Source of the DNA: Malacoraja senta | Taxonomy: Eukaryota | Length of the DNA stretch: 64,000 nucleotides | Direction of reading: 5' to 3' | Assembly: GCA_038087875.1 (NCBI GenBank) | Contig: CM075978.1 | Location: 102,176,001 to 102,240,000 of the forward strand | Shown here: positions 1 through 64,000 of the stretch, piece by piece | Position numbering within the stretch: position 1 is the first letter of the stretch | Layout of the letters: each line of letters starts with the position of its first letter | Notes under the pieces: model-generated | Told to the model about the DNA's origin: nothing | The model's input: the letters and a program-made list of their open reading frames with translations, nothing else | The model's database searches: none | Program-made: the position numbers and the translations under genes

Positions 1-591
1 TTGCCGGGTAGTCGCCTTCATGGTCCTGCGAATTTTTCAAATGTTGAACAATTAGCGGCGACCAGAATGAAGCCACCATGGAGACTAGTGAGAATTCTCG
101 TGCCGTAGGTGGGTCACCAGGAGGTCCTAGTGGGTTGCCAGGAGGTCGAAGGTTCTCGTAGGTTGTAGCTGGTGCTGACCGGTGAATTTCATTGGCTCAT
201 TGGGGAAAAAAAAGGAAGCATTAATTTTCAGAACCAAGGATAACCGACCGGTAATGTTAATGTCCACCGAGCTTCACAGCCGCTTCTTAAAAGTTGTCTC
301 CACTCCTTCTCCCCCCCCTTCTCTCCCCCCCTCTTTTAAAGGACTTACGTGACCTTTCTCGTACACTGTGCTTTCACCGTCTTAATTACAGTGCCAATCT
401 TCCTGTTCATCACGGTGTGTGTCTGTATCACATTGGCTTTGTACCATGTGAATTTCACTCAGACAGCGCTCCCTCCGCTTGCCCTGTCCCTCGCCTGCAT
501 AACGGGCTGATGAAGGAAGCGATGTGTGTGTGTGTTCCACTCCGACAGTTGCCGGCAGTTGCTTGAAAAATCGCCCAAGTGGGACAGGCCC
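1..591. mobile_element. MITE-like DNA transposon, right part (possibly PIF/Harbinger)
   Basis: Ends AAGTGGGACAGGCCC, the inverse of the GGACCTGTCCCACTT start of the homologous copy at 45491. The body is very similar to 45575-45995. Confidence 0.7.
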
Positions 592-1789
592 ATTATTATA
601 TAGGTTAAAACATTTATCATCGAGAGGTTTAATTTAAGATGCAGGCTTGGTCCCAGCCGAATCAAGGGAAGCTAGTCCCAATGGAACTGTTCCTTTCCCA
701 AGTACTGATGTCAGTGTCCCATGAAATTAAACTCATTTCACTCACATCAATATCAAAGATACATAGTCCATTTTGGTGACCCTGCTGATCCTGAGATTAT
801 TACAAAAAAAATTAATTATTTGGTTATGATTTATAATATAGACTGTAGCTGTTCGTACCCCTTTGCAAAATCTCCCTTCTTTGTCCTATCTATGTCACTG
901 GTCCCCACAAGGTTCACAGCTTCCACTCCAAGGTTCTCTTCAGCACACAGCACAAGAAGATGTACTCAATCCTAGTTCTGGCCAGACAACACAGCCTTTA
1001 GGACGCACCATCATGAAGCAGTATTTATCCCCATGACTATACAGTCCACTATCACTATTACATTCCTTTTCACTTAAATAGTGTCCTGTATCACCATGCT
1101 ATAATTAATTGCTTGTCTTCCCTCCAGTCTCTGCTCTTGCCCACATGGTGTATCAGCTGGACAATAAATGGGCTGTGCCTTTGAAATGCAAACGCTGGAT
1201 CCCCTTTTCTGCCTCACTCATAGACACACTCTCCTGTCTCTTTTGAATGACCAGATCTTCAAAATGTATGTCTTAAGGCTGTAACTGCATCTTGCAACTA
1301 AGGGTCCAGGTAACTTGATCCTCCTGAGAAAATTGGAGTGTCTGGCTCTCTATAGTAAGGTCATAAATTCTGAGCCAGAACTCCTTCAGCTGCAAATACT
1401 TACCACAGATATGTTTTCCATGCATCACCATGGTTTCCATTAACTTCCACATACTCCACCTGCAACACATCAACTGCCCTGCTATATCTGCCTAAATTTA
1501 ATTTAACATAATTGTATTTATTTACATATATATAAAACTGCAACATTTCCATTTCCACATAAAACCCCTAACTTAACATAATCCACACACTGCATCACTG
1601 CACACTATGAATCCCTTGATGAGACTTGTACACCCAAATCCAACAGTGTCTGAGGCAACTGATTTCAGTTAACTAGTTTCAGCTGTTTAAGTATTGTTGT
1701 ACAATGCTGGTCTTAAATAACAGGTGAGTTCCTATGTGGCTGTTTGGAGTTGGTGGATTGGTTCATATTCAAGGATTCAGCAGCCAACC

Positions 1790-3860
1790 TAAATAATTAT
1801 CCTGTCACAAACTTCATCAATAAGCATGTTAGGACTGTGTGCCAAATAAGTCATTTCGACAACTCCAATGGGAAACAATGATGAACCACGAGATCCACTC
1901 ATTAGTGAGGTCTGAGATGATCAAGTCGGGCAATCCCAACCTGTGTAGGAATTCTAGGTACAGAAAATCTTCAGGGACTCCAAGAGACAATTCTAAACCA
2001 AGCTATAGTTCCAGACCAACCAAACAGACACCTGTCGATTGTGATAAAGCACACATTTTAATTATTAGCTCTGCCTTCAACACAATAATTTTAAACAATC
2101 TCATCTGCAAACACCTGGACCTAAGATTCAAAGCAAAATTAGGCAAAATCATGTTGGAGTAACCCAGTGGATCAGACAGCATCTCAGGAGAAAGGGAATA
2201 GGTGATGTTTTGGGTCTCACCTATTCCTTTTCCCCAGGGATGCTGCCAGACCCGCTGAGTTACTCCAGCATTTTCTGCCTATCTTCGGTGTAAACCAGCA
2301 TCAGCAGCTCCTTCCTACACTCAATGCATTCCATATTCATTTTGAATAGAAGGTCATTGGAATTATGTCACCAACCCCGACAGTCTTGATTGCACCGGTA
2401 CCCACAGTCAGACCGGCCTTCCATGGAAAGCAACTAGCCTTAATGAATCCTGGCTGTGTCCTCAGAACCTGTGTGGACAGCTTGCAGGTTCACACTTGCT
2501 TTTAGAAGACTACAATCGTCCCGGTACCAAAGAGAAAATGGTAGCATGCCTTAATGACTACGGTCCGTGGCTCTTGCATCCACCTTCATGAAATGCTTCA
2601 AGAGTCTGGTTATGGCACACATCAACTGCAGTCTCCCAGACAGACTTGATCCACTGTAATTCACTGACTGCTGCATCAGGTCCATTTCAGACACCATCTC
2701 CTTGGCCTTACACTCATCCCTGGAACAAGAATACCCACTGCAACTCCTATTTATTGACTATAACTCTGCCTTCAACACAATAATTCTAAACAATCTCATC
2801 TCCAAACCCCTGGACCTAAGGTTCAGCACACACCTCTACAATTGGACCCTTGACTTCCTGACCTATAGATCAGCAATCAGTACGGATAGGTGACAAAAAC
2901 ATCCTCCATGTTAATTCTTGCCACCAGTGCCCCACATGGCTGTGCTCTCAGCCCCTTGCTGGAACACTTATACACTCAAGACTGTGTGACCAAATCCTAC
3001 TCTAACTCCATTTGCATATTTGCAGTTGACATATATGAGCCGGATCTCAAACAATGATAAGACAAGCTACAGGTAGGAGATTGAGAGTTTAGTGGACAAT
3101 AACCTCTCCTTCAATATCAGCATAACAAAAATGCTGATCAACGACTTCAGGGTGGAGTGCACATCTGAGTCTGTACCAAAGGAGATTGTCGAGAGCTTCT
3201 AGTTCCTGGGTATAAACATCAGCGACAATTTGTGCTGGTAGAACCACATTGATGCTATGTCCTAGAAAGCACAACAATACTTCGATTTCCTCAGCACTAA
3301 TGAAATTCAGCATGTCTCAACAACTCATATCAATTTCTATAGATGCAACAGAGAAGGCTCTCGACCCAAAACATCACCCATTCCGTCTTTCCAGAGATGC
3401 TGCCTGTTCAAATGAGTTACTTCAGCATTTTGTGTCCATCTTTGGTTTAAACCAGCATCTGCAGTTCCTTTCTACATAGAAAACAACCAATCTGGATTCA
3501 TCACAACTTGGTTTGGCATCTGTTCTGCCCAAGTCCACAAGAAATTGCAGAGAGTTGTGAAAACAGCTGAGTTCATCACACAAGCATCTTCTTCCCACCA
3601 TCGATTTGATTTACTCTTCCCACCATCGATTTGATTTACTCAGGAAAACAGCCAACATCATCATGGAGCACTCACACCCCAGTTATTGTCTTGCCTCCCC
3701 TTGACCACTATGCAGAAGGTCCAAAAGCTTGAAGCAATAGACCATCGTGTTCAAGAACAGCTTTGTCACTGCTGTTAGCAGGTTGTTGACCAGACCCCTC
3801 ATGTGCTCAGAATGAATTCCTGATCTTCTAATCTACTTTGTTGCAGGCCTTGCTTTTTCT
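1790..3860 (+). mobile_element. Degenerate Rex1/Babar-type LINE with nested Penelope-derived inserts
   Basis: Broken RT motifs (CLNDY, MAHIN, ALHSSLE, LFIDYNSAFNTI, FLGINISDNL) with many stops and frameshifts. Confidence 0.75.
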
Positions 3861-5965
3861 TATCTGCACTTTCCCTGTGGAGATAGATAGATAGACTCGG
3901 TGGGCATGTCAAACTGTGCTAAACTACAAAAGGGGTGAGAAATGAAAAAAAAAGTTATATGGTCAATTGGTCTATAAAATGTCCTTTTGATATAGTTAAT
4001 AAATAGATCAAATTATTGATATTTTTATAGAAAGTGTGCATCTGTTTATTTTGAATGAATTTGTGTGTTTTTTTGCATTATCAAATGTAGAAATGTGAAA
4101 AGAATGAATCAAAGTAAAATGGCTGAACCACTATTTGCAGGGAACACAGAACAATTTGGGGAAACTACTGGGAAATGTGTGTTACAGGTTTTCAAACCCC
4201 AGCTCAATAATTACATATATTTGTTTAATGCTTACACATCTGCATATATATTCCTGGGAGAGTAATCACACTCAAGAACTAACAGGTAATTCAATGCTGT
4301 TGCCATCTCTTAAGATCTCTGAATCTGATTCCTTGGGCATAAGGGTAACTCTGCATTTGGTTTCTTACCCAAGCTGAAATGTTTCATTGTTTGACATTTG
4401 CCATAGTTTAAGTTAATTGAAGTCCTTGATCTTGACGTCTTTGAAGGTACAGCATGAAGAATCTTTACTCTGTGGGTGACTACTCTTGTGTTTCAGAAAG
4501 AATAAAGTGACGGACACAAAAGTTATGATGATGCCATGGTAGTGCTGATCAGATCTGAATGCATATTGGAATAACATTAAATCCTTCCATTGAAAATTTG
4601 TGATTTTACCTGCTCAATTACCTTGATTTATCCAGCTATTAATAAAGCTACTCAAATAGTTTTAAGTAAACAGTTTGTTACGCCTTGTCTATCAAAGTTT
4701 CCCCAGGGGGAATTGCTCCTCAATAAGACAAAAATTAATGGTTTGTAAATCTTATTTCACTGCCTTAAGGCACCCTCTAGTGGGGATTTTTCACAGTATG
4801 ATATGGTTTATTCATTTTATTTTTCATCTATATGTAATTCAGAAAAGTCAACAAATTGATAACAGAGCGTGGGGAACATTAAGCGTGGGGAAGCAAGTAG
4901 ATGCAAATGCCTCACAGTAAAGCTAGACTGTCCCAGGGAAGAAGAAATAATAATTATAGCAAACATTTTATTCTTATTAGTGTCTTTAATTCATAGTCAA
5001 ATAAATCATAGTTACCACTATTCTATTTTTTTATTCAAGGTTAGACATTCACGTGCACCTCCTCTAACCTCATCTACTGCATCCAATATTCCAGATGTGG
5101 CCTCCTGAACATCGGCAAAACCAAGCAAAAACTCGGTGACCATTTGGCTGAATGCTTGCACTCAGTCTGCCAAGGCCTACTGGATCACCCAGTTGCTAAC
5201 CATTTTAACTCCTGTTCCTAGTCCCATACTAACCTTTCTGTAGCTTACAACCCAACGGTATGAAGATTCCTTCCTTCCTTCCTTCCTTCCTCCCTCCCTC
5301 CTTCCCTCCTTCCTGTCTGTTTAGGGGTCTAGAGATTTTCTGACTCACAATAACAAAGTTATTCTTCCTGAAGGATTTTTAAAAATAGAGGTCTTTTCAG
5401 TAGCAATACGTTTAATTTTATTACACAAGCTAAAATGCTAAAAGCTGTATGTTACATTGTTTATCAGAGTATCATTGCACAAGTGTCAGTAGAAGTGATT
5501 GCTGGTCCATTTTATACACAAAAAGCTGGAGTAACTCAGCGGGTCAGGCAGCTTCTCTGGAGAACTTGGATGTGAGGTTTTGGGGCGGGACCCACTGTTG
5601 TAGTAGGGGAGAGTGGAGAAAACAACTGGAAGCTAAAAAACAGGACAAATTAGGTCCAGCAACAGATTACCTCAGGCAAGGATAGGCTGATTTTTGGCTC
5701 GAGATTGATGTGAACCCGAGATATACATAGTTGTGAACTGTGGAGATAGTTCATGGACTTTTAGTGGAGGAAGAGGGGGAAGGGCGGGAAGAGTGGGGGG
5801 GGGGGTGGGGGGGGAATGTATTAATATTCATTTATGCTGTCTTAATTTCTTAAATTACTGAATTTTGCCTGCTATGTGAGGGCTTACTGGAAATGAAAAG
5901 AAAAGATGGAGTTTTGTAGAGGCAAGATTTAAGCAAAGGCAAAGAAGATATCCTTTGTTAGATAG

Positions 5966-6061
5966 AGTCTGAAGAAGGGTCTCGACCCGAAACATCACCT
6001 ATTCCTTCGCTCCATAGATGCTGTCTCACCCGCTGAGTTTCTCCAGCATTTATATCTACCT
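5966..6061 (+). mobile_element. 96-bp Penelope-derived mini-insert with hammerhead core and 15-bp TSD
   Basis: TCCTTTGTTAGATAG at 5951-5965 and 6062-6076. The insert begins AGTCTGAAGAAGGGTCTCGACCCGAAAC. Confidence 0.8.
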
Positions 6062-6070
6062 TCCTTTGTT

Positions 6071-6212
6071 AGATAGGTTGCCTTTGTCCATGTCTTTGGC
6101 CGAACAGCTTTGTGGTAGATAGGTTGCCTCTGTCCATGTCTTTGGCCGAACAGCTTTGTGGTAGATAGGTTGCCTCTGTCCATGTCTTTGGCCGAACAGC
6201 TTTGTGGTAGAT
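6071..6212 (+). repeat. 46-bp tandem repeat, 3 copies
   Basis: Unit agataggttgcctctgtccatgtctttggccgaacagctttgtggt, starting at 6071, 6117 and 6163. Confidence 0.9.
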
Positions 6213-7263
6213 GACTAGTTAATGATAGCATCCATTGGTTGGCCTTTTTCTTCAAGAACATTGTTGAGGAACTTGCTTAAGCGATAAATAAATTATTGAA
6301 ACAAAGGCTGAATACTGTGGATCCTGAAGTTTGACATAAAAATAGAATCTGCTAAAAACACTGAGCAGGTCAGGCAGCATTTGTGCAGAAGGGAAGATCC
6401 AGTTCAACCAAAATCTCACCAACACAAAATGTTAACTATTGCTGCCTGATCTGCTGTGTAAGTTCAACATGTTCTGTTTTTATTTCAGAGATCTAGCATC
6501 TGCAATCTTTTGCTTTTTAATTTACATTTCAGCTTGATGACCTATCAATAGAAGTGATTAAATGTTTTCATAAAAGATTACCAATCTAAAATGTAAATTC
6601 TGCTTGTTGTTCTGTACAAAATGTTCCTAGTAAGTATTGCTGGCACATTTTATTTTTTGTATTTAGGCCTAGATAAGTATCACCAATCAAATCATTTCAA
6701 TCAATCAAAATAAACCTGTGATAAAATGTATAGGAACCATCTACACATAAACTCTGATCTTGTGCTCTTCCCGTTTGCATGGACTTTCTATTTGCGCAAA
6801 AACGGTACATGATAGCGCTACGATTTTGCACCACCTTACTCACCATTCCCCTGTGCTGCAAGTGCAACAAGTTTTGTTCCGATCGATGGTATATTTTAAA
6901 AAGTTATTAAGCTTTAAAAATCTTTAAAACCGCGCATGCGCAGATTGGTTTCTTCTCCTGTCAGTCAGCGCCATGCAGATTGGTCTCCTCTCCTGACAGT
7001 CAATGCCACAGCCGGGGTGACGACGCCCCTTCCTGCACCACGGCCTCTCCTGCCTCACTCACAAACTCCTCTCACCCCTCCTCACAGTAACCTGTCTACC
7101 GTCTCCCCCACCACCGGCGGCGGGGGTTCAGTGGAGGCCTGTCTCTTCCTCACTCACCTCTCTCCCCCGCCCGCCCTCTGCGGCAATAGCGGTCCCGTCT
7201 ACCCATCTCCAGGGTGAATGGCTGTGATCATCCGTCTCCTCCTCCGCCACTGCGGTAACTCAC

Positions 7264-7341
7264 CCTCAAGGCCCTCTCGGAGATCTTCTCCACCAGCTCG
7301 TCGAAACTCATGGTGCCCACCGTGATGAACACCAACTCCAT
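7264..7341 (-). pseudogene. ALG13: ALG13-like exon-1 fragment (MELVFITVGTMSFDELVEKISERALR) with GTGAGT donor, inside the Helitron
   Basis: Matches the ALG13 N-terminus (human MKCVFVTVGTTSFDDL...). ATG plus a phase-0 donor after 26 codons. I could not see ALG13 exon 2 in 1-7260. Confidence 0.75.
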
Positions 7342-7595
7342 CCCCCCCCCCCCCCCCGTGGACCGGCCCGGCAGCGGCAGCGAGCAGGCAGGCAGGTAGG
7401 TGGGTGGGCAGGGTGGGCAGGGTGGGGACGGGCCAAGCAGTAGCAGCGGGCGGGCGGGCAGGGTGGGGAAGGGCCGAGCGGTAGCAGCGGGCAGTCCAGC
7501 AGGAAAGGGATGGGGCCGAACGGCGGCTGAGCCGGAGTGGGCAGAGAGAGGGAGGGAGAGTCGGGTTACAGGGTGGCCGAGTAGTTTGCGCGGAT

Positions 7596-8030
7596 TTTTT
7601 TTATTTTTTATTTATTTATTTTTTTTTTTTATTTTTTTTTTATTTTTTTTTTTATTAGAAGTACATTACATTACAACCACATACATTAATACTCGTCATT
7701 TATATCTTCTTACAATTAATGTACTCCCTTTATTTATTTTTTTACACTAGAGAAAGAAAAGATTGAAAGAGAGAAGAAAGTGAAGGAAAAAGTGCAAGTG
7801 TAGAAAAGTGTAGAAAATGTAACAACAAAAAAGGACGAAGACCCTATAAGAGCGAAATTAAAAACAAAAAGAAAAAGAGTTAAGAAATAGGCCCTAAGAA
7901 AAGAAAAGAGAAAGAGAAAAAAGAGAAACAAATGTTTTTTTTTTTGAGCATCACGTAAATAGGACATACCAACTCTTCAACTATCATCCCCCCTTACCCG
8001 ACCTCAATTTTTTATTTTTTTTAAAGTACT
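7596..8030 (-). mobile_element. L1-like 3' end with poly(A), nested in Helitron 1
   Basis: Poly-T tract followed by tttattagaagta..., matching the L1 3' end near 21755. It runs into the gap. Confidence 0.55.
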
Positions 8031-8230
8031 NNNNNNNNNNNNNNNNNNNNNNNNNNNNNNNNNNNNNNNNNNNNNNNNNNNNNNNNNNNNNNNNNNNNNN
8101 NNNNNNNNNNNNNNNNNNNNNNNNNNNNNNNNNNNNNNNNNNNNNNNNNNNNNNNNNNNNNNNNNNNNNNNNNNNNNNNNNNNNNNNNNNNNNNNNNNNN
8201 NNNNNNNNNNNNNNNNNNNNNNNNNNNNNN
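8031..8230. other. Assembly gap (200 N)
   Basis: Run of N. Confidence 1.
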
Positions 8231-9063
8231 GGATAATGGGGGGGATAGGGGGAGGCGAGTGGGAGATAGAGGGATAGGATGGGGTAGGGAGGAGAGTGGA
8301 GTTATGGAGTGACTGGGAGGGGAAAGGAGAGGAATGGAGATTGAGGGAGGGATTGGGGGAGGAGAGGAGGAGAGAAGGAGAGGGGGAAGAAGAGGGAGGG
8401 TGAAGAGGAGGGGGAGGGAGTGCTGGGGGATGAGGGGAAATGAGCCGCACCTGCCCAGTTGGGGGCTATGCGTGAGTGGTGGAATATTGCGTTGGGGGAA
8501 TGGGTTGTGTTGGGGGAACGTGTGAGTGGTGGAATATTGCGTTGGAGGAGGCAGACCCAACGGGTCTGCGCTTTGTCTAGTTCCTATTAAAATCAAAGTT
8601 CATGAAGTGAGTAATGGTGTATCTCCAAATTATATAAAGATGTGTTAAAACAAGTATTTCAGAATTCAACAAAACTTCCCAGATATTACATTTTAAACTT
8701 TGTTATCTTAAAAAGTAGGTGTGGCCCTAATAATAGGTGTAATTACTATCACTGTATGTTTGATTCTTATGGAAGTTAATACATATCTATTACCTTGAAG
8801 AATGACAAAATTAATGAGTGTGTCCAATCCTTAACAAAACTAGCATAAAATTAGAAATCTATTTTTATCCTAATGTCGTAGTTTGGAAGTGGTGCTATTG
8901 AAGCCATGAAAAACTATAAAAAAGTCAGAATAAACATAAAAACAAATGTTTGAAATGTAGCCTTTTCCTACACCATTCCTCCTTTCTTCAGCTTTTAAAT
9001 TGGATTTGGCAATGGTGACAACCTATTGCTAAATATCTATTTATATCTATCTATCTATATCTA

Positions 9064-12000
9064 TCTATATTATATTAAAACTCTGTGGCTGCCATCCGTT
9101 TGACTTGTGTCTGCCATCAAATCCCCTTTGATACCGCCCTAGGCCCACACAGCACGCGGAAACGCCGATTTTTTTAACCATTTCTAAAGAGATTACATTT
9201 ATCTTTACGAATAGACACTCCTGATTAAATTTGGTTGTTTTTATGTACACTTTTTAAAATAAAATACTTCTCCCCCCCCCCAAACATTTCAAAATGTTTT
9301 AAAAAAACAGCTCAGCCATAGAATGTTAGTAAAGATTCCGTTGTGTGATGTCACAATGCCCAATGCTCACAGATGTCCAATCGGAATGGATCCATTTACA
9401 TATGCCTTTGCGGCAGCCCCAGCCCCAGCCCCTCCCCCCAACCCCACAGCCTGTGTCGAAGGGCGTCGTCACGTGTGTGGGGGTGATAGGGAATGGGGAC
9501 ATTTCAAAATGTTTACAAAACAGCTCTCAGCAATAGAATGTTAATGAAGGTTCCGTTTTGTGATGTCACAATGCCCAATGCTCACAGATGACAAATCGGA
9601 ATGGATCCAATTACATATGCCTTTGCAGCAGCCCCAGCCCCTCCCCCCCACCCCCGCAGCCTGTGTCCAAGGGCGTCGTCACATGTGTGGAAATAGAGAA
9701 AGAGGATTGGGGGTGATAGGGAATGGGGAACAGATGGACTGTCCCTACCCCTCCTACTTCCACTCTCCCTCCTCTCTCCTCTCCCCTCCCACACCCTCTC
9801 TTCCCCCTCCACCACCCCTCTTCACCCCCATCTTCCCCCCACCCCCTTCCCATCTCTCTTGCACCACTCCCCGCTACCCCTCTGCCCCTCACTCCCCACT
9901 CTTCCCCTCTCCCTCCCCCACCTGTCTCCCTCCACCCTCCCTCTCTTCCCCCTACTCCTCTCCCCTTCCCCTCATCCCCTCCCCACTCTCCCCCCTTCCT
10001 GCCCTCCCCGCTCTCCTACCACTCCCCACTCACATCCCCCTACCCCCTCCCCACCCTGCTCTCTTCTCCCTCACCAATCTCTCCCCTTTCCTCCTCCCCC
10101 TCTCCCCTCCCTCCCCCCTCTCCTCTTCTCTCCCCACCCCATCTCCCTCTCCCCTCTTCTCTCCCCACCCCGTCTTCCTCTCCCCCGCCTGTGTTTGGGG
10201 GGTGGTTAGTGCGAGTGTGATGCCGCAGCACCCCCCCCCTCAAACGCGCGTTGGGGAAACAGCCCGCCAACAGTCTCTCTGTCTTTAAGACGGAACTGCA
10301 GATGCTGGAAAATCAAAGGTACACAAAAAAAACCTGTATAACCTCAGAGGGTGCAGCAGCATCTATGGATCAAAGGAAATAGGCAACGTTTCGGGACAAA
10401 ACCCGTCTGAGGATGGGTTTCGGCCAAAAGAGTTGCCTATTTCCGTCGCTCCATAGATGCTGCTGCACCCGCTGTGTTTCTCCAGCTCTTTTTGTGTGTA
10501 CCAGTCTCTCTGTCTCTCCCCTCTCTCTCTCTCTCTCTCTGCCCTTCTCTCTTCACAGCCCGCGGATCGAATCATGCACGCCCGCTCCAACAATGGTTTT
10601 TTTTTCTAACATAAAATTTTCTCTCTCTGCCCCCCCACCCTCGAGATGCACCTGAGAGGTGAGGGCTATTCGTCAGTGGATAGGGTGGAGATGGGATAAA
10701 AGAAGAAAATTAAAATATTAAGATAATATCAAGGGGTGTGATGAGTGTGTATGTTTGTTGGCGCCAGATTCACACCCCGCAACCATGCTTTGGAGGTACA
10801 GACCCAACGGGTGGGTGGTTAGTGTGATGCCGCAGCCCCACACCCCCCCCGCAAACGCACATTGGGGAGACAGACCCAATGGGTCTGCACTTGGTATACT
10901 TTCAAATCTGTGTGTCTGTGTGTGGGTGTACGGCATTTTGCCTTTGAAACGTATCTCCTCGAAAATCAGATGCAAAAATGCGGAGATTTTTACAATTTCG
11001 GTAGGGATTTAACATGAGTTCAGAAATCCACTCCTTGGTCAATTATTTCCCCAGATTTTGAATAAAATTGTTCACAAAACTCAAATTTTAAAATATAAAT
11101 GCGGCTCACCAGCTGCTGACGTCACAATGCCCACATGCCAACCAATCCAGGCCCACCTGCGTCCTGGCCCCGCCCCCCGCCGCTGTGGATTAAAGGCGCA
11201 GAATTATCGAGAAAGTTCTGCAGAACAAAGATTCTACAGTTGCGTTCCGCTATAGCTTCTTTGGTCTACAGATCTCGGGGCAGCGATTCCTCATTCGCTT
11301 AAAAATCTCCTCATAAGTTCCGCTGAACTTTCTCCTCACAGCCGGAGCAGCTTGCGCGCCCCTCCTATCCCCTGCGTGCTCATTCCAGCTGTGGGTTTTC
11401 AGAGAGTCAGAAGCCGGTGCTTCTTTGCTATGAACGCTCGCTACCGGGCAAACGCGTCTTGCCTTAGCGGCTTTAAAGGGCTGTTGTCAGCTGGCAGTTA
11501 TCAATGGCTGCGGGCGTCGCGAGGCCGAGTTACGTCAACACCCCCCCCCCTCTGATGCGCGCTGGCATTTGGCCCTCTGACTCCTCCCTGTTCTGTGTTC
11601 CTCTCTGTGAACGAGCAAGTTCTGCAGATCCGGAGGACAGGCGAGATCCTGGGGAGGTGAAGAGGGGGGATTGAGGGAGAGGAGGGAGTAGGGAGGGAGA
11701 GGGGGGAATGGGGGAGGTGAGGAGGGAGAGTGTGGAAATAGAGGGAGAGGAGTGGGGGGTGATAGGGAGTGGGGAATAGATGGACTCCCTCCCCCCCTCC
11801 ATCCCCACTCTTCCCCCTCTCTCCCCCTCCCTCCCCACTTCCCCCTCTCTCACCTACCCCATCTCCCCCTCCCTCCCCACTCTTCCCCCTCTCTCCCCTT
11901 CCCCCTCTTTCCCCTTACCCCTCTCCCCTCCCCTCCACACTCTTCCCCCTCTCTCCCCTACCCCATCTCCCTCCTGCCCTCCCTCCACCCCTCCCCTACC

Positions 12001-12500
12001 CCCTTCCCTCCACCCCATCCCCTCTCCACCCTCCCTCCCCCTCCCCCTCCCTTCCCCCCCACCTCTCCCCCTCCCCTTCCCTCCCCCCCTCTCAGTCCCC
12101 CTCTCTCCCTCTCTCTCCCCCTCTCTCTCCTCCCCTCTCTCTCTCCTCCCATCTCTCACCCCTCCTCCCCCACCCTCCCTCTCCACCCCTCCACCACCTC
12201 TCTGACTGTCCCTTGCCCTTCTGACTCTGCCCCTTTCTCTCTCTCTCCCCATTCTCTCTCTGCTCTCACTCTCTAGCCCCCCCCCATCCCTCTCTAGATG
12301 CGCCTGCGAGTTGGGGGCTATGCGTCAGTGGATAGGGCGGTTATGGGGTAAAAGGAGCAAATTAATAATATTAATATAATATCAAGGGGGGTAGTTAGCG
12401 TGTGTGCGGGGGGGGGAGTTAGTGTGTGTGACGCCGCATGCCGCCAGCCCCCCCCCCCCCACCTGCAACCACACGTTGGGGGAACAGACCCAACGGGTTC
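9064..12500 (+). mobile_element. Composite or tandem Helitron-like array with several 3' ends
   Basis: 5' TCTATATTATATTAAAACTCT after a (TCTA)n run. Repeated 3' modules GTTGGGGGA..CAGACCCAA(C/T)GGGT lie at about 10250, 10800, 10870 and 12485. Internal duplication of about 220 bp (9283-9700) and polypyrimidine tracts. Confidence 0.65.
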
Positions 12501-13734
12501 TATCTTAAGATTCCCTGGCAGTAACACACACAGGTTGGGGGGGGGGTTCCCCCCGCCACGGGTACCATGTAATCCCGTGCTACCTGCTCCATGGTCGGAT
12601 AGTCAGCGACTAAACCGTCTCCCCCACCTGGTTTGTCAGGTGAGGAAGAGGCTGTGGACACCCACCAGGACCAAAAACAAGAGCTGTCAAAGGGCGGATG
12701 AGCTTTTAGCAAGCCAATGGCCAATCGCACTTCAGTAGAAGTTGCGATCACTGAAGTACATAGCATTGTAAGGAATGATGATAAAGCACACACACCAAAA
12801 TCCTATAATACCAGCGGCGGAGGTCCGCAGGAACTGGACGACAGAGATGTGTGGTGCGTCCGTCACCATTCCCTTTGGAAAGCAGCACCACTGCGTCGTT
12901 AATGTTGAATGAAATGAACACACACAAGAAAATCTCTCTGAAGTTACTAGAGTCCATGACATAGTTAAATAACAGCCTTTTGACTGAATCTTCTTTTTTA
13001 TCAATTAGTCTAACAGTGGGAAATATTTTGTTAAGAGGAAAGAAAAAGAACCACAGTGTGCATGTCCTACTTTTCCACATTTACCCTCTTACCCTCCCCC
13101 AGTGGGATTAACAAGGGAATTATAAAAATCCGGATTACAGTTAGCATACTTGGATGTGCTTGTTACAGTGAACAAGTTCAGGTTGACAGACAACAGGATT
13201 ACTCCAGCAATGTTCCGAGTAATGATGAATTCAATCACTTTAAATATTCCAGTGTTTAAGTTGATCATCTCGTGCTCCGTTTAAATTAAACATCAGCGAT
13301 GACCTACTTTGAATGTGATTAACTTCACAGGAACAGTTTACAAGAGTAGGTGAGTTCAAGTAATTCTAAAACAAAAAATATTTTCTAACTGAGTTTAAAA
13401 ATAAGCTGGTCATGATTCCTTCAATTTATAAATTTCAATTTCTAACACTTCCTTGAAAGACCCTAGGATTTTAAATGTGTTATTCTTTATGTTGGATGTA
13501 GTTGAATTACAGTTAAATTTAGGGTGACAGCAGGCAGGTGTATTATAGAATAATCACTCTCCACATAATTCTGTCTGAAAAGTATTAAAACAATACCTCT
13601 GCAGGGATGCTAGGCAACTAAATTATTTTGCTCTTTGGTTTCCCAAAGAATATGATATTTGTACACTTGTTGTAATTTCAACAGTTATTATTCTAATGGG
13701 AAACCGATAATACCAAAAGCTGGTCGTTCATTGG

Positions 13735-14925
13735 TATAGATATTGGTTTATTATTCTTATGTGTACCGAGATACAATGAAAAGCTTTGTTTACTTGCCAA
13801 TCAGTCACATCATACTATACATGACTACAATCAAACCATAAACAAGTCCAACATGTAGTGCAAAGAGAAAAATACCAGTCAAATATATAGTGTTAAAGCA
13901 TTACAGTTACAGAGAAAGTGTAAATATTTTTTTTTAAAACAAGGGTTGCCATGAGGTAGTTTGGGAGTACACCCTATCTTATTAAAGGATCGTTCCGTAG
14001 TCTGTTAATAGTGGGGAAGAAGCTGTCCCTGAATCTGATGTCATGTGCTTTCAAGCTTTTGTAACTTCCTCATGACAGGAGAGGGAATGATGGATGAAAA
14101 TGTTCCTTGATTATGTTAGCTGCCTTCCCAAGGCACTGTCAAGTGTAGATGGGGGCTGAGGGGTGAGGGTAAGGCTGGTTTTGTGGATACAGCCCAGTGA
14201 TAGACTGGGCCGTATCCACAACTCTCTGCAATTTCTTGTGGTTTTGGACCAGAGTTGTTGCCAAACCAACCTGTAATGCATTCTGATAGGATGCATTCTA
14301 CAATGCATCTGTAGAAGTTGGTAAAAATTGTTGTGGACATACCAAACTTCCTTATTCTTTTGAGGAAGTAGACTGAGGTGTGCTTTCTTGGCCATAGCTT
14401 CAATGTAATTGGTCCAGGACAAATTGTTGGTGATATTCTTTTCCTCAGAACATTGAACTTGAAGATGTTTCCACATCTCTACTTTGGCATCATTGATCCT
14501 GTCTGGGGCATGCATGCCACCTCATTTCCTGCAAACTTGTAAATGAAGTTGGAGACAAATTTAGTCACATGTTCGTGAGTATATAGGATGTACAGTTAGA
14601 GGCTGAGAATTATTGTCGAGGATGTTTTGCCACCTATTCTCATTGATAATCTGCGAATCATGGTCGAAGATCCAGTTGCAGAGGGAGGTGCTAAGGTGTT
14701 TGGAGATAAGTTTGGTTGGATTATTGGGTTGAAGGTGGAGCTATAATCTATAAATAGATGTCTGACATAAGCGTTCTTGTTATCTAGATATTCCAGTGAT
14801 GAGAGTAGCGCCAGGGAGATGGCATCTGCTGTGGACCTGTTCTGATGGTAGGCAAACTGCAGTAGATCACGGGTGTCTGGGAGGCTGGAGTTAATGTGCG
14901 CCATGACCAGTTTATTATTATACAT
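13735..14925 (-). mobile_element. Degenerate Rex1/Babar-type LINE
   Basis: Peptides LVMAHINSSLPD..LQFAY..NRSTADAISLAL..LFIDYSSTFNPI and FYRCIVECILSECITGWFGN. Confidence 0.8.
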
Positions 14926-16149
14926 CATGACATCTGTTTGCAATTTAAAGAAATTGCAGCCACAGAGAGAAATAGGTCATTGAAACCCACCTAGAAATGC
15001 TAAGTAGGGGAAGAACTAAGGTGTTTGATTTTGTATATAAACATCATAATTTTCCATTATTTGTAGCCTTTGCATAATTTGACTTTGCTTTGCTCCAAAT
15101 GAATGTACCAGCATTAGTCAAATAAATGTTTAGCTAGTACAAATAACATCTCAGAGTACAGAAAAAATGTCACACTCACATAACAATCATTGGCATACTG
15201 CTTACCTGTTGACGCATCAATCAGCAAGGCTTTTGACGTTAATGCGTTTCAGGTCAATGGAGATCAACTTTGATTGTTGATTGCAAGTTATGGATGATTT
15301 TCAGATGAAAAGGGTTGTCTCGTTGCATTTAATGATGGAACAATTTGACATGCGTAGCATCTAAATTATTCTGACAATGACTGGTATAACCTCTAGCATG
15401 AAGCTGATTCCTATTCCTGGATCTTCACCCTGCTCTTCCAATACTTATAATAGCAATCTCTATTGGACATAATCCAAGGGAAAGTTGAGGATTAATCAAC
15501 AAGGTAATAAGGTGAGCTCAAACATCTACTCAATGTCCATTTTCTCTAAGAGCCCTCTACTACGTTTAGGAATAAACGCGGCACAAACAGTCAGGTTGCA
15601 TCGTCGAGTTTATTGTTGAATACTCAATTACGGTGAGGTACAGGTACAGTGAAAATCTTGCTTGCAACAGCATCGCAGGCATATAGACTCATGTCCAACA
15701 CAGAAAACATAAATTGTACATAAATTACATCTAAATTCTGCAAGGCAATGAAAAGAAAAAAAATGCAAAATAACAAGACTTCAGTGCGAAACACAATTAG
15801 AAAAGTCGAAAATTAGGCAAGGTAGTTATAGTAGGAAATGTTTTTGAGCTCACAAGATCATAAGGTCATAAGGTATAGGAGTAGAATTAGGCCATTCGGC
15901 CCATCAAGTGTACTGCACTATTCAACCATGGCTGATCTATCTCTCCCTCCTAACCCCGTTCTCCTGCCTTCTCCCTATAACCTCTGATACATCTACTGCT
16001 TCTCGTAACCTCACCCCATAACCTCTGACACCAATTGGAGTAGAGCTGGGTGATGTTACAATACAGTGTTAACTTCTAATTTTTGGAGCATGTTGTGTTA
16101 GTTCTGAGACTTAATCAGTTCTTTCACAAAGTTTATCTTACAGTAATCT

Positions 16150-16405
16150 TAGAGTCATGGTTATACAGCATTAAAACAGGCCCTTCAGCCAATCGGGTCT
16201 CTCTCCACCCCTCAATTCAACCAATCACATTTACAGTGACCAATTAACCTATCAACCTACATGCCTGTGAGATGTGGGAGGAAACCAGAGCACCTGGAAA
16301 CACACACATGCCAAACATCAGAGTCCACTCAGACAGCACTTGATGTCAGGATTGAACCTTGGTCTCAAGCACTGTGAGGCAGTGGCTTCTACTAGCTCTG
16401 CTGCC
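16150..16405 (-). mobile_element. tRNA-derived V-SINE (HE1-like)
   Basis: On the minus strand, a GGTTCAATCC B-box and the V-domain GGTGCTCTGGTTTCCTCCCAC. Confidence 0.7.
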
Positions 16406-16949
16406 AATAGTCATTTGATTTATGACTTCAAATGAATCTCACGGAATTTCATGAGGGATTTCTCATCAATAAATGAGAGAGGACTCATTTTGAAACATTA
16501 TCCTTCAATGAATCATCCTGCCCTTTGCATGCCAATCTGATCAATATTTGGGATAGCTGAATGGGGCACAATGGTAAATATTCACTGTTGATGTAAGACT
16601 AGAGTATGAAAGTTGTGGACTACTAGTTTTACCTCCTGTGTGGAGCTCCTCTATGTACAATATATTTTGTGCAGAAGTGAGAGTCCATTAAGGGAGTGCC
16701 ATCCATCCACAAATACTGAACGTTGTAGAAAGCATATAAGTAATTGCAGCAGGGCTTAATATATTGATATGTTGTTTGGGGACTGTGATTATGGAGATTG
16801 TTCAGAAGAATCTTCTCTCTTTAAGGGAATTCCTTATTGATTAGTTGGACAATACCTCAATCCTTCACTCAGTCAGAGGTTGGAGCACCAGAAGTCGGGC
16901 AGAAACAATACCTTAACAATTTTCATTCCCCTCCCCCACCTCTGCTGGC

Positions 16950-17760
16950 CTTCTGTGCCTGCTTCCTGAACTTCAGATCTCCCTCAAGCACTAGCTGCTA
17001 TATTCTGTCAGCCAGGTTATGCAGCATGCTACACTGAAATCGCTACAGCAGTTGATGATGCATTGCTCTTGACACGCATGAAGTAGGTCAATTTTCATTT
17101 TCTTCACACATGTGCAGTTTTCTGGGGTCAAAATCCATGGCAATAGTGAATACAAATAGTTGCTTAGAATCCAACCCTCAGGGAAGTGCTGGCTGCTGGA
17201 AATCTCCTAAGGATCATGCAGCATTTTGGAGTCACAACATGGCATTGACCACCATAAAATTCTTCTCATGATCCATGGCAAACTGTACATAACATGTACA
17301 CAAAACCCTTCTATATCCTGCTTATTAAAGATACTCTTTGTGGAAACACAAATGCAAATGATGGCTGCCTGCCATCTGGGGAAGTCAAGAACACTGATAA
17401 ATCCAAGTGCCCAAGATGTTACCTTCAGCTTAATGATATCAATGTAAATTAAATCATTCCTCTTTGATACAAAACCTATTGAGCGCTCTAATGCTGTGAT
17501 AAGCAGTAAACTTGGAAATATGGCTGATGTCTGGAGGCTGACAATTTGAGACTTATTGTGACCCTCATCTCCTGAGAGAGAGAGCAGTCCCAGCAGTAGA
17601 GCATGGCTGCTGGTCGCTCTGCAGAATGTCACAGACTGCTGTTATTGCTACCTGAGCTTCCAAAGACATTGCTCATCAGAGATCCAGGTACAATGTGCCA
17701 TCTCTGGAAACTCTCCTTACTTCAGATCCTTGTAGATATCCATGTTATATGCCTCTTACC
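16950..17760 (-). pseudogene. Heavily decayed PIF/Harbinger (HARBI1-like) transposase fossil
   Basis: Manual minus-strand translation gives pieces in the expected order: DEQCLWKLR, ISKFTAYHSIRA, DFPRWQAAI, CCHD-like and EGWILSNYLYSLLPWILTP. They resemble Harbinger DDE motifs but span several frames. Confidence 0.5.
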
Positions 17761-18791
17761 ACACTACCCAAACACTCCATGTTATCTGCAACAGCTGTCC
17801 TCAAGTCTCCAGCGATGAAGTACAGAGTAGAATTATCGCTGAGATTCTCAATAAAGTAGCTCAGAACCTAAATGCTGCAAGTAATACTCCTTGCTAATCT
17901 AAACACAGACTGTGTACTTTGGGAGGTATTTGAGCATTCTCTACTTAATTCGGACATTGCTTTCTAGAGATTCCTGCAGCAGAGTGTCCCATTAAATTAC
18001 AAATCAATCACAAACTAGGCATGGTCTGCTCCAAGTTCTTCTGTGACTGTTCTATAATTCTTCTCCAATTCATGAAACGTACAGTGCATGATGAATCACA
18101 TCATTAGGTACTTATCTAATGCTGGGAAAATATTAGGCACATTGACTTGGACTGCAACCAAAAGTGTCCTGTCCAATTTAGAAATTGACACAATTTCATA
18201 CAGAAATGATACCAACTGCAAATTACTCCACGTAAAATCAATTTTGAATCACACTGATCTGAAGCAAAAGAAGTGCTACATTACCTATTTTCCATGTAAG
18301 GATTTTTTAAAGGAATGTTTTGTTCAGGAAATATGCCTTTCAAAGTTTCACTAATACATAAATAGTCAGCTCAGTAGCAGAGCTTTATTTGGTGCTCGCA
18401 GCAAAATCTAATGGTGGCTTTGAAAGCATCATGTTCCCCTGTATTTATTAGTTTGCATTGTGCTTTCCAAAAGGCACTGAGCTGAAACTAGCATCATACA
18501 TTCAGAGAAAAAATTTCAAGGACAAACAGACTTCCAGAATGGAAGTAGAATTCCATTGTAATCTCTATGAATAGCAGGATTCAAGAGGGACAAAATAAAT
18601 TAATATGAAAAATAGCTTTGACAATAGGCGGGGAGAGAATATTCTTAACTGTAATTTGGTTTGGATTTTAATTCTGCTCTTTATCCCGAATTGTTTTATT
18701 TTAACTCCTGAATCTAGGAAATATAAGTCTGACAGCCAGTTTTCCAAACTGGATGATCCAACTGGCCTACATCAAGCATTAATTCCAAATC

Positions 18792-18850
18792 ATGTTCAGC
18801 CTGATGGCAAACTGCTGTACCTGGGCTCGGAAAGTTCAGGAGCCGATAAG
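18792..18850 (+). CDS. ARL13A: ARL13-family GTPase, coding exon 1 (MFSLMANCCTWARKVQEPIR)
   Basis: ATG at 18792; 59 coding nt ending AG|GTGAGT (phase 2). The peptide matches the ARL13 N-terminus, including the Cys8-Cys9 palmitoylation pair. A possible acceptor near 18717 suggests upstream non-coding exon(s). Confidence 0.9.
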
Positions 18851-19920
18851 GTGAGTTATTACCGCTCTGATGACATAAAATAAATATCTCATAAGTAATG
18901 CTACTGAATGTCTACCAGCGGAAAGTGACAGGGACAAGTCAATTTACATCCTCTTTCAATTGCATCTTTGCCACACTTCAATGAGTCATGAGATCTCACC
19001 ATTCTGTTTTTTCAGAACATTTTGAATTTAGGAACTGACCTTCACATGTAATGAAATTATCAATCTTGAGATTGGGATTAAACTGCAGTGGGAAAATTAT
19101 AATGCTGATTATTATGCAGACATGTAGGATCTATAACTTGCTATTACGATCCGATCTTGATGCTGGTTAGAAGAAAAATTAAAGAAAGGTTCCTTTTCTT
19201 TGACATATCCTAAGCAAACCTATGCACTTCATTCACGTCATAATTCTTTTTTTTTGCCATTATCTTTTTGCAATGAACATCAAGGAAGAAAATAAGAAAA
19301 TTGGCAAACATTTTATACATAGAGGAATATATTGGTGCCAGAAGGAGCTGGTGGTGTGTGGGGAAGAGGTGTGTGTTTTATATGTGGATTCAGGATAGGA
19401 CTATTGGTGGTGTGGCATTTCCTGAGACATCTGTTTGTGGTTTCTGAATAAGGTTGATGTGTTTGCAAACATGCTGAAGATTCAGTGCTATGTTGCTCAG
19501 AACTGGCACTGTTCTAATCAGGAATCAGGACCAGCAATGCATGAGGATTTGTGCACAAATCCTGTATTACTCAAATTGATCTTGGTGCCAAAATAATGAA
19601 CTGTATCATTTAAAGGAGTGCTTGTACAATTCTATCATGAGAACTGATCCAATCTGTGCATTCATCAATACCTGATCCAAGAACAGAGTGGAAATGGCAC
19701 ATTGCCACTCAATATTGATGCATTAGTGGATAGTAGCAGGCAGTAAAACACAATGGCCGCAGATTCCTATGAGTGTATTAGGACTTAGAAGGAAGAGGAA
19801 AGAATGAAATAGTAATGTTTGTGAAAAGTGCTTTGCGCTACTCTTGGCAGCTAGGCAAATGGGCATTAACAGAGTTTAGATGGCAGAGAACCATGGCACT
19901 TATTACATCTACGGGGTTAT

Positions 19921-20281
19921 TGTGGTGGCACCCGTTGGTTGGGCCACTAGCTACACAAACCCTCAGCAGTTGGGGGTAGGGTCACATGACTGGGCAATGG
20001 CAGGGAGGAGTTGTCACGGGATATAGGGTTGTGTCCTGGTATATATATAACGAACCCTGGGACAACCCTCTCTCTCTCTCTGACTTCGAGCTGACCAGCT
20101 CTCTTCTCTCTTTGCGTGAGTGTCCTTCCACCTCAGCAGGAGCTCAGCTCGAGCCCACGAGGCAACAGCCTCGCAGCAGCAACAACAACTTTGTGTTAGA
20201 GGATTAACGTGTATATGTATTTCGAACCTATTATGCCTGAATAAAGTAACCCGTTTATTCACGACGTTTGGTGCCTCTACA
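19921..20281 (+). mobile_element. Solo LTR (361 bp), probably Gypsy-type
   Basis: TG...CA termini, 4-bp TSD TTAT on both sides, TATATATAA near 20040 and AATAAA at 20240. Confidence 0.8.
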
Positions 20282-20508
20282 TTATAACTAGATTTGAGCA
20301 ACTGTGCCTTGTAGGAGTACGGGAATGCTCTTGAGCAGAGAAAGAATGCTTTGTAGATAAATCAGCTTTGATTCAGCATGGTGACGTCATTCCAAGCATT
20401 CATATTTGGCATCATCATATAATATTTATTTATTTTCTGATATTTCTATCAGAATTGTTGTAAATTTGTCTATTAAGCATTTCCACACACTGTTCATCTC
20501 TGTTTTAG

Positions 20509-20579
20509 GAATGTCACTCTGCTGATCCTTGGACTGAGTAATGCAGGGAAAAGCTCAATACTCAAAGGAATACAGAAAG
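20509..20579 (+). CDS. ARL13A: ARL13A coding exon 2, P-loop (NVTLLILGLSNAGKSSILKGIQK)
   Basis: tgttttAG acceptor and G|GTAAAT donor; 71 nt, phase 2 to 1; GxxxxGKS P-loop. The size matches ARL13B exon 2 as I recall it. Confidence 0.92.
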
Positions 20580-21068
20580 GTAAATGAACCATTGCCTTAA
20601 GATCTGATCAAGAGAGATACATAATTATATTTTTTAATAGTTTACACCACTTTTATGTCACACGTGGAAACCTTGATTCATGGGGAAAGTAGGGAAAATT
20701 AACTGACTACATTGATGCTGAATTGGAACGAAATTAACACTCTGCCAACAATAGCAATCTTGAAATTGCATTTTATATAGTGGGAAGCTTGGGTGTGAAC
20801 TACTAAACCTTTGGAGAAGAAACTTTTGAAGCTATGCGTATTCTCTGCCGTGGAGATTTCCTGAATGTTTTTTCCACTGAGTAAAAAAACCAGTAGAATG
20901 ATGCTAGAACCTAGCCTGATAGAGCATCTTTTCTTCAGTTTACTACAATATTTGCACTGGATATGCATGAATGCAGGCTCGAAATATGAATTTTGTCAGA
21001 TTTTATTTAATAGCTTTTGGTGTCACACATGGGACAGTGAAACCAAGAGTTATTTGAGAAAGGGTTAA

Positions 21069-21350
21069 AGCCCTGTCCCACGGTACGAGTTCATTGCAAG
21101 AGCTCTCCCGAGTTTGCCCTGATTCGAACTCGGAGATTTACGGTAATGGCCACTCGTCGGTACTTGGGGCTCTCGTGGACATTTTTCAACATGTTGAAAA
21201 ATCTTCACGAGTCTTCCCGTGCTTACCTGCCGTTAGCGAGTCTTCTCGAGTACCTGCCGTTAGCATTACGAGCCGCTAAGAGACGTCCCCGAGCTCCGAC
21301 GTACCCGCTACGTTCATTCTCCGTGCTTACCACGAGTTTGATTTTTTTAA
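21069..21350. mobile_element. Related MITE fragment (terminus AGCCCTGTCCCAC)
   Basis: The terminus resembles that of the MITEs above; the body is CpG-rich. Confidence 0.5.
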
Positions 21351-21729
21351 AGATGTAATTAAGTCATCATTTTAAATGCTGCTGTGCCTCAACCAGCAGT
21401 GAATATATGTAATTATAGTGTGATACGTGTGCATAATCCATTTCCATTTTTAATGTGGATGCAGATATTTCATGGAATTATTTGACAGGTAGCATGAGTT
21501 GATTTAGCATTTTTTGATGTACTACAAATACATTTGTAGCATGCACCTCCACTGATAATAGCTTCATTGTGACGCATTTGCATTAACTATTCCAATTATA
21601 AGTGTGCTAAGAATTTATAATGGAAAAAAAATGACGAAAGGTGCAGAGATGTAGGATTTTGATAAATCATAGAAATAGGGCAGCTTTTGGCATTCTGGTC
21701 GTCTTTGGTCATGGCACCGAGTATAGAAG

Positions 21730-23457
21730 TTTTTTTTTTAATTTTTATTTTTTATTTTTATTAGAAGTATTTTACATTACAGTTATCTGTAATAACATAA
21801 CATAATTTTATACAATTCTTGTACCACTTCTGTTTTTCAACTTTAATAGAAAGAAGGATAGAAAGAGCTAGCAAAGATAGTCAGTGAGTGAATGAAAGTG
21901 GTCCAGGAACACTCTTGTGAACCTAAACCACAAGAAGTAGTTAAATAAGAAAAGAAAAAAAGAGAAAAAAGAAAATAAGATAGGACAATATGAAAGGGAT
22001 GTGTCTACTTCTTATCTTTACTCACCCCTCGCCAGATCCTAAAACCATTTATTATCAACATTTTGTTGCACCCTATGTTTGTAATAAGTCGATATATGGC
22101 GACCAAATCTTTTGGAATTGGTCTTGTTTACCTGCTAGGAGGACTCTCATATCTTCTAAAGTGGTGGCGCTGTCGAACAGCAGCGGCTCGCCTGCAGTCC
22201 GTCTGTTTTTACTTTTTTTGTTGTTTTCTTTTGTCCTAAAAAGGTTGTGTATGTGTGGGGTGGGGGGGGGTGAAACATGATTTTTGTCTCTTCCTTCGGG
22301 GGAATGCGACTTTTTCTTGTCGTATCCCCCTTCTCTGCCTCCGTCTGCGCCGAGGCCTAATGGCGGAGCTGCCGGCCTCCAACTCCAACTGCGAGCGACC
22401 GACCTCGAGGCTCCGGAGGCAGAGCCAGGACTTACCAGCGCGGGGCTGGCCTGCTTCGGGGCTGCGGTGGCGTTCCGGCGGTGGCGACCGAGGACACTGG
22501 TGGCGACCTGAATCCGGAGGCTCGGCCGCGGGCCCGGTGGACGACATCGTCGGGAGCTCGCAGGTCACAGGTGGGTGACCTGTTTTTCTGGAGCTCCCGC
22601 AACTACAGCTGCGTCCGCTGGACTGGAGGGCGGCAGCTTCGGCAGCTTCGGCCACCCTGGGCCGTGGAGTTTGAACCGGATTCAGCCGCGGGATTGACTT
22701 ACCATCACCCGGCGGGGTCACAACATCAGAAGCCTGGATCGCCTCAGCGCAGAGGAAGAACAAAGCGGGAAGAGACAGAGACTTTAAGACTTTTGCCTCC
22801 ATCACAGTGAGGAGGTGCCTGGTGAACTCACTGTGGTGGATGTTAATTTGTGTTTATTGTGTGTTTTGTTATTTATTATTATATGTATGACTGCAGGCAA
22901 TGAAATTTCGTTCAGACCGAAAGGTCTGAATGACAAATAAAGGAATCTCTAATCTCTAATCTCTAAATGTAACAATTCCGACATATTAGAAGTCCACATT
23001 TTTATTGTTGGCGTAGGAGCATTTTTCCAAAATTTCAATATCAGTTATTTTGCCGTTAATAAACCATAACTAAGAAAACTCCATTGAAACGCAGTCAGCT
23101 CCAAACTTGCTTCTGTTGTTCCAAAAATAATCAGTTCTGCATTCGGTTTCAATTTTATTTTAAATAATTTAGAGAAAATTTCAAAAATTTCATTCCAACA
23201 TTTTTGAATTTTTATACAAAAGACAAAAGAATGTGCTATAGTTGATTCTTGGACTAGGCATTTATCACAGTTAGCCGAGGTATTAGGGTAAAATTTACTT
23301 AATTTAGCTTTTGAATAATATAATCTATGTAAAATTTTAAATTGAATCAGAGTATGTCTTACGTTAATCGAACATTTATGCACATATAATAGATGTCTAT
23401 CCCAACTCTCTTTCGAGATTTTTATAGCTAGTTCCTGTTCCCATTCTCTTCTAATCC
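21730..23457 (-). mobile_element. 5'-truncated L1-type LINE with poly(A) and TSD
   Basis: ORF2 C-terminus QFKILHRLY..CDKC..HSFVFC (CCHC). Poly-T at 21730-21762. TSD CCGAGTATAGAAGTT at 21717-21731 and 23458-23472. Confidence 0.85.
22161..22966 (+). mobile_element. GC-rich non-autonomous retroelement with LINE-type tail, nested in the L1
   Basis: Starts GTGGTGGCGCTG and ends AATAAA followed by (AATCTCT)n. A related 5' head lies at 46300-46505 (-), and related tails at 44270-44770 (-) and 57750-58260 (-). Confidence 0.65.
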
Positions 23458-24724
23458 CCGAGTATAGAAGTTGAACTGGGACTTGCAGGATAGGAGACTG
23501 TTAGATGGTCTTACAGAGGTGCATAAAATCATGTGAAACATAGATAGGATGAATGAATACAGTCTTTTTCACAGGGTTGACGAATCAGGAACAAGAGGCA
23601 AAGATTTAATATGATAAGTGAATGTTTTAATAGGAACCTGAGGGGCAACATTTTAGAGGAAGGGTGGTATTTACATGGAATGAGTTGACATAGGAAGTCG
23701 TTGATGCAGGTACAATTAGAATATTTAAGAGTAATTTGGACTAGATATGCGCATCTTGGTCGGCATGGACAAGTTAGGAAGAAGTGCCTATTTACATGCT
23801 GTACAACTATGACTATTTCTACTCCACTTTATGATGCTGATGTTAATAGTTTTTGGAAAGATATTGTCCCACTGTATATTCATACTGATACATATATTTT
23901 GTAATTTTGTTTTAATCTAAAAATATTTTATTCATTCCAAAAACGAAAATGCTGATGATCTGATAGGACTTGCCTGTGTCCCATGTTTACACATACTGTA
24001 TTTATGGCCCACTGAACACAATCATTACCTGTAGGATTACCTCCTAATTTTAAAATATATCACATTCAGAACTGCAGCAGTTTAGGAAGGTGGCTCATCA
24101 TCACCTTCTCAAGGGCAATGCGAGATGGGCAAAAACAGTGTACCTTGTCAGTAATGCCCAGATCCTAAAAAAACCATGTAATTTGTGATCAGCAGCAAGC
24201 AACCTGGTGATCATGCAAGTCCAAACAAAGTTTGTGTTTATCCGCAGGAATCTGTAGGAGAATATTGCCCGCCATTTCCTGCAGGTCGACAGGACTTTCG
24301 GTGAAATAATGTCATCACATAAGTAAAGGGACAGAAGCAGAACAGGTCCCATCAATAAGTAGGAGAAAAAAAATCACACTACTGTCTTGGCCAGATCTGT
24401 CAGTCTTAAAGCACACACGGCTAAAAATGTGGTCGCTTGGCATTGACCTTCTTCGAGCTGCACGTATGAAAGTCAATGTTTTCTGGAGTGGAAAATGATA
24501 TTGATGATTTTCAGATTGAATTGTGCCTCTCTAAAAATGAAGCTGGGCTCTTAATGTTGCAAATTGTGCTTTCATAGATGAGTGAATTTCTGTGTTAGAT
24601 CCAGATGTAACAACATAATTCCCAATGAAACTCAATTTGAGATTGCTGGTGGAAATTAACACCCATTGTCCTGATATGTACTTGTCTTAGGGCATTCACA
24701 GCTCAACCAGGTTTATATTGCAAG

Positions 24725-26422
24725 TAGACAAAAGTGCTGGAGAAACTCAGCGGGTGCGGCAGCATCCATGGAGCGAAGGAAATAGGCAACGTTTCGGGCC
24801 AAAACCCTTCTTCAGACTGATGTAGGGTGGGAGGGGGGCGGGAAGAAGAAAGGAAGAGGAGGAGCCAGAGGGCTGAGGGAGAGCTGGGAAGGGAAGGAGA
24901 CAATAAGGGCTACCGGAAATTGGAGAAGTCAATGTTCATGCCGCTGGGGTGCAGACTGCCCAAGCGGAATATGAGGTGCTGCTCCTCCAGTTTCCGGTGG
25001 TGCTCACTATGGCCATGGAGGTGGCCCAGGACAAAAAAGTTGGATTTGGAATGGGAGGGGGAGTTGAAGTGCTGAGCCACTGGGAGATCAGATTGGTTAT
25101 TGCGGACCGAGCGGAGGTGTTCGGCGAACCAATGTAGACCAGCTGACATCTAGAGCAGCGGATGCAATAGATGAGGTTGGCGGAGGTGCAGGTGAACCTC
25201 TGTCGAACCTGGAACGACTGCTTGGGTCCTTGAATGGAATCGAGGGGGGAGGTAAATCGACAAGTGTAGCATCTCTTGCGGTTGCAAGGGAAAGTGCCCG
25301 GGGAGGAGGTGGTACGGGTGGGAAGGGAAGAATTGACCAGGGAGTTACGGAGGGAGCGGTCTTTGCGGAAAGCAGAGAGGGAGGGAGATGGGAAGATGTG
25401 GCGAGTGGTGGGGTCACGTTGGAGTTGGCGAAAATGACAGACTATTTGTTGTATGTGATGACTAGTAGGGTGGAAGGTGAGGACTAGGGGGACTCTGCCC
25501 TTGTTATGAGTGGGGTGATGGGGAGAGAGAGCAGTGTTGCGGAGTATGGAAGAGACCCTGGTGAGAGCCCCATCTATAGTAGGGGAGGGGAACCGCCGTT
25601 CCCTGAAGAATGAGGACATTTCTGATGCCCTGGTGTGGAACACCTCATCCTGGGAACAGATGCGGCGTAGACGGAGGAATTGGGAGTAGGGGATGGAGTC
25701 CTTACAGGAAGCAGGGTGCGAAGAAGTGTAGTTTAGATTGCCAAGGGAGTCAGTGGGTTTATAGTGGATGTCGGTCAGAAGTCTATCTGCGATGAAGATA
25801 GTGAGGTCAAGAAATGGTAGGGAAGTGTCGGAAATGGTCCAGGTGTATTTGAGTGCCGGATGGAAGTTAGTGGTGAAATGGATGAAGTCAGTGAGTTGTG
25901 TATGGGTGCAGGAGGTAGCACCAATGGAATCGTCGATGTAGCGGAGGTAGAGGTCGAGGATGGGGCCCTGGTACGTATTGAACAAGGATTGTTCGACGTA
26001 CCCTACAAAGAGGCAGGCATAGCTGGGGCCCATGCATGTGCCCATAGCTACGCCTTGTATTTGGAGGAAATGGGAGGAGTCAAACGAAAAGTTATTAAGG
26101 GTAAGGACCTAGGCGGAGGAGAGTATCTGTAGACGGGGATTGGTTGGTTCTCCGGTCGAGGAAGAAACGGAGGGCTTTGAGACTCTCCTGGTGGGGGATG
26201 GAGGTGTAGAGTGACTGGACATCCATGGTGAAGATGAGGGGATGGGGGCCTATAGAACGGAATTCCCGGAGATGACGGAGAGTGTCTGAGGTGTCTTGAC
26301 CATAGGTCGGGGGGGATTTAACCAGGGGGGATAGGATGGAGTCGAGGTGTGTGGAAATAAGTTTGGTAGGGCACAAACAGGCAGAGACAATAGGTCTACC
26401 AGGACAGTCAGGTTTGTGGATT
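24725..26422 (-). mobile_element. Penelope-like retroelement (RT plus GIY-YIG endonuclease), disrupted
   Basis: MDVQSLYTSIP, MGTCMGPSYA, YLRYIDD and NLIYCIRCSRCQLVYIG; terminal repeat with a hammerhead core. Confidence 0.92.
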
Positions 26423-26681
26423 TAATATTGCAACTTGCTCTGCTGCAATTTAATGGGGGCTTCTCTGAATAAGTCCCTAACTTGCAGCTGAACGAATCTG
26501 CAAATAATTTCAAGATATTTACTTATAGGCTCTCTTCTGAGCTTTAAGGGCCTCTCACGAGTCTGCGGTTATTGCCAGAGACCGCGGGCTCCGTCAAACG
26601 CACAATTCCGGGGCCGTGCGGCATTGTTCCCACGGTGCTAAAAAAAAACAACACTGTCCAAAAATATGTTCCTACCGGACA

Positions 26682-26942
26682 GCCGCCGCCAGTGAGGCAC
26701 GAGTGCGGCACGGTCACCGCCACAGCCGTCGCCAGTGAGGCACGAGCGCCGTGAGTCGAACCTGCACCGACACAGCCTCCGCCAGTGAGGCACATGTGCG
26801 GCACGGCCGCCGCCACCAGTGAGGTACGTGTGCGGCACGGCCGCCGCCACAGCCGCCGCCAGTGAGGTACGTGTGCGGCACGGCCGCCGCCACAGCCGCC
26901 GCCAGTGAGGCACGTGTGCGGCACGGCCGCCGCCACAGCCCC
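26682..26942 (+). repeat. GC-rich 43-bp minisatellite, about 6 copies
   Basis: AGTGAGG recurs at 26691, 26734, 26784, 26818, 26861 and 26904. Confidence 0.88.
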
Positions 26943-27935
26943 GCGATCCGAAAGACGTCATCAGCCAAAACCGCATGCTCGTTGAACCGGCCGTACTTGG
27001 CCCCCCGCGCAGCATCCGTGTGGTGCTCTTGTGGTTGCCGTGCGGTCACCTCTTCCGGCGACGCCGCGCTTCACCGCCAACGACCGCAAACCCGTGGGAC
27101 AGAGCCATTACCCTCCCATGGCTGTATTCAGCCAATGTAATCAAGTATCACTTACACCCCAGTTATTTCCTCTTCTCCCTGGTCCCAAAGATACAAAAGC
27201 TTCAAAGCACAAAAAACAGCTTCTTCCCTGATGTTATCAGACTATAGACTGGACTTCTCATCAGATAAGGATGAAGTTCTCCCTCTTGTAAACCATGCAC
27301 TTTTTCTGTAACGCTTTATTCTGCACTCTGTTTCCTTTCTCTTTGCCCTACCTGTTGTACTCATATACAGGGTTTTACTGTACTCATGTATGCTGTTCCT
27401 GGATTGCACGCAAACACATTTTTTACACTGTTTCTTGGTACATGTGACGATAATAAACCAATACCAATATCAATGTTACTGAATCCCTTGTCTCAAGTCC
27501 TGGCATTCACCGAGCTATTGACTCACCACTTATTACATCGTCCAACATCTATATTACTAAAAGTCTGATCTTGACCACTTCCTGTTGTGCTGTATATTGA
27601 TTTTAGAAAAAACGCTGCCACTTACGGCTGTGATTTTTGGCCATCTTACTCAGAGTCCCCCTCCGCTGTGCAGGACAAGAGGATTTTCCCCATCGATTAC
27701 AAATAAAAGAGTTATTAGTGTTTAAAAAATGTTGAGATTCTCTCTCCTGAAGGCCACACCCCTTCCAGAGGGACTATAAAACCCGGAAGTGTTGAGTGCC
27801 TCAGTCAGTCTCTGCAAGATGAGGGAAGCGAGAGGGTCACATCTCTCAGTCTGAGCTGTGAATAACACTGAACACATGTCTACTGAGTGTGGTTTTACTG
27901 ACCTTGAGTGCCCTTAATGTGGTTTGAAAATGAAA

Positions 27936-28082
27936 GTGGTTGGTTCGAAATAAAGCACAGCAAATGGTTGTTGGTGATGGTTGGTTCGAAATAAAGCACA
28001 GCAAATGGTTGTTGGTGGTGGTTGGTTCGAAATAAGGCACAGCAAATGGTTGTTGGTGGTGGTTGGTTTGAAATAAAACACA
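27936..28082 (+). repeat. 41-bp tandem repeat, about 3.5 copies, inside Helitron 3
   Basis: Unit ggttggttcgaaataaagcacagcaaatggttgttggtgat. Confidence 0.85.
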
Positions 28083-28486
28083 GGATTAAAAGTCTAAACT
28101 TGACAACTTCCTGTTTGCACTCTATATTGATTTTAGATAAAACACTACCACTTACGGCTGTGATTATTGGCCATCTTACTCAGTCCCCCTCCGCTTATCA
28201 GGTGCAGAGGATTCTTCCCATCAATGAAAAATAAAAGTGACATTAGTGTTTAAAAAATGTTGAGAATCTCTCTCCTGTCAATCACGCCATGAAGGCCACG
28301 CCCCTTCTGGTGGGAGGGGGGAGGGATTATAAAACCCAGAAGTGTGGGTGTGGCTCAGTCTCTGCAAGATGGGGAAGGGAGAGGTCACGACTCTGTCTGA
28401 GCTGTGAATCAACTGAACACACTGAATGCCCACTGAACTGTGAGTGTGGTGTTTATGTGGTGTTTTGTGTGGTTTTATGGTGATTT

Positions 28487-28935
28487 CACCCTGCTTGAAA
28501 TGGTATGAAACTGCATTTGAATGGGGTGGCCTTTCACCCTGCATGAAATGGTATGAAACTGCATTTGAATTTGGTGGCCTTGCACCCTGCATGAAATGGT
28601 ATGAAACTGCATTTGAATTTGGTAGCCCTGCACCCTGCATGAAGTGGTATGAAACTGCACTTGAATTCGGTGGCCTTGCACCCTGCTTGAAGTGGTCGGA
28701 AACTGCACTTGAATTCGGTGGCCTTGCACCCTGCTTGAAGTGGTAGGAAACTGCACTTGAATTCGGTGGCCTTGCACCCTGCTTGAAGTGGTAGGAAACT
28801 GCACCTGAATTTGGTGACCTTGCACCCTGCTTGAAGTGGTATGAAACTGCACTTGAATTTGATGGCCTTGCACCCTGCTTGAAGTGGTAAGAAACTGCAC
28901 TTGAATTTGGTGGCCTTGCACCCTGCTTGAAATGG
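28487..28935 (+). repeat. 48-bp minisatellite, about 9.3 copies, inside Helitron 3
   Basis: Unit caccctgcttgaagtggtaggaaactgcacttgaattcggtggccttg. It explains the 16-aa periodic ORFs. Confidence 0.92.
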
Positions 28936-31309
28936 AATTTCAAGGAATAGCCGTGAGTCATCTGCCAGCCCACCAGCCGTGAGTGAGCTGCCAGCACATC
29001 AGGCTTGAGTGACTGAGCTGCCACCCCAAGAATCCATCTGGCCCACAATGTGCATACTAGCCCTCTGGAAACCAGTACCTTCAGCCCACAACACCCATAC
29101 TAGCGCTCCAGAAAGCCTCCCCCCCCCACAGGCCACTAATATTGGAATTGGTGGAGAGGTGGAATATTGCGTTGGGGGACCAGCCCTCCCGTGTGAACAT
29201 GGGACCCCAACGGGTCCCACTTAGTCTAGTACCTCCTAGATCAAATTCACAATATGATCCCAAGTCTCTGATTACACATTCTCAATTCCCCCCTCCGTAT
29301 CACCAGCGTTCAATCACTCTTGGGTACATACATAAATAATATAGTAAGATTAGGATACATGGAGTGACACATCAAAGCACATCTGTCACTGTACTCCACA
29401 TTGAGTGCTGCAGGAGGAGCTCATTCTGTTGTGGTTTTGCAGCGCAATGCCTCTCCCTTTCTGCATTAGTCAACCCTGGAACAGGATGGAAGTCCCCGTT
29501 AACTTGAATTTAAATTAGATGGGGAAAGGTAAGTTTGGTTATTTAGAATTTAGATATTTACCTTATTTTCTTTTGTTATGTATTTCGTAGAGTGCATTGG
29601 TATTATTTTAATTAAATCAATATTATTATTTTTACTTCTTTATTGTTTAATTATTTTAACCAATTTTAATGGTTTTTAAATGCCCCTGAATATCAAAGAT
29701 GTTTTGGTGATTTGACAGGTTTTGTTAAAGATTGCACATTTAGCTTTGTCTCCAGTCAAGGGATGTTAGTGCATTCATTGGCTAACATTGCTGAATATGC
29801 CTGACTGAACAATTCCCTTTTGTGCAAGGTCAGTTTATTTACCCCTCTGCATTAGCAGGACTCATGTCTGCAGACAGGCGGGCAGACAAACAATGAGTGT
29901 TGTAAGGAATCAGTATGGACAGTGAGCAGTATTCATTTTCTCCTGTTTGCTAGTATTAGTTCCAGAAAATATTTTTCGGGAGCTTAATCAAGAGGAGCTT
30001 AAATATGAGAGCAACTGGCTAGAAATTAAAAACAAATTATAAAAGATTTTTCTTGGTAAACCAAAAGATTAGTGAGAGTAAATATAGGAGCTTTATCTGC
30101 AGAGATGTAAAATTGTAATGGGCAATAAATAACTGGCAGAGGCCTAATAAATAGTTTGCAGCATTCATCATATTTAAAGATACAATTTCAATTTCAGAGA
30201 TAATAGTAAACCAGGGTTCGAGATTTAGAAAATAAGGAATAAAAGATCTGCTTTGGTCGAAAAAGTGCTATAGAAATGAATAGTACTAAAAGCACATGAT
30301 CCTCTGGACCTTGAACCAGCAGAGGTTGCAACAGAGGCACTGAGTCTGAGCTTATAGAATTCTTCAGGTCATTTTCAGCTTTGTAAACTATGACTAGTAG
30401 GATATCAGAAGTTTATAGACCCAAAATTCTAGAATAACTCAGCAGGACAGGCAGCATCACTGGATAGAAGAAATGGGCGATGTTTCTGGTCGAGACCCTT
30501 CTTCAGACTGAGAGTCAGGGGAGAGGGAGTTACTGAGATATGCAAGTTAATAATTGCTGGAATCACTCAAGGATTAGTTCTGGGTCTCAGCTATATACAA
30601 TCTACCTACCAAATTGGATTTCATTTTTCATTTGTCACATTCTTACCATTGACTGGTCCATATAATTTCAGAACATTTTTATTTTTCTTCACAGTTTCCC
30701 ACCTCGCTTTGTAAAACTTGGTAATTATACTCAGCCATCTAGAACTTGTTCCAATCAATGCGATTTTGTGAAAATTCCCATTGTATTAGTGATGGTGCAT
30801 AATACTCTCCCATTAATGTGGTAGCCTGATGTTAAGAAAAAAAACATATAAATTAGATGTGATTTCAAATCTAACATTACATGTTTGGTTTGGGTAGTTT
30901 TTAAATTATTTTGTAGCTTAGTATATTATCTTTCTCTAATTAACTCTGTTGGATTGTATAATTCTTTTACATCGCATTTTGTTGTCAGTTGACCATTGTC
31001 TGATAGTATTATGCAATCCATGACTTCAGCTAATGATAATTGTCCCTCCAATGTTAACATGAACTAAAAAGGTTATTTTGCTTATGTTATAAGTAGCTTG
31101 TTGTTATTTCAAAGACATGGAGTTTGAGCAGCAACATTCCATTTGTATTATGATGGTATTGTCAATTTGTCAAAAGTCGAACTCCGACAGTAATTGATCT
31201 GACAAAGGCATGTATAGAAAAAAAATTATTCCGATCCCCAGAAAATTTATTAGAAAGGATAAATATTATGTTAGTATTCTTTGTATGTGTATGCATATAT
31301 ACAGTATAT

Positions 31310-31345
<36 letters not shown>

Positions 31346-31350
31346 CATGC

Positions 31351-31840
31351 GGCATTCAGAAAGTATTCTGACCCCTTCACTTTTTCCACATTTTGTTACA
31401 TTGTAGCATTATTCCAAAATGGATTAAATTCATTTTTTTAATCATCAATCTACACACAATACGCCATAATAAAAAAGCAAAAACGTAGAATTTTTTGCAA
31501 AGTAATTAAAAAGAAATAACTGAAATATCACATTTACATAAGTATTCAGACCCTTTACTCAGTACTTTGTTGAGGCACCTTTGGCAGCCATTACAGACAG
31601 AAGTCTTCTTGGGTATGACGCTAAAAGCTTGGCACGCCTGTGTTTGGGTAATTGCTCCCATTCTTCTCTGCAGATCCTCTCAAGCTCTGTCAGGTTGGAT
31701 GGGGAGCGTCGATGCACAGCTATTTTCAGGTCCCTCCAGAGATGTTCAATCGGGTTGAAGTCCGGGCTCTGGCTGGGCCACTCAAGGACATTCACAGACT
31801 TGTCACTGAGCCACTCCTGTGTTGTCTTGGCTGTGTGCTT
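31351..31840 (-). mobile_element. Tc1-family DNA transposon fragment (one terminal repeat plus transposase C-terminus)
   Basis: WPSQSPDFNPIEHLW..KGASTKY*. The direct repeat AAGTATTC(A/T)GACCC occurs near 31360 and 31540. Confidence 0.9.
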
Positions 31841-32029
31841 GTGTGCTTGTGTTTGTGTGTGTGTGTGTGTATATATATTCATACTGAATTTTTTTCTTTC
31901 TCATTTATCATATTGTTTACAGTGTACTATGTTTACATATTCTGTTGTGCTGCAACAAGTAAGAATTTCATTGTTCTATCTGGGACATGACAATAAAACA
32001 CTCTCTCTTGACTCTCTTTTCTTCAACAG

Positions 32030-32279
32030 AATCTCCTTTTCTCCTTCGTCCAAATGGCGGATTTTCCAGGACAGATCTCATGGTAGATCGGTTTAATCTG
32101 ACGTTATTTGATCTTGGCAGTGGAGAGAAAATCCGACCTGCTTGGAAGAATTATTACTCTGCAGTCCATGGCTTTATTTTCATTGTTGATTCTACGGATG
32201 TGAAGCGAATAGAGGAAGCTAGAAAGGTTCTATCAGAAGTAATGAAGCATGAAAAGATGTCTGGGAAACCTGTCCTCGT
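32030..32279 (+). CDS. ARL13A: ARL13A coding exon 3, switch I/II (ESPFLLRPNGGF...DLGSGEKIRPAWKNYY...GKPVLV)
   Basis: caacAG acceptor and GT|GTAAGT donor; 250 nt. Contains Arf-like motifs FDLG, W.NYY, GFIFIVDS and KPVLV. Confidence 0.93.
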
Positions 32280-34811
32280 GTAAGTCCTAAAATCTATTGG
32301 ATAAAGGACATGATGGATGATTAAAGAGAACCAAAGTATTTGGTAGCACTTTGCCTTATTTTGTGACTTGACTAGGTAAACAGAATGAACACGCAACAAC
32401 TAAACATAATTCATATTTGGCATCATTAAAATTTAAGTGGAGGCCAGATTTTCTGACCATTACATTTTTTGCCATCACTTCATCAGCTAATTCCTAACTT
32501 CATCACAATCCCTATCATATACTGCTTTGAAATTCCTAGAAGAAAACATTTCTTCTCGGATGTGATTGGGGTTTCTTGATGGTATGAAGAGAAGAGGTAA
32601 AAAGGTAGTTGCAGGATCTCTTGCAATTGAATGGGAAAGTGTTGTTAAAAAGGGAGTGGTTGGTGGGAAGGGAAGAATAAACCAGTGAATTGTGAAGGGA
32701 GCAGTTCAGTCAAAATGCTGAAAGAAGAAATGAGGGGAAGGTGTGATTGATAGCGAAGTGTTGTTGAAGCTGAGGATAATTGTGAAGGATGATCTATTGA
32801 GGCTGGTGAAAGGAAGCATAGTTGAAATAGCAGTGGGATTTATTATACGTCATCAAGTCTAATGTACTATATTCAGTGTTCATATTGTGGTGCCCATTTT
32901 ATTGGAAAAAGCAAACTCAAATTGGGTGACTGCTTTGTGCCAGCATTCAGTATAAAACAAGTATAAAACAGTATAAAACAAAACACCCATTTCACTAAAA
33001 GGCACAAAGTGCTGGAGTAACTCAGCGTGTCAGGCAGCATCTCTGGAGAGAAAAGGATAGGTAATGTTTTGCGTCGGAACCTTTCTTCAAACTGAAAGTA
33101 GTGGGTGGAGGGGTTGAAGAGCTGGAGGTGAGAAAAGACCAGGACTAATCAGGGATGATGACTAATTACCTCAGGCAGGATGAAGCCCTGGTAGGCCCAA
33201 TATTGGCTAGGGAAGGTGTGAACTCAAGAGGGGTACAATGTGGTGAACTGTGGAACTGGTTAAATGACTGGGGTGGAGGAATGGAGCAAAGTGGGAGGGG
33301 AGGGAGTGTTAGTAGAAGTTGTGTAAAATGAGAGAATTGAACATTCATTTTGCTGGGTAGTAGGCTACCCAAATAAAATATGAGGTGCCATTCCTGCAAT
33401 TTGCACGTGGCTTCACTCTGGCAATGGAGGAGGCCCAGGATACAAAGATCTGTCTGGGAATGGAAAGGGGGATTGAAATGGAGGCAATGGGGAGATCCCG
33501 TAGGCCTTGGCGGATGGGCATTTCACTGTTTGATGACCATCAACAATTTCAACCATTTCACTGTTTGATGTGGCAGCATATAAAGAGATGTACTCAATGT
33601 CTAATTCAGTTGTTCTCAAACTCTTTTGGCTGGCAGTCCCTGTTCAAAGAAATTGAAAATGCTATATAATATTCATAATTTAAAAGTGCTGCATCAAAAA
33701 AAGTTCTGTAAACATGCTCTTACAATGTTGGGGTTGAATATCACCTGATCACCTTAGAAGCTGTATCTTGCACTAAGTTTCCGAAACTTGGCCCTATGGA
33801 AGTCATAGGAAATGAATTTCAAATATGGGGTACGTATTGCTGCTCCTATCTTGCGAGTCTAGTAAAAGTGACTGAGCACAAACTTTCATTCCCATGCATT
33901 TACTCACAGATATTAGTGAGATGGACATGCCTGTGTTTGCAGTAGTCTATTCAATCTTATGTGGTATTCAACAACATTGTAATATGCCAGTAGCATTCAT
34001 ATTTAATACAATATTGATGTCAATTCAAAAAGTACTTTGTTGACTAAAATGCTTTGGGGCAATTTATTTTAAAAGTTCGATCCTTTTACTTCTTGAATGT
34101 ATCACACCTCTTAGCAGATCTCTATTTTAGTTAGATGAAATTCCCTTCATTCTCTTTCTTCGTGTCTAATGTTTTTATAGTGTAGGGAAAGGAAACTTTA
34201 TGTATCAAAGTATATTCACAATGTCTAGATATCAGTATAATATTAGTCAATAAATTACAGTGAAAGGCATGGATTGATCTATGGGATGGAGATATAGCTA
34301 TTACAGAAACATGGCTGAGGGAGCAACAGGACTGGTATCTCAATGTTCTCGGATATAAATGCTAGACGACAGAGCATTTTCACATAACAAGATATAAAGT
34401 GCTAGAGTAACAGCAGGTCATGCAACATTTCTGGAGAACGGATAGATGATGTTTTTGGCGGGGACTTTTCTTCAGACTCATTGCAGTGCGATTGAGGAGG
34501 GAAAAGAAGCTGGAAGTTAGGAGGGGTAGGACAAAGCCTGCCGAGTGATAGCTCGCCAAGCTTTGTCTTGTCTCTCCTCGTTCCAGTTTCCCCCCCCTCC
34601 CTCACCACAATCAGTCTGAATAAGGATCCCATCCCAAAATATTACCTATCCATTTTCTCCAGAGATGCTGCCTGAGCCGCTGAATTACTCCGGCACTTTG
34701 TGTTTTTTTATAACTAGCATCTGCAGTTCCTTGCATCGACACTCTATTAGTATTTTTTTCAAGTTGCTCATTTTCTTGCATTGAATGTTTTTCCTTTTAT
34801 ATTTTATTCAG

Positions 34812-34917
34812 ACTTGCAAACAAACAGGATAAAGCTGAGGCCCTACCAGAGTTTGGCATTATTGAACAGATGTCCCTGGGGAAACTGGCTAATGAAAATA
34901 AATCCTTCTGCCATCTT
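34812..34917 (+). CDS. ARL13A: ARL13A coding exon 4, G4 motif (LANKQDKAEALPEFGIIEQMSLGKLANENKSFCHL)
   Basis: attcAG acceptor and GTAAGT donor; 106 nt; NKQD guanine-specificity motif. Confidence 0.93.
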
Positions 34918-35641
34918 GTAAGTTTCATACAGTTATTGCATCATTGAGGAACTACTCACTTTTTTAAAATCATCTTTCACACTCCATTAGTACCCTCTCT
35001 AAAAGAATAATGCTGGATATATTTATCTGTGCCTCTCCAATTCAATAAATGAGGGGCAATGCGTCTATCAAGAGTACAAAGGACACTCATATTTAGGTCG
35101 CGGGCCAATGTTTTGACGTAGACCTGACAGAAAATAGGAATGCTGCTACTGACCTGCAAGGTTTAAGTGTTGGTACATTCTGGCTCCATTCAACTGCATT
35201 GAACGACCCATTTGTATGGGTTCCTGTGGCAGATCCTCTCACTTCTTTTTTTTCTTCGGGTACCCTGGTACTGAAATTCTAACTGATCCTGTTATGTGTA
35301 CATTACGAACCCCATTGCAAAGTACCTGAAAATGTAGATGATAGGAAGGATCTCCTCTGCTGCTGAAGCACACCATTCAATTGTTATTCTGCGGTTCACA
35401 GGTAACTGGATCAACAGGGCAGACAGGGACCTAGCTTCAATCAAGATATGCAGTCAAGGGATAAGAAGGGTAGGTGGGGCGAGAGGTTAACAAGCTTATA
35501 ATTGGCAGGACTCCTGTGAACATTCACAACAGAGATTTCAGCGAATTAGCGCATTTTCTGTTTGAAGCTAACTTTATCTGCATAGTGTGAAAATCCTGAA
35601 GGAAATTGGGACAGGAATATAGGGAACTGTAAATGACCTGT

Positions 35642-36585
35642 GGTACACAAAAATGCTGGAGAAACTCAGCGGGTGCAGCAGCATCTATGGAGCGAAGGAA
35701 ATAGGTAACGTTTCGGGCCGAAACCCTTCTTCAGACTGATAGGGGGTGGGGAGAAGAAAGGAAAAAAGGAAAAAGGCGGAGGAGGAGCCCAAGGGCTGGG
35801 GGAGGGGAGGAGACAACCAGATGGCTGATGAAGGGGAGGGGACAGCCAGGGCTAGCAGAATTGGGAGAATTCAACGTTCAGGCCACCAGGATGTAGACTG
35901 CCCAAGCGGAATATGAGGTGCATTTCCTCCAATTTACGGTGTTGCTCGCTGTGGCCATGGAGGAGACCCAGGACAGAGAGGTCAGATACGGAATGGGAGG
36001 GGGAGTTGAAGTGCTGAGCCACCGGGAGTTCAGGTTGGTTATTGCGGACCGACCGGAGGTGTTCGGCGAAACGATCGCCAAGCCTCCGCTTGGTCTCACC
36101 GATGTAGATCAGCTGGCATCTAGAGCAGCGAATGCAATAGATGAGGTTGGAGGAGATGCAGGTGAACCTCTGTCGCACCTGGAACGACTGCTTGGGTCCT
36201 TGAATGGAGTGGAGGGGGGAAGTGAAGGGACAAGTGTTGCATCTCTTGCGGTTGCAAGGGAAAGTACCAGGGGAGGGGGTGGTATGGGAGGGAAGGGAAG
36301 AATTGACAAGGGAGTTACGGAGGGAGCGGTCTTTGCGGAAGGCAGACATAGGGGGAGATGGGAAGATGTGGCGAGTGGTGGGGTCACGTTGGAGGTGGCG
36401 AAACTGGCGGAGGATCACTTGTTGTATGTGACGGCTGGTGGGGTGAAAGGTGAGGACTAGGGGGACTCTGCCTTTGTTGTGAGTGGGGGGATGGGGAGAG
36501 AGAGCAGTGTTGCGGGGTATGGCAGAGACCCTGGTGCGAGCCTCATCTATGGTGGAGGAGGGGAACCCCCGTTCCCTGAAGAATG
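35642..36585 (-). mobile_element. Penelope-like element 3' portion with an intact GIY-YIG domain
   Basis: NLIYCIRCSRCQLIYIGETKRRLGDRFAEHLRSV...GLN; terminal repeat at 35642-35740. Confidence 0.92.
35703..35737 (-). ncRNA. Minimal type-I hammerhead ribozyme motif in the Penelope terminal repeat
   Basis: AGU-CUGAAGA-A-GGGUUUCGGCCC-GAAAC-GUU-ACCU: the conserved core, stem II and a palindromic stem III. Confidence 0.6.
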
Positions 36586-38484
36586 TAATGGGTGCATTAT
36601 TGTATCCTGCAGCTTTGCTCCCTTGTTATTGATGAATGGAGACCTCAAGATTGTTCACTCTTCTACATTTATTAAGTGAGAATACTGTGGCATTACAGAC
36701 TGGCAGGAGTTTTTAATTATTAGCATTAAATACATGCCAGCAGCTAAATACAAGTACGTCATGAGTTGTACATTTTGAAAGACATTTGGTTCGTTTAACA
36801 GCTCATCGACCTCAATAATAGATATCTGTATTACCGTTGGCTTCAGTACCTTGATCATCAAACATGATAGCTACGAAAAGCATGGAGAGTGATTTTCTGC
36901 AAGGTTCCCCTGAAAGGCCATCACACCTGGAATTGATTAGCATGCAGAATTGAAGAACACGATTAAAAGTTTTTCTAGACTTTCCACAGTTTATCTTGCC
37001 AGCCATCCTAAACTGTCCCAGCATTTCCAGGTATTAAAAATTAACTACTAGGGTTGGTGTGAGTAATGCAACAGAAAAATCATTGGTGCCAGTAAAAAAT
37101 ATTTTTATGAAAGATCTATTTGAAAATTTCTGCCCAATAATTGTAGAAATGTAGATTATATGAAGTAGAAGTAATTTGACCACATGTATCCATATTTAAA
37201 TTACATCTCATTCTTTCCATTATTATCTATGATGAAGTGTGAACTGAGTACACATTAAAGAATCGTGGGTTAATATTGAAAACGCAAGAGATTACAGATG
37301 CTGGAATCTTGATTTTTTTTTAAAGTGCTGGAAGATCTCAGCGAGTCAGGCAGTGGAGCGATTCTGTGGATGGAAATGGATGGGCGATGTTTTGGGTCGG
37401 GTTCCTTCATCAGATTAATGGAGTAGAGGGGAGAAAGGTGGTATAGAGAAGTGAAGGAAAGTGGTGGCGCAAAATCTGGCAAGTGATAAGCAATTGAGGT
37501 GACAAGCGGTGATTGGCAAATGGGTGTATATAGTAACTAAGGCTGGAGGTGAAATGGAGTCGATGGGCTGCAGATGGAGAATCAGAGAAGAAAGTAAGAG
37601 GAGGTGTAAAATGGAAAACTGGAGTGTGGGGTAGTGGATGGCAGTTAATGGGGAGGGAGGAATAAAAAGAAAAAGGGGACATGAGTGGGGAAGAAGCAGA
37701 AAGGAATTGGGAAACGGGGGTCATGGGAGAAAGGTATGCATACTAGGGGGGGGGGGATAAAAAGAAACCCAGGATAGATGAGAAAGTAGGAGTGAGGGAT
37801 GTGGTTTTAGAAATAGAATAATTTAATATTCATGCTGTTGGGTTGTAGGATACCCAAGGGAAATATAAGCTTTGTTCTTCCAGTTAACTGTTTTTACTCC
37901 CTGCATTTTGTTAATTTACTCATGGGTTAATATTGTTCATTTACCAGATTAACCAATGTATTTGGTCACCATTATATATACTTGAAAACTGGGAATACAA
38001 TAAGTTACAAAACCACCAATAAAGTATAAATGAGTGTGATGGGCCAAAGGGCCTATTTCTATGCAGTGTATCTCTAACCTCATGTGGGCCTTAAATAAAG
38101 ATGTCTCCCTAGGTAAAGTAATACATTTTTCACTTCAAAATGCCATTTCAACTACCCAATGCAATTAGTATGATGCAGATCTAATCAAAAAGAAATAAAA
38201 CCACCTTCAGAATGTAATAACATGAATAATTCATCAGGCACAGCCCCAACTTTGCAATGACATGATTTGTATGAAATGTATTTGATTGTCTTCTGCTCCT
38301 GGAACCATTTGAATTCAGTTGCATAATAGGGCTGGAAATGGTCCACATTCTCCTCATATGGAACAGGGAAGAGAGAGATACGGACCATGTGCCGACAGAT
38401 GGGATTAGTTTAATCTAGCATCATGGTTGGCATTGACATGGTGAGTTGAAGGACCAGCTCCTTTGCTGTACTGTTCTGTGTTCC

Positions 38485-39256
38485 TGTAAATTGCTCGTTC
38501 TAAGCATCCCCCCAGTCTAGTTTCAGTCAAAAACGACTGAATCAAGCACTTGATCAACTAATCTTTATTTTAACAAAACACAATTACAGTTCAACTACCG
38601 TACCTATCCCACTGCGGGTTCAAACCTCGTATCTGCCTGATCAAGCCCTCTAGGCCTCGCTCAAACAGAGACACTCCAGAAGGTCACGCAGTCCCAAGCA
38701 CTCTCCCAGAAGATCGACGCAGGACCTCATGGTAGCGGACCTTTATAGGTCCCTGGTCCTCGAGGGGCCGAACCACATGGGGGTGGTCTCTTTGCAATCG
38801 AATTACAGATATCGATTAACCCCATACATAACAGACATTTCCCTAACCCAATAATACAGCAGCTAATACATTGAATTCAAACAGGGCTTCTCAAGGAAGC
38901 AAACATAGCAACATTTACCCTGATCTGCAAGAAAACCAGACAAGGCTCAATACTGCATCCAATCAACATTCGGCAAAGTGAAACACTGCAACATTATTTA
39001 CAATTATTTACAAGGTGTATGTCTGGTTTGCCGTCATTCAATCCATTCCATGCATTTTGCACATAATTGACAGGGTCTGCAGATGTTCTTATTCTTTTCC
39101 TGCAGCTTGGATCTAGGCTCTAGACAAACTGGCACCACTCTGCAGCTTGTCCCAGTCCCACAGAGAGCACTTTCAAATTGACCAAATCTCCCAGCAGCCC
39201 AGAAGCTTTTACCCCATTTTAGAGTCCTAGCCCCTCCAATCTGGCCAGGATTAACA
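38485..39256 (-). mobile_element. Solo LTR (772 bp), ERV- or Gypsy-type
   Basis: TG...CA termini and 4-bp TSD TTCC. TATAAA (near 38741) and AATAAA (near 38565) lie on the minus strand. Confidence 0.85.
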
Positions 39257-40214
39257 TTCCAAGGTTGCACAGGGAGACTCAATAGTGGAGTGGTACTGCA
39301 GGCCATTTGTGTTTGTAGCTATCTTCAGTGAGGAATTAGCAGATTCTGAAAATAAATCAATTCACAGTAATAATGAAGGGTGGGTGGGTCTAAATAATGA
39401 GAAGACAGAGTTTAACTCAAAATAATGAAGATAACAAATTGGAGGTCATTTTTAAAGACAAAAGTTACAACTTACCGGTAATATGGTATTCTTTTCTCCT
39501 CAATTTCACGGTGTTGCCATTTTTTGTGATTGATATTATGGCCCCACCCACGACTCAGCCATCCTTTTGTAAGATGGACTCACCTCAGCCCTCAAACTCA
39601 CATTGGACAATTATAGAGTCATAGAGTTATACAGTGTAAAATAGGCCCTTTGGGCCACCAAGATTGGTGTTGACCATCATGTTTCTCTATACTAATCCTA
39701 TTTACCTGCAATAATTCCATATCCACCTATGCTTTCCTCATTCAGATGCTTTTTAAATGTTGTACTGCTATTCCTCTGGTAATTCAGTCCAGATACCATC
39801 TACTTTTTGTGAAAAATGTGCTCTTCAGATACCCTTTAACACTTCTGCTCCTGAAAAGGGACTCTTGACTATCTACCTTATCATAATTTTATACATCTCA
39901 AACATATTGCCTCAGACTACTTTGCTCTAGGGAAAATAGAGTCTCAGCCTGTTTAATCTCATTTTATAACTCATGAGGCAACATCATTTTAGGACTCATG
40001 AGCTAACCAGGCAACATCCTTCTACATTGTTCTGCATCTCCTCTAGCTTAATCACATAATTCCTGTAGTGTGCTAATTAGAACTTACCAATGTTTTGTAC
40101 AACTGTAAAATGTAGTTTTAACTGTTGTGTTCAATACCTCAGCTGACGATAATAAGCTTGCCAAATGCCTTCTTCATTATTTTTCCTACCTATGTTGCCA
40201 CTTTTAGGGAACTA

Positions 40215-41503
40215 CCAGACTAAGTGGGACCCATTGGGTCTCAGGTTCACATGGGAGAGCTGGTCCCCCAACGCAATATTCCACCTCTCCACCAATTCCA
40301 ATATTGGTGGCTAGTTGGGGGGGGAGGGGGGTTCTGGAGCACTAGCATGGGTGTTGTGGGTCAAGTCAAGTCAAGCACAGTGAGTGCATAGCCAACAATC
40401 CATTTTAATCCATTTCATGTCAAGTCAATCCATTTCAAGTCAAGTCAAGTCAAGCACAGGGCAGGTGGGGCCAGCCAACAATACAACCCATTTGCTTTAA
40501 TTTCAGGTGAGGTCAAGCAAAGCAAAGGCAAAGCAAAAGCAAAAGCACGGGGCAGGCAGGGCCAGCCAACAATACAATCCATTTGCTTTCATTTCAGGTG
40601 AGGTCAAGCAAAGCAAAGGCAAAGCAAAAGCACAGGGCAGGCCAGACAACTCATTGCATTTCATTAAGGGCTAACAAATAATTTATTGCAAGCACATTAA
40701 GGGTTAACAAATCATCATTCATTGCAAGCACTGCTGGCTAACAAATCATTTATTACAAGCACATTAAGGGTTAACAAATGATCATTCATTGCAAGCACAT
40801 TACTGGCTAACAAATCATTTATTGAAAGCACATTAAGGGTTAACAAATCATCATTAATTGCAAGCACATTGTTGGCTAACAAATCATTTATTGCAGGCAC
40901 ATTAAGGGTTAATAAATCATTCATTGCAAGCACATTGCTGGCTAACAAATCATTTATTGCAAGCACATTAAGGGTTAACAAATCATCATTCATTGCAAGC
41001 ACATTGCTGGCTAACAAATCATTTATTGCAAGCACATTAAGGGTTAACAAATCATCATTCATTGCAAGCACATTGCTGGCTAACAAATCATTTATTGCAA
41101 GCACATGAAGGGTTAACCACATAAAGCACATAAAGGGTAGATTCACAGTTCAGTAGACTCACATCAGAATCAGAGTTGTGGCCTCTCCCTCGCGATCTTC
41201 CAGAGTGACTGACTCATGTCCAGGCATCTGGGGTGTTATAGTCCTGCCCCCCCCCCCGGAAGGGGTGTTACCTTCATCATGTTGATTGACAGGTGAAAGG
41301 ATCAATCAGTTGATCTCAAGATTTTTTTAACATTCATAACTTTTTTAATTTTCATCGATCGGAAAAATCCTCAGGGCTGCCTCAGCGGAGGAGGACTGTG
41401 AGTAAGATGGCCAAAATCATAGCGATATATGGTAGCGTTTTTTCTAAAATCAATATACAGCGCAGACAGGAAGTGGTCAAGATGAGACTTTTAGCTATAT
41501 AGA
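40215..41503 (-). mobile_element. Non-autonomous Helitron-like element 4 (complete termini), inserted in a CR1 fragment
   Basis: Minus strand: A|TCTATATAGCTAAAAGTCTCATCTTGACCACTTCCTGT ... GAGACCCAATGGGTCCCACTTAGTCTGG|T (CTRR end). Confidence 0.85.
40655..41120 (+). repeat. Higher-order minisatellite (about 69-bp dimer of two related 33-36-bp units) inside Helitron 4
   Basis: Alternating ttgcaagcacattaagggttaacaaatcatcatt and ttgcaagcacattgctggctaacaaatcattt units. Confidence 0.88.
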
Positions 41504-42242
41504 TAGATATACATGGTCTATCTGTTCAACAACACTCTACAGGACCTTATGTATATCCTACCCTGCTTTAACTTCCCAAAATATGTCACTTTGGAACTGG
41601 TCATGAACATCCTGTTGTAACATTAGTCAACCTTCTTCACAGTCCATCACCACCATTTTGTTGTAATCTACAAAGTAACTAATCAAGACCATCTACCTTT
41701 TTATCCAAAACATTAGCAAACAGCAGGTAAGTAGTATTGATCCCTGGGGCACTGGTCATGGGCCTCCATTCTGAATAACAACCCTTCACATCCATTTCTG
41801 CCTCCTACCACCAAGCTAATTTAGTATCCAGTTGGCTATCTCATTGACTTACTGCAAGATAGTTAAATAAATTGGTCTGAGCATCATTATCTTCAATTGC
41901 TTACCAAGCGGAATAATGTTGTTACCAAACTCTGTTTTCTAATTCATGCCCAGTCCTAATGATAACCTTTGTTAAGACTTTATTTCTTTCAGTCCAGGGC
42001 CAGACCAACATAGCTAAGGTAGCCAAGTCAACAACAACTGTAAATGTGAATATTTAAAAGCTGATTGAACCCCTCATTAACAATAGACTTTCAATAGGCC
42101 TTTACTTCCTGGTTTATCGATTGTAATAAAATGATGTGATTTTTGTACTATTTATTACCTGACTATTGGGCACCACTTCAAAATAAGGTGGTAAACCATA
42201 ATACAGTATATGAATTTTCAATGTCTATAATTTTGTTTAAAG

Positions 42243-42445
42243 GAACCGTGTTCAGCCACTCTGGACTATGCTGAAAAAAGACTAGACAAAACTATTCTGA
42301 AAGGGCTTCGCTGGCTCTTGCGTGCTATCGCCAAAGACTACAACAATTTGTGCACACGAGTGCACGATGATACCATGCTACCAAAGATCAAAGTAAAGGA
42401 AAAATGCGAGGAAACACACCCATTATGTAGCATACAAGGAGAAAG
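42243..42445 (+). CDS. ARL13A: ARL13A coding exon 5, G5 motif (EPCSATLDY...GLRWLLRAIAKDYNNLCTRVHDD...GER)
   Basis: AG acceptor at 42241-42242 and AG|GTAAAA donor; 203 nt, open frame. EPCSA and GLRWLL are ARL13 motifs, and GLRWLL favours the A paralogue. Confidence 0.92.
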
Positions 42446-42539
42446 GTAAAAATATCTTGAGTTAGCATGGCATAATTAGATCCTTCATTTAGGAGTTTGA
42501 CCAGCCAACTTCTACTCCAGAGACGAGAGTACAATTTAT

Positions 42540-42800
42540 ATGTTGGTACTTCAGTGCTATACTAAAAGAGTGATAGACTGCACATGCATTTGGATAAGAT
42601 GTTAAGTTGTGGTTCTGTGTGCTCTCTTGGAGTAAATAAATGATTTCACTGGATTATTTAAGGAGCAGGAGAGTTCTCCTAGTATTCTGACCTACATTTA
42701 TCCCTTGACCTATATTGCAAAATACCAAGAAATCTGCTCATTTATTGCAATCCTATTTGTGGTATTTTGTCATGTCACAACAGACTGTTGTCTTTCATAG
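42540..42800 (+). mobile_element. Old Deu-domain SINE-like fragment
   Basis: gagttctcctagtattctgacctacatttatccct...atttgtggtattttgtc resembles the DeuSINE core as I recall it; degenerate. Confidence 0.45.
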
Positions 42801-45490
42801 AGTTAGTGTAGAAGGAGACCATTTGTTCTTTATTTAGCAATGCATTTCTTGGCTCTATTCCTGTAAACCAGATTTTGTTTTTTCCATCTAATACTGTCGA
42901 ATTCCTATTTGAAAGCCATGATTATTTCTGGTTCCACCACCTTTCCATTTCCCATCACAGCCACTTGCTGTATGAGACGGTTTCCTGTATGTTTGCTTCA
43001 GGCTTTTGTTTGCCAGGCACTTAAAATCTATACTGTCTGGTTCACAAACCATCCACCAAAGAAGTAATTTATTTTTATTTATCTTTCTAAACTTTTCATG
43101 GTACAATTAAGTTTTCGCTGCTTGAACAATCTCAATCTATGCAAAATAACTGAAATGCTTCATTCCAGGAATCATTAAGTACTTTACACACTTCCAATAT
43201 TATGGATTGTTAAAGAAGGAACTGCAGATGCTGGAAAATCGAAGGTACACAAAAAAGCTGGAGAAACTCAGCGGGTGCAGCAGCATCTATGGAGCTCCAA
43301 TATTATGGAGCTTGACACCAGTTGCAACCGAACTGTGTTTCATATGTTATATCAATGACTACAGAGTCCTGGGATCTTGAAAGACGCTATAAATGCAAAC
43401 TCTTTACTTTTTAACAGTCAGACATGAAAACTGTTCATTCCTACTGACTGCATGGAGGCTCACTCACCTCTCTGTTAATAACGTAATTGAGCATGGAAAC
43501 AGGTCATTCAGCCCAGTTTGTTCATGCCAACTAAAATGCCCCATCTAAGCTAGTCCCATTTGCCCTCGTTTGTCCATATTCCTCTAAACCTTTCCTGTCC
43601 ATGTACCTCGAATAGTACTCATAGTACAGTCTCACCAGCGCCTTGCTCAACTATAGCACAAAGATCCAACTTTTATATTTAATTCCCTCACTGATGAAGG
43701 CCAGCATGCTAAACATCTTTATCACCATCCTATCTACCTGTGATACCACTTTCAGGGAACAATGCACATAGAACATAGATCATTACAGCACAGAAATGGG
43801 ACCTTTGGCCCACAATGTTTGTGCTGAACATGATGCCAAGTTAAACTGATCTCATGAAAATGCTGGAAATACTTGACAGATCAGATCACATTTGAAGGAA
43901 GAGCAACAGAGTCAATGTTTCAACCTTTCTCAGAACAGAAATGGGACCAAAGAAGCTTGTAAAGATGCAGGAAGAGTGGGGGAGGAGAATGTCTCTAAAA
44001 GGGTAAAACGGGTTGACCATGGGAATAAGCTGTAAACAAGGTTATCTCATCAATGAGTGAATGGGAGCAGTTAGATGGTGATCACATAATCAAGTGAAGC
44101 CATAGAAAAGAACGTGCAAATTGCAATGCAAAGAATAAAATGTGGGAGCTCCATCTGCTGGTCACCACTCTATGAGCAAGTTTCCACATTCCATGTTAAG
44201 AAAATACAGAAACATATTCCCTGGAAGCTTAATACTTGCATGAATAGTAAATGTTATCAATCACAATCACACAATCAATCACAATAATACTTTATTAGAC
44301 AAGTATGTTTTGCAACATACAAGGAATTTCATTTGCCAAGTCAGTCATACAAATAAAAAGCAACGGAACACACAAAATACATTTTAGCATAAACATCTAC
44401 CACAGTGACTCCTCCACATTCCTCACTGTGATGGAAGGCGAAAAAAAAGTTCAAATCTCTTCCCTTCTTTGCTCTCCCTTGGTCGGGGGCCTCAAGCCCT
44501 CCGTTGATGGGACAATCATGACTCCCATAGCCGGTGGCGTTTGGCCCCCCCGCATCGGGGTGATCAGTTCCTGCATCGGGGGGCATGTCAGCTCCCTCGC
44601 GCCAGGCGATTGAACCCCGCGTCGGGGCTGGTCGAATCTCTGCGTCGTTGGAGCTCCCGACTAGCCTCTCCCAAGAATGCGAGCTCCCGATGTAAAGTCC
44701 GCAGGCCACGGTTGGAGCAATCCCAGGCAAGGGATGTTAAGTCCACGCCCGCGATGGAGCTCAAGTCAGTCGTTATTTTTGTTGCGTATCACATGAACAA
44801 GCAGGAGTAAGAATTGCTTTGAGTTATCTTGTATTATAGCTTATCTTGGGCTGGAGATCCCATGCTTTGCAGAAAAAGTGTATGCTTTGAACTATTATTG
44901 GTATAAGTAAATCCATTTATGCTTATGCCATGTGACGCAAATGCATGCTTCAGGGAATTGAAGATGACCTTTTTCCCATTTTATGATTTTGTTTTGCACC
45001 ACATTATAAGGATGACCAATAACAAAAATAATCTGATTGGTACCTTCAATTGGCTTTTGCAGAGATGGCAATCTACATTTGAATTATTATTAGTAAGAAT
45101 AAATATCCACAGGTTATGTCCTCATGTGACTCAAATGTATGAGTGATTTTTATTTCTTCCATTTCTTATTTCATGGCTTTTCCCCTGTCAGACGATCCAT
45201 TCCAGGTCCCCCAAAAAATCCTTCTGTGTAAGCTGCCACTTTGGGGAAAAGGAGGACTACAATTTTTCCTCTCTTCTGACGGGTAGGCAGCTTCATTTCA
45301 CTGCAGCAAACACAGTGAAAGGAGAGCCAGGGTTGTGGTGGATGAAGCATCCAATTGTCATTGGCATTTGTTGCTAGTTTACTGAACACCCATACCAACC
45401 AATCAAACAGCCGTGTCCTCCTTCTCCAATAGTTTAATAATGAACAAATAACAATGCATTAAGAAAGTGATTAAAAACATACAAACCCAA

Positions 45491-45995
45491 TGGACCTGTC
45501 CCACTTAGGTGACTTTTTAGGCGACTGCAGGAGACTCTGCGGTCGCCACATGGTTGCCACATGTTCGCAGGTGGTTGTCAGGTAGTCGCCTTCATGGTCG
45601 TGAGGAGTTCCCGCTTTCTGAGAACTAGTCGCGGCCTAAGCATGTTGAAAAATTAGCAGCGACTAGAATGAAGCCACCATGGAGCGTAGCAAGAATTCTC
45701 GTGCCATAGGTGGGTCGCCAGGAGGTCCTAGTGGGTTGCCAGGTGGTCGAAGGTTCTCGTAGGTTCTCGTAGGTTGTAGCCGGTGCTGACCGGTGAATTG
45801 GGGGAAAAAAAACGTAAGCAGTAGTTTTCAGAACCAAGGATAACCGACCAGTAATGTTAATGTCTGCCGAGCTTCATAGCCCTGTATGTCTGGCTTCTTA
45901 AAAGTTGTCTCCACTCCTGCTCCCTCCTTCTCCCCCCCTTCCACCCCTCATCCCCTCTCCCCCCCCTCTCTTAAATGACTTACCATACACTGTAC
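45491..45995. mobile_element. MITE-like DNA transposon, left part, same family as 1-591
   Basis: Starts TGGACCTGTCCCACTT and is colinear with 1-370. Truncated by the adjacent GC-rich retroelement. Confidence 0.7.
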
Positions 45996-46938
45996 ACTGA
46001 TCGAAGCTCCTGCAGCCGGCGGTCGAAGCCCCCACGTCTTGGTAATCAAAGCTCCCACGTCGGAGCGATCGAAGCTCCCACGTCGGGGTGGTCGAAGCTC
46101 CTGCAGCCTGGATTTCCCGAAGTCGGTCTCTGACCAGAGACCGCGAGCACCGCGATGTTAAAGTCCGCAGGCACCTGCGGTGGAGCTCAGAGGTCGATCC
46201 CTGGCAAAGGCATCGTGGGCTCCACGATGTTAAAGTCCCGTAGCCTCCCCGCAGTGGAGTTCTCGAAATCGGTCTCCAGCAAAGACCGCCAACTCCTCGA
46301 TGTTAGGCCGCAGTGCAGACAGAAATACGATACATGATACAAGATACAAGATACGGAAAATAAATCGCATCTCTGTCGAGGTAAGAGATTAGAAAAAGTT
46401 TCCCCCAACCCCCTCCCCCACCCCCTACATAAAACAAGCTAAAGAATGCTAGAGAAAGGGACAGACAGGCTGTTGGCGAGGCAGCCATTGCTGGCGCCAC
46501 CCAGTGGAACAAAAGCAGAGAGCAAGGATAGGAATTGCCAACTCTAAATTTTAGGATGATATTTAGCAAGGTACATACAGTATCTGACAGAGGCAGCCAA
46601 GAACTCTCCATCTCTTGCTATAAATCCTTTGGTAGGTTTTGAGTCAGGCACATACAAAAATAGTCTTTACTGTAAACTAACTCTGAGTACAATCTATTGG
46701 AAGTTAAAGCTGTGAAAAAAAAAATTCCTTCTGCACTGATCATTGCAGAAGAGTAAAGGAAGGAAGTGCAAAAATTTGAAAAGTCCATCATATTTTATTT
46801 TGGGGCAATCCACTGTTGGTGCATAATATAGTGCACTGCATAGTATTTAATCTGTGGCTTTTATTAGCTTGGATTATATAATAATCTTTGAGGAACATTC
46901 TGTGGAATATCAAATATAATACTAATTCTATTTTATAG

Positions 46939-47059
46939 AAAAAGGCACACCAGAGTTGGTTTAGAGAAACAAAATAGTCACCATCTGAAAGATATTGAAG
47001 ACACAACTCAGGCAAAGATTAACTCATCTAAGCGGTTAAGTAATGTCATCAATGCTCAG
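46939..47059 (+). CDS. ARL13A: ARL13A coding exon 6 (KRHTRVGLEKQ...SNVINAQ)
   Basis: ttttatAG acceptor and CAG|GTATGA donor; 121 nt. Phase 2 to 0 bridges exons 5 and 7 exactly, but sequence homology is weak. Confidence 0.72.
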
Positions 47060-49635
47060 GTATGAAAATAAAAAAATGATTATTTACTGTACAGACCTTT
47101 CATTTTTTCACCTAGCATTGTTAATTAATGTGTGCTTAATCTTGCTTGACCCCACTTTGCCATAAGTTTATTCATTCGGCTAATCCTGCCAGTGCAGTCA
47201 TTTTTTAAAGAATCTCTGTGGAACTAAACAAATGTGAGGCAAAATGGTACACCAGTGCTGACTAAACATTAGCTGGCAGAACCTGAAACCTTGCTTCCTA
47301 CATCATCCCAATTGCCTTCTAGCAGCTCATGATGTCAAAGGCCTTTTCAATGTCTCTGATTGTGAGTCCATGGGTAGTGCAAGAGGTCAGATGTGCCAGA
47401 ACGTGATGTCCAATCTTGATTTTGATGTGGTAATGAATAGACACAGAAGTCAGGAATATGCATGCCCACACACGGCAGCTAGCCAATAATACCCACACAA
47501 GGCAGCCACCCCAAGCCATCTCTATGACATAATCTTGTGTTATCTTGACGTTTATGTATTTGGCATGCTACTGTAATTAAGTTAGTCAGTTTGCATGAAA
47601 TCAACAATTCTGTGACAGACTAGGCTGTTCAAGAGTCACAGGCAAGTCTTAATGGTACAATCGGGCACCCTCTTACCTCACTTTATCTATAGGCATTACC
47701 TTCTATTTGCTTCCTCTTTATGTGTTTATCCACCTTTTTCGTAGGCATTTCTCAAACATTTTTGAGTAAAGAAGTTTTCCTTAAATTCTCTATTGTACTC
47801 ATGATACCTAGTTTTGATTTCTCCTCAATTCTAATGTCATAAAGAAACTAATCTGGTCCAATATGCCAATGCCAAGTTTTAAAAAAAGAACTATCCAGTT
47901 ATCCTATCCTTCTCTTGAATATTTCAAGTATTATTCCAATTTCCTTTTGTAAGAGATTGGGACTGTTTCTATCAGGCTCTCGGCAAGTTGTTCATTGGAA
48001 CTGCCTTATCCTTTTTATCCTTCCACAACCTTGGTTTCATCCTATCAGTAATATCCCCTTTATCCTATCCATCCCACCCCCATTCTCTCTCTAACTTAAA
48101 TTTTATTTGTTTATTCACTTTCAACATTGACCTAAAATGTTAACTCTTTTTATCCTTCTTCAAATGTTATCTAATCTGCTGCATGTTTCCTGCATTATCT
48201 ATTTTAATTTCAAGTAGTTTTAATGTCTGATACCAGACACCCAATACATTCACTCTCTTCCAGGTTCTGCTCATCAGAATTCCTGGCCCGTAACTACTTA
48301 ATTTGGAGACGTAGTACTCAGGATTACATTGAGTTTCAGGTCCATTTGTCTGGAACACACAAAAGCCCACTGTAAACTGCAAAAGGATTGCATCATCTCC
48401 CAAACTACCCACTCAACTAGCCCATCAAACATCTGCTGTCCCATTTGTAGCAGACTATACATTACCCTCATCAGCCACCTCTGAAGTGGAATCAAATCAT
48501 CCTCCATCCCAAGGGACTGTTTAAGAAGAAGAAGACCTCTGCAGAGAACTTCCTAAAGTTTGCCTTAACCAAACTGAGTCTGTATTTCTTCTACTCTTCT
48601 CATGTTTTTTTTTTAAATGTTCCATATTTAATTTTTATACTTTCAATGGTCTTTTAAAATATCACTTCTCAATTAATTTGTTTCAAATGTGTCTCATGTT
48701 CCTTTAATAATCCTTCAGAATTCAGTCTCTACTGGCCACAATCCATCATTTTTTCCAGAGCATCACCACAACTTAAACATTCTAGATACAATTGTTTTAT
48801 GATTATTTATTCTCAAAGCATTCTTTGAGAAGATTGACTGAATGAATGAATGCATATCTTATCCTCAGAATTTACTGGCACTTAACAATCCTTACTTAAA
48901 ATACAACATTAATGAAAATATATATCTTATTTCTAAACTTAACATTTACTCTATAATAAGCATATTATTGTCATGGTGCAAATACACTGTGAAATTACTG
49001 GCAGCAGGCTTAGCAGTAATTTTTGAAATGAAATTGGATATTTATGATGAAAGTTACAGAGGAAAGAACAAATCAATAAGACTAATTGTGGATCTCTTTC
49101 AGAAAAATAGGACAAGCACAGTAGGCTACATAACCTTGTTTTGTGTTGTTTGAGTCAATAATATTCACCCTAAGGTTCCTTACAGAAATTAAACAGTTGA
49201 ATGCCTATACACCACTGCATTTTGTTCTTGTGCAACCATTAGTCTGCTGGAAGGAAATGCTAAGTGGAAATCATGTGCTTTTCATTCAGCAGGAGGAGTA
49301 ATAGAGCACTGTTCTTCCACATCATTTATTAGGTGAAAGGATTAAGAATTCAGAGGAGCCACCCCTTCTACCCTGATAATCTATGTCACAAACCTGAAAA
49401 AATGCATAAATGTAAAATGAATCATTTATTTTAAAAAGGAGGCTTATTTTTTCATCTCCAATTATGTTCATATTTTCACCGTTCATGTCGGTATACATAA
49501 ATGTCATGTAAATTCATTTTATTGATTTACGTACCTGTATTCAACTTGTAACTGTACTCTAACAGGAACATATTCTTCTGCTGATGCCATGGTGAAACTG
49601 TAATTCTATATAATTCTCCTTTGTTATTGTAACAG

Positions 49636-49894
49636 AATGAAGAAAAAATCAAGAATGCTTTCGTGACCAAGAAAAAAAAGAAGAAAATCAGGTTTTCTGG
49701 TGGCAATCTGAGTTTATCTCGAACAAAGAGGCTGATGAGTGGAAACACTTCTTCCTCAGACACAACTAACAATACTATTGTATCCAGCAAAGGGAGGAAT
49801 GAGAGGGATAGAAGTATCATTCAGTTAGTTCATTCTCACCAAGCAGAAAATAAAACACTGATGCCAAACTCTGAGAACACAGAAGCTATTAAAG
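49636..49894 (+). CDS. ARL13A: ARL13A coding exon 7 (NEEKIKNAFVTKKKKKKIRF...NTEAIK)
   Basis: aacAG acceptor and G|GTAAAA donor; 259 nt open, phase 0 to 1. Begins NE like the equivalent ARL13B exon. Confidence 0.75.
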
Positions 49895-50304
49895 GTAAAA
49901 TGATGTCCCTAGCTTGTTGCATATTTGAAATGCAGTAAGAAATGAATTTCATAGAATAGGACACAAATTTCCCTTTGATATGAGAAATCTTAAATGAATG
50001 GCATTAAAGATAACCACAAAATCAATCTGAATCCATCTGGCAAAATTTTATAGCATAAAATGTTACTTAATAAGTGATTTGGATGTATTCTCCTTTGGAA
50101 TTTGATCCACTGGAAATGTGAGGTCGTTTGTTACAATATATAAGCTTGTGTTGATATTGATTTATTCTATATAATTTCCTCACTTTTCATTTTTTGTGCG
50201 AAGCATTAATGATCCTTAACCAAAGTCACAAATGGCATTTTCCATGATTTGCAAAGTTCTGTACAACCCTTCCCCAGATTTTTCAATATTTTTGCAGATT
50301 TTTG

Positions 50305-52975
50305 CAGAAAAGAAGGACATTAGCTTGGAGGATGTGGAATCGATATGGGTAGAGCTGCGAAACACTAAGGGGCAGAAAATGCTAGTGAGAGTGGTGTACC
50401 GGCCACCTAACAGTAGTAGTGGAGTTGGGGATGCCATCAAACAGGAAATTAGAAACGCGTGCAACAAAGGTAAAACCATTATAATGGATGACTTCAATCT
50501 ACATATAGATTGGGTGAATCAAATTGGCAGGGGTGCTGAGGAAGAGGATTTCTTGGAATGTATGCGGGATAGTTATCTAAACCAACATGTAGAAGAACCA
50601 ACGAGAGAGCAGGCTATTCTAGACTGGGTATTGAGTAATGAGGAAAGGTTAGTTAGCAGTCTTGTTGTGCGTGGCCCCTTGGGCAAGAGTGACCATAATA
50701 TGGTTGAGTTCTTCATTAGGATGGAGAGTGACATTGTTAATTCAGAAACAAAGGTCCTGAACTTAAAGAAAGGTGACTTTGAGGGTATGAGATGTGAATT
50801 GGCCAAGATAGACTGGCCAATGATTCTTAAAGGGTTGACGGTGGATATGCAATGGAAGGCATTTAAAAACTGCATGGATGAACTACAACAAGTGTTCATC
50901 ACAGTTTGGCAAAAGAATAAATCAGGGAAGGTAGTGCATCCGTGGATAACAAGGGAAATCAGGGATAGTATCAAAACAAAAGAGGAAGCCTACAAATTAG
51001 CCAGAACAAGCAGCCTACCAGAGGACTGGGAGAAATTCAGAGTCCAGCAGAGGAGGACAAAAGGTTTAATTAGGAAAGGGAAAATAGATTATGAAAGAAA
51101 ACTGGCATGGAACATAAAAACTGACTGCAAAAGTTTTTATAGATATGTCAAGAGGAAAAGATTAGTTAAAACAAATGTAGGTCCCTTGCAGTCAGAAACA
51201 GGCGAATTGATCATGGGGAACAAGGACATGGCAGACCAATTGAATAATTACTTTGGTTCTGTCTTCACTAAGGAAGACATAAATAATCTGCCAGAAATAG
51301 CAAGGGACCGGGGGTTAAATGAGATGGAGGAACTGAGTGAAATCCAGGTTAGCCGGGAAGTGGTGTTAGATAAATTGAATGGATTAAAGGCCGATAAATC
51401 CCCAGGGCCAGATAAGTTGCATCCCAGAGTACCTAAGGAAGTAGCCGCAGAAATAGTGGATGCATTAGTGATAATTTTTCAAAACTCTTTAGATTCTAGA
51501 GTAGTTCCTGAGGACTGGAGGGTAGCTAATGTAACCCCACTTTTTAAAAAGGGAGGGAGAGAGAAAACGGGCAATTACAGACCAGTTAGTCTAACATCGG
51601 TGGTGGGGAAAATTCTGGAGACAGTTATTAAAGATGGGATAGCAGAACATTTGGAAAGTGGTGAGTTCATTGGACAAAGTCAGCATGGATTTATGAAAGG
51701 TAAATCATGTCTGACGAATCTTATAGAATTTTTCGAGGATGTAACTAGTAGAGTGGATAAGGGAGAACCAGTGGATGTGTTATATCTGGACTTTCAGAAG
51801 ACTTTCGACAAGGTCCCACATAAGAGATTAGCATACAAACTTAAAGCACATGGTATTGGGGGTTCAGTATTGATGTGGATAGAGAACTGGCTGGCAGACA
51901 GGAAGCAAAGAGTGGGAGTAAACGGGTCCTTTTCAGAATGGCAGGCAGTGACTAGTGGGGTACCGCAAGGCTCAGTGCTGGGACCCCAGCTATTTACAAT
52001 ATATATTAATGATCTGGATGAGGGAATTGAATGCAACATCTCCAAGTTTGCGGATGACATGAAGCTGGGGGCAGTGTTAGCTGTGAGGAGGATGCTAGGA
52101 GGCTGCAAGGTGACTTGGATAGGTTGGGTGAGTGGGCAAAGGCATGGCAGATGCAGTATAATGTGGATAAATGTGAGGTTATCCACTTTGGTGGCAAAAA
52201 CAGGAAAGTAGACTATTATCTGAATGGTGGCCGATTAGGAAAAGGGGAGATGCAACGAGACCTGGGTGTCATGGTACACCAGTCATTGAAAGTAGGAATG
52301 CAGGTGCAGCAGGCAGTGAAGAAAACAAATGGTATGTTAGCATTCATAGCAAAAGGATTTGAGTATAAGAGCAGGGAGGTTCTACTGCAGTTGTACAGGG
52401 TCTTGGTGAGACCACACCTGGAGTATTGCGTACAGTTTTGGTCTCCTAATCTGAGGAAAGACATTCTTGCCATAGTGGGAGTACAGAGAAGGTTCACCAG
52501 ACTGATTCCTGGGATGGCAGGACTTTCATATGAGGAAAGACTGGATAAACTCGGCTTGTACACGTTGGAATTCAGAAGACTGAGGGGGGATCTTATAGAA
52601 ACTTACAAAATTCTTAAGGGGTTGGACAGGCTAGATGCAGGAAGATTATTCCCGATGTTGGGGAAGTCCAGAACTAGGGGTCACAGTTTAAGGATAAGAG
52701 GGAAGACCTTTAGGTCCGAGATGAGGAAATCATTTTTTACACAGAGAGTGGTGAATCTGTGGAATTCTCTGCCACAGAAGGTAGTTGAGGCCAGTTCATT
52801 GGCTATATTTAAGAGGGAGTTAGATGTGGCCCTTGTGGCTAAAGGGATCAGGGGGTATGGAGAGAAGGCAGGGATGGGATACCGAGTTGGATGATCAGCC
52901 ATGATCGTATCAAATGGCGGTGCAGGCTCGAAGGGCCGAATGGCCTACTCCTGCACCTATTTTCTATGTTTCTAT
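50305..52975 (+). mobile_element. CR1 LINE, nearly full ORF2 (APE C-terminus plus RT) with one frameshift
   Basis: [22 protein letters not shown] and KFADD motifs; frameshift near 52070; 3' tail (TTTCTATG)n. Confidence 0.95.
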
Positions 52976-54461
52976 ATTGTCCCAATTGAACACCCTATCC
53001 TTCTCTCATACCAAAGCTCCTTTTTAAAAAATTGAAAGGTTCTGCCGTCACCCAGTTCCATTACGACTTGTCCTGTCACAACCAGAGAAACTTCTATAAT
53101 GACTTTTCCAATTAAATTGGGGTGGCAAATTTACTGTTCATCCACCATAAAAGTTAATTTCCATGCACATTATTCGCCTCTTTTCTTGACCAATACTTCA
53201 AAGTGACACTGACTGTTTGCCTTGATACCCTACTGGAACCTCGGTGAATGCCAGTTTCAAATTATAACTCCTCTTGCCTTAGTCCTAGCCTCATTTGGTC
53301 CCTGCTGTATGAACAAAATATTCCATATTTTTGTTTTATCTACATTGTGCAATGTTTCCATTGCCCTCTGGGCTCTTTCTCTTCATTAATATGAATGCAT
53401 CTAAAACTCTGCTACCAATATTCTACCTGAATCCAAGTCCCATTAACGATGACAATATTAAAGAAAGAATGATCCGCTAATTGATCCACTAATGCTATGA
53501 TTTTTAGCATTTTTATCCTTGTTTTCCAATCCATCCATGGTCTTGTTCCTTAACCTTCTCTAATCCTATAACTTCTCTTGTACACTTTCTACTTATTTCA
53601 CAGCATCTTTGGAGGTCATGACCTTCGCCATCCCATCTCTAAATTATCTCAAGTTTCAAATCTTTCCTCAAGCCTCCCTCTGTGACCTTTCTATCAATCT
53701 CCATCTATAAGTTGACGTCAGTTATTCCATATCTAGGTAGATTTACCTGTGTTTAAGGAGTTGTTGCAATTTGTTGTTGTAAGCAAATTATTAAAATAAG
53801 CTGTCAGCCAAAATGGTTGGTTTGGTGTAACTGCAGAGTTGAAAGTAGGTAATTGGTAAATGCAGCATATTTCTGATTTGGAACCTGTTGTTTGGTCTCA
53901 TTGATGTTTAAGAAGTTCATTCATTTTACTAGCCATTTAACTGTATTTATTGGAGTCCTGCCTAAACAGCCCTCAATTTGTTGTGTTGTAAAAATGGCTT
54001 GAAAACTATTTCTTTCTTTCCAAAGTTTCCTGCTTGCTATTTATCTTCTGTTTAAAGTTCAATATAGGAAGTGGATGAATATCAACCTGTCTAAGAGTTG
54101 TAAATGTTTATAATTTTAGTTTAATAGCATTAGCTAATTCAAAGTTTATCCATATAATTCCCCCATCGTACTCTTTGAACTCTAGAGGCTTATAACACAT
54201 TTATTTGTTCATATTTTCACTCAGTTATACATTTAGGGCCTAAAGTAAGATCAGAGAGACAATGTGTTATAAACCAAATGAGTTCCTGAGAGGTGGGAAT
54301 TATTTGGAAACGAATAGGTGATAACATATAATTATTTAGTAATGTCTGAAAGTGTTTGAAAACTGAGAGGGAACAAGCTATGTTCCATGTAGTTTGTTCC
54401 ATTTGGATTTAAGATGATAGATTATTTTGTGTGATTACATCTCTTTAAAAATCTGATTTAG

Positions 54462-54575
54462 ATTCTGAAAAGAAAAATAAGGGGAAGAAATTAAAGATGA
54501 AATGCAAAAACAAAATCAATTCAGCTGACCCCGACGATGATTTTTCAAAAAATGTGGATTTAACAGCACCTCTGG
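54462..54575 (+). CDS. ARL13A: ARL13A coding exon 8 (DSEKKNKGKKLKMKCKNKINSADPDDDFSKNVDLTAPL)
   Basis: tttAG acceptor and G|GTAAGG donor; 114 nt, phase 1 to 1. KKLKMK aligns with ARL13B KKLRMK. Confidence 0.78.
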
Positions 54576-54749
54576 GTAAGGGCCAACACATAGTCAGAAT
54601 CCAGTAGTTTGAGTTAAATGTCTAATTAAATGCACAAAAAGTGAATCAAGTATGTCCACTAGAACTCTAAACATTTTAAGATGAGGGAAGTAAAATTTAA
54701 TAGGAACCTGAGGGGCAACATTTTACACAAAGGATGGTATTATATGATG

Positions 54750-56332
54750 CATGGCAGATGCAGTATAATGTGGATAAATGTGAGGTTATCCACTTTGGTG
54801 GCAAGAACAGGAAGGCAGATTATTTGACAGAATGGTGTCAAATTAGGAAAAAGGGAGGTTCAATGAGACTGGGTGTCCTTGTACATCAGTCACTGAAGGT
54901 AAGCATGCAGGTACAGCAGGCAGTGAAGAAAGCTAATGGCATGTTGGCCTTCATTGCTAGAGGATTTGAGTTTAGGAGCATGGAGGTCCTACTGCAGTTG
55001 TACAGGGCCCTGGTGAGACCACACATGTAGTATTGTGTGCAGTTTTCATCTACTAATTTGTGGAAGGACATTCTTGCTATTGAGGGAGTGCCGCGTAGGT
55101 TCACTGACATATGAGGGAAGAATGGGTCGACTGGTGTTGTATTCACTGGAATTTAGAAGGATGAGAGGAGATCTTATATAAAATTCTTAAGGGATTGGAC
55201 AGGCTAGATGCAGGAAAAATGTACCCTATGTTGGGGGAGTCCAGAACTCTAAATATGCTCTTCTAAAGATTACCCCCCTAGTCTAGTTCAGTAAAAAAAC
55301 ACTGACTCAAGCACTGGACCAACTAAACTTTATTTTTAGAACGAACAACAAATTCCCCTATATGATACCTAAACCACCGCGGGTTCGATCCTTGTCTCTG
55401 CCTGGCCAAGCCCCTCAGCCTCTGCAAGCAAACACTGCCCAAAAGGTCACACAGTCCCAAGCGCCCTTTCAGAAGATCAACAGCGATCCAAAATGGGGCT
55501 ACCTTTTATAGGTCCACGAACCTTGAGGGGCCAAACTACATAGGGGTGGTCCCCTTACAATCCAATCAAACATATTAATTACATCAATACATTATTGACA
55601 GTTCCCCAATCCAATTACAGAGAGACTAAAACAATGTTTCTTGCAGAAGCTTCTGGATAATGCAACATTTACCCTGGAACTCAAAACAATTCTGCCAGGG
55701 CTTAACACTTTGGCCAATCAACAAACAGCAGGGTAACTGTCTTGCAACATTATTTACATTATTTACAATCCCTGTGCAGCAATCCAATGAAACTCATGCA
55801 TTTACAATATTTTGGAGGTCCTCTGCAAGATTCTCATACATATTGACAATTGCAAAGATACTTATACCTTTCTTATCTGCAACATTGATCTGGGACCTAG
55901 ACTTCCTGGCACCAGCCAGCCGCCTGTGGCTTCTTATACAGAAATACAGACTTGACCAAAAAGGCCTTGCAATGCATGAATCCTCTGCTTTATTTTGGCT
56001 CTATTCTGGCTCCATTTTGGCCAGGATTTACAGAACCAGGGGGTCACAGTTTAGGAATAAGGGGAGGCCATTTAGGACTGAGATGAGAAAAAACATTTTC
56101 ACCCAGAGAGTTGTGAATCTGTGGAATTCTCTGCCACTGCAGGCCAATCCACTGGAGGTTTTCAAGAGTTAGATGTAGTTCTTACGGCTAACGGAATCAA
56201 GTGGTATGGGAGAAAATCAGGAATGGGGTACTGATTTTGGATGAACAGCCATGATCATATTGAATGACGGTGCTGGCTCAAAGGGCCGAATGGCCTACTC
56301 CTGCACCTATTTTCTATGTTTCTATGTTTCTA
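54750..56332 (+). mobile_element. CR1 3' fragment interrupted by the solo LTR
   Basis: [29 protein letters not shown] and a (TTTCTATG)n tail. Confidence 0.9.
55248..56032 (-). mobile_element. Solo LTR (785 bp), same family as 38485, inserted in a CR1
   Basis: Homologous to 38485-39256; 4-bp TSD GAAC. CR1 sequence resumes colinearly after it. Confidence 0.85.
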
Positions 56333-58766
56333 TATGGAATAAGCTTCTTATTATTATCAAGTCCACATACAAGATTAGAAGTTGTTCAGTCAGAGCTGAA
56401 CACACTTCTTGGCATCTGCACAATGGTGTCTGTCTTGCGCTTCTTGAGCTTCTTGTGTGTGGTGGTGGAAAGATTGGTGGAAACAGGGCTGCAACGTGAA
56501 TGCTCTTTCCTTGATCCCTGGAATAAGCTGCCAGAAGAGGTAATTGAAGCAGGTACAAAGTTTAAAAAACATTTGGACAAGTACATGGATAGGGTAGGTT
56601 TAAAAGGATATCCATTTAATGATTCCAAATGATAATTGAAACTCCAATCATACTATTTAGCTATACTTGGATTTAGGATATTTATTGATAATGTCCTGAT
56701 GGTTTATTAGAACTCGTCATTAGAAGTTAGCTCTTCTGTATGAATACCTTACCAAAGATTTAGTTGGCATTTGCATTGCTCATGTTGGAATTGAGTCTAG
56801 TAATCAGAAAATCCATAAATCTATTTTCTAAACTTACCTTAGTTTGTTGATTTCAAGCAAGTGGTTCTAATAATTATATCATTGACTTTAACTCGCCAAG
56901 ACTGTATAAATAATCAGTCTTGATTCATGCTTCTTTTGGCATCTAGTTATCTTTGTTGAACAATAAATCTCTAGGTGCTTAGGCAAGGTGTGGACATGAA
57001 AAATATGCAAAGATCTACATCACAGAACCACTTCCTGATACCACTCAAAAACTTTGCCATTCTGTACACACAATTAATCCCAATATTTTGCTGCAAAGGC
57101 TAATATTCTTACATGATTTATTTAATTCAAAACTCCAGCGTGTCACATACCATGACTTCCTTATCATTACCTCCCTCACCAAGACCCCTTACTCCCCACC
57201 TCCATCACATTACCAGCGTTAATAAGTGATAGGAGTAGAATATGGCCATTCAGCCCATCAAGTCTACTGCCATTCAATCATGGCTGATCTATCTCTCCCC
57301 TCCTAACCCCATTCTCCTGCCTTCTCCCCATAACCTCTGACACCTGTACTAATCAAAGATCTATTTATTTCTGCCCTAAAAATATCAACTGACGGCCTCC
57401 ACAGCCTTCTGTGGCAAATAATTCCACAGATTCACCATCTTTTGACTAAAATATCTCGTCGTCTCCTTCTTCTAAAATAATGTTCAGTTCTCGGCACCAA
57501 TGTTGGTACCGAGTCCCACTGTGCCCCAGAACTAACATTCTTTATCAGAGGCAACCCTTCTGTAAAGTATCAACCAAGGTGCTCCCTCTAAATTTGTGAA
57601 GATTTTGTGACTACCGGATAATTGAGCTTTAACTATAATGAAGCATTAAACGAGCAAGTAGAGTTCAGTGTTGCTGCACAAAAATCACTAAAACACTTGA
57701 ATAGTGGCTTCGAACATGGAATGCTATAACACAGGATCGACCCATAATGTCAAAGATTCAAAGGTGCTTTTATTGTCACAGGTGCAAACGCAGTGAAATT
57801 ATTTTCTTACAGACAATCCAGTAAAGTACTGCCATAACTAAGCAAATGCCCGATTAGCAAAGTGAACAGAAATAGTCTACTGAGCCCACATGCAAGAAGC
57901 GCCATGTTTTGGTGCCATTTTCAAAGTCCAGTCCGTGCTCATGGGATAATGAACATTGCCTAGTCCGGGCAAGCCTCGGGCTGCTGCAGGGCCTCCAGCC
58001 ATCACCTTCCTTGAACGTGTGGATCGACCAGCGAACAATGTCCCTCTCCTTGCCTGTCCACCTTGGTGCCCCAGGAGCGTCTCCCACAGGCAACCTTGAG
58101 ATCGCGGTTGGCCAGACCACAGTTCCCTCTCCTACCAGCCTAGCTCTTCGCCCATCAGGTCTGTCATCATCATCGGCTCCATCTCTGGTCTTTGGAGGAC
58201 GAGCATGGGCCGGCTCGGTGGCTCCCTCTCTGCAGGCTACAGTTCACCGGATCTTGTGTTCAACCTAATTTAAAGGACAGGAACATTTCCATCCTTGCAT
58301 CATCCAATTTAGGTACACAGATGCTAATTGTATCTGGCGTCAACAAACTCAGTATTATAGTCCAGAGGATATTAGCTTGGACATCAAGAGGTCCTGTCTT
58401 AAACAATAACCATACAGATCACCTATCATGAGATGGATTCCAGAAATGACTGAACTGTTACTAATGAATATAATATAAATATGAATATAATATTTTAATG
58501 CATATAAATACCTAGGAATTGTATAATATTCTGGTGTTCCCATTTGGTGACTAGTCTCCTGGATATGAATAATTACTGTTCAAACAACATGTAACACAAG
58601 GGACAAGCTAGAAGATTGTAACTTTATAATCAATTCCAATTTTTTTTTGTATATACTTAATTCCTGTGTATATTTTAATTTTATCTATTCAAAGAATGCA
58701 GGGGATTCCATACTTATTTATACTTTAGTTTCTTCTAATCAGTGTTTTCTTTGTATACCCTTTCAG

Positions 58767-58822
58767 ATCTTTACAGGAAAGCACTCCTTGCATTAAAGAC
58801 CAGACCTCGAACTAACAACTGA
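58767..58822 (+). CDS. ARL13A: ARL13A terminal coding exon (DLYRKALLALKTRPRTNN*)
   Basis: ccctttcAG acceptor. DLYRKAL resembles ARL13B DFYRKPL. TGA at 58820-58822. The summed CDS is 1239 nt, or 412 aa plus stop. Confidence 0.8.
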
Positions 58823-59025
58823 ACAATTAATTCAATATGTATTCTGATGAGCTGGGTTCTTCACTCACTTGATATTATTGCATTGTATCAACTGTAGCTG
58901 TCATTTAAAGTCCATGCTTTCTTGAACATTGTTGGACATGTATAGGTACAACGGGAGGTTGTCAGCTAATGTTAAATTATATTTTCTCTGGCATCACGAG
59001 AAAATATTGACAAATTATGAAACTT

Positions 59026-59031
59026 AATAAA
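59026..59031 (+). terminator. Candidate polyadenylation signal of ARL13A
   Basis: AATAAA about 200 nt after the stop codon, followed by a GT/T-rich stretch (cagttttgttttt). Confidence 0.55.
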
Positions 59032-61182
59032 CAAGATCTTTAACAGTTTTGTTTTTATTAATGGAAATACAAGCAACTGCAGGGTCTGAAGAAGGCTCCT
59101 GACCTGAAATGTCACCTGACCATTCCCTCCACAGATACTGCCTGACCCTCTGAGTTACTACAGCACTTTGTATTTTATTTTTATGAATGTCATCAGATAC
59201 TTAGCAGTCTGAGAGACGCATTTATTGCATATTCTTTGTTTCATGCTTAATATATTTAATGGAAACAATCTGACATTTGTACAAATTGTAATGTTAAAGG
59301 TACCTGAGCATCTACTAGGGTCTCAGCCTTTTTTTATTCTAAGCTTAAAGATCATAACAAGTCTGGGATAAACCATGTAGAAAAGAAGGTTCACCTTCTC
59401 AAACCTACTCCCTATCAATGAGATCATGGATGATTTGTATTTCAGCTTCATCAAGTACATCCTGGTCTGTCAAATAGTTAACAATCTTAGACGGTAAATT
59501 ATAAAAGAAGCATTGACAGTTCCTCATTTCTACCATGATTTGCATGAAGAAGTGTTTCCTAATTTCTCTCCTGAATGTTTTAAATTTAAGAGTCCTTGCC
59601 CCAGACCCTACCATCAACGGAAAGAGATTTATTTTCCTCTGTTCTACAGATTCCTTTTAAAAGCCTAACAATGGCAATCGAATCACCAATTTACCTTCTT
59701 TATTATAAATGCATGACCAGTTTCTGTAATCTCTCCTTGGACCCTGGTAACAGTATGACAAATATTCATTGTACTCTTTAAATACCAATACAATTTTATA
59801 GTGGGATAGAACTGTAAATAATACGTCAAATGGAGTCTCATTATAATTTTGTAAAGTTATAGAAACTTACCTCCCCACCCTGTACGACTTGCCAGGCTTT
59901 GCCACATCCCCCCTCTCTTTTCCAGCTTCCCTCTACCCCCCCCCACTTCATCAATAGGAAGAAGGGTCCTGAAACGTTGACTATCCATTCCCCCTACAGA
60001 TGTGCTTGACTTGCTGAGTTCCTCCAGTACTTTGTGGGGGGTTTTCCTCAGTTTTATTTTCAGCCACGAGTTGTAAAGGTTAACATCTCCTGAGTTTTAT
60101 GGATTAGACGTCTTTGGATTTTTTTGTACTTGCCTGTTCCATTTTTTGTGATCTCTATAAAAAGACTCTTAAAACTCTTTGGAATTCCATGTTCCTGTCA
60201 CTTCATTGCTTAAGTAATAGATTGGTTCTTTATCAGTCCAAATAGCATGCTTACCTAAGTTTCATCTATTGTCTCAGTAAATTCAGGTCTTCATTGCCAG
60301 TTGTTCTTGTGCATTTCTATTTGATGCCACCTAAAATCAAAAGTAATAGCAAAGCCCATATCAAAACCCTGAAAATTAAGTTTAGTGGGTTGAACAAAAC
60401 TACAATTTACAAACCATTTTTCATAATTAATGTGTTCCAAATCTGTCAAAAATAGAAAGGATTGAGATGAGCACCATGAAAGAACTTCTATGTTCACAAT
60501 TTCCTGATTTACACAATACTGTATATATTATACAATCTTCTCATTTTTACAGTGAGAACAGACTTTCAGAGATAAGAAAGATTTTCTATTTTTACTTGGT
60601 CACCAATTATGCATCTGAATCAGGGTTGAAGTCCCTCTGAACATTTAGACTGACTACCCTGCAGAACTAAGTAAATGCTGCACCCTCTAAAAGTATTTGA
60701 ATGCATTATCTTTCAGATAAGCAATTAACAAAGGTCATTTCTGTTGGTAAACAATTTTGAGCAGGGAATTCATCTGATTTATTTCCTGAATCAACACTTG
60801 TTTTTGTTGCATTTACTGGAGATTTGCACAAACGTTTGGCCATATTTATAAAAGGCATTTCAAATGATAATTGATTGGAATATCTGTACACATTTTTTTC
60901 TATTCACAGACAAGTTGCTGAACAATTATAGGATGTTCATCTTTTAATTAACAAGTACAATTAGATTATTTGCACCTCCCTTTGTGGTGGGTTAGCTCTA
61001 ATATTAAGGAATTCTGTTTCTTTGTTAAGGGAATTAAAACTATTTTGCCAGAAAAGCATGACATTTTAGCACAGCAGTTTAAAAGATAGGAATTTAATGT
61101 TAATGTTTAATATTTTTAATTATTTTGCTTCTGCATAAAATTGAAATATTTTACTCTGGTCCTATTTTGGATTCCAATTGTT

Positions 61183-61472
61183 TAGACTTTAGAGATATTG
61201 CGCAGAAACAGGCTCTTTGGCCCACTGAGTTAGCATTGACCAGCGATCACCCTATATATTAGCACTATCCTACACACTAGGGACAATTTACAATTTTAAC
61301 CTACAAACCTGTACGTCTTTGGAGTGTGGGAGGAAACCGGAGCACACAGGGAAAGCCGACGCGGCCACAGGGAGAACGTACAAACACTGTATAGACAGGA
61401 CCTGTAGTCAGGATCGAACCCGGGTCTCTGGCTATGTAAGACAGTAACTCTACCGCTGCGCCACTGTGCCAC
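61183..61472 (-). mobile_element. tRNA-derived V-SINE (HE1-like)
   Basis: GTGGCGCAGCGGTAGAG A-box, GGGTTCGATCC B-box and GTGCTCCGGTTTCCTCCCACACTCCAAAGAC V-domain. Confidence 0.85.
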
Positions 61473-62984
61473 ACAAAGTTGATGTCGACATTGATGGCCT
61501 GGACTTTGTGGGAACTCCTGTAAACCATGAACTGACAGATTTTCTACATATACCGCCTGTAATTCTGTGTGGACATCCAGTAGTTCACTCAGTTCAGAGT
61601 GGGAGTGGGAACTGAGGCCAAAAGTATTCATCTGTAATTTCTAGGCTTATCAAATATCTGCTGCAGAAAAGAAAAATAGTCAACATCTCTTTTGTATGAC
61701 CCTCAGGAAAGAATTCTTGATTGTAATGTTATTTCAGATATAGTTTCTGTGTAAAGATATTATTTTCAATATTACTAAACAAATAAATTTAAATCTCTAA
61801 TGGATTGTTAATTTAGGTTATTACAAAGCATTTAAAGGAGATTATGTGTATTTAGAAATTTAAAGTGCTTTTGCAATTACATTTTAAAATATTTTTAAGT
61901 CTTTTAACAATTTAAGTTTTTAATGAGTATTTTACATATTTCAGTCGTGGTATTATTTTGTCTGACATAACAGTTTGATTTTCTCCTTTTAGTCCAAGTG
62001 GCTTGTTATGGTCACTCCATATAATTCCTTTAATCTTTTGCATTCCGGTGGCGTCTGGAAGTTCAACTGGGAGAACTGCAGAAATATTCGGATGTTAATC
62101 ACCATTAATTCCAAATGCTCCAATGTCTCAGCTTTTTTAAATAAAGTATATTAAAATGCTTATCGATCTTATTATATAAATGAAGGAATGTAATTTGATA
62201 TGCTTGGTTTTCTTTAGATGCAGAGGTGTTGTCTGGGCCTTATCCAAGCTCTGGCACAGTATGATCTCCACAATAGATTAGTGCATCATGACTAATTCAA
62301 AATTACTGAGGGGTTTTAAAACCCAAATGTTCATTCCTACACAAGCATTTATTATATATAATGCTAAAGATATATTCTTAATCAGGAGGGTTATAAATAT
62401 TCTATTTCTCTGCAAAAAGATATGGGTAAAATCAAATGAAAATGAGTCAGAGAATGTGATTTCTTTGAATCAATTAGTTGTAATTTGCATAGAATAAAGT
62501 ACATGTAAAAAATTAACTTAAACTTACACAATCTTAATTCTGTCTTAAATTGCATATGAATAATGATATGACTCCAAATGTACCAGCTATTTCCTTATTG
62601 GGTCAAAGATCAGCAATTTAATCTCAGGAAGCAGATTGCATCAAATGTTACGTGCATTTATAGTCCAAATCAGATAGTGTAAGAACATTTTTTTAAAAGA
62701 AATATAATGAGTAACTCACCCTCAAGCCTCCCTGGTATCAACAACACACAATTCAACAGCATGATAAAAGCTGATTGACTAGATTAGTGCAGCTCCACCA
62801 TTACTGAAGAATCTCCACACTACCCTGGATAAGGCGGCCCACTTGATCGGTACCCAGTCCACTGGTTTAAACATTGGGCTAAAGTATCCCAGAACCAGCG
62901 GGTCACAGTTTAAGAATAAGGGGTAGGCCATTTAGGACCGAGAAGAGGAAAAACTTTTTCACCCAGAGAGTTGCGAATATGGAA

Positions 62985-64000
62985 TTTTACTTCGGAGTCA
63001 CTTTAGTGATTCCGTGAAGAAGACCCGTCAGGGCGCATGCGCGTCATTACGTCGGTCGCATTAGCGCACGGACCAGCGGGAGGACAGAGCTCCTCCTGTG
63101 GTAAGTACTTTTAGAGTATTTTAAAGAGTTTTAAAGCTCCAGCTAAGCGGGAAACTTAGCTGGAGTGAAAAGTTCCTTTATTGTGGTGCTCTGTGTTTTT
63201 TATTACAGGCAGCACCATGATGAAGACGACCAGGGGAGGGCAGCCGCAGGTAAAGCATAGGAGAGCCGCGGGAATGCGGTCTGTCAGCGGCTGCCTCGTA
63301 CCCCTGCACAGTCGCCGATCGGGAGCGGGGCGACTTCAGACTGAGTGCGAAAAAGCACCAAAGCCAACGCCAGTCGGGCGTGAGGCACGGGGAAGTCTGG
63401 GAGGCCCTGGGACTCAACTGAGTCGGGCCACAACGAGCCTGTACGGGGCTGGAGACGTTTTTTAAATGGTTCTCCCAAATGGAGCACCTCATCCAGAGGT
63501 TGCTCCAGAAATGCACACTCCGGGGGGAGGAGTCGTGTGGGCGGTAGGCTGCAGAAAGGCCATGCCGGCAGCACCTGGTAGAGGGCTGCTTAAAGCACCC
63601 TCATGCATGAGGTGAGTGCAGAGGGTCAGCTAAGTTCTGACCCCGATTCTGACGGAGACTTGGAAATTAGCGAAGAACGGCTGTTGTCAGAGGTCCATTC
63701 TCTGGCAGCACGATTCGCTGTCCCGTCAGAGTATGCAGTGCCACTGGGAGAAGAGCTGGCCTCCACGAAAGTGCCATTCGGCCCACCATTAATTCCAAGA
63801 TTGCAGTATTTTTCCAGCCTAGCAACATACAGCCGGCCAACCTACTCTTCGGAGAGGACCTCGCCAAGAGTGTCAAGGACATGGATGACGAGGCGAAGAC
63901 GGTGGGCTTGATCAAGCCACCGGCAGTCGGCAAGTTTCCAAATAAGAAAGTACCCCTACAAACAAAGCGGGAACATGGTCAAAGATACACCAGGTACCAA
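62985..64000 (+). mobile_element. DIRS-like (tyrosine-recombinase) retrotransposon, 5' part, inserted in a CR1 fragment
   Basis: Begins abruptly at TTTTACTTCGGAGTCAC inside CR1 sequence. CpG-rich leader and a broken gag-like ORF with LFGEDLAKSVKDMDDEAK at 63845. Confidence 0.6.

Follow-up and report, generated by a model that had tools for sequence, protein, structure and literature searches.

Introduction

The vesper-bat element HelibatN3, a non-autonomous Helitron, carries the promoter and 5'UTR of NUBPL together with its first exon and splice donor (Pritham & Feschotte 2007, cited in PMC4224331; PMC4778049). Experiments showed promoter activity and chimeric transcripts of HelibatN3 (PMC4224331, PMC4778049). 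The Helraiser/Helibat1 element begins with 5'-TC, ends with CTAG-3' and inserts at an AT target; its 19-bp palindrome is placed 11 nt from the end, and its 3' hairpin acts as a terminator (PMC4778049). In maize and other plants, non-autonomous Helitrons carry fragments of host genes and can feed chimeric transcripts (PMC4224331, PMC4528327).

Here we describe a unit with Helitron-type ends at positions 6740-8580 of a 64-kb stretch of cartilaginous-fish DNA (the window), which encloses an ALG13-like first coding exon. To our knowledge, the capture of a promoter and first exon by a vertebrate Helitron, with amplification to about 1000 copies, has been documented mainly in vesper bats. Our literature search found no paper linking Helitrons with ALG13 and none on gene capture by chondrichthyan Helitrons.

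Results

Terminal sequences of the element

The unit begins at an A/TC junction (6739/6740) and ends at a CTAG/T junction (8577-8580/8581). On the 5' side, the target-site A at 6739 (plus strand) adjoins the TC, so that the end reads A6739 followed by TCTACACAT from 6740. The left terminal sequence (6740-7039, plus strand), delimited by alignment with other copies in the window and by contig depth, starts TCTACACATAAACTCTGATCTTG and holds an internal 34-nt duplication at 6940-7008. The right terminal sequence (8441-8580, plus strand) was delimited by motif search, alignment and hairpin folding. It contains the motif GTGGAATATTGCGTTGGRGGA twice, at 8479-8499 and 8529-8549, and the search for right-terminus motifs gave four matches where none was expected. 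The 3' end then runs in the order GCAGACCC-AAC-GGGTCTGC (8551-8569), gctttgt, CTAG (8577-8580) and the target-site T at 8581 (plus strand). The subterminal hairpin at 8551-8569 is 19 nt long (8+3+8), stops 11 nt short of the 3' end and has a folding energy of -8.8 kcal/mol (z = -3.2).

Two further copies lie in the window. Copy B (27548-29229, plus strand) is 1682 nt long, has TC...CTAG ends and is bounded by A27547 and T29230, and copy C (41503-40215, minus strand) is 1289 nt long, has TC...CTGG ends and is bounded by A41504 and T40214. Their 5' ends align with that of 6740-8580 over ~230-300 nt and their 3' ends over ~70 nt, and both copies share the A/TC junction on one side and the junction before T on the other. 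In an alignment of the left ends starting at 27548, 28090 and 41503 (minus strand), mean column identity is 71% and homology stops near 7040. Copy B has a hairpin of 8+4+8 nt, set 10 nt from the end. Compensatory changes distinguish the stems (GCAGACCC/GGGTCTGC versus TGGGACCC/GGGTCCCA), a pattern of stem conservation that fits the terminator role of the Helraiser hairpin. Since the two copies align with the same A/TC...CTRR/T junctions, the termini of 6740-8580 are not a product of chance. The Helitron-type termini proposed in the initial annotation are thus present, hairpin included, and recur with their junctions elsewhere in the window.

Taken as a class, the unit has the features of a canonical Helitron of the Helitron1 type: TC and CTRR ends, a hairpin, insertion into A^T and a dispersed multi-copy family. 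No flanking direct repeat was seen around 6740-8580 as a target-site duplication, and a search of the window for the two flanks joined found no paralogous empty site. No helicase/Rep candidate was seen among the window ORFs of at least 90 amino acids, three of which were scanned against Pfam.

An ALG13-like first coding exon

On the minus strand, a 78-nt ORF of 26 codons occupies 7264-7341 (MELVFITVGTMSFDELVEKISERALR), with its start codon ATG at 7341-7339. It ends at a consensus splice donor, AGG/GTGAGT, whose GTGAGT lies at 7263-7258, and the donor at 7263 is where the initial annotation had put it. When ALG13 fragments P0002 and P0001 were compared with the six-frame translation of the window by tblastn, the top match of each was the exon (7341-7279; E 6e-5 and 2.5e-4). 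In BLASTP, the exon is identical to ALG13 at 12 of its first 21 residues from the initiator Met onward; substitution of the family-majority residue described below raises the identity to 13 and restores the VGTTSFD motif. In mammalian read-through models, ALG13 exon 1 ends at codon 27 and continues into V-S (GTnAGn), and in the window 26 codons are followed by GTGAGT, so that the donor position differs from that of mammals by at most one codon, in the same phase 0. The fragment thus combines significant ALG13 similarity with a preserved exon/intron boundary. The ALG13 identity originally suggested has stood up in both respects, the top match to ALG13 fragments and a donor position that fits a phase-0 first intron.

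Other searches of this short stretch gave little. The Atlas feature matches included PF04101 in 53 of 100 cases, at a score under the Atlas reliability line. The 26-residue peptide had no significant match in Pfam or the PDB, for which it is too short, and an exhaustive HMMER search of 1.8 billion protein representatives with a 30-residue query gave no match at E <= 0.001, a result that is expected from the query length and so is not evidence against ALG13. A word-index search of a 5.8-billion-sequence collection with the exon region in its 127-residue ORF found no protein of 70-222 residues sharing three 5-residue words. ALG13 exon 2 had no match anywhere in the 64-kb window, including the nearest 7.2 kb. 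We conclude that the exon is ALG13-like and that its capture from ALG13 is supported, as a reading of sequence, by the 26 residues and the donor position.

The sequence on either side of the exon is GC-rich. Downstream of the donor, 7040-7263 (minus strand) has a GC content of 0.63 and a CpG observed/expected ratio of 0.68, and these ~220 nt would represent the beginning of ALG13 intron 1. Upstream of the ATG, 7342-7594 (minus strand; GC 0.74, CpG ratio 0.65) would correspond to the ALG13 5'UTR/promoter; a G run of 16 nt (7342-7357) and a tandem repeat of 41 nt (7406-7503) lie in this part. In the flanks the CpG ratio is 0.1-0.24, below both of these parts. The cargo is CpG-island-like.

Copy number and linkage to the Helitron terminus

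Depth was read over 2031-8030 in X1, a DNA run that its contigs show to be of the source genome; besides X1, a search for RNA runs gave runs under other species labels, one of which looks like DNA. Summed contig word depth, which is a rough proxy for copy number, was ~20,000 over 7231-7430 in X1 against a single-copy baseline of ~35 and reached ~20,000-40,000 across the exon, and the contig pile-up on the exon corresponds to ~500-1000 times single-copy depth. At positions 7269 and 7310 within the exon, depth was 24,000-41,000. At least 82-88 distinct X1 contigs cover the exon, and the fragment is also present in run X2 and, weakly, in run X26, the latter a hint that related rays or sharks may share the subfamily. 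Depth was ~18,000 over the sequence upstream of the ATG and 75,000-106,000, against the same baseline of 35, over the left terminal sequence. The flanks, by comparison, are represented by exact single-copy contigs at a depth of 21-35.

These contigs also define the boundaries. An exact X1 contig (6183-6778) spans the 5' junction at single-copy depth, and alignments of paralogous contigs begin at 6749, matching the 5' boundary, with unrelated flanks beyond it on this 5' side. Two paralogous contigs (6865-7084 and 6850-7073) run from the left terminus across ~7040 into the cargo, which implies that the cargo travels with the Helitron 5' end, and two others (7149-7352 and 7170-7342) join the intron-like part of the cargo to the exon. 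The exon is therefore found in many copies of the element. The initial annotation had allowed that the two termini might belong to unrelated elements; the contigs crossing ~7040 bear on the 5' side, where they tie the cargo to the Helitron end.

The family differs from this copy within the exon. At position 7310, ACG (Thr) accounts for 94% of X1 depth and ATG (Met11) is the codon of this copy, which bears out the earlier suggestion that CpG decay had replaced the Thr. At position 7269, the family majority encodes Val and this copy Leu25. The exon at 7264-7341 is not the working ALG13 gene: it is multi-copy, it has no exon 2 within 64 kb and its conserved Thr is Met. The single-copy alternative that the initial annotation had set against capture does not survive these data.

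A repeat and an assembly gap within the element

An AT-rich high-copy repeat on the minus strand occupies 7595-8030, with an A-rich tail at 7653-7595, and runs into the assembly gap. It is probably a nested insertion. Its depth in X1 is ~800,000, it has no match in Rfam, and 21730-22030 is a second, diverged copy. A run bearing the label of another organism contains a near-identical version of 7654-8030. Because of this identity and a GACGAAGACCCTATAAGAGC motif, we considered whether 7654-8030 might be a contaminant or organellar rRNA, and found no match in Rfam, bacterial or archaeal genomes, JGI metagenomes or plasmids; the diverged copy at 21730-22030 identifies the segment as a repeat of the source genome. 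The gap itself (8031-8230) is unread sequence of estimated length. It lies 690 nt from the exon ATG and outside the ORF, so the reading frame is not at issue. Beyond it, a GA-rich low-complexity tract (8231-8440, plus strand) precedes the right terminal sequence, and tracts of this kind also go with the Helitron-like pieces at 9700-12200.

Discussion

Origin of the unit

We consider it likely that 6740-8580 is one decaying copy of a non-autonomous Helitron that carries a captured ALG13 5' end and belongs to an amplified family. Such an element would be a canonical Helitron mobilised in trans by a RepHel transposase encoded elsewhere, inserting into an A^T dinucleotide within AT-rich DNA. Its ~555-nt cargo (7040-7594) would lie between left (~300 nt) and right (~140 nt) terminal sequences common to the family, would have come from the 5' end of the host ALG13 gene and would be antisense to the element, comprising GC-rich upstream sequence, the 26-codon exon with its start, the consensus donor and ~220 nt of putative intron 1. 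A single capture in an ancestral element presumably gave rise to the ALG13-bearing subfamily, which, as depth and contig number show, amplified to several hundred or ~1000 copies. In this copy, a CpG transition has changed the VGTTSFD motif, whose conserved Thr is now Met, and an AT-rich retroposon-like repeat appears to have landed, with the assembly gap falling at that repeat. No old 3' end separates the cargo from the left terminal sequence, which it directly follows, and the simple model of capture by 3'-end bypass consequently does not explain it.

Three other explanations were weighed. Were the exon and promoter those of a single functional ALG13 gene, with exon 2 to the left of the window and the Helitron-like ends a coincidence, then the intact start codon, perfect donor and CpG-island-like setting would be expected, and an ARF-family (ARL13-like) gene does lie to the right on the other strand. 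This explanation is close to refuted, however, by an exon depth hundreds of times single-copy over more than 80 distinct contigs, by the family-majority Thr at a conserved position that is Met here, and by paralogues that share the Helitron left-terminus junction 224 nt downstream of the donor; the missing exon 2 within 7.2 kb and the empty word-index search in the 5.8-billion-sequence collection also count against it. It is very unlikely that the ALG13 likeness arose by chance or convergence and that the cargo is some other GC-rich sequence or one that arose within the transposon family. The agreement runs from the initiator Met through 12 of 21 residues, or 13 with VGTTSFD restored in the family majority, the exon was the top match in the six-frame window at E 6e-5, and the phase-0 donor is no more than one codon away from the point where exon 1 ends in mammals, although the comparison involves only 26 residues, for which Pfam, the PDB and exhaustive HMMER gave no significant match and the Atlas feature score stayed under the reliability line.

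The remaining explanation concerns the unity of the element. The left half (6740 to ~7594) might be a 3'-truncated or interrupted Helitron, and the right terminus (8231-8580) might come from a different Helitron-like element adjoined by scaffolding or nested insertions; the exon would then still be Helitron-borne and multi-copy. The unread gap, the different high-copy repeat (7595-8030) that adjoins it, and a 3' hairpin variant and GA-rich tract that resemble copies B and C less closely than they do the Helitron-like composite pieces (9064-12500) all speak for such a composite. We nevertheless think it unlikely, given that the halves are co-oriented, that the A/TC and CTAG/T junctions are intact with AT-rich DNA on both flanks, and that, once the nested repeat is subtracted, ~1.2 kb and the unread portion remain, a size in keeping with the complete copies B (1682 nt) and C (1289 nt).

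Possible consequences of the family

If the unit is a captured ALG13 5' end as proposed, this copy probably does nothing, and the family, judged by analogy, could scatter cassettes of promoter-like sequence, ATG and donor that start or trap transcripts. A broader scenario, which we regard as speculative and rather doubtful, is that one Helitron family with interchangeable cargo repeatedly took up host 5'-end modules (promoter, start codon and donor), and that the ~1000 ALG13 cassettes act as portable promoters or exon traps making lineage-specific chimeric or N-terminally altered transcripts. Should that be true, the family would be an independent vertebrate replay of the activity of HelibatN3 in bats, and would point to 5'-end capture as intrinsic to Helitron transposition rather than peculiar to bats. 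As a second independent vertebrate case with matching terminal geometry and type of cargo, if correct, the capture itself would be an argument for an inherent preference of Helitrons for gene 5' ends. Several hundred dated insertions would serve the study of exonisation in a slowly evolving lineage. In genome annotation, ALG13-bearing copies are expected to yield false ALG13 first exons and start sites, and masking is advisable.

Comparison with known systems

Maize Helitrons usually carry internal exons from several genes, whereas here, as in bats, one 5'-end module makes up the cargo. Compared with exon 1 of ALG13 (UDP-GlcNAc transferase subunit; GT28 C-terminal domain, PF04101), the window shares M..VF[VI]TVGT[TM]SFD[DE]L, a length of ~26-27 codons and a phase-0 donor, and differs in having exon 1 only, Met in place of the conserved Thr, and a multi-copy, transposon-bounded setting. 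Helraiser/Helibat1 has the same terminal architecture and target-site rule as the fish element but is a reconstructed autonomous element, whereas the fish element is <2 kb and has no RepHel ORF.

The closest counterpart is HelibatN3. It resembles the fish element in its 5'-TC and CTAG-3' ends, its 19-nt palindrome 11 nt from the 3' end and its A^T target; in a cargo made of the 5' end of a housekeeping gene (upstream region, short first coding exon, donor and part of intron 1); and in amplification to ~1000 copies. It differs in its host, a bat rather than a cartilaginous fish, and in its exon, six codons of NUBPL rather than 26 of ALG13. This likeness is one of architecture and type of cargo. 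An ALG13-bearing Helitron family would closely parallel the HelibatN3/NUBPL case, so that the kind of capture described here is one already known.

Helitron ends and family members

As read from the sequence, the element begins on the plus strand at A6739/TCTACACAT and ends with a hairpin, GCAGACCC-AAC-GGGTCTGC at 8551-8569, followed by 7 nt, CTAG at 8577-8580 and T8581. Canonical Helitrons are defined by a TC start, a CTRR end, a subterminal hairpin and an A-T target. For the 3′ hairpin, the folding energy is -8.8 kcal/mol (z = -3.2). Re-reading of the sequence showed that the initial annotation had placed and described the unit ends, the exon and its splice donor correctly.

The Helitron-like family is real in the window. 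Two further copies are present, copy B at 27548-29229 on the plus strand (junctions A/TC...CTAG/T) and copy C at 41503-40215 on the minus strand (A/TC...CTGG/T). All three align across their first 230-300 nt, beginning TCTAYAY..AAAGTCTGATCTTG, and again across ~70 nt at the 3′ end. Four occurrences of the 21-nt motif GTGGAATATTGCGTTGGGGGA lie in the window, where chance would give none. Between the target (GCAGACCC and GGGTCTGC) and copy B (TGGGACCC and GGGTCCCA), the hairpin stems show paired changes that preserve the stem. Similarity among the copies ends near 7040 and restarts near 8470, and the middle part of each is different cargo.

Copies B and C are complete Helitrons of the same family with other cargo. 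In both, the shared left terminal sequence leads into a TATAAAA box, then a short segment with an ATG that ends in GTGAGT, and finally long tandem repeats (at 28460-28930 in B and 41150-40690 in C). An internal second left terminal sequence is present in copy B at ~28090. The region 9064-12500 is a composite of Helitron-like pieces. Its start at ~9064 reads TCTATAT..AAAACTCTG, and it contains long tracts rich in CT or GA and, at 10870 and 12485, hairpin-like CAGACCCAAYGGGTCTG motifs without a clean CTRR end.

The proposed element is divided by an N run at 8031-8230. Because this gap lies 690 nt upstream of the exon ATG on the minus strand, it cannot alter the exon or its frame. Its left edge is another repeat, AT-rich, at 7595-8030, with an A-rich tail at 7653-7595 in minus-strand reading and a diverged second copy at 21730-22030. 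An assembler gap is the expected outcome at a nested high-copy repeat. The segment 8231-8580 probably belongs to the same element as the left side, as the two sides have the same orientation, the A/TC and CTAG/T junctions are intact, both flanks are AT-rich and the total length fits that of complete family members.

An ALG13-like exon on the minus strand

The exon, MELVFITVGTMSFDELVEKISERALR, occupies 7341-7264 on the minus strand. It opens with ATG (7341-7339) and at its other end runs directly into AGG/GTGAGT, the donor G being at 7263, and a run of 16 G (7342-7357) lies immediately upstream of the ATG. The surroundings of the exon at 7040-7594 have a GC of 0.67 and a CpG o/e of 0.59; the flanks beyond 6740-8580 have 0.29-0.37 and 0.1-0.24.

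The 26-aa exon peptide, too short for such searches, gave no significant match in Pfam, PDB or exhaustive HMMER. The human ALG13 N-terminus, used as a query, matched yeast Alg13 structures and found named ALG13 fragments of primates and one bat with 100% identity across the first 27 residues. The best tblastn match of the fetched ALG13 fragments in the window was 7341-7279 (E 6e-5 and 2.5e-4) and all remaining matches were noise; tblastn with the fetched proteins found no exon-2-like sequence (SLGYN..LQIGRG) in the whole 64 kb. Among the mammalian fragments are several gene models in which the reading frame continues past the donor (...DSLQ/VSGGG), which shows that codon 27 is the last of mammalian exon 1 and that the boundary is in phase 0; the exon in the window has 26 codons before GTGAGT, against 27. 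Protein-language-model features, a lead only, gave PF04101 in 53 of the 100 neighbours of the exon. Judged on its sequence, the exon is ALG13-like.

The donor is directed leftward, away from an ARF-family exon at ~32.0-32.3 kb. This small GTPase exon (31963-32280, plus strand; Pfam Arf, E 2.5e-20), whose gene the initial annotation named ARL13A, looks ARL13-like. The GC-rich stretch at 22000-22900 (GC 0.52 across 22001-23000), just downstream of the second AT-rich repeat copy, may be the ARL gene promoter.

A multi-copy exon linked to the Helitron end

Contigs of four sequencing runs (X1, X2, X3 and X26) were aligned to 2031-8030 at a likeness of at least 80%. In X1, which holds DNA reads from this genome, contigs at 2292-3380, 3531-4989 and 6183-6778, the last of which spans the 5′ junction of the target, are exact with a word depth of 21-35. 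Summed X1 contig depth, which is not a clean copy number, was ~37 in the unique sequence 4031-5030, 75,000-106,000 in the left terminal sequence (bin 6631-7030), 31,700 in the intron side of the cargo (7031-7230), 20,300 in the exon bin (7231-7430) and 18,100 in the upstream side (7431-7630). With more than 80 distinct contigs over the exon and a 500-1000-fold excess of depth, the fragment is not single-copy, and no room is left for reading it as a single-copy gene.

Single diverged paralogues are seen at single-copy depth (7149-7352 and 7170-7342), others span the junction between left terminal sequence and cargo (6865-7084 and 6850-7073), and paralogue alignments start at 6749 and run on into unrelated flanks. 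The exon thus travels with the Helitron left end. X26, a low-coverage run with another species label, also has the left terminal sequence, along with a few contigs from the exon region.

Position 7310 is covered to a depth of 40,841, of which 94%, in 88 contigs, has G in place of A; on the minus strand this gives ACG (Thr) where the target copy has ATG (Met). Most of the family thus retains VGTTSFD, the ALG13 motif, bearing out the earlier proposal of a T>M change by CpG transition in the target copy. At 7269, 94% of the depth reads GTG (Val), not TTG (Leu).

Other repeats also lie in the window. Summed depth over the AT-rich repeat at 7654-8030 is ~800,000 in X1 and ~360,000 in X2, with close to none in X26; searches of Rfam, prokaryote genomes, JGI metagenomes and plasmids returned no counterpart of it. 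About 20 runs under eight other organism labels each contain ~8-13% of the words of 6300-8030; one of these, X3, shares the AT-rich repeat near-identically (3 differences in 230 nt, 0 in 87 nt). The repeat could be recently spread or horizontally transferred, or reflect cross-sample carry-over. SINE-like repeats at 2231-2430, 3231-3630, 5431-5630 and 5831-6230, which include a 46-nt tandem triplication (6070-6212), reach summed X1 depths in the millions, and many contig joints among them show one family with several insertions in both orientations. LINE remnants lie at 50220-52891 (plus strand), 24939-26421 and 35855-36625 (both minus). In a Pfam scan the ORF 50220-52208 showed domains of endonuclease and reverse-transcriptase type (PF14529, PF00078), and the ORF 24939-26108 had no match; the two minus-strand remnants were read by eye as LINE-derived. 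The best named relatives of the ORF 50220-52208 are from the stingray Hypanus sabinus (84%), a sawshark (73%) and a chimaera (70%), in support of a cartilaginous-fish host.

Origin of the cassette and comparison with known systems

The observation is confirmed in its anatomy, family, ALG13 likeness, multi-copy state and decay of the target copy, and its interpretation as a Helitron with a captured ALG13 exon is supported. One capture of ~555 nt from the 5′ end of ALG13, in antisense orientation relative to the element, would have been followed by rolling-circle amplification in trans. The cargo directly abuts the left terminal sequence, and no remnant of an older 3′ end separates the two, so a simple terminator-bypass model does not fit; capture via cargo exchange between shared terminal modules looks likelier.

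We found no literature on Helitron gene capture in cartilaginous fishes or linking ALG13 with Helitrons. According to a survey that covered two non-bony vertebrates, the ancestral vertebrate mobilome included Helitrons as one of its superfamilies (PMC4350176). The target resembles Helraiser/Helibat1, with the same 5′-TC/CTAG-3′ ends, 19-bp palindrome 11 nt from the end and A-T target (PMC4778049). Bat Helitrons generally prefer the 5′ ends of genes (PMC4224331). HelibatN3, the nearest precedent of the ALG13-bearing target, carries the NUBPL promoter, 5′UTR and first exon together with the donor and a portion of intron 1, and was amplified to about a thousand copies; exon trapping was demonstrated for it (PMC4224331, PMC4778049).

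Follow-up and report, generated by a model that had tools for sequence, protein, structure and literature searches.

Probable canonical Helitrons carrying a captured ALG13 exon and minisatellites form abundant subfamilies in the skate Malacoraja senta

Here we analysed a window of 64,000 nucleotides from the genome of the skate Malacoraja senta and found that four loci within it (A, B, C and D; Table 1) are very probably copies of canonical Helitrons, which are rolling-circle DNA transposons. The element type is that of a classical Helitron, in a host that has received little study, and no new element class is involved. The four loci belong to four separate multi-copy subfamilies, each amplifying its own conserved interior, and are not one-off captures. 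The assignment to Helitrons made by the original prediction is upheld by the TC start, the CTRR end, the hairpin before that end, the insertion between A and T without target duplication, the lack of inverted termini and the presence of a RepHel partner.

Table 1. Coordinates of the Helitron loci and of the features inside them, as positions of the window.
Feature	Position	Strand	Details
Helitron A, non-autonomous, older subfamily	6740..8580	+	flanking a, TC...CTAG, flanking t; assembly gap inside
Ends of A		+	a, then TCTACACATAAACTCTG ... hairpin ... GTCTAG, then t; read from sequence
Captured ALG13 exon 1	7264..7341	- (antisense to Helitron A)	ATG 7341-7339; GT splice donor 7263-7262
Copy-specific sequence	7595..8030	.	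poly-T run at start; absent from 11/11 A-family paralogs
Assembly gap (N)	8031..8230	.	
A 3' module	8231..8580	+	G-rich stretch; GGTGGAATATTGCGTTGG box x2; hairpin 8551-8569; CTAG 8577-8580
Helitron B1	9036..10894	+	deletion derivative of autonomous element
Palindromic MITE-like repeat, unrelated, nested in B1	10318..10502	.	further copies 5967-6047, 24730-24817, 35642-35736, 43210-43295
Helitron B2, tandem with B1	10895..12499	+	3' end broken off inside hairpin
Helitron C, young subfamily	27548..29229	+	head1 27548-27935; 41-bp array 27936-28083; head2 28085-28486
Helitron C, 3' part	28487-29229	+	48-bp array 28487-28935; tail 29085-29229; hairpin 29200-29219
Ends of C		+	a, then TCTATATTACTAAAAGTCTG ... 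GTCTAG, then t; read from sequence
Helitron D, sister subfamily of C	40215..41503	-	head 41148-41503; tail 40215-40360; 3' end CTGG
D repeats	40452-40632; 40669-41117	-	91-bp repeat x2; 69-bp higher-order array
Ends of D		-	a, then TCTATATAGCTAAAAGTCTC ... GTCTGG, then t; read from sequence

That the four loci share a 5' head and a 3' module is borne out in the window, where GACCCAAYGGGTC occurs seven times with at most one mismatch (0.08 expected) and GCGTTGGRG five times (0.23 expected). Three of them, A, C and D, indeed have the complete CTRR ends at A-T sites without target site duplication that had been claimed, each starting with TCTA after a flanking A and being followed by a flanking T. 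Other copies of the C family agree with this: 17 of 18 5' junctions have A as the last flanking base, with TCTATATTACTAAAAGTCTG following, the element starting with TCTAT in 17 of the 18 copies and with TTTAT in one, while GTCTAG is followed by T in 18/18 3' junctions with unrelated flanks, and target duplication is absent in 11 full-length copies of 540-1682 bp. In the A family CTAG is followed by T at the 3' junctions of 8/8 copies, and over the 3' termini compared (n = 32) CTAG was present in 31 and CTGG in one. Runs of (TCTA)n are frequent at the 5' end of the A and B families. The terminal hairpin has a stem of 7-8 bp and a loop of 3-4 nt, the stem ending 10-11 nt short of the 3' end, and it occurs in two stem versions (CAG-ACCC/GGGT-CTG and GGG-ACCC/GGGT-CCC) that lie two compensatory pair changes apart between subfamilies. 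The hairpin of A folds at -8.8 kcal/mol (z = -3.0), and that of D, which contains a mismatch, is no more stable than its shuffled versions (z = +0.3). When a single degenerate 23-nt pattern was used for all four heads it yielded zero matches at three or fewer mismatches; short indels distinguish the heads from one another. Scanning the whole window against Rfam at the gathering threshold gave no match, and the conserved heads thus do not correspond to known RNA genes.

The autonomous Rep/Helicase partner with matching ends, proposed as the object of a search by the original prediction, was found elsewhere in the genome. The Rep-domain profile PF14214 gave 112 genome matches with open frames of up to 1766 amino acids, and one uninterrupted frame of 1727 amino acids holds the domains Helitron_like_N (PF14214, 4.5e-57), PIF1 (PF05970, 8e-69) and Pif1_2B (PF21530), together with the motifs HFH (HUH), YVIKY (YxxxY) located 138 amino acids downstream of HFH, and GGTGKT (Walker A). 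The tails of A and B match the last 37-40 nt of this autonomous copy at 90-95% identity, and B also matches the 5' 1.1 kb of the copy, at 79-91%. The C and D subfamilies have in common with the family the AAAASTCTG head motif, the hairpin core and CTTRGTCTAG.

Canonical Helitrons have a sister group, Helentron/Helitron2, whose members integrate between two T residues, are bounded by short, asymmetric terminal inverted repeats and in many cases code for an endonuclease. Head-to-tail arrays are common in this genome, and such arrays as well as satellite-like internal repeats have been described more frequently in Helitron2 than in Helitron1 (PMC12001565), which would favour placing our elements in that group. 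We nevertheless consider this placement very improbable, because the insertions are between A and T and not between T and T, the termini are not inverted repeats (8/30 positions agree between the 5' end and the reverse-complemented 3' end), one 3' subterminal hairpin is present with CTAG, and the domains that Pfam recognises in the 1727-amino-acid frame are limited to Rep, Pif1 and Pif1_2B, with no endonuclease domain, the AP-endonuclease included. Canonical Helitrons are hence the assignment that we retain.

Genome scanning with the 3' terminus pattern (ending in GTCTAG) agreed with the prediction of an abundant family, giving 11,684 exact matches (5988 + 5696) as compared to 0 for the reversed control. 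Among the first 100 termini listed, 18 had a same-strand neighbour within 3 kb, as counted from the pattern output. The loci could alternatively be pieces of satellites or segmental duplications with a Helitron-like motif, spread by unequal crossing-over and not by transposition. Consistent with this, B-type units and autonomous copies lie in tandem arrays, many of them on small unplaced contigs, Rep matches are spaced 10-11 kb apart, and some tails form equal-scoring pairs 60-140 kb apart. What makes such an origin extremely improbable is that dispersed copies are found in thousands on all large contigs with unrelated flanks that begin exactly at TC and CTAG, that the 18 + 18 junctions examined show no extended common flanks, and that two related species lack locus C at the corresponding site. 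Contigs of those two species bridge the C site, and the empty site expected for a transposed element was thus recovered in part: the element is absent and the left edge is exact, whereas at the right edge the bridging contigs join window position 27548 to 29272 with 80 nt between, as against the 42 nt (29230-29271) of the window itself. Contigs of four species, hundreds in number, break exactly at 27547.

Genome-wide, the head of the subfamily to which locus A belongs gave at least 5837 candidates, of which the 40 scored are 85-90% identical; the 3' module of A is 76-88% identical to that of its paralogs. The antisense segment in the left half of A is exon 1 of ALG13 plus the start of the intron, the parent gene lying on contig C7. 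In the paralogs this exon reads MESVFVTVGTTSFDELVEKISSERAVR and is followed by intron. The assignment to ALG13 rests on the peptide of 27 amino acids encoded by the exon, which is 91% identical to the site C7:5532565-5532669, located on the same strand 3.1 kb upstream of PF04101 exons (C7:5535772 and C7:5539990); neither Pfam nor the solved-structure library had a match for this peptide, which is too short. At least 391 candidate genome copies of the exon and intron-start piece were found, and at least 491 of the 411 bp around the exon in A, in line with the claim that the family shuffles host DNA.

The head of A with its ALG13 cargo and the tail of A could derive from separate A-family copies united by scaffolding across the assembly gap, by a nested insertion or by rearrangement. 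The copy-specific sequence beside the gap points in this direction, and the window copy exceeds all 11 paralogs (0.8-1.5 kb) in length. In those 11 paralogs, however, the left part (1 to ~855) precedes the right part (1-350) and both are oriented as in A, and therefore both sides of the gap seem to fit one element, their orientation, order and family being as expected for a single copy. The extra sequence (436 bp, with only T-run matches elsewhere) may be a nested insertion, which starting from its poly-T run would explain it equally well. We consider a composite origin unlikely and A probably one element.

Locus B is a head-to-tail dimer of B1 (~9036-10894) and B2 (10895-12499). The 5' edge of B1 is ambiguous (9026 to 9064) within a (TCTA)n run, and the head of B resembles the other heads over the first ~20 nt only. 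To judge from the alignments, B is an internally deleted derivative of the autonomous element, with 9125-10331 of B1 being 79-91% identical to positions 70-1091 of the autonomous copy and 10862-10898 being 94.6% identical to its last 37 nt. B1 and B2 have the C-rich and pre-tail parts in common at 73-81% identity and neither retains an intact CTRR end. In B1 this is due to the loss of 5 bp (GTCTA) at the tail-to-head junction with B2, which aligns, minus those 5 bp, to the junctions between tail and head beside autonomous copies. Tandem junctions in which CTAG is followed by T and a head recur elsewhere in the genome.

The subfamily of C has at least 3265 candidate matches for the head, the 40 scored being 95-97% identical, and at least 616 for the tail. 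Inside C there is a second head, starting at about 28085-28087 and 78% identical to the first, and this double-head architecture recurs in the paralogs, where the 41-bp repeat is present in 2.7-11.6 copies and the 48-bp repeat in 2.6-12.1 copies. For the interior of D with its 69-bp array there are at least 1850 candidates, of which the 40 scored were 80-94% identical, and the 69-bp units are themselves built from 33-bp sub-units. The predicted 41-bp, 48-bp and 69-bp higher-order arrays are real, with 3.6, 9.4 and 6.6 copies in the window respectively, and the proposal of minisatellites generated within the family is supported by the varying number of array copies among C-family members. A common origin of the 91-bp units of D and the 41-bp units of C was rejected, the local alignment score of 22 equalling that of the best shuffle (22), and for the other pairs of minisatellite units the local alignment scores were inside the shuffle range. 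The statement that the interiors differ completely hence stands for the minisatellite units, but not for C and D as a whole, as their similarity reaches past the termini (in the head 84% identity along 191 bp, in the tail 88% along 148 bp); the heads of A and C are 68% identical over ~174 bp. In the same way, the notion of interchangeable cargo is right in that host DNA and repeats are carried, but each interior is conserved, multi-copy and specific to its subfamily.

A mechanism can be proposed in which the enzymology and the origin of arrays and captures are inferred from Helraiser work (PMC4778049, PMC5876387). RepHel provided by autonomous copies elsewhere would recognise the 5' terminus of ~20 nt (TCTA..AAAASTCTG) and the 3' terminus of ~30 nt, formed by the 7-8 bp hairpin and the 10-11 nt that end in CTAG. 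It would nick at the 5' TC, its Pif1-type helicase would unwind one strand until stopped by the hairpin/CTRR signal, and the freed strand would insert at a host A-T site, leaving no target duplication. Working heads and tails would then mobilise whatever DNA lies between them, so that distinct non-autonomous subfamilies would amplify their own interiors: the ALG13 promoter and exon 1 in A, the autonomous element with an internal deletion in B, the double head with 41- and 48-bp arrays in C, and the 91- and 69-bp arrays in D. Head-to-tail arrays may result from missed termination at the hairpin or from insertion beside an existing 3' end, and expansion and contraction of the internal minisatellites would make copy lengths differ.

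Whether these numbers reflect a recent burst of Helitrons in skates, perhaps still active and comparable to that of vespertilionid bats, is a matter on which we are doubtful, even though the copies number well over 10,000 and RepHel genes are intact. If such a burst took place, the first exon of ALG13, with start codon and splice donor in hundreds of copies, might initiate host transcripts or be spliced into them, and variable minisatellites would be seeded by the same elements. To our knowledge, large Helitron amplifications are known in few vertebrate lineages, these being bats, some frogs, lizards and teleosts, and the more than 11,000 intact 3' ends would add a cartilaginous-fish case of promoter and first-exon shuffling and of variable repeats by rolling-circle transposons. 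The literature searched yielded no description of a Helitron burst in cartilaginous fish and no paper on Helitrons together with ALG13 or with Leucoraja; papers that name both Helitrons and skates deal, by their titles, with other subjects. In genome annotation many stray ALG13-like 'first exons' and numerous minisatellites are accounted for by these elements, and some unplaced contigs rich in repeats probably are as well.

Among the matches to the partner, a RepHel protein of the skate Leucoraja erinacea shows 96% identity with the protein of the autonomous copy and one of the skate Rhinoraja longicauda 66%; both have the same Pfam domains and stand in gene models labelled 'uncharacterized protein', their transposon nature undescribed. 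The nearest non-skate RepHel found was a protein of a freshwater snail with 57% identity, and the lineage may have been acquired by horizontal transfer. Maize Helitrons resemble the skate family in shuffling exons at the DNA level, intron sequence included. A maize element, however, usually combines fragments from several genes and stays low in copy number, unlike the skate family with its single short captures at hundreds of copies. Heli1Xen1 and Heli2Xen of Xenopus (PMC12001565) also have a vertebrate host, capture 5' exons (with a bias in Xenopus) and contain minisatellites in non-autonomous copies, with Helitron-derived arrays that also flank an autonomous copy. Captures in Xenopus are few and each of low copy number (PMC12001565), whereas one captured exon reaches at least 391 candidate copies in the skate. 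No frog protein was among the 20 matches listed in the RepHel protein search.

The terminal sequences of the skate family are presumably unrelated to Helibat ends. The family is canonical in the same way as Helibat/Helraiser of vespertilionid bats (PMC4224331, PMC4778049), with 5' TC, 3' CTAG, a subterminal terminator hairpin and insertion between A and T, and both have many non-autonomous subfamilies with only the ends in common with the RepHel partner. Promoters and first exons were captured and mass-amplified in both, NUBPL in bats (PMC4224331, PMC4778049) and, by our assignment, ALG13 in the skate. The two differ in their hosts, bats as opposed to cartilaginous fish, and in that Helraiser needed reconstruction (PMC4778049) while intact RepHel frames are present in the skate genome, so that the open frame with all catalytic motifs could, unlike the bat element, be put into a transposition assay as it stands.

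The four loci (A to D) of the window, C2:102176001-102240000, were predicted to share common termini, and the motif counts agree, GACCCAAYGGGTC occurring seven times against 0.08 expected and GCGTTGGRG five times against 0.23. As also predicted, three of them (A, C and D) read in the window as complete elements, in which a flanking a is followed by TCTA, the hairpin, CTAG or CTGG, and a flanking t; comparison of the 5' and 3' ends showed that the termini of the family are not inverted repeats. The heads (shared 5' termini) of C and D are 84% identical over 191 bp and their tails (shared 3' modules) 88% over 148 bp, and the A head shows 68% identity over about 174 bp, with a 26-nt tail box and the hairpin also in common; C and D are close relatives and A is a more distant one. 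B has in common with the other loci only its first ~20 nt and last ~38 nt. Folding gave the tail a hairpin with a 7-8 bp stem ending 10-11 nt before the 3' end, which reads CAG-ACCC/GGGT-CTG in A, B and the autonomous lineage and GGG-ACCC/GGGT-CCC in the C and D lineage. The two compensatory pair changes between these versions argue that the hairpin structure is under selection; the D hairpin has one mismatch and folds poorly.

Junctions of other copies in the genome were examined. In the C family the 5' flanks, unrelated to one another, end in A directly before TCTATATTACTAAAAGTCTG in 17 of 18 cases, and the GTCTAG terminus is followed by T in 18 of 18; A-family copies continue from CTAG to T in eight of eight and frequently carry a (TCTA)n run at the 5' end. 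No target duplication was found in 11 full-length copies of 540-1682 bp. The expectation of an abundant family held: a search of the genome (1.94 Gb, 6182 contigs) with a 3' terminus pattern of 25-26 nt gave 5988 + 5696 matches, and none with the reversed control. The exact pattern fits just one of the five termini in the window, so that the true copy number is probably, as a rough extrapolation, several-fold higher. First-look candidate counts, all lower bounds, were at least 3265 for the C head, 5837 for the A head, 1850 for the D interior, and 491 and 391 for the ALG13 piece as DNA and peptide, respectively. Identity to the window copy is 95-97% among the best-scoring C-type copies and 85-90% among those of A type, which makes C the younger subfamily.

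A Rep/helicase partner with the same ends, proposed as a check, was found. The Helitron Rep domain has 112 genome matches with open frames of up to 1766 aa, and the 1727-aa frame of the copy on contig C4719 contains Helitron_like_N (4.5e-57), PIF1 (8e-69) and Pif1_2B domains. Its motifs are HFH for HUH, the YVIKY tyrosine pair 138 aa further on, and GGTGKT for Walker A; Pfam detected no endonuclease domain in this frame. Its 3' end is 90-95% identical to the tails of A and B, and its 5' 1.1 kb is 79-91% identical to window 9125-10331, so that B is an internal-deletion derivative of the autonomous element. The 5' region common to B and the autonomous element contains two copies of a promoter-like block of about 195 bp (9284-9480 and 9499-9690; TGATGTCACAATGCCCAATG.., with CCAAT-like and GC-rich boxes), which may act as the RepHel promoter; a related block lies at 11100-11200 in B2. 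The MITE-like copy nested in B1 is apparently flanked by repeated cagtctctctgtct. The protein of the autonomous copy shares 96% identity with an unnamed protein of Leucoraja erinacea and 66% with a Rhinoraja longicauda protein, and the host is accordingly probably a skate. The closest named non-skate RepHel among the matches listed is that of the freshwater snail Physella acuta (57% identity, full coverage), whereas the RepHel query P0004 is only 37% identical to Anolis, which may point to an unusual lineage or to horizontal transfer long ago.

Five autonomous copies sit within arrays of their own short derivatives (loci L048 and L054 on C4719; L047 and L053 on C3619; L050 and L056; L051 and L057; L052 and L058). 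Around them a tail is directly followed by T and a head (CTAG, then T(CTA)n..TTATATAAAACTCTG), and in all five the same C-rich sequence, which starts ATGGACTGTCCC, comes after the tail that follows the ORF; a second tail follows ~1.06 kb after the first in the three with readable spacing. On two small unplaced contigs Rep matches lie 10-11 kb apart. B itself is a head-to-tail dimer whose junction aligns to the autonomous tail-head junctions with GTCTA deleted, which explains its missing CTRR. At two mixed tandem junctions (L041:1462-1530 and L043:1780-1846) T and then an A-type head come after a tail of B/autonomous type (…CACTTGGTCTAG), and such junctions could be a source of new head/tail combinations. 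Among the first 100 termini matched, 18 lie within 3 kb of another terminus on the same strand.

The ALG13 exon recognized in the interior of A was confirmed. The exon reads MELVFITVGTMSFDELVEKISERALR, with GTGAGT after it, and the ALG13-like peptide of A-family paralogs (MESVFVTVGTTSFDELVEKISSERAVR), with the first translated intron codons included, matches C7:5532565-5532669 at 91%, 3.1 kb upstream, on the same strand, of two exons matching PF04101 (the ALG13 domain) at profile positions 32-81 and 80-120. The cargo was therefore copied at the DNA level from ALG13 exon 1 and the start of its intron. The fragment is antisense to the element; many copies have it ~110-140 bp downstream of the A head. 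In 11 paralogous copies the left and right parts of A keep the same order and orientation, which fits A being a single element across the N gap; the non-family sequence adjoining the gap (7595-8030), with a poly-T run at its start, may be a nested insertion.

The tandem arrays described within the loci were present, D having in addition a 91-bp repeat in two copies. The layout of C (head, 41-bp array, second head, 48-bp array, tail) is found again in most of the paralogs examined, with 2.7-11.6 and 2.6-12.1 copies of the two repeats, respectively. The D interior is multi-copy, its alignment starts being stepped by ~68 bp, which implies arrays of differing length. A relationship between the C and D repeat units was considered and rejected, none being detectable.

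Contigs of four related organisms, whose flanks diverge from the window by ~6-7% (estimated from mismatch counts), were aligned to window 26900-29900. In two species a single contig spans 27108 (or 27173)-27548 and resumes at 29272 with 80 nt between, so that the 1.68-kb element C is absent at this site. The left edge of this empty site is exact, because the shared T at 27548 is host T. The right edge is placed only to within 42 nt: both bridging contigs carry 80 nt in place of window 29230-29271, and right-flank alignment starts only at 29272 in all four species. This difference may be an indel or small rearrangement adjoining the insertion. Family depth in all four species is ~1e5-1e6 and flank depth 20-40, with hundreds of their contigs breaking off precisely at 27547 and just past GTCTAG|T.

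Helitron loci and other repeats of the window
Feature	Position	Strand	Details
Helitron A	6740-8580		N gap at 8031-8230
Helitron B	~9036-12499		B1 9036-10894, B2 10895-12499
Helitron C	27548-29229		
Helitron D	41503-40215	-	
Palindromic MITE-like repeat	10318-10502; also 5967-6047, 24730-24817, 35642-35736, 43210-43295		~180 bp; unrelated to Helitrons
46-bp repeat	6070-6212		3.1 copies, 98% matches; upstream of A
GC-rich 43-bp minisatellite	26679-26944		6.3 copies; just upstream of C
Non-LTR retrotransposon	50232-52894	+	659-aa ORF: endonuclease (PF14529, 1.1e-10), reverse transcriptase (PF00078, 6.9e-28); then 259-aa ORF

Termini, A-T junctions, hairpin and RepHel partner together uphold the assignment of the loci to Helitrons: they belong to a real canonical family, very abundant, with its partner intact, and ordinary in kind. 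No description of it in this host was found in the searchable literature. Large-scale exon and promoter capture by Helitrons is documented in bats (PMC4224331), and minisatellites and arrays within them in Xenopus (PMC12001565). In the Helraiser model the 3' hairpin is a terminator that can be bypassed, intermediates are circular and captured promoters spread genome-wide (PMC4778049, PMC5876387); the structure of the present elements fits this model, and their enzymology would, from that fit, be the same.
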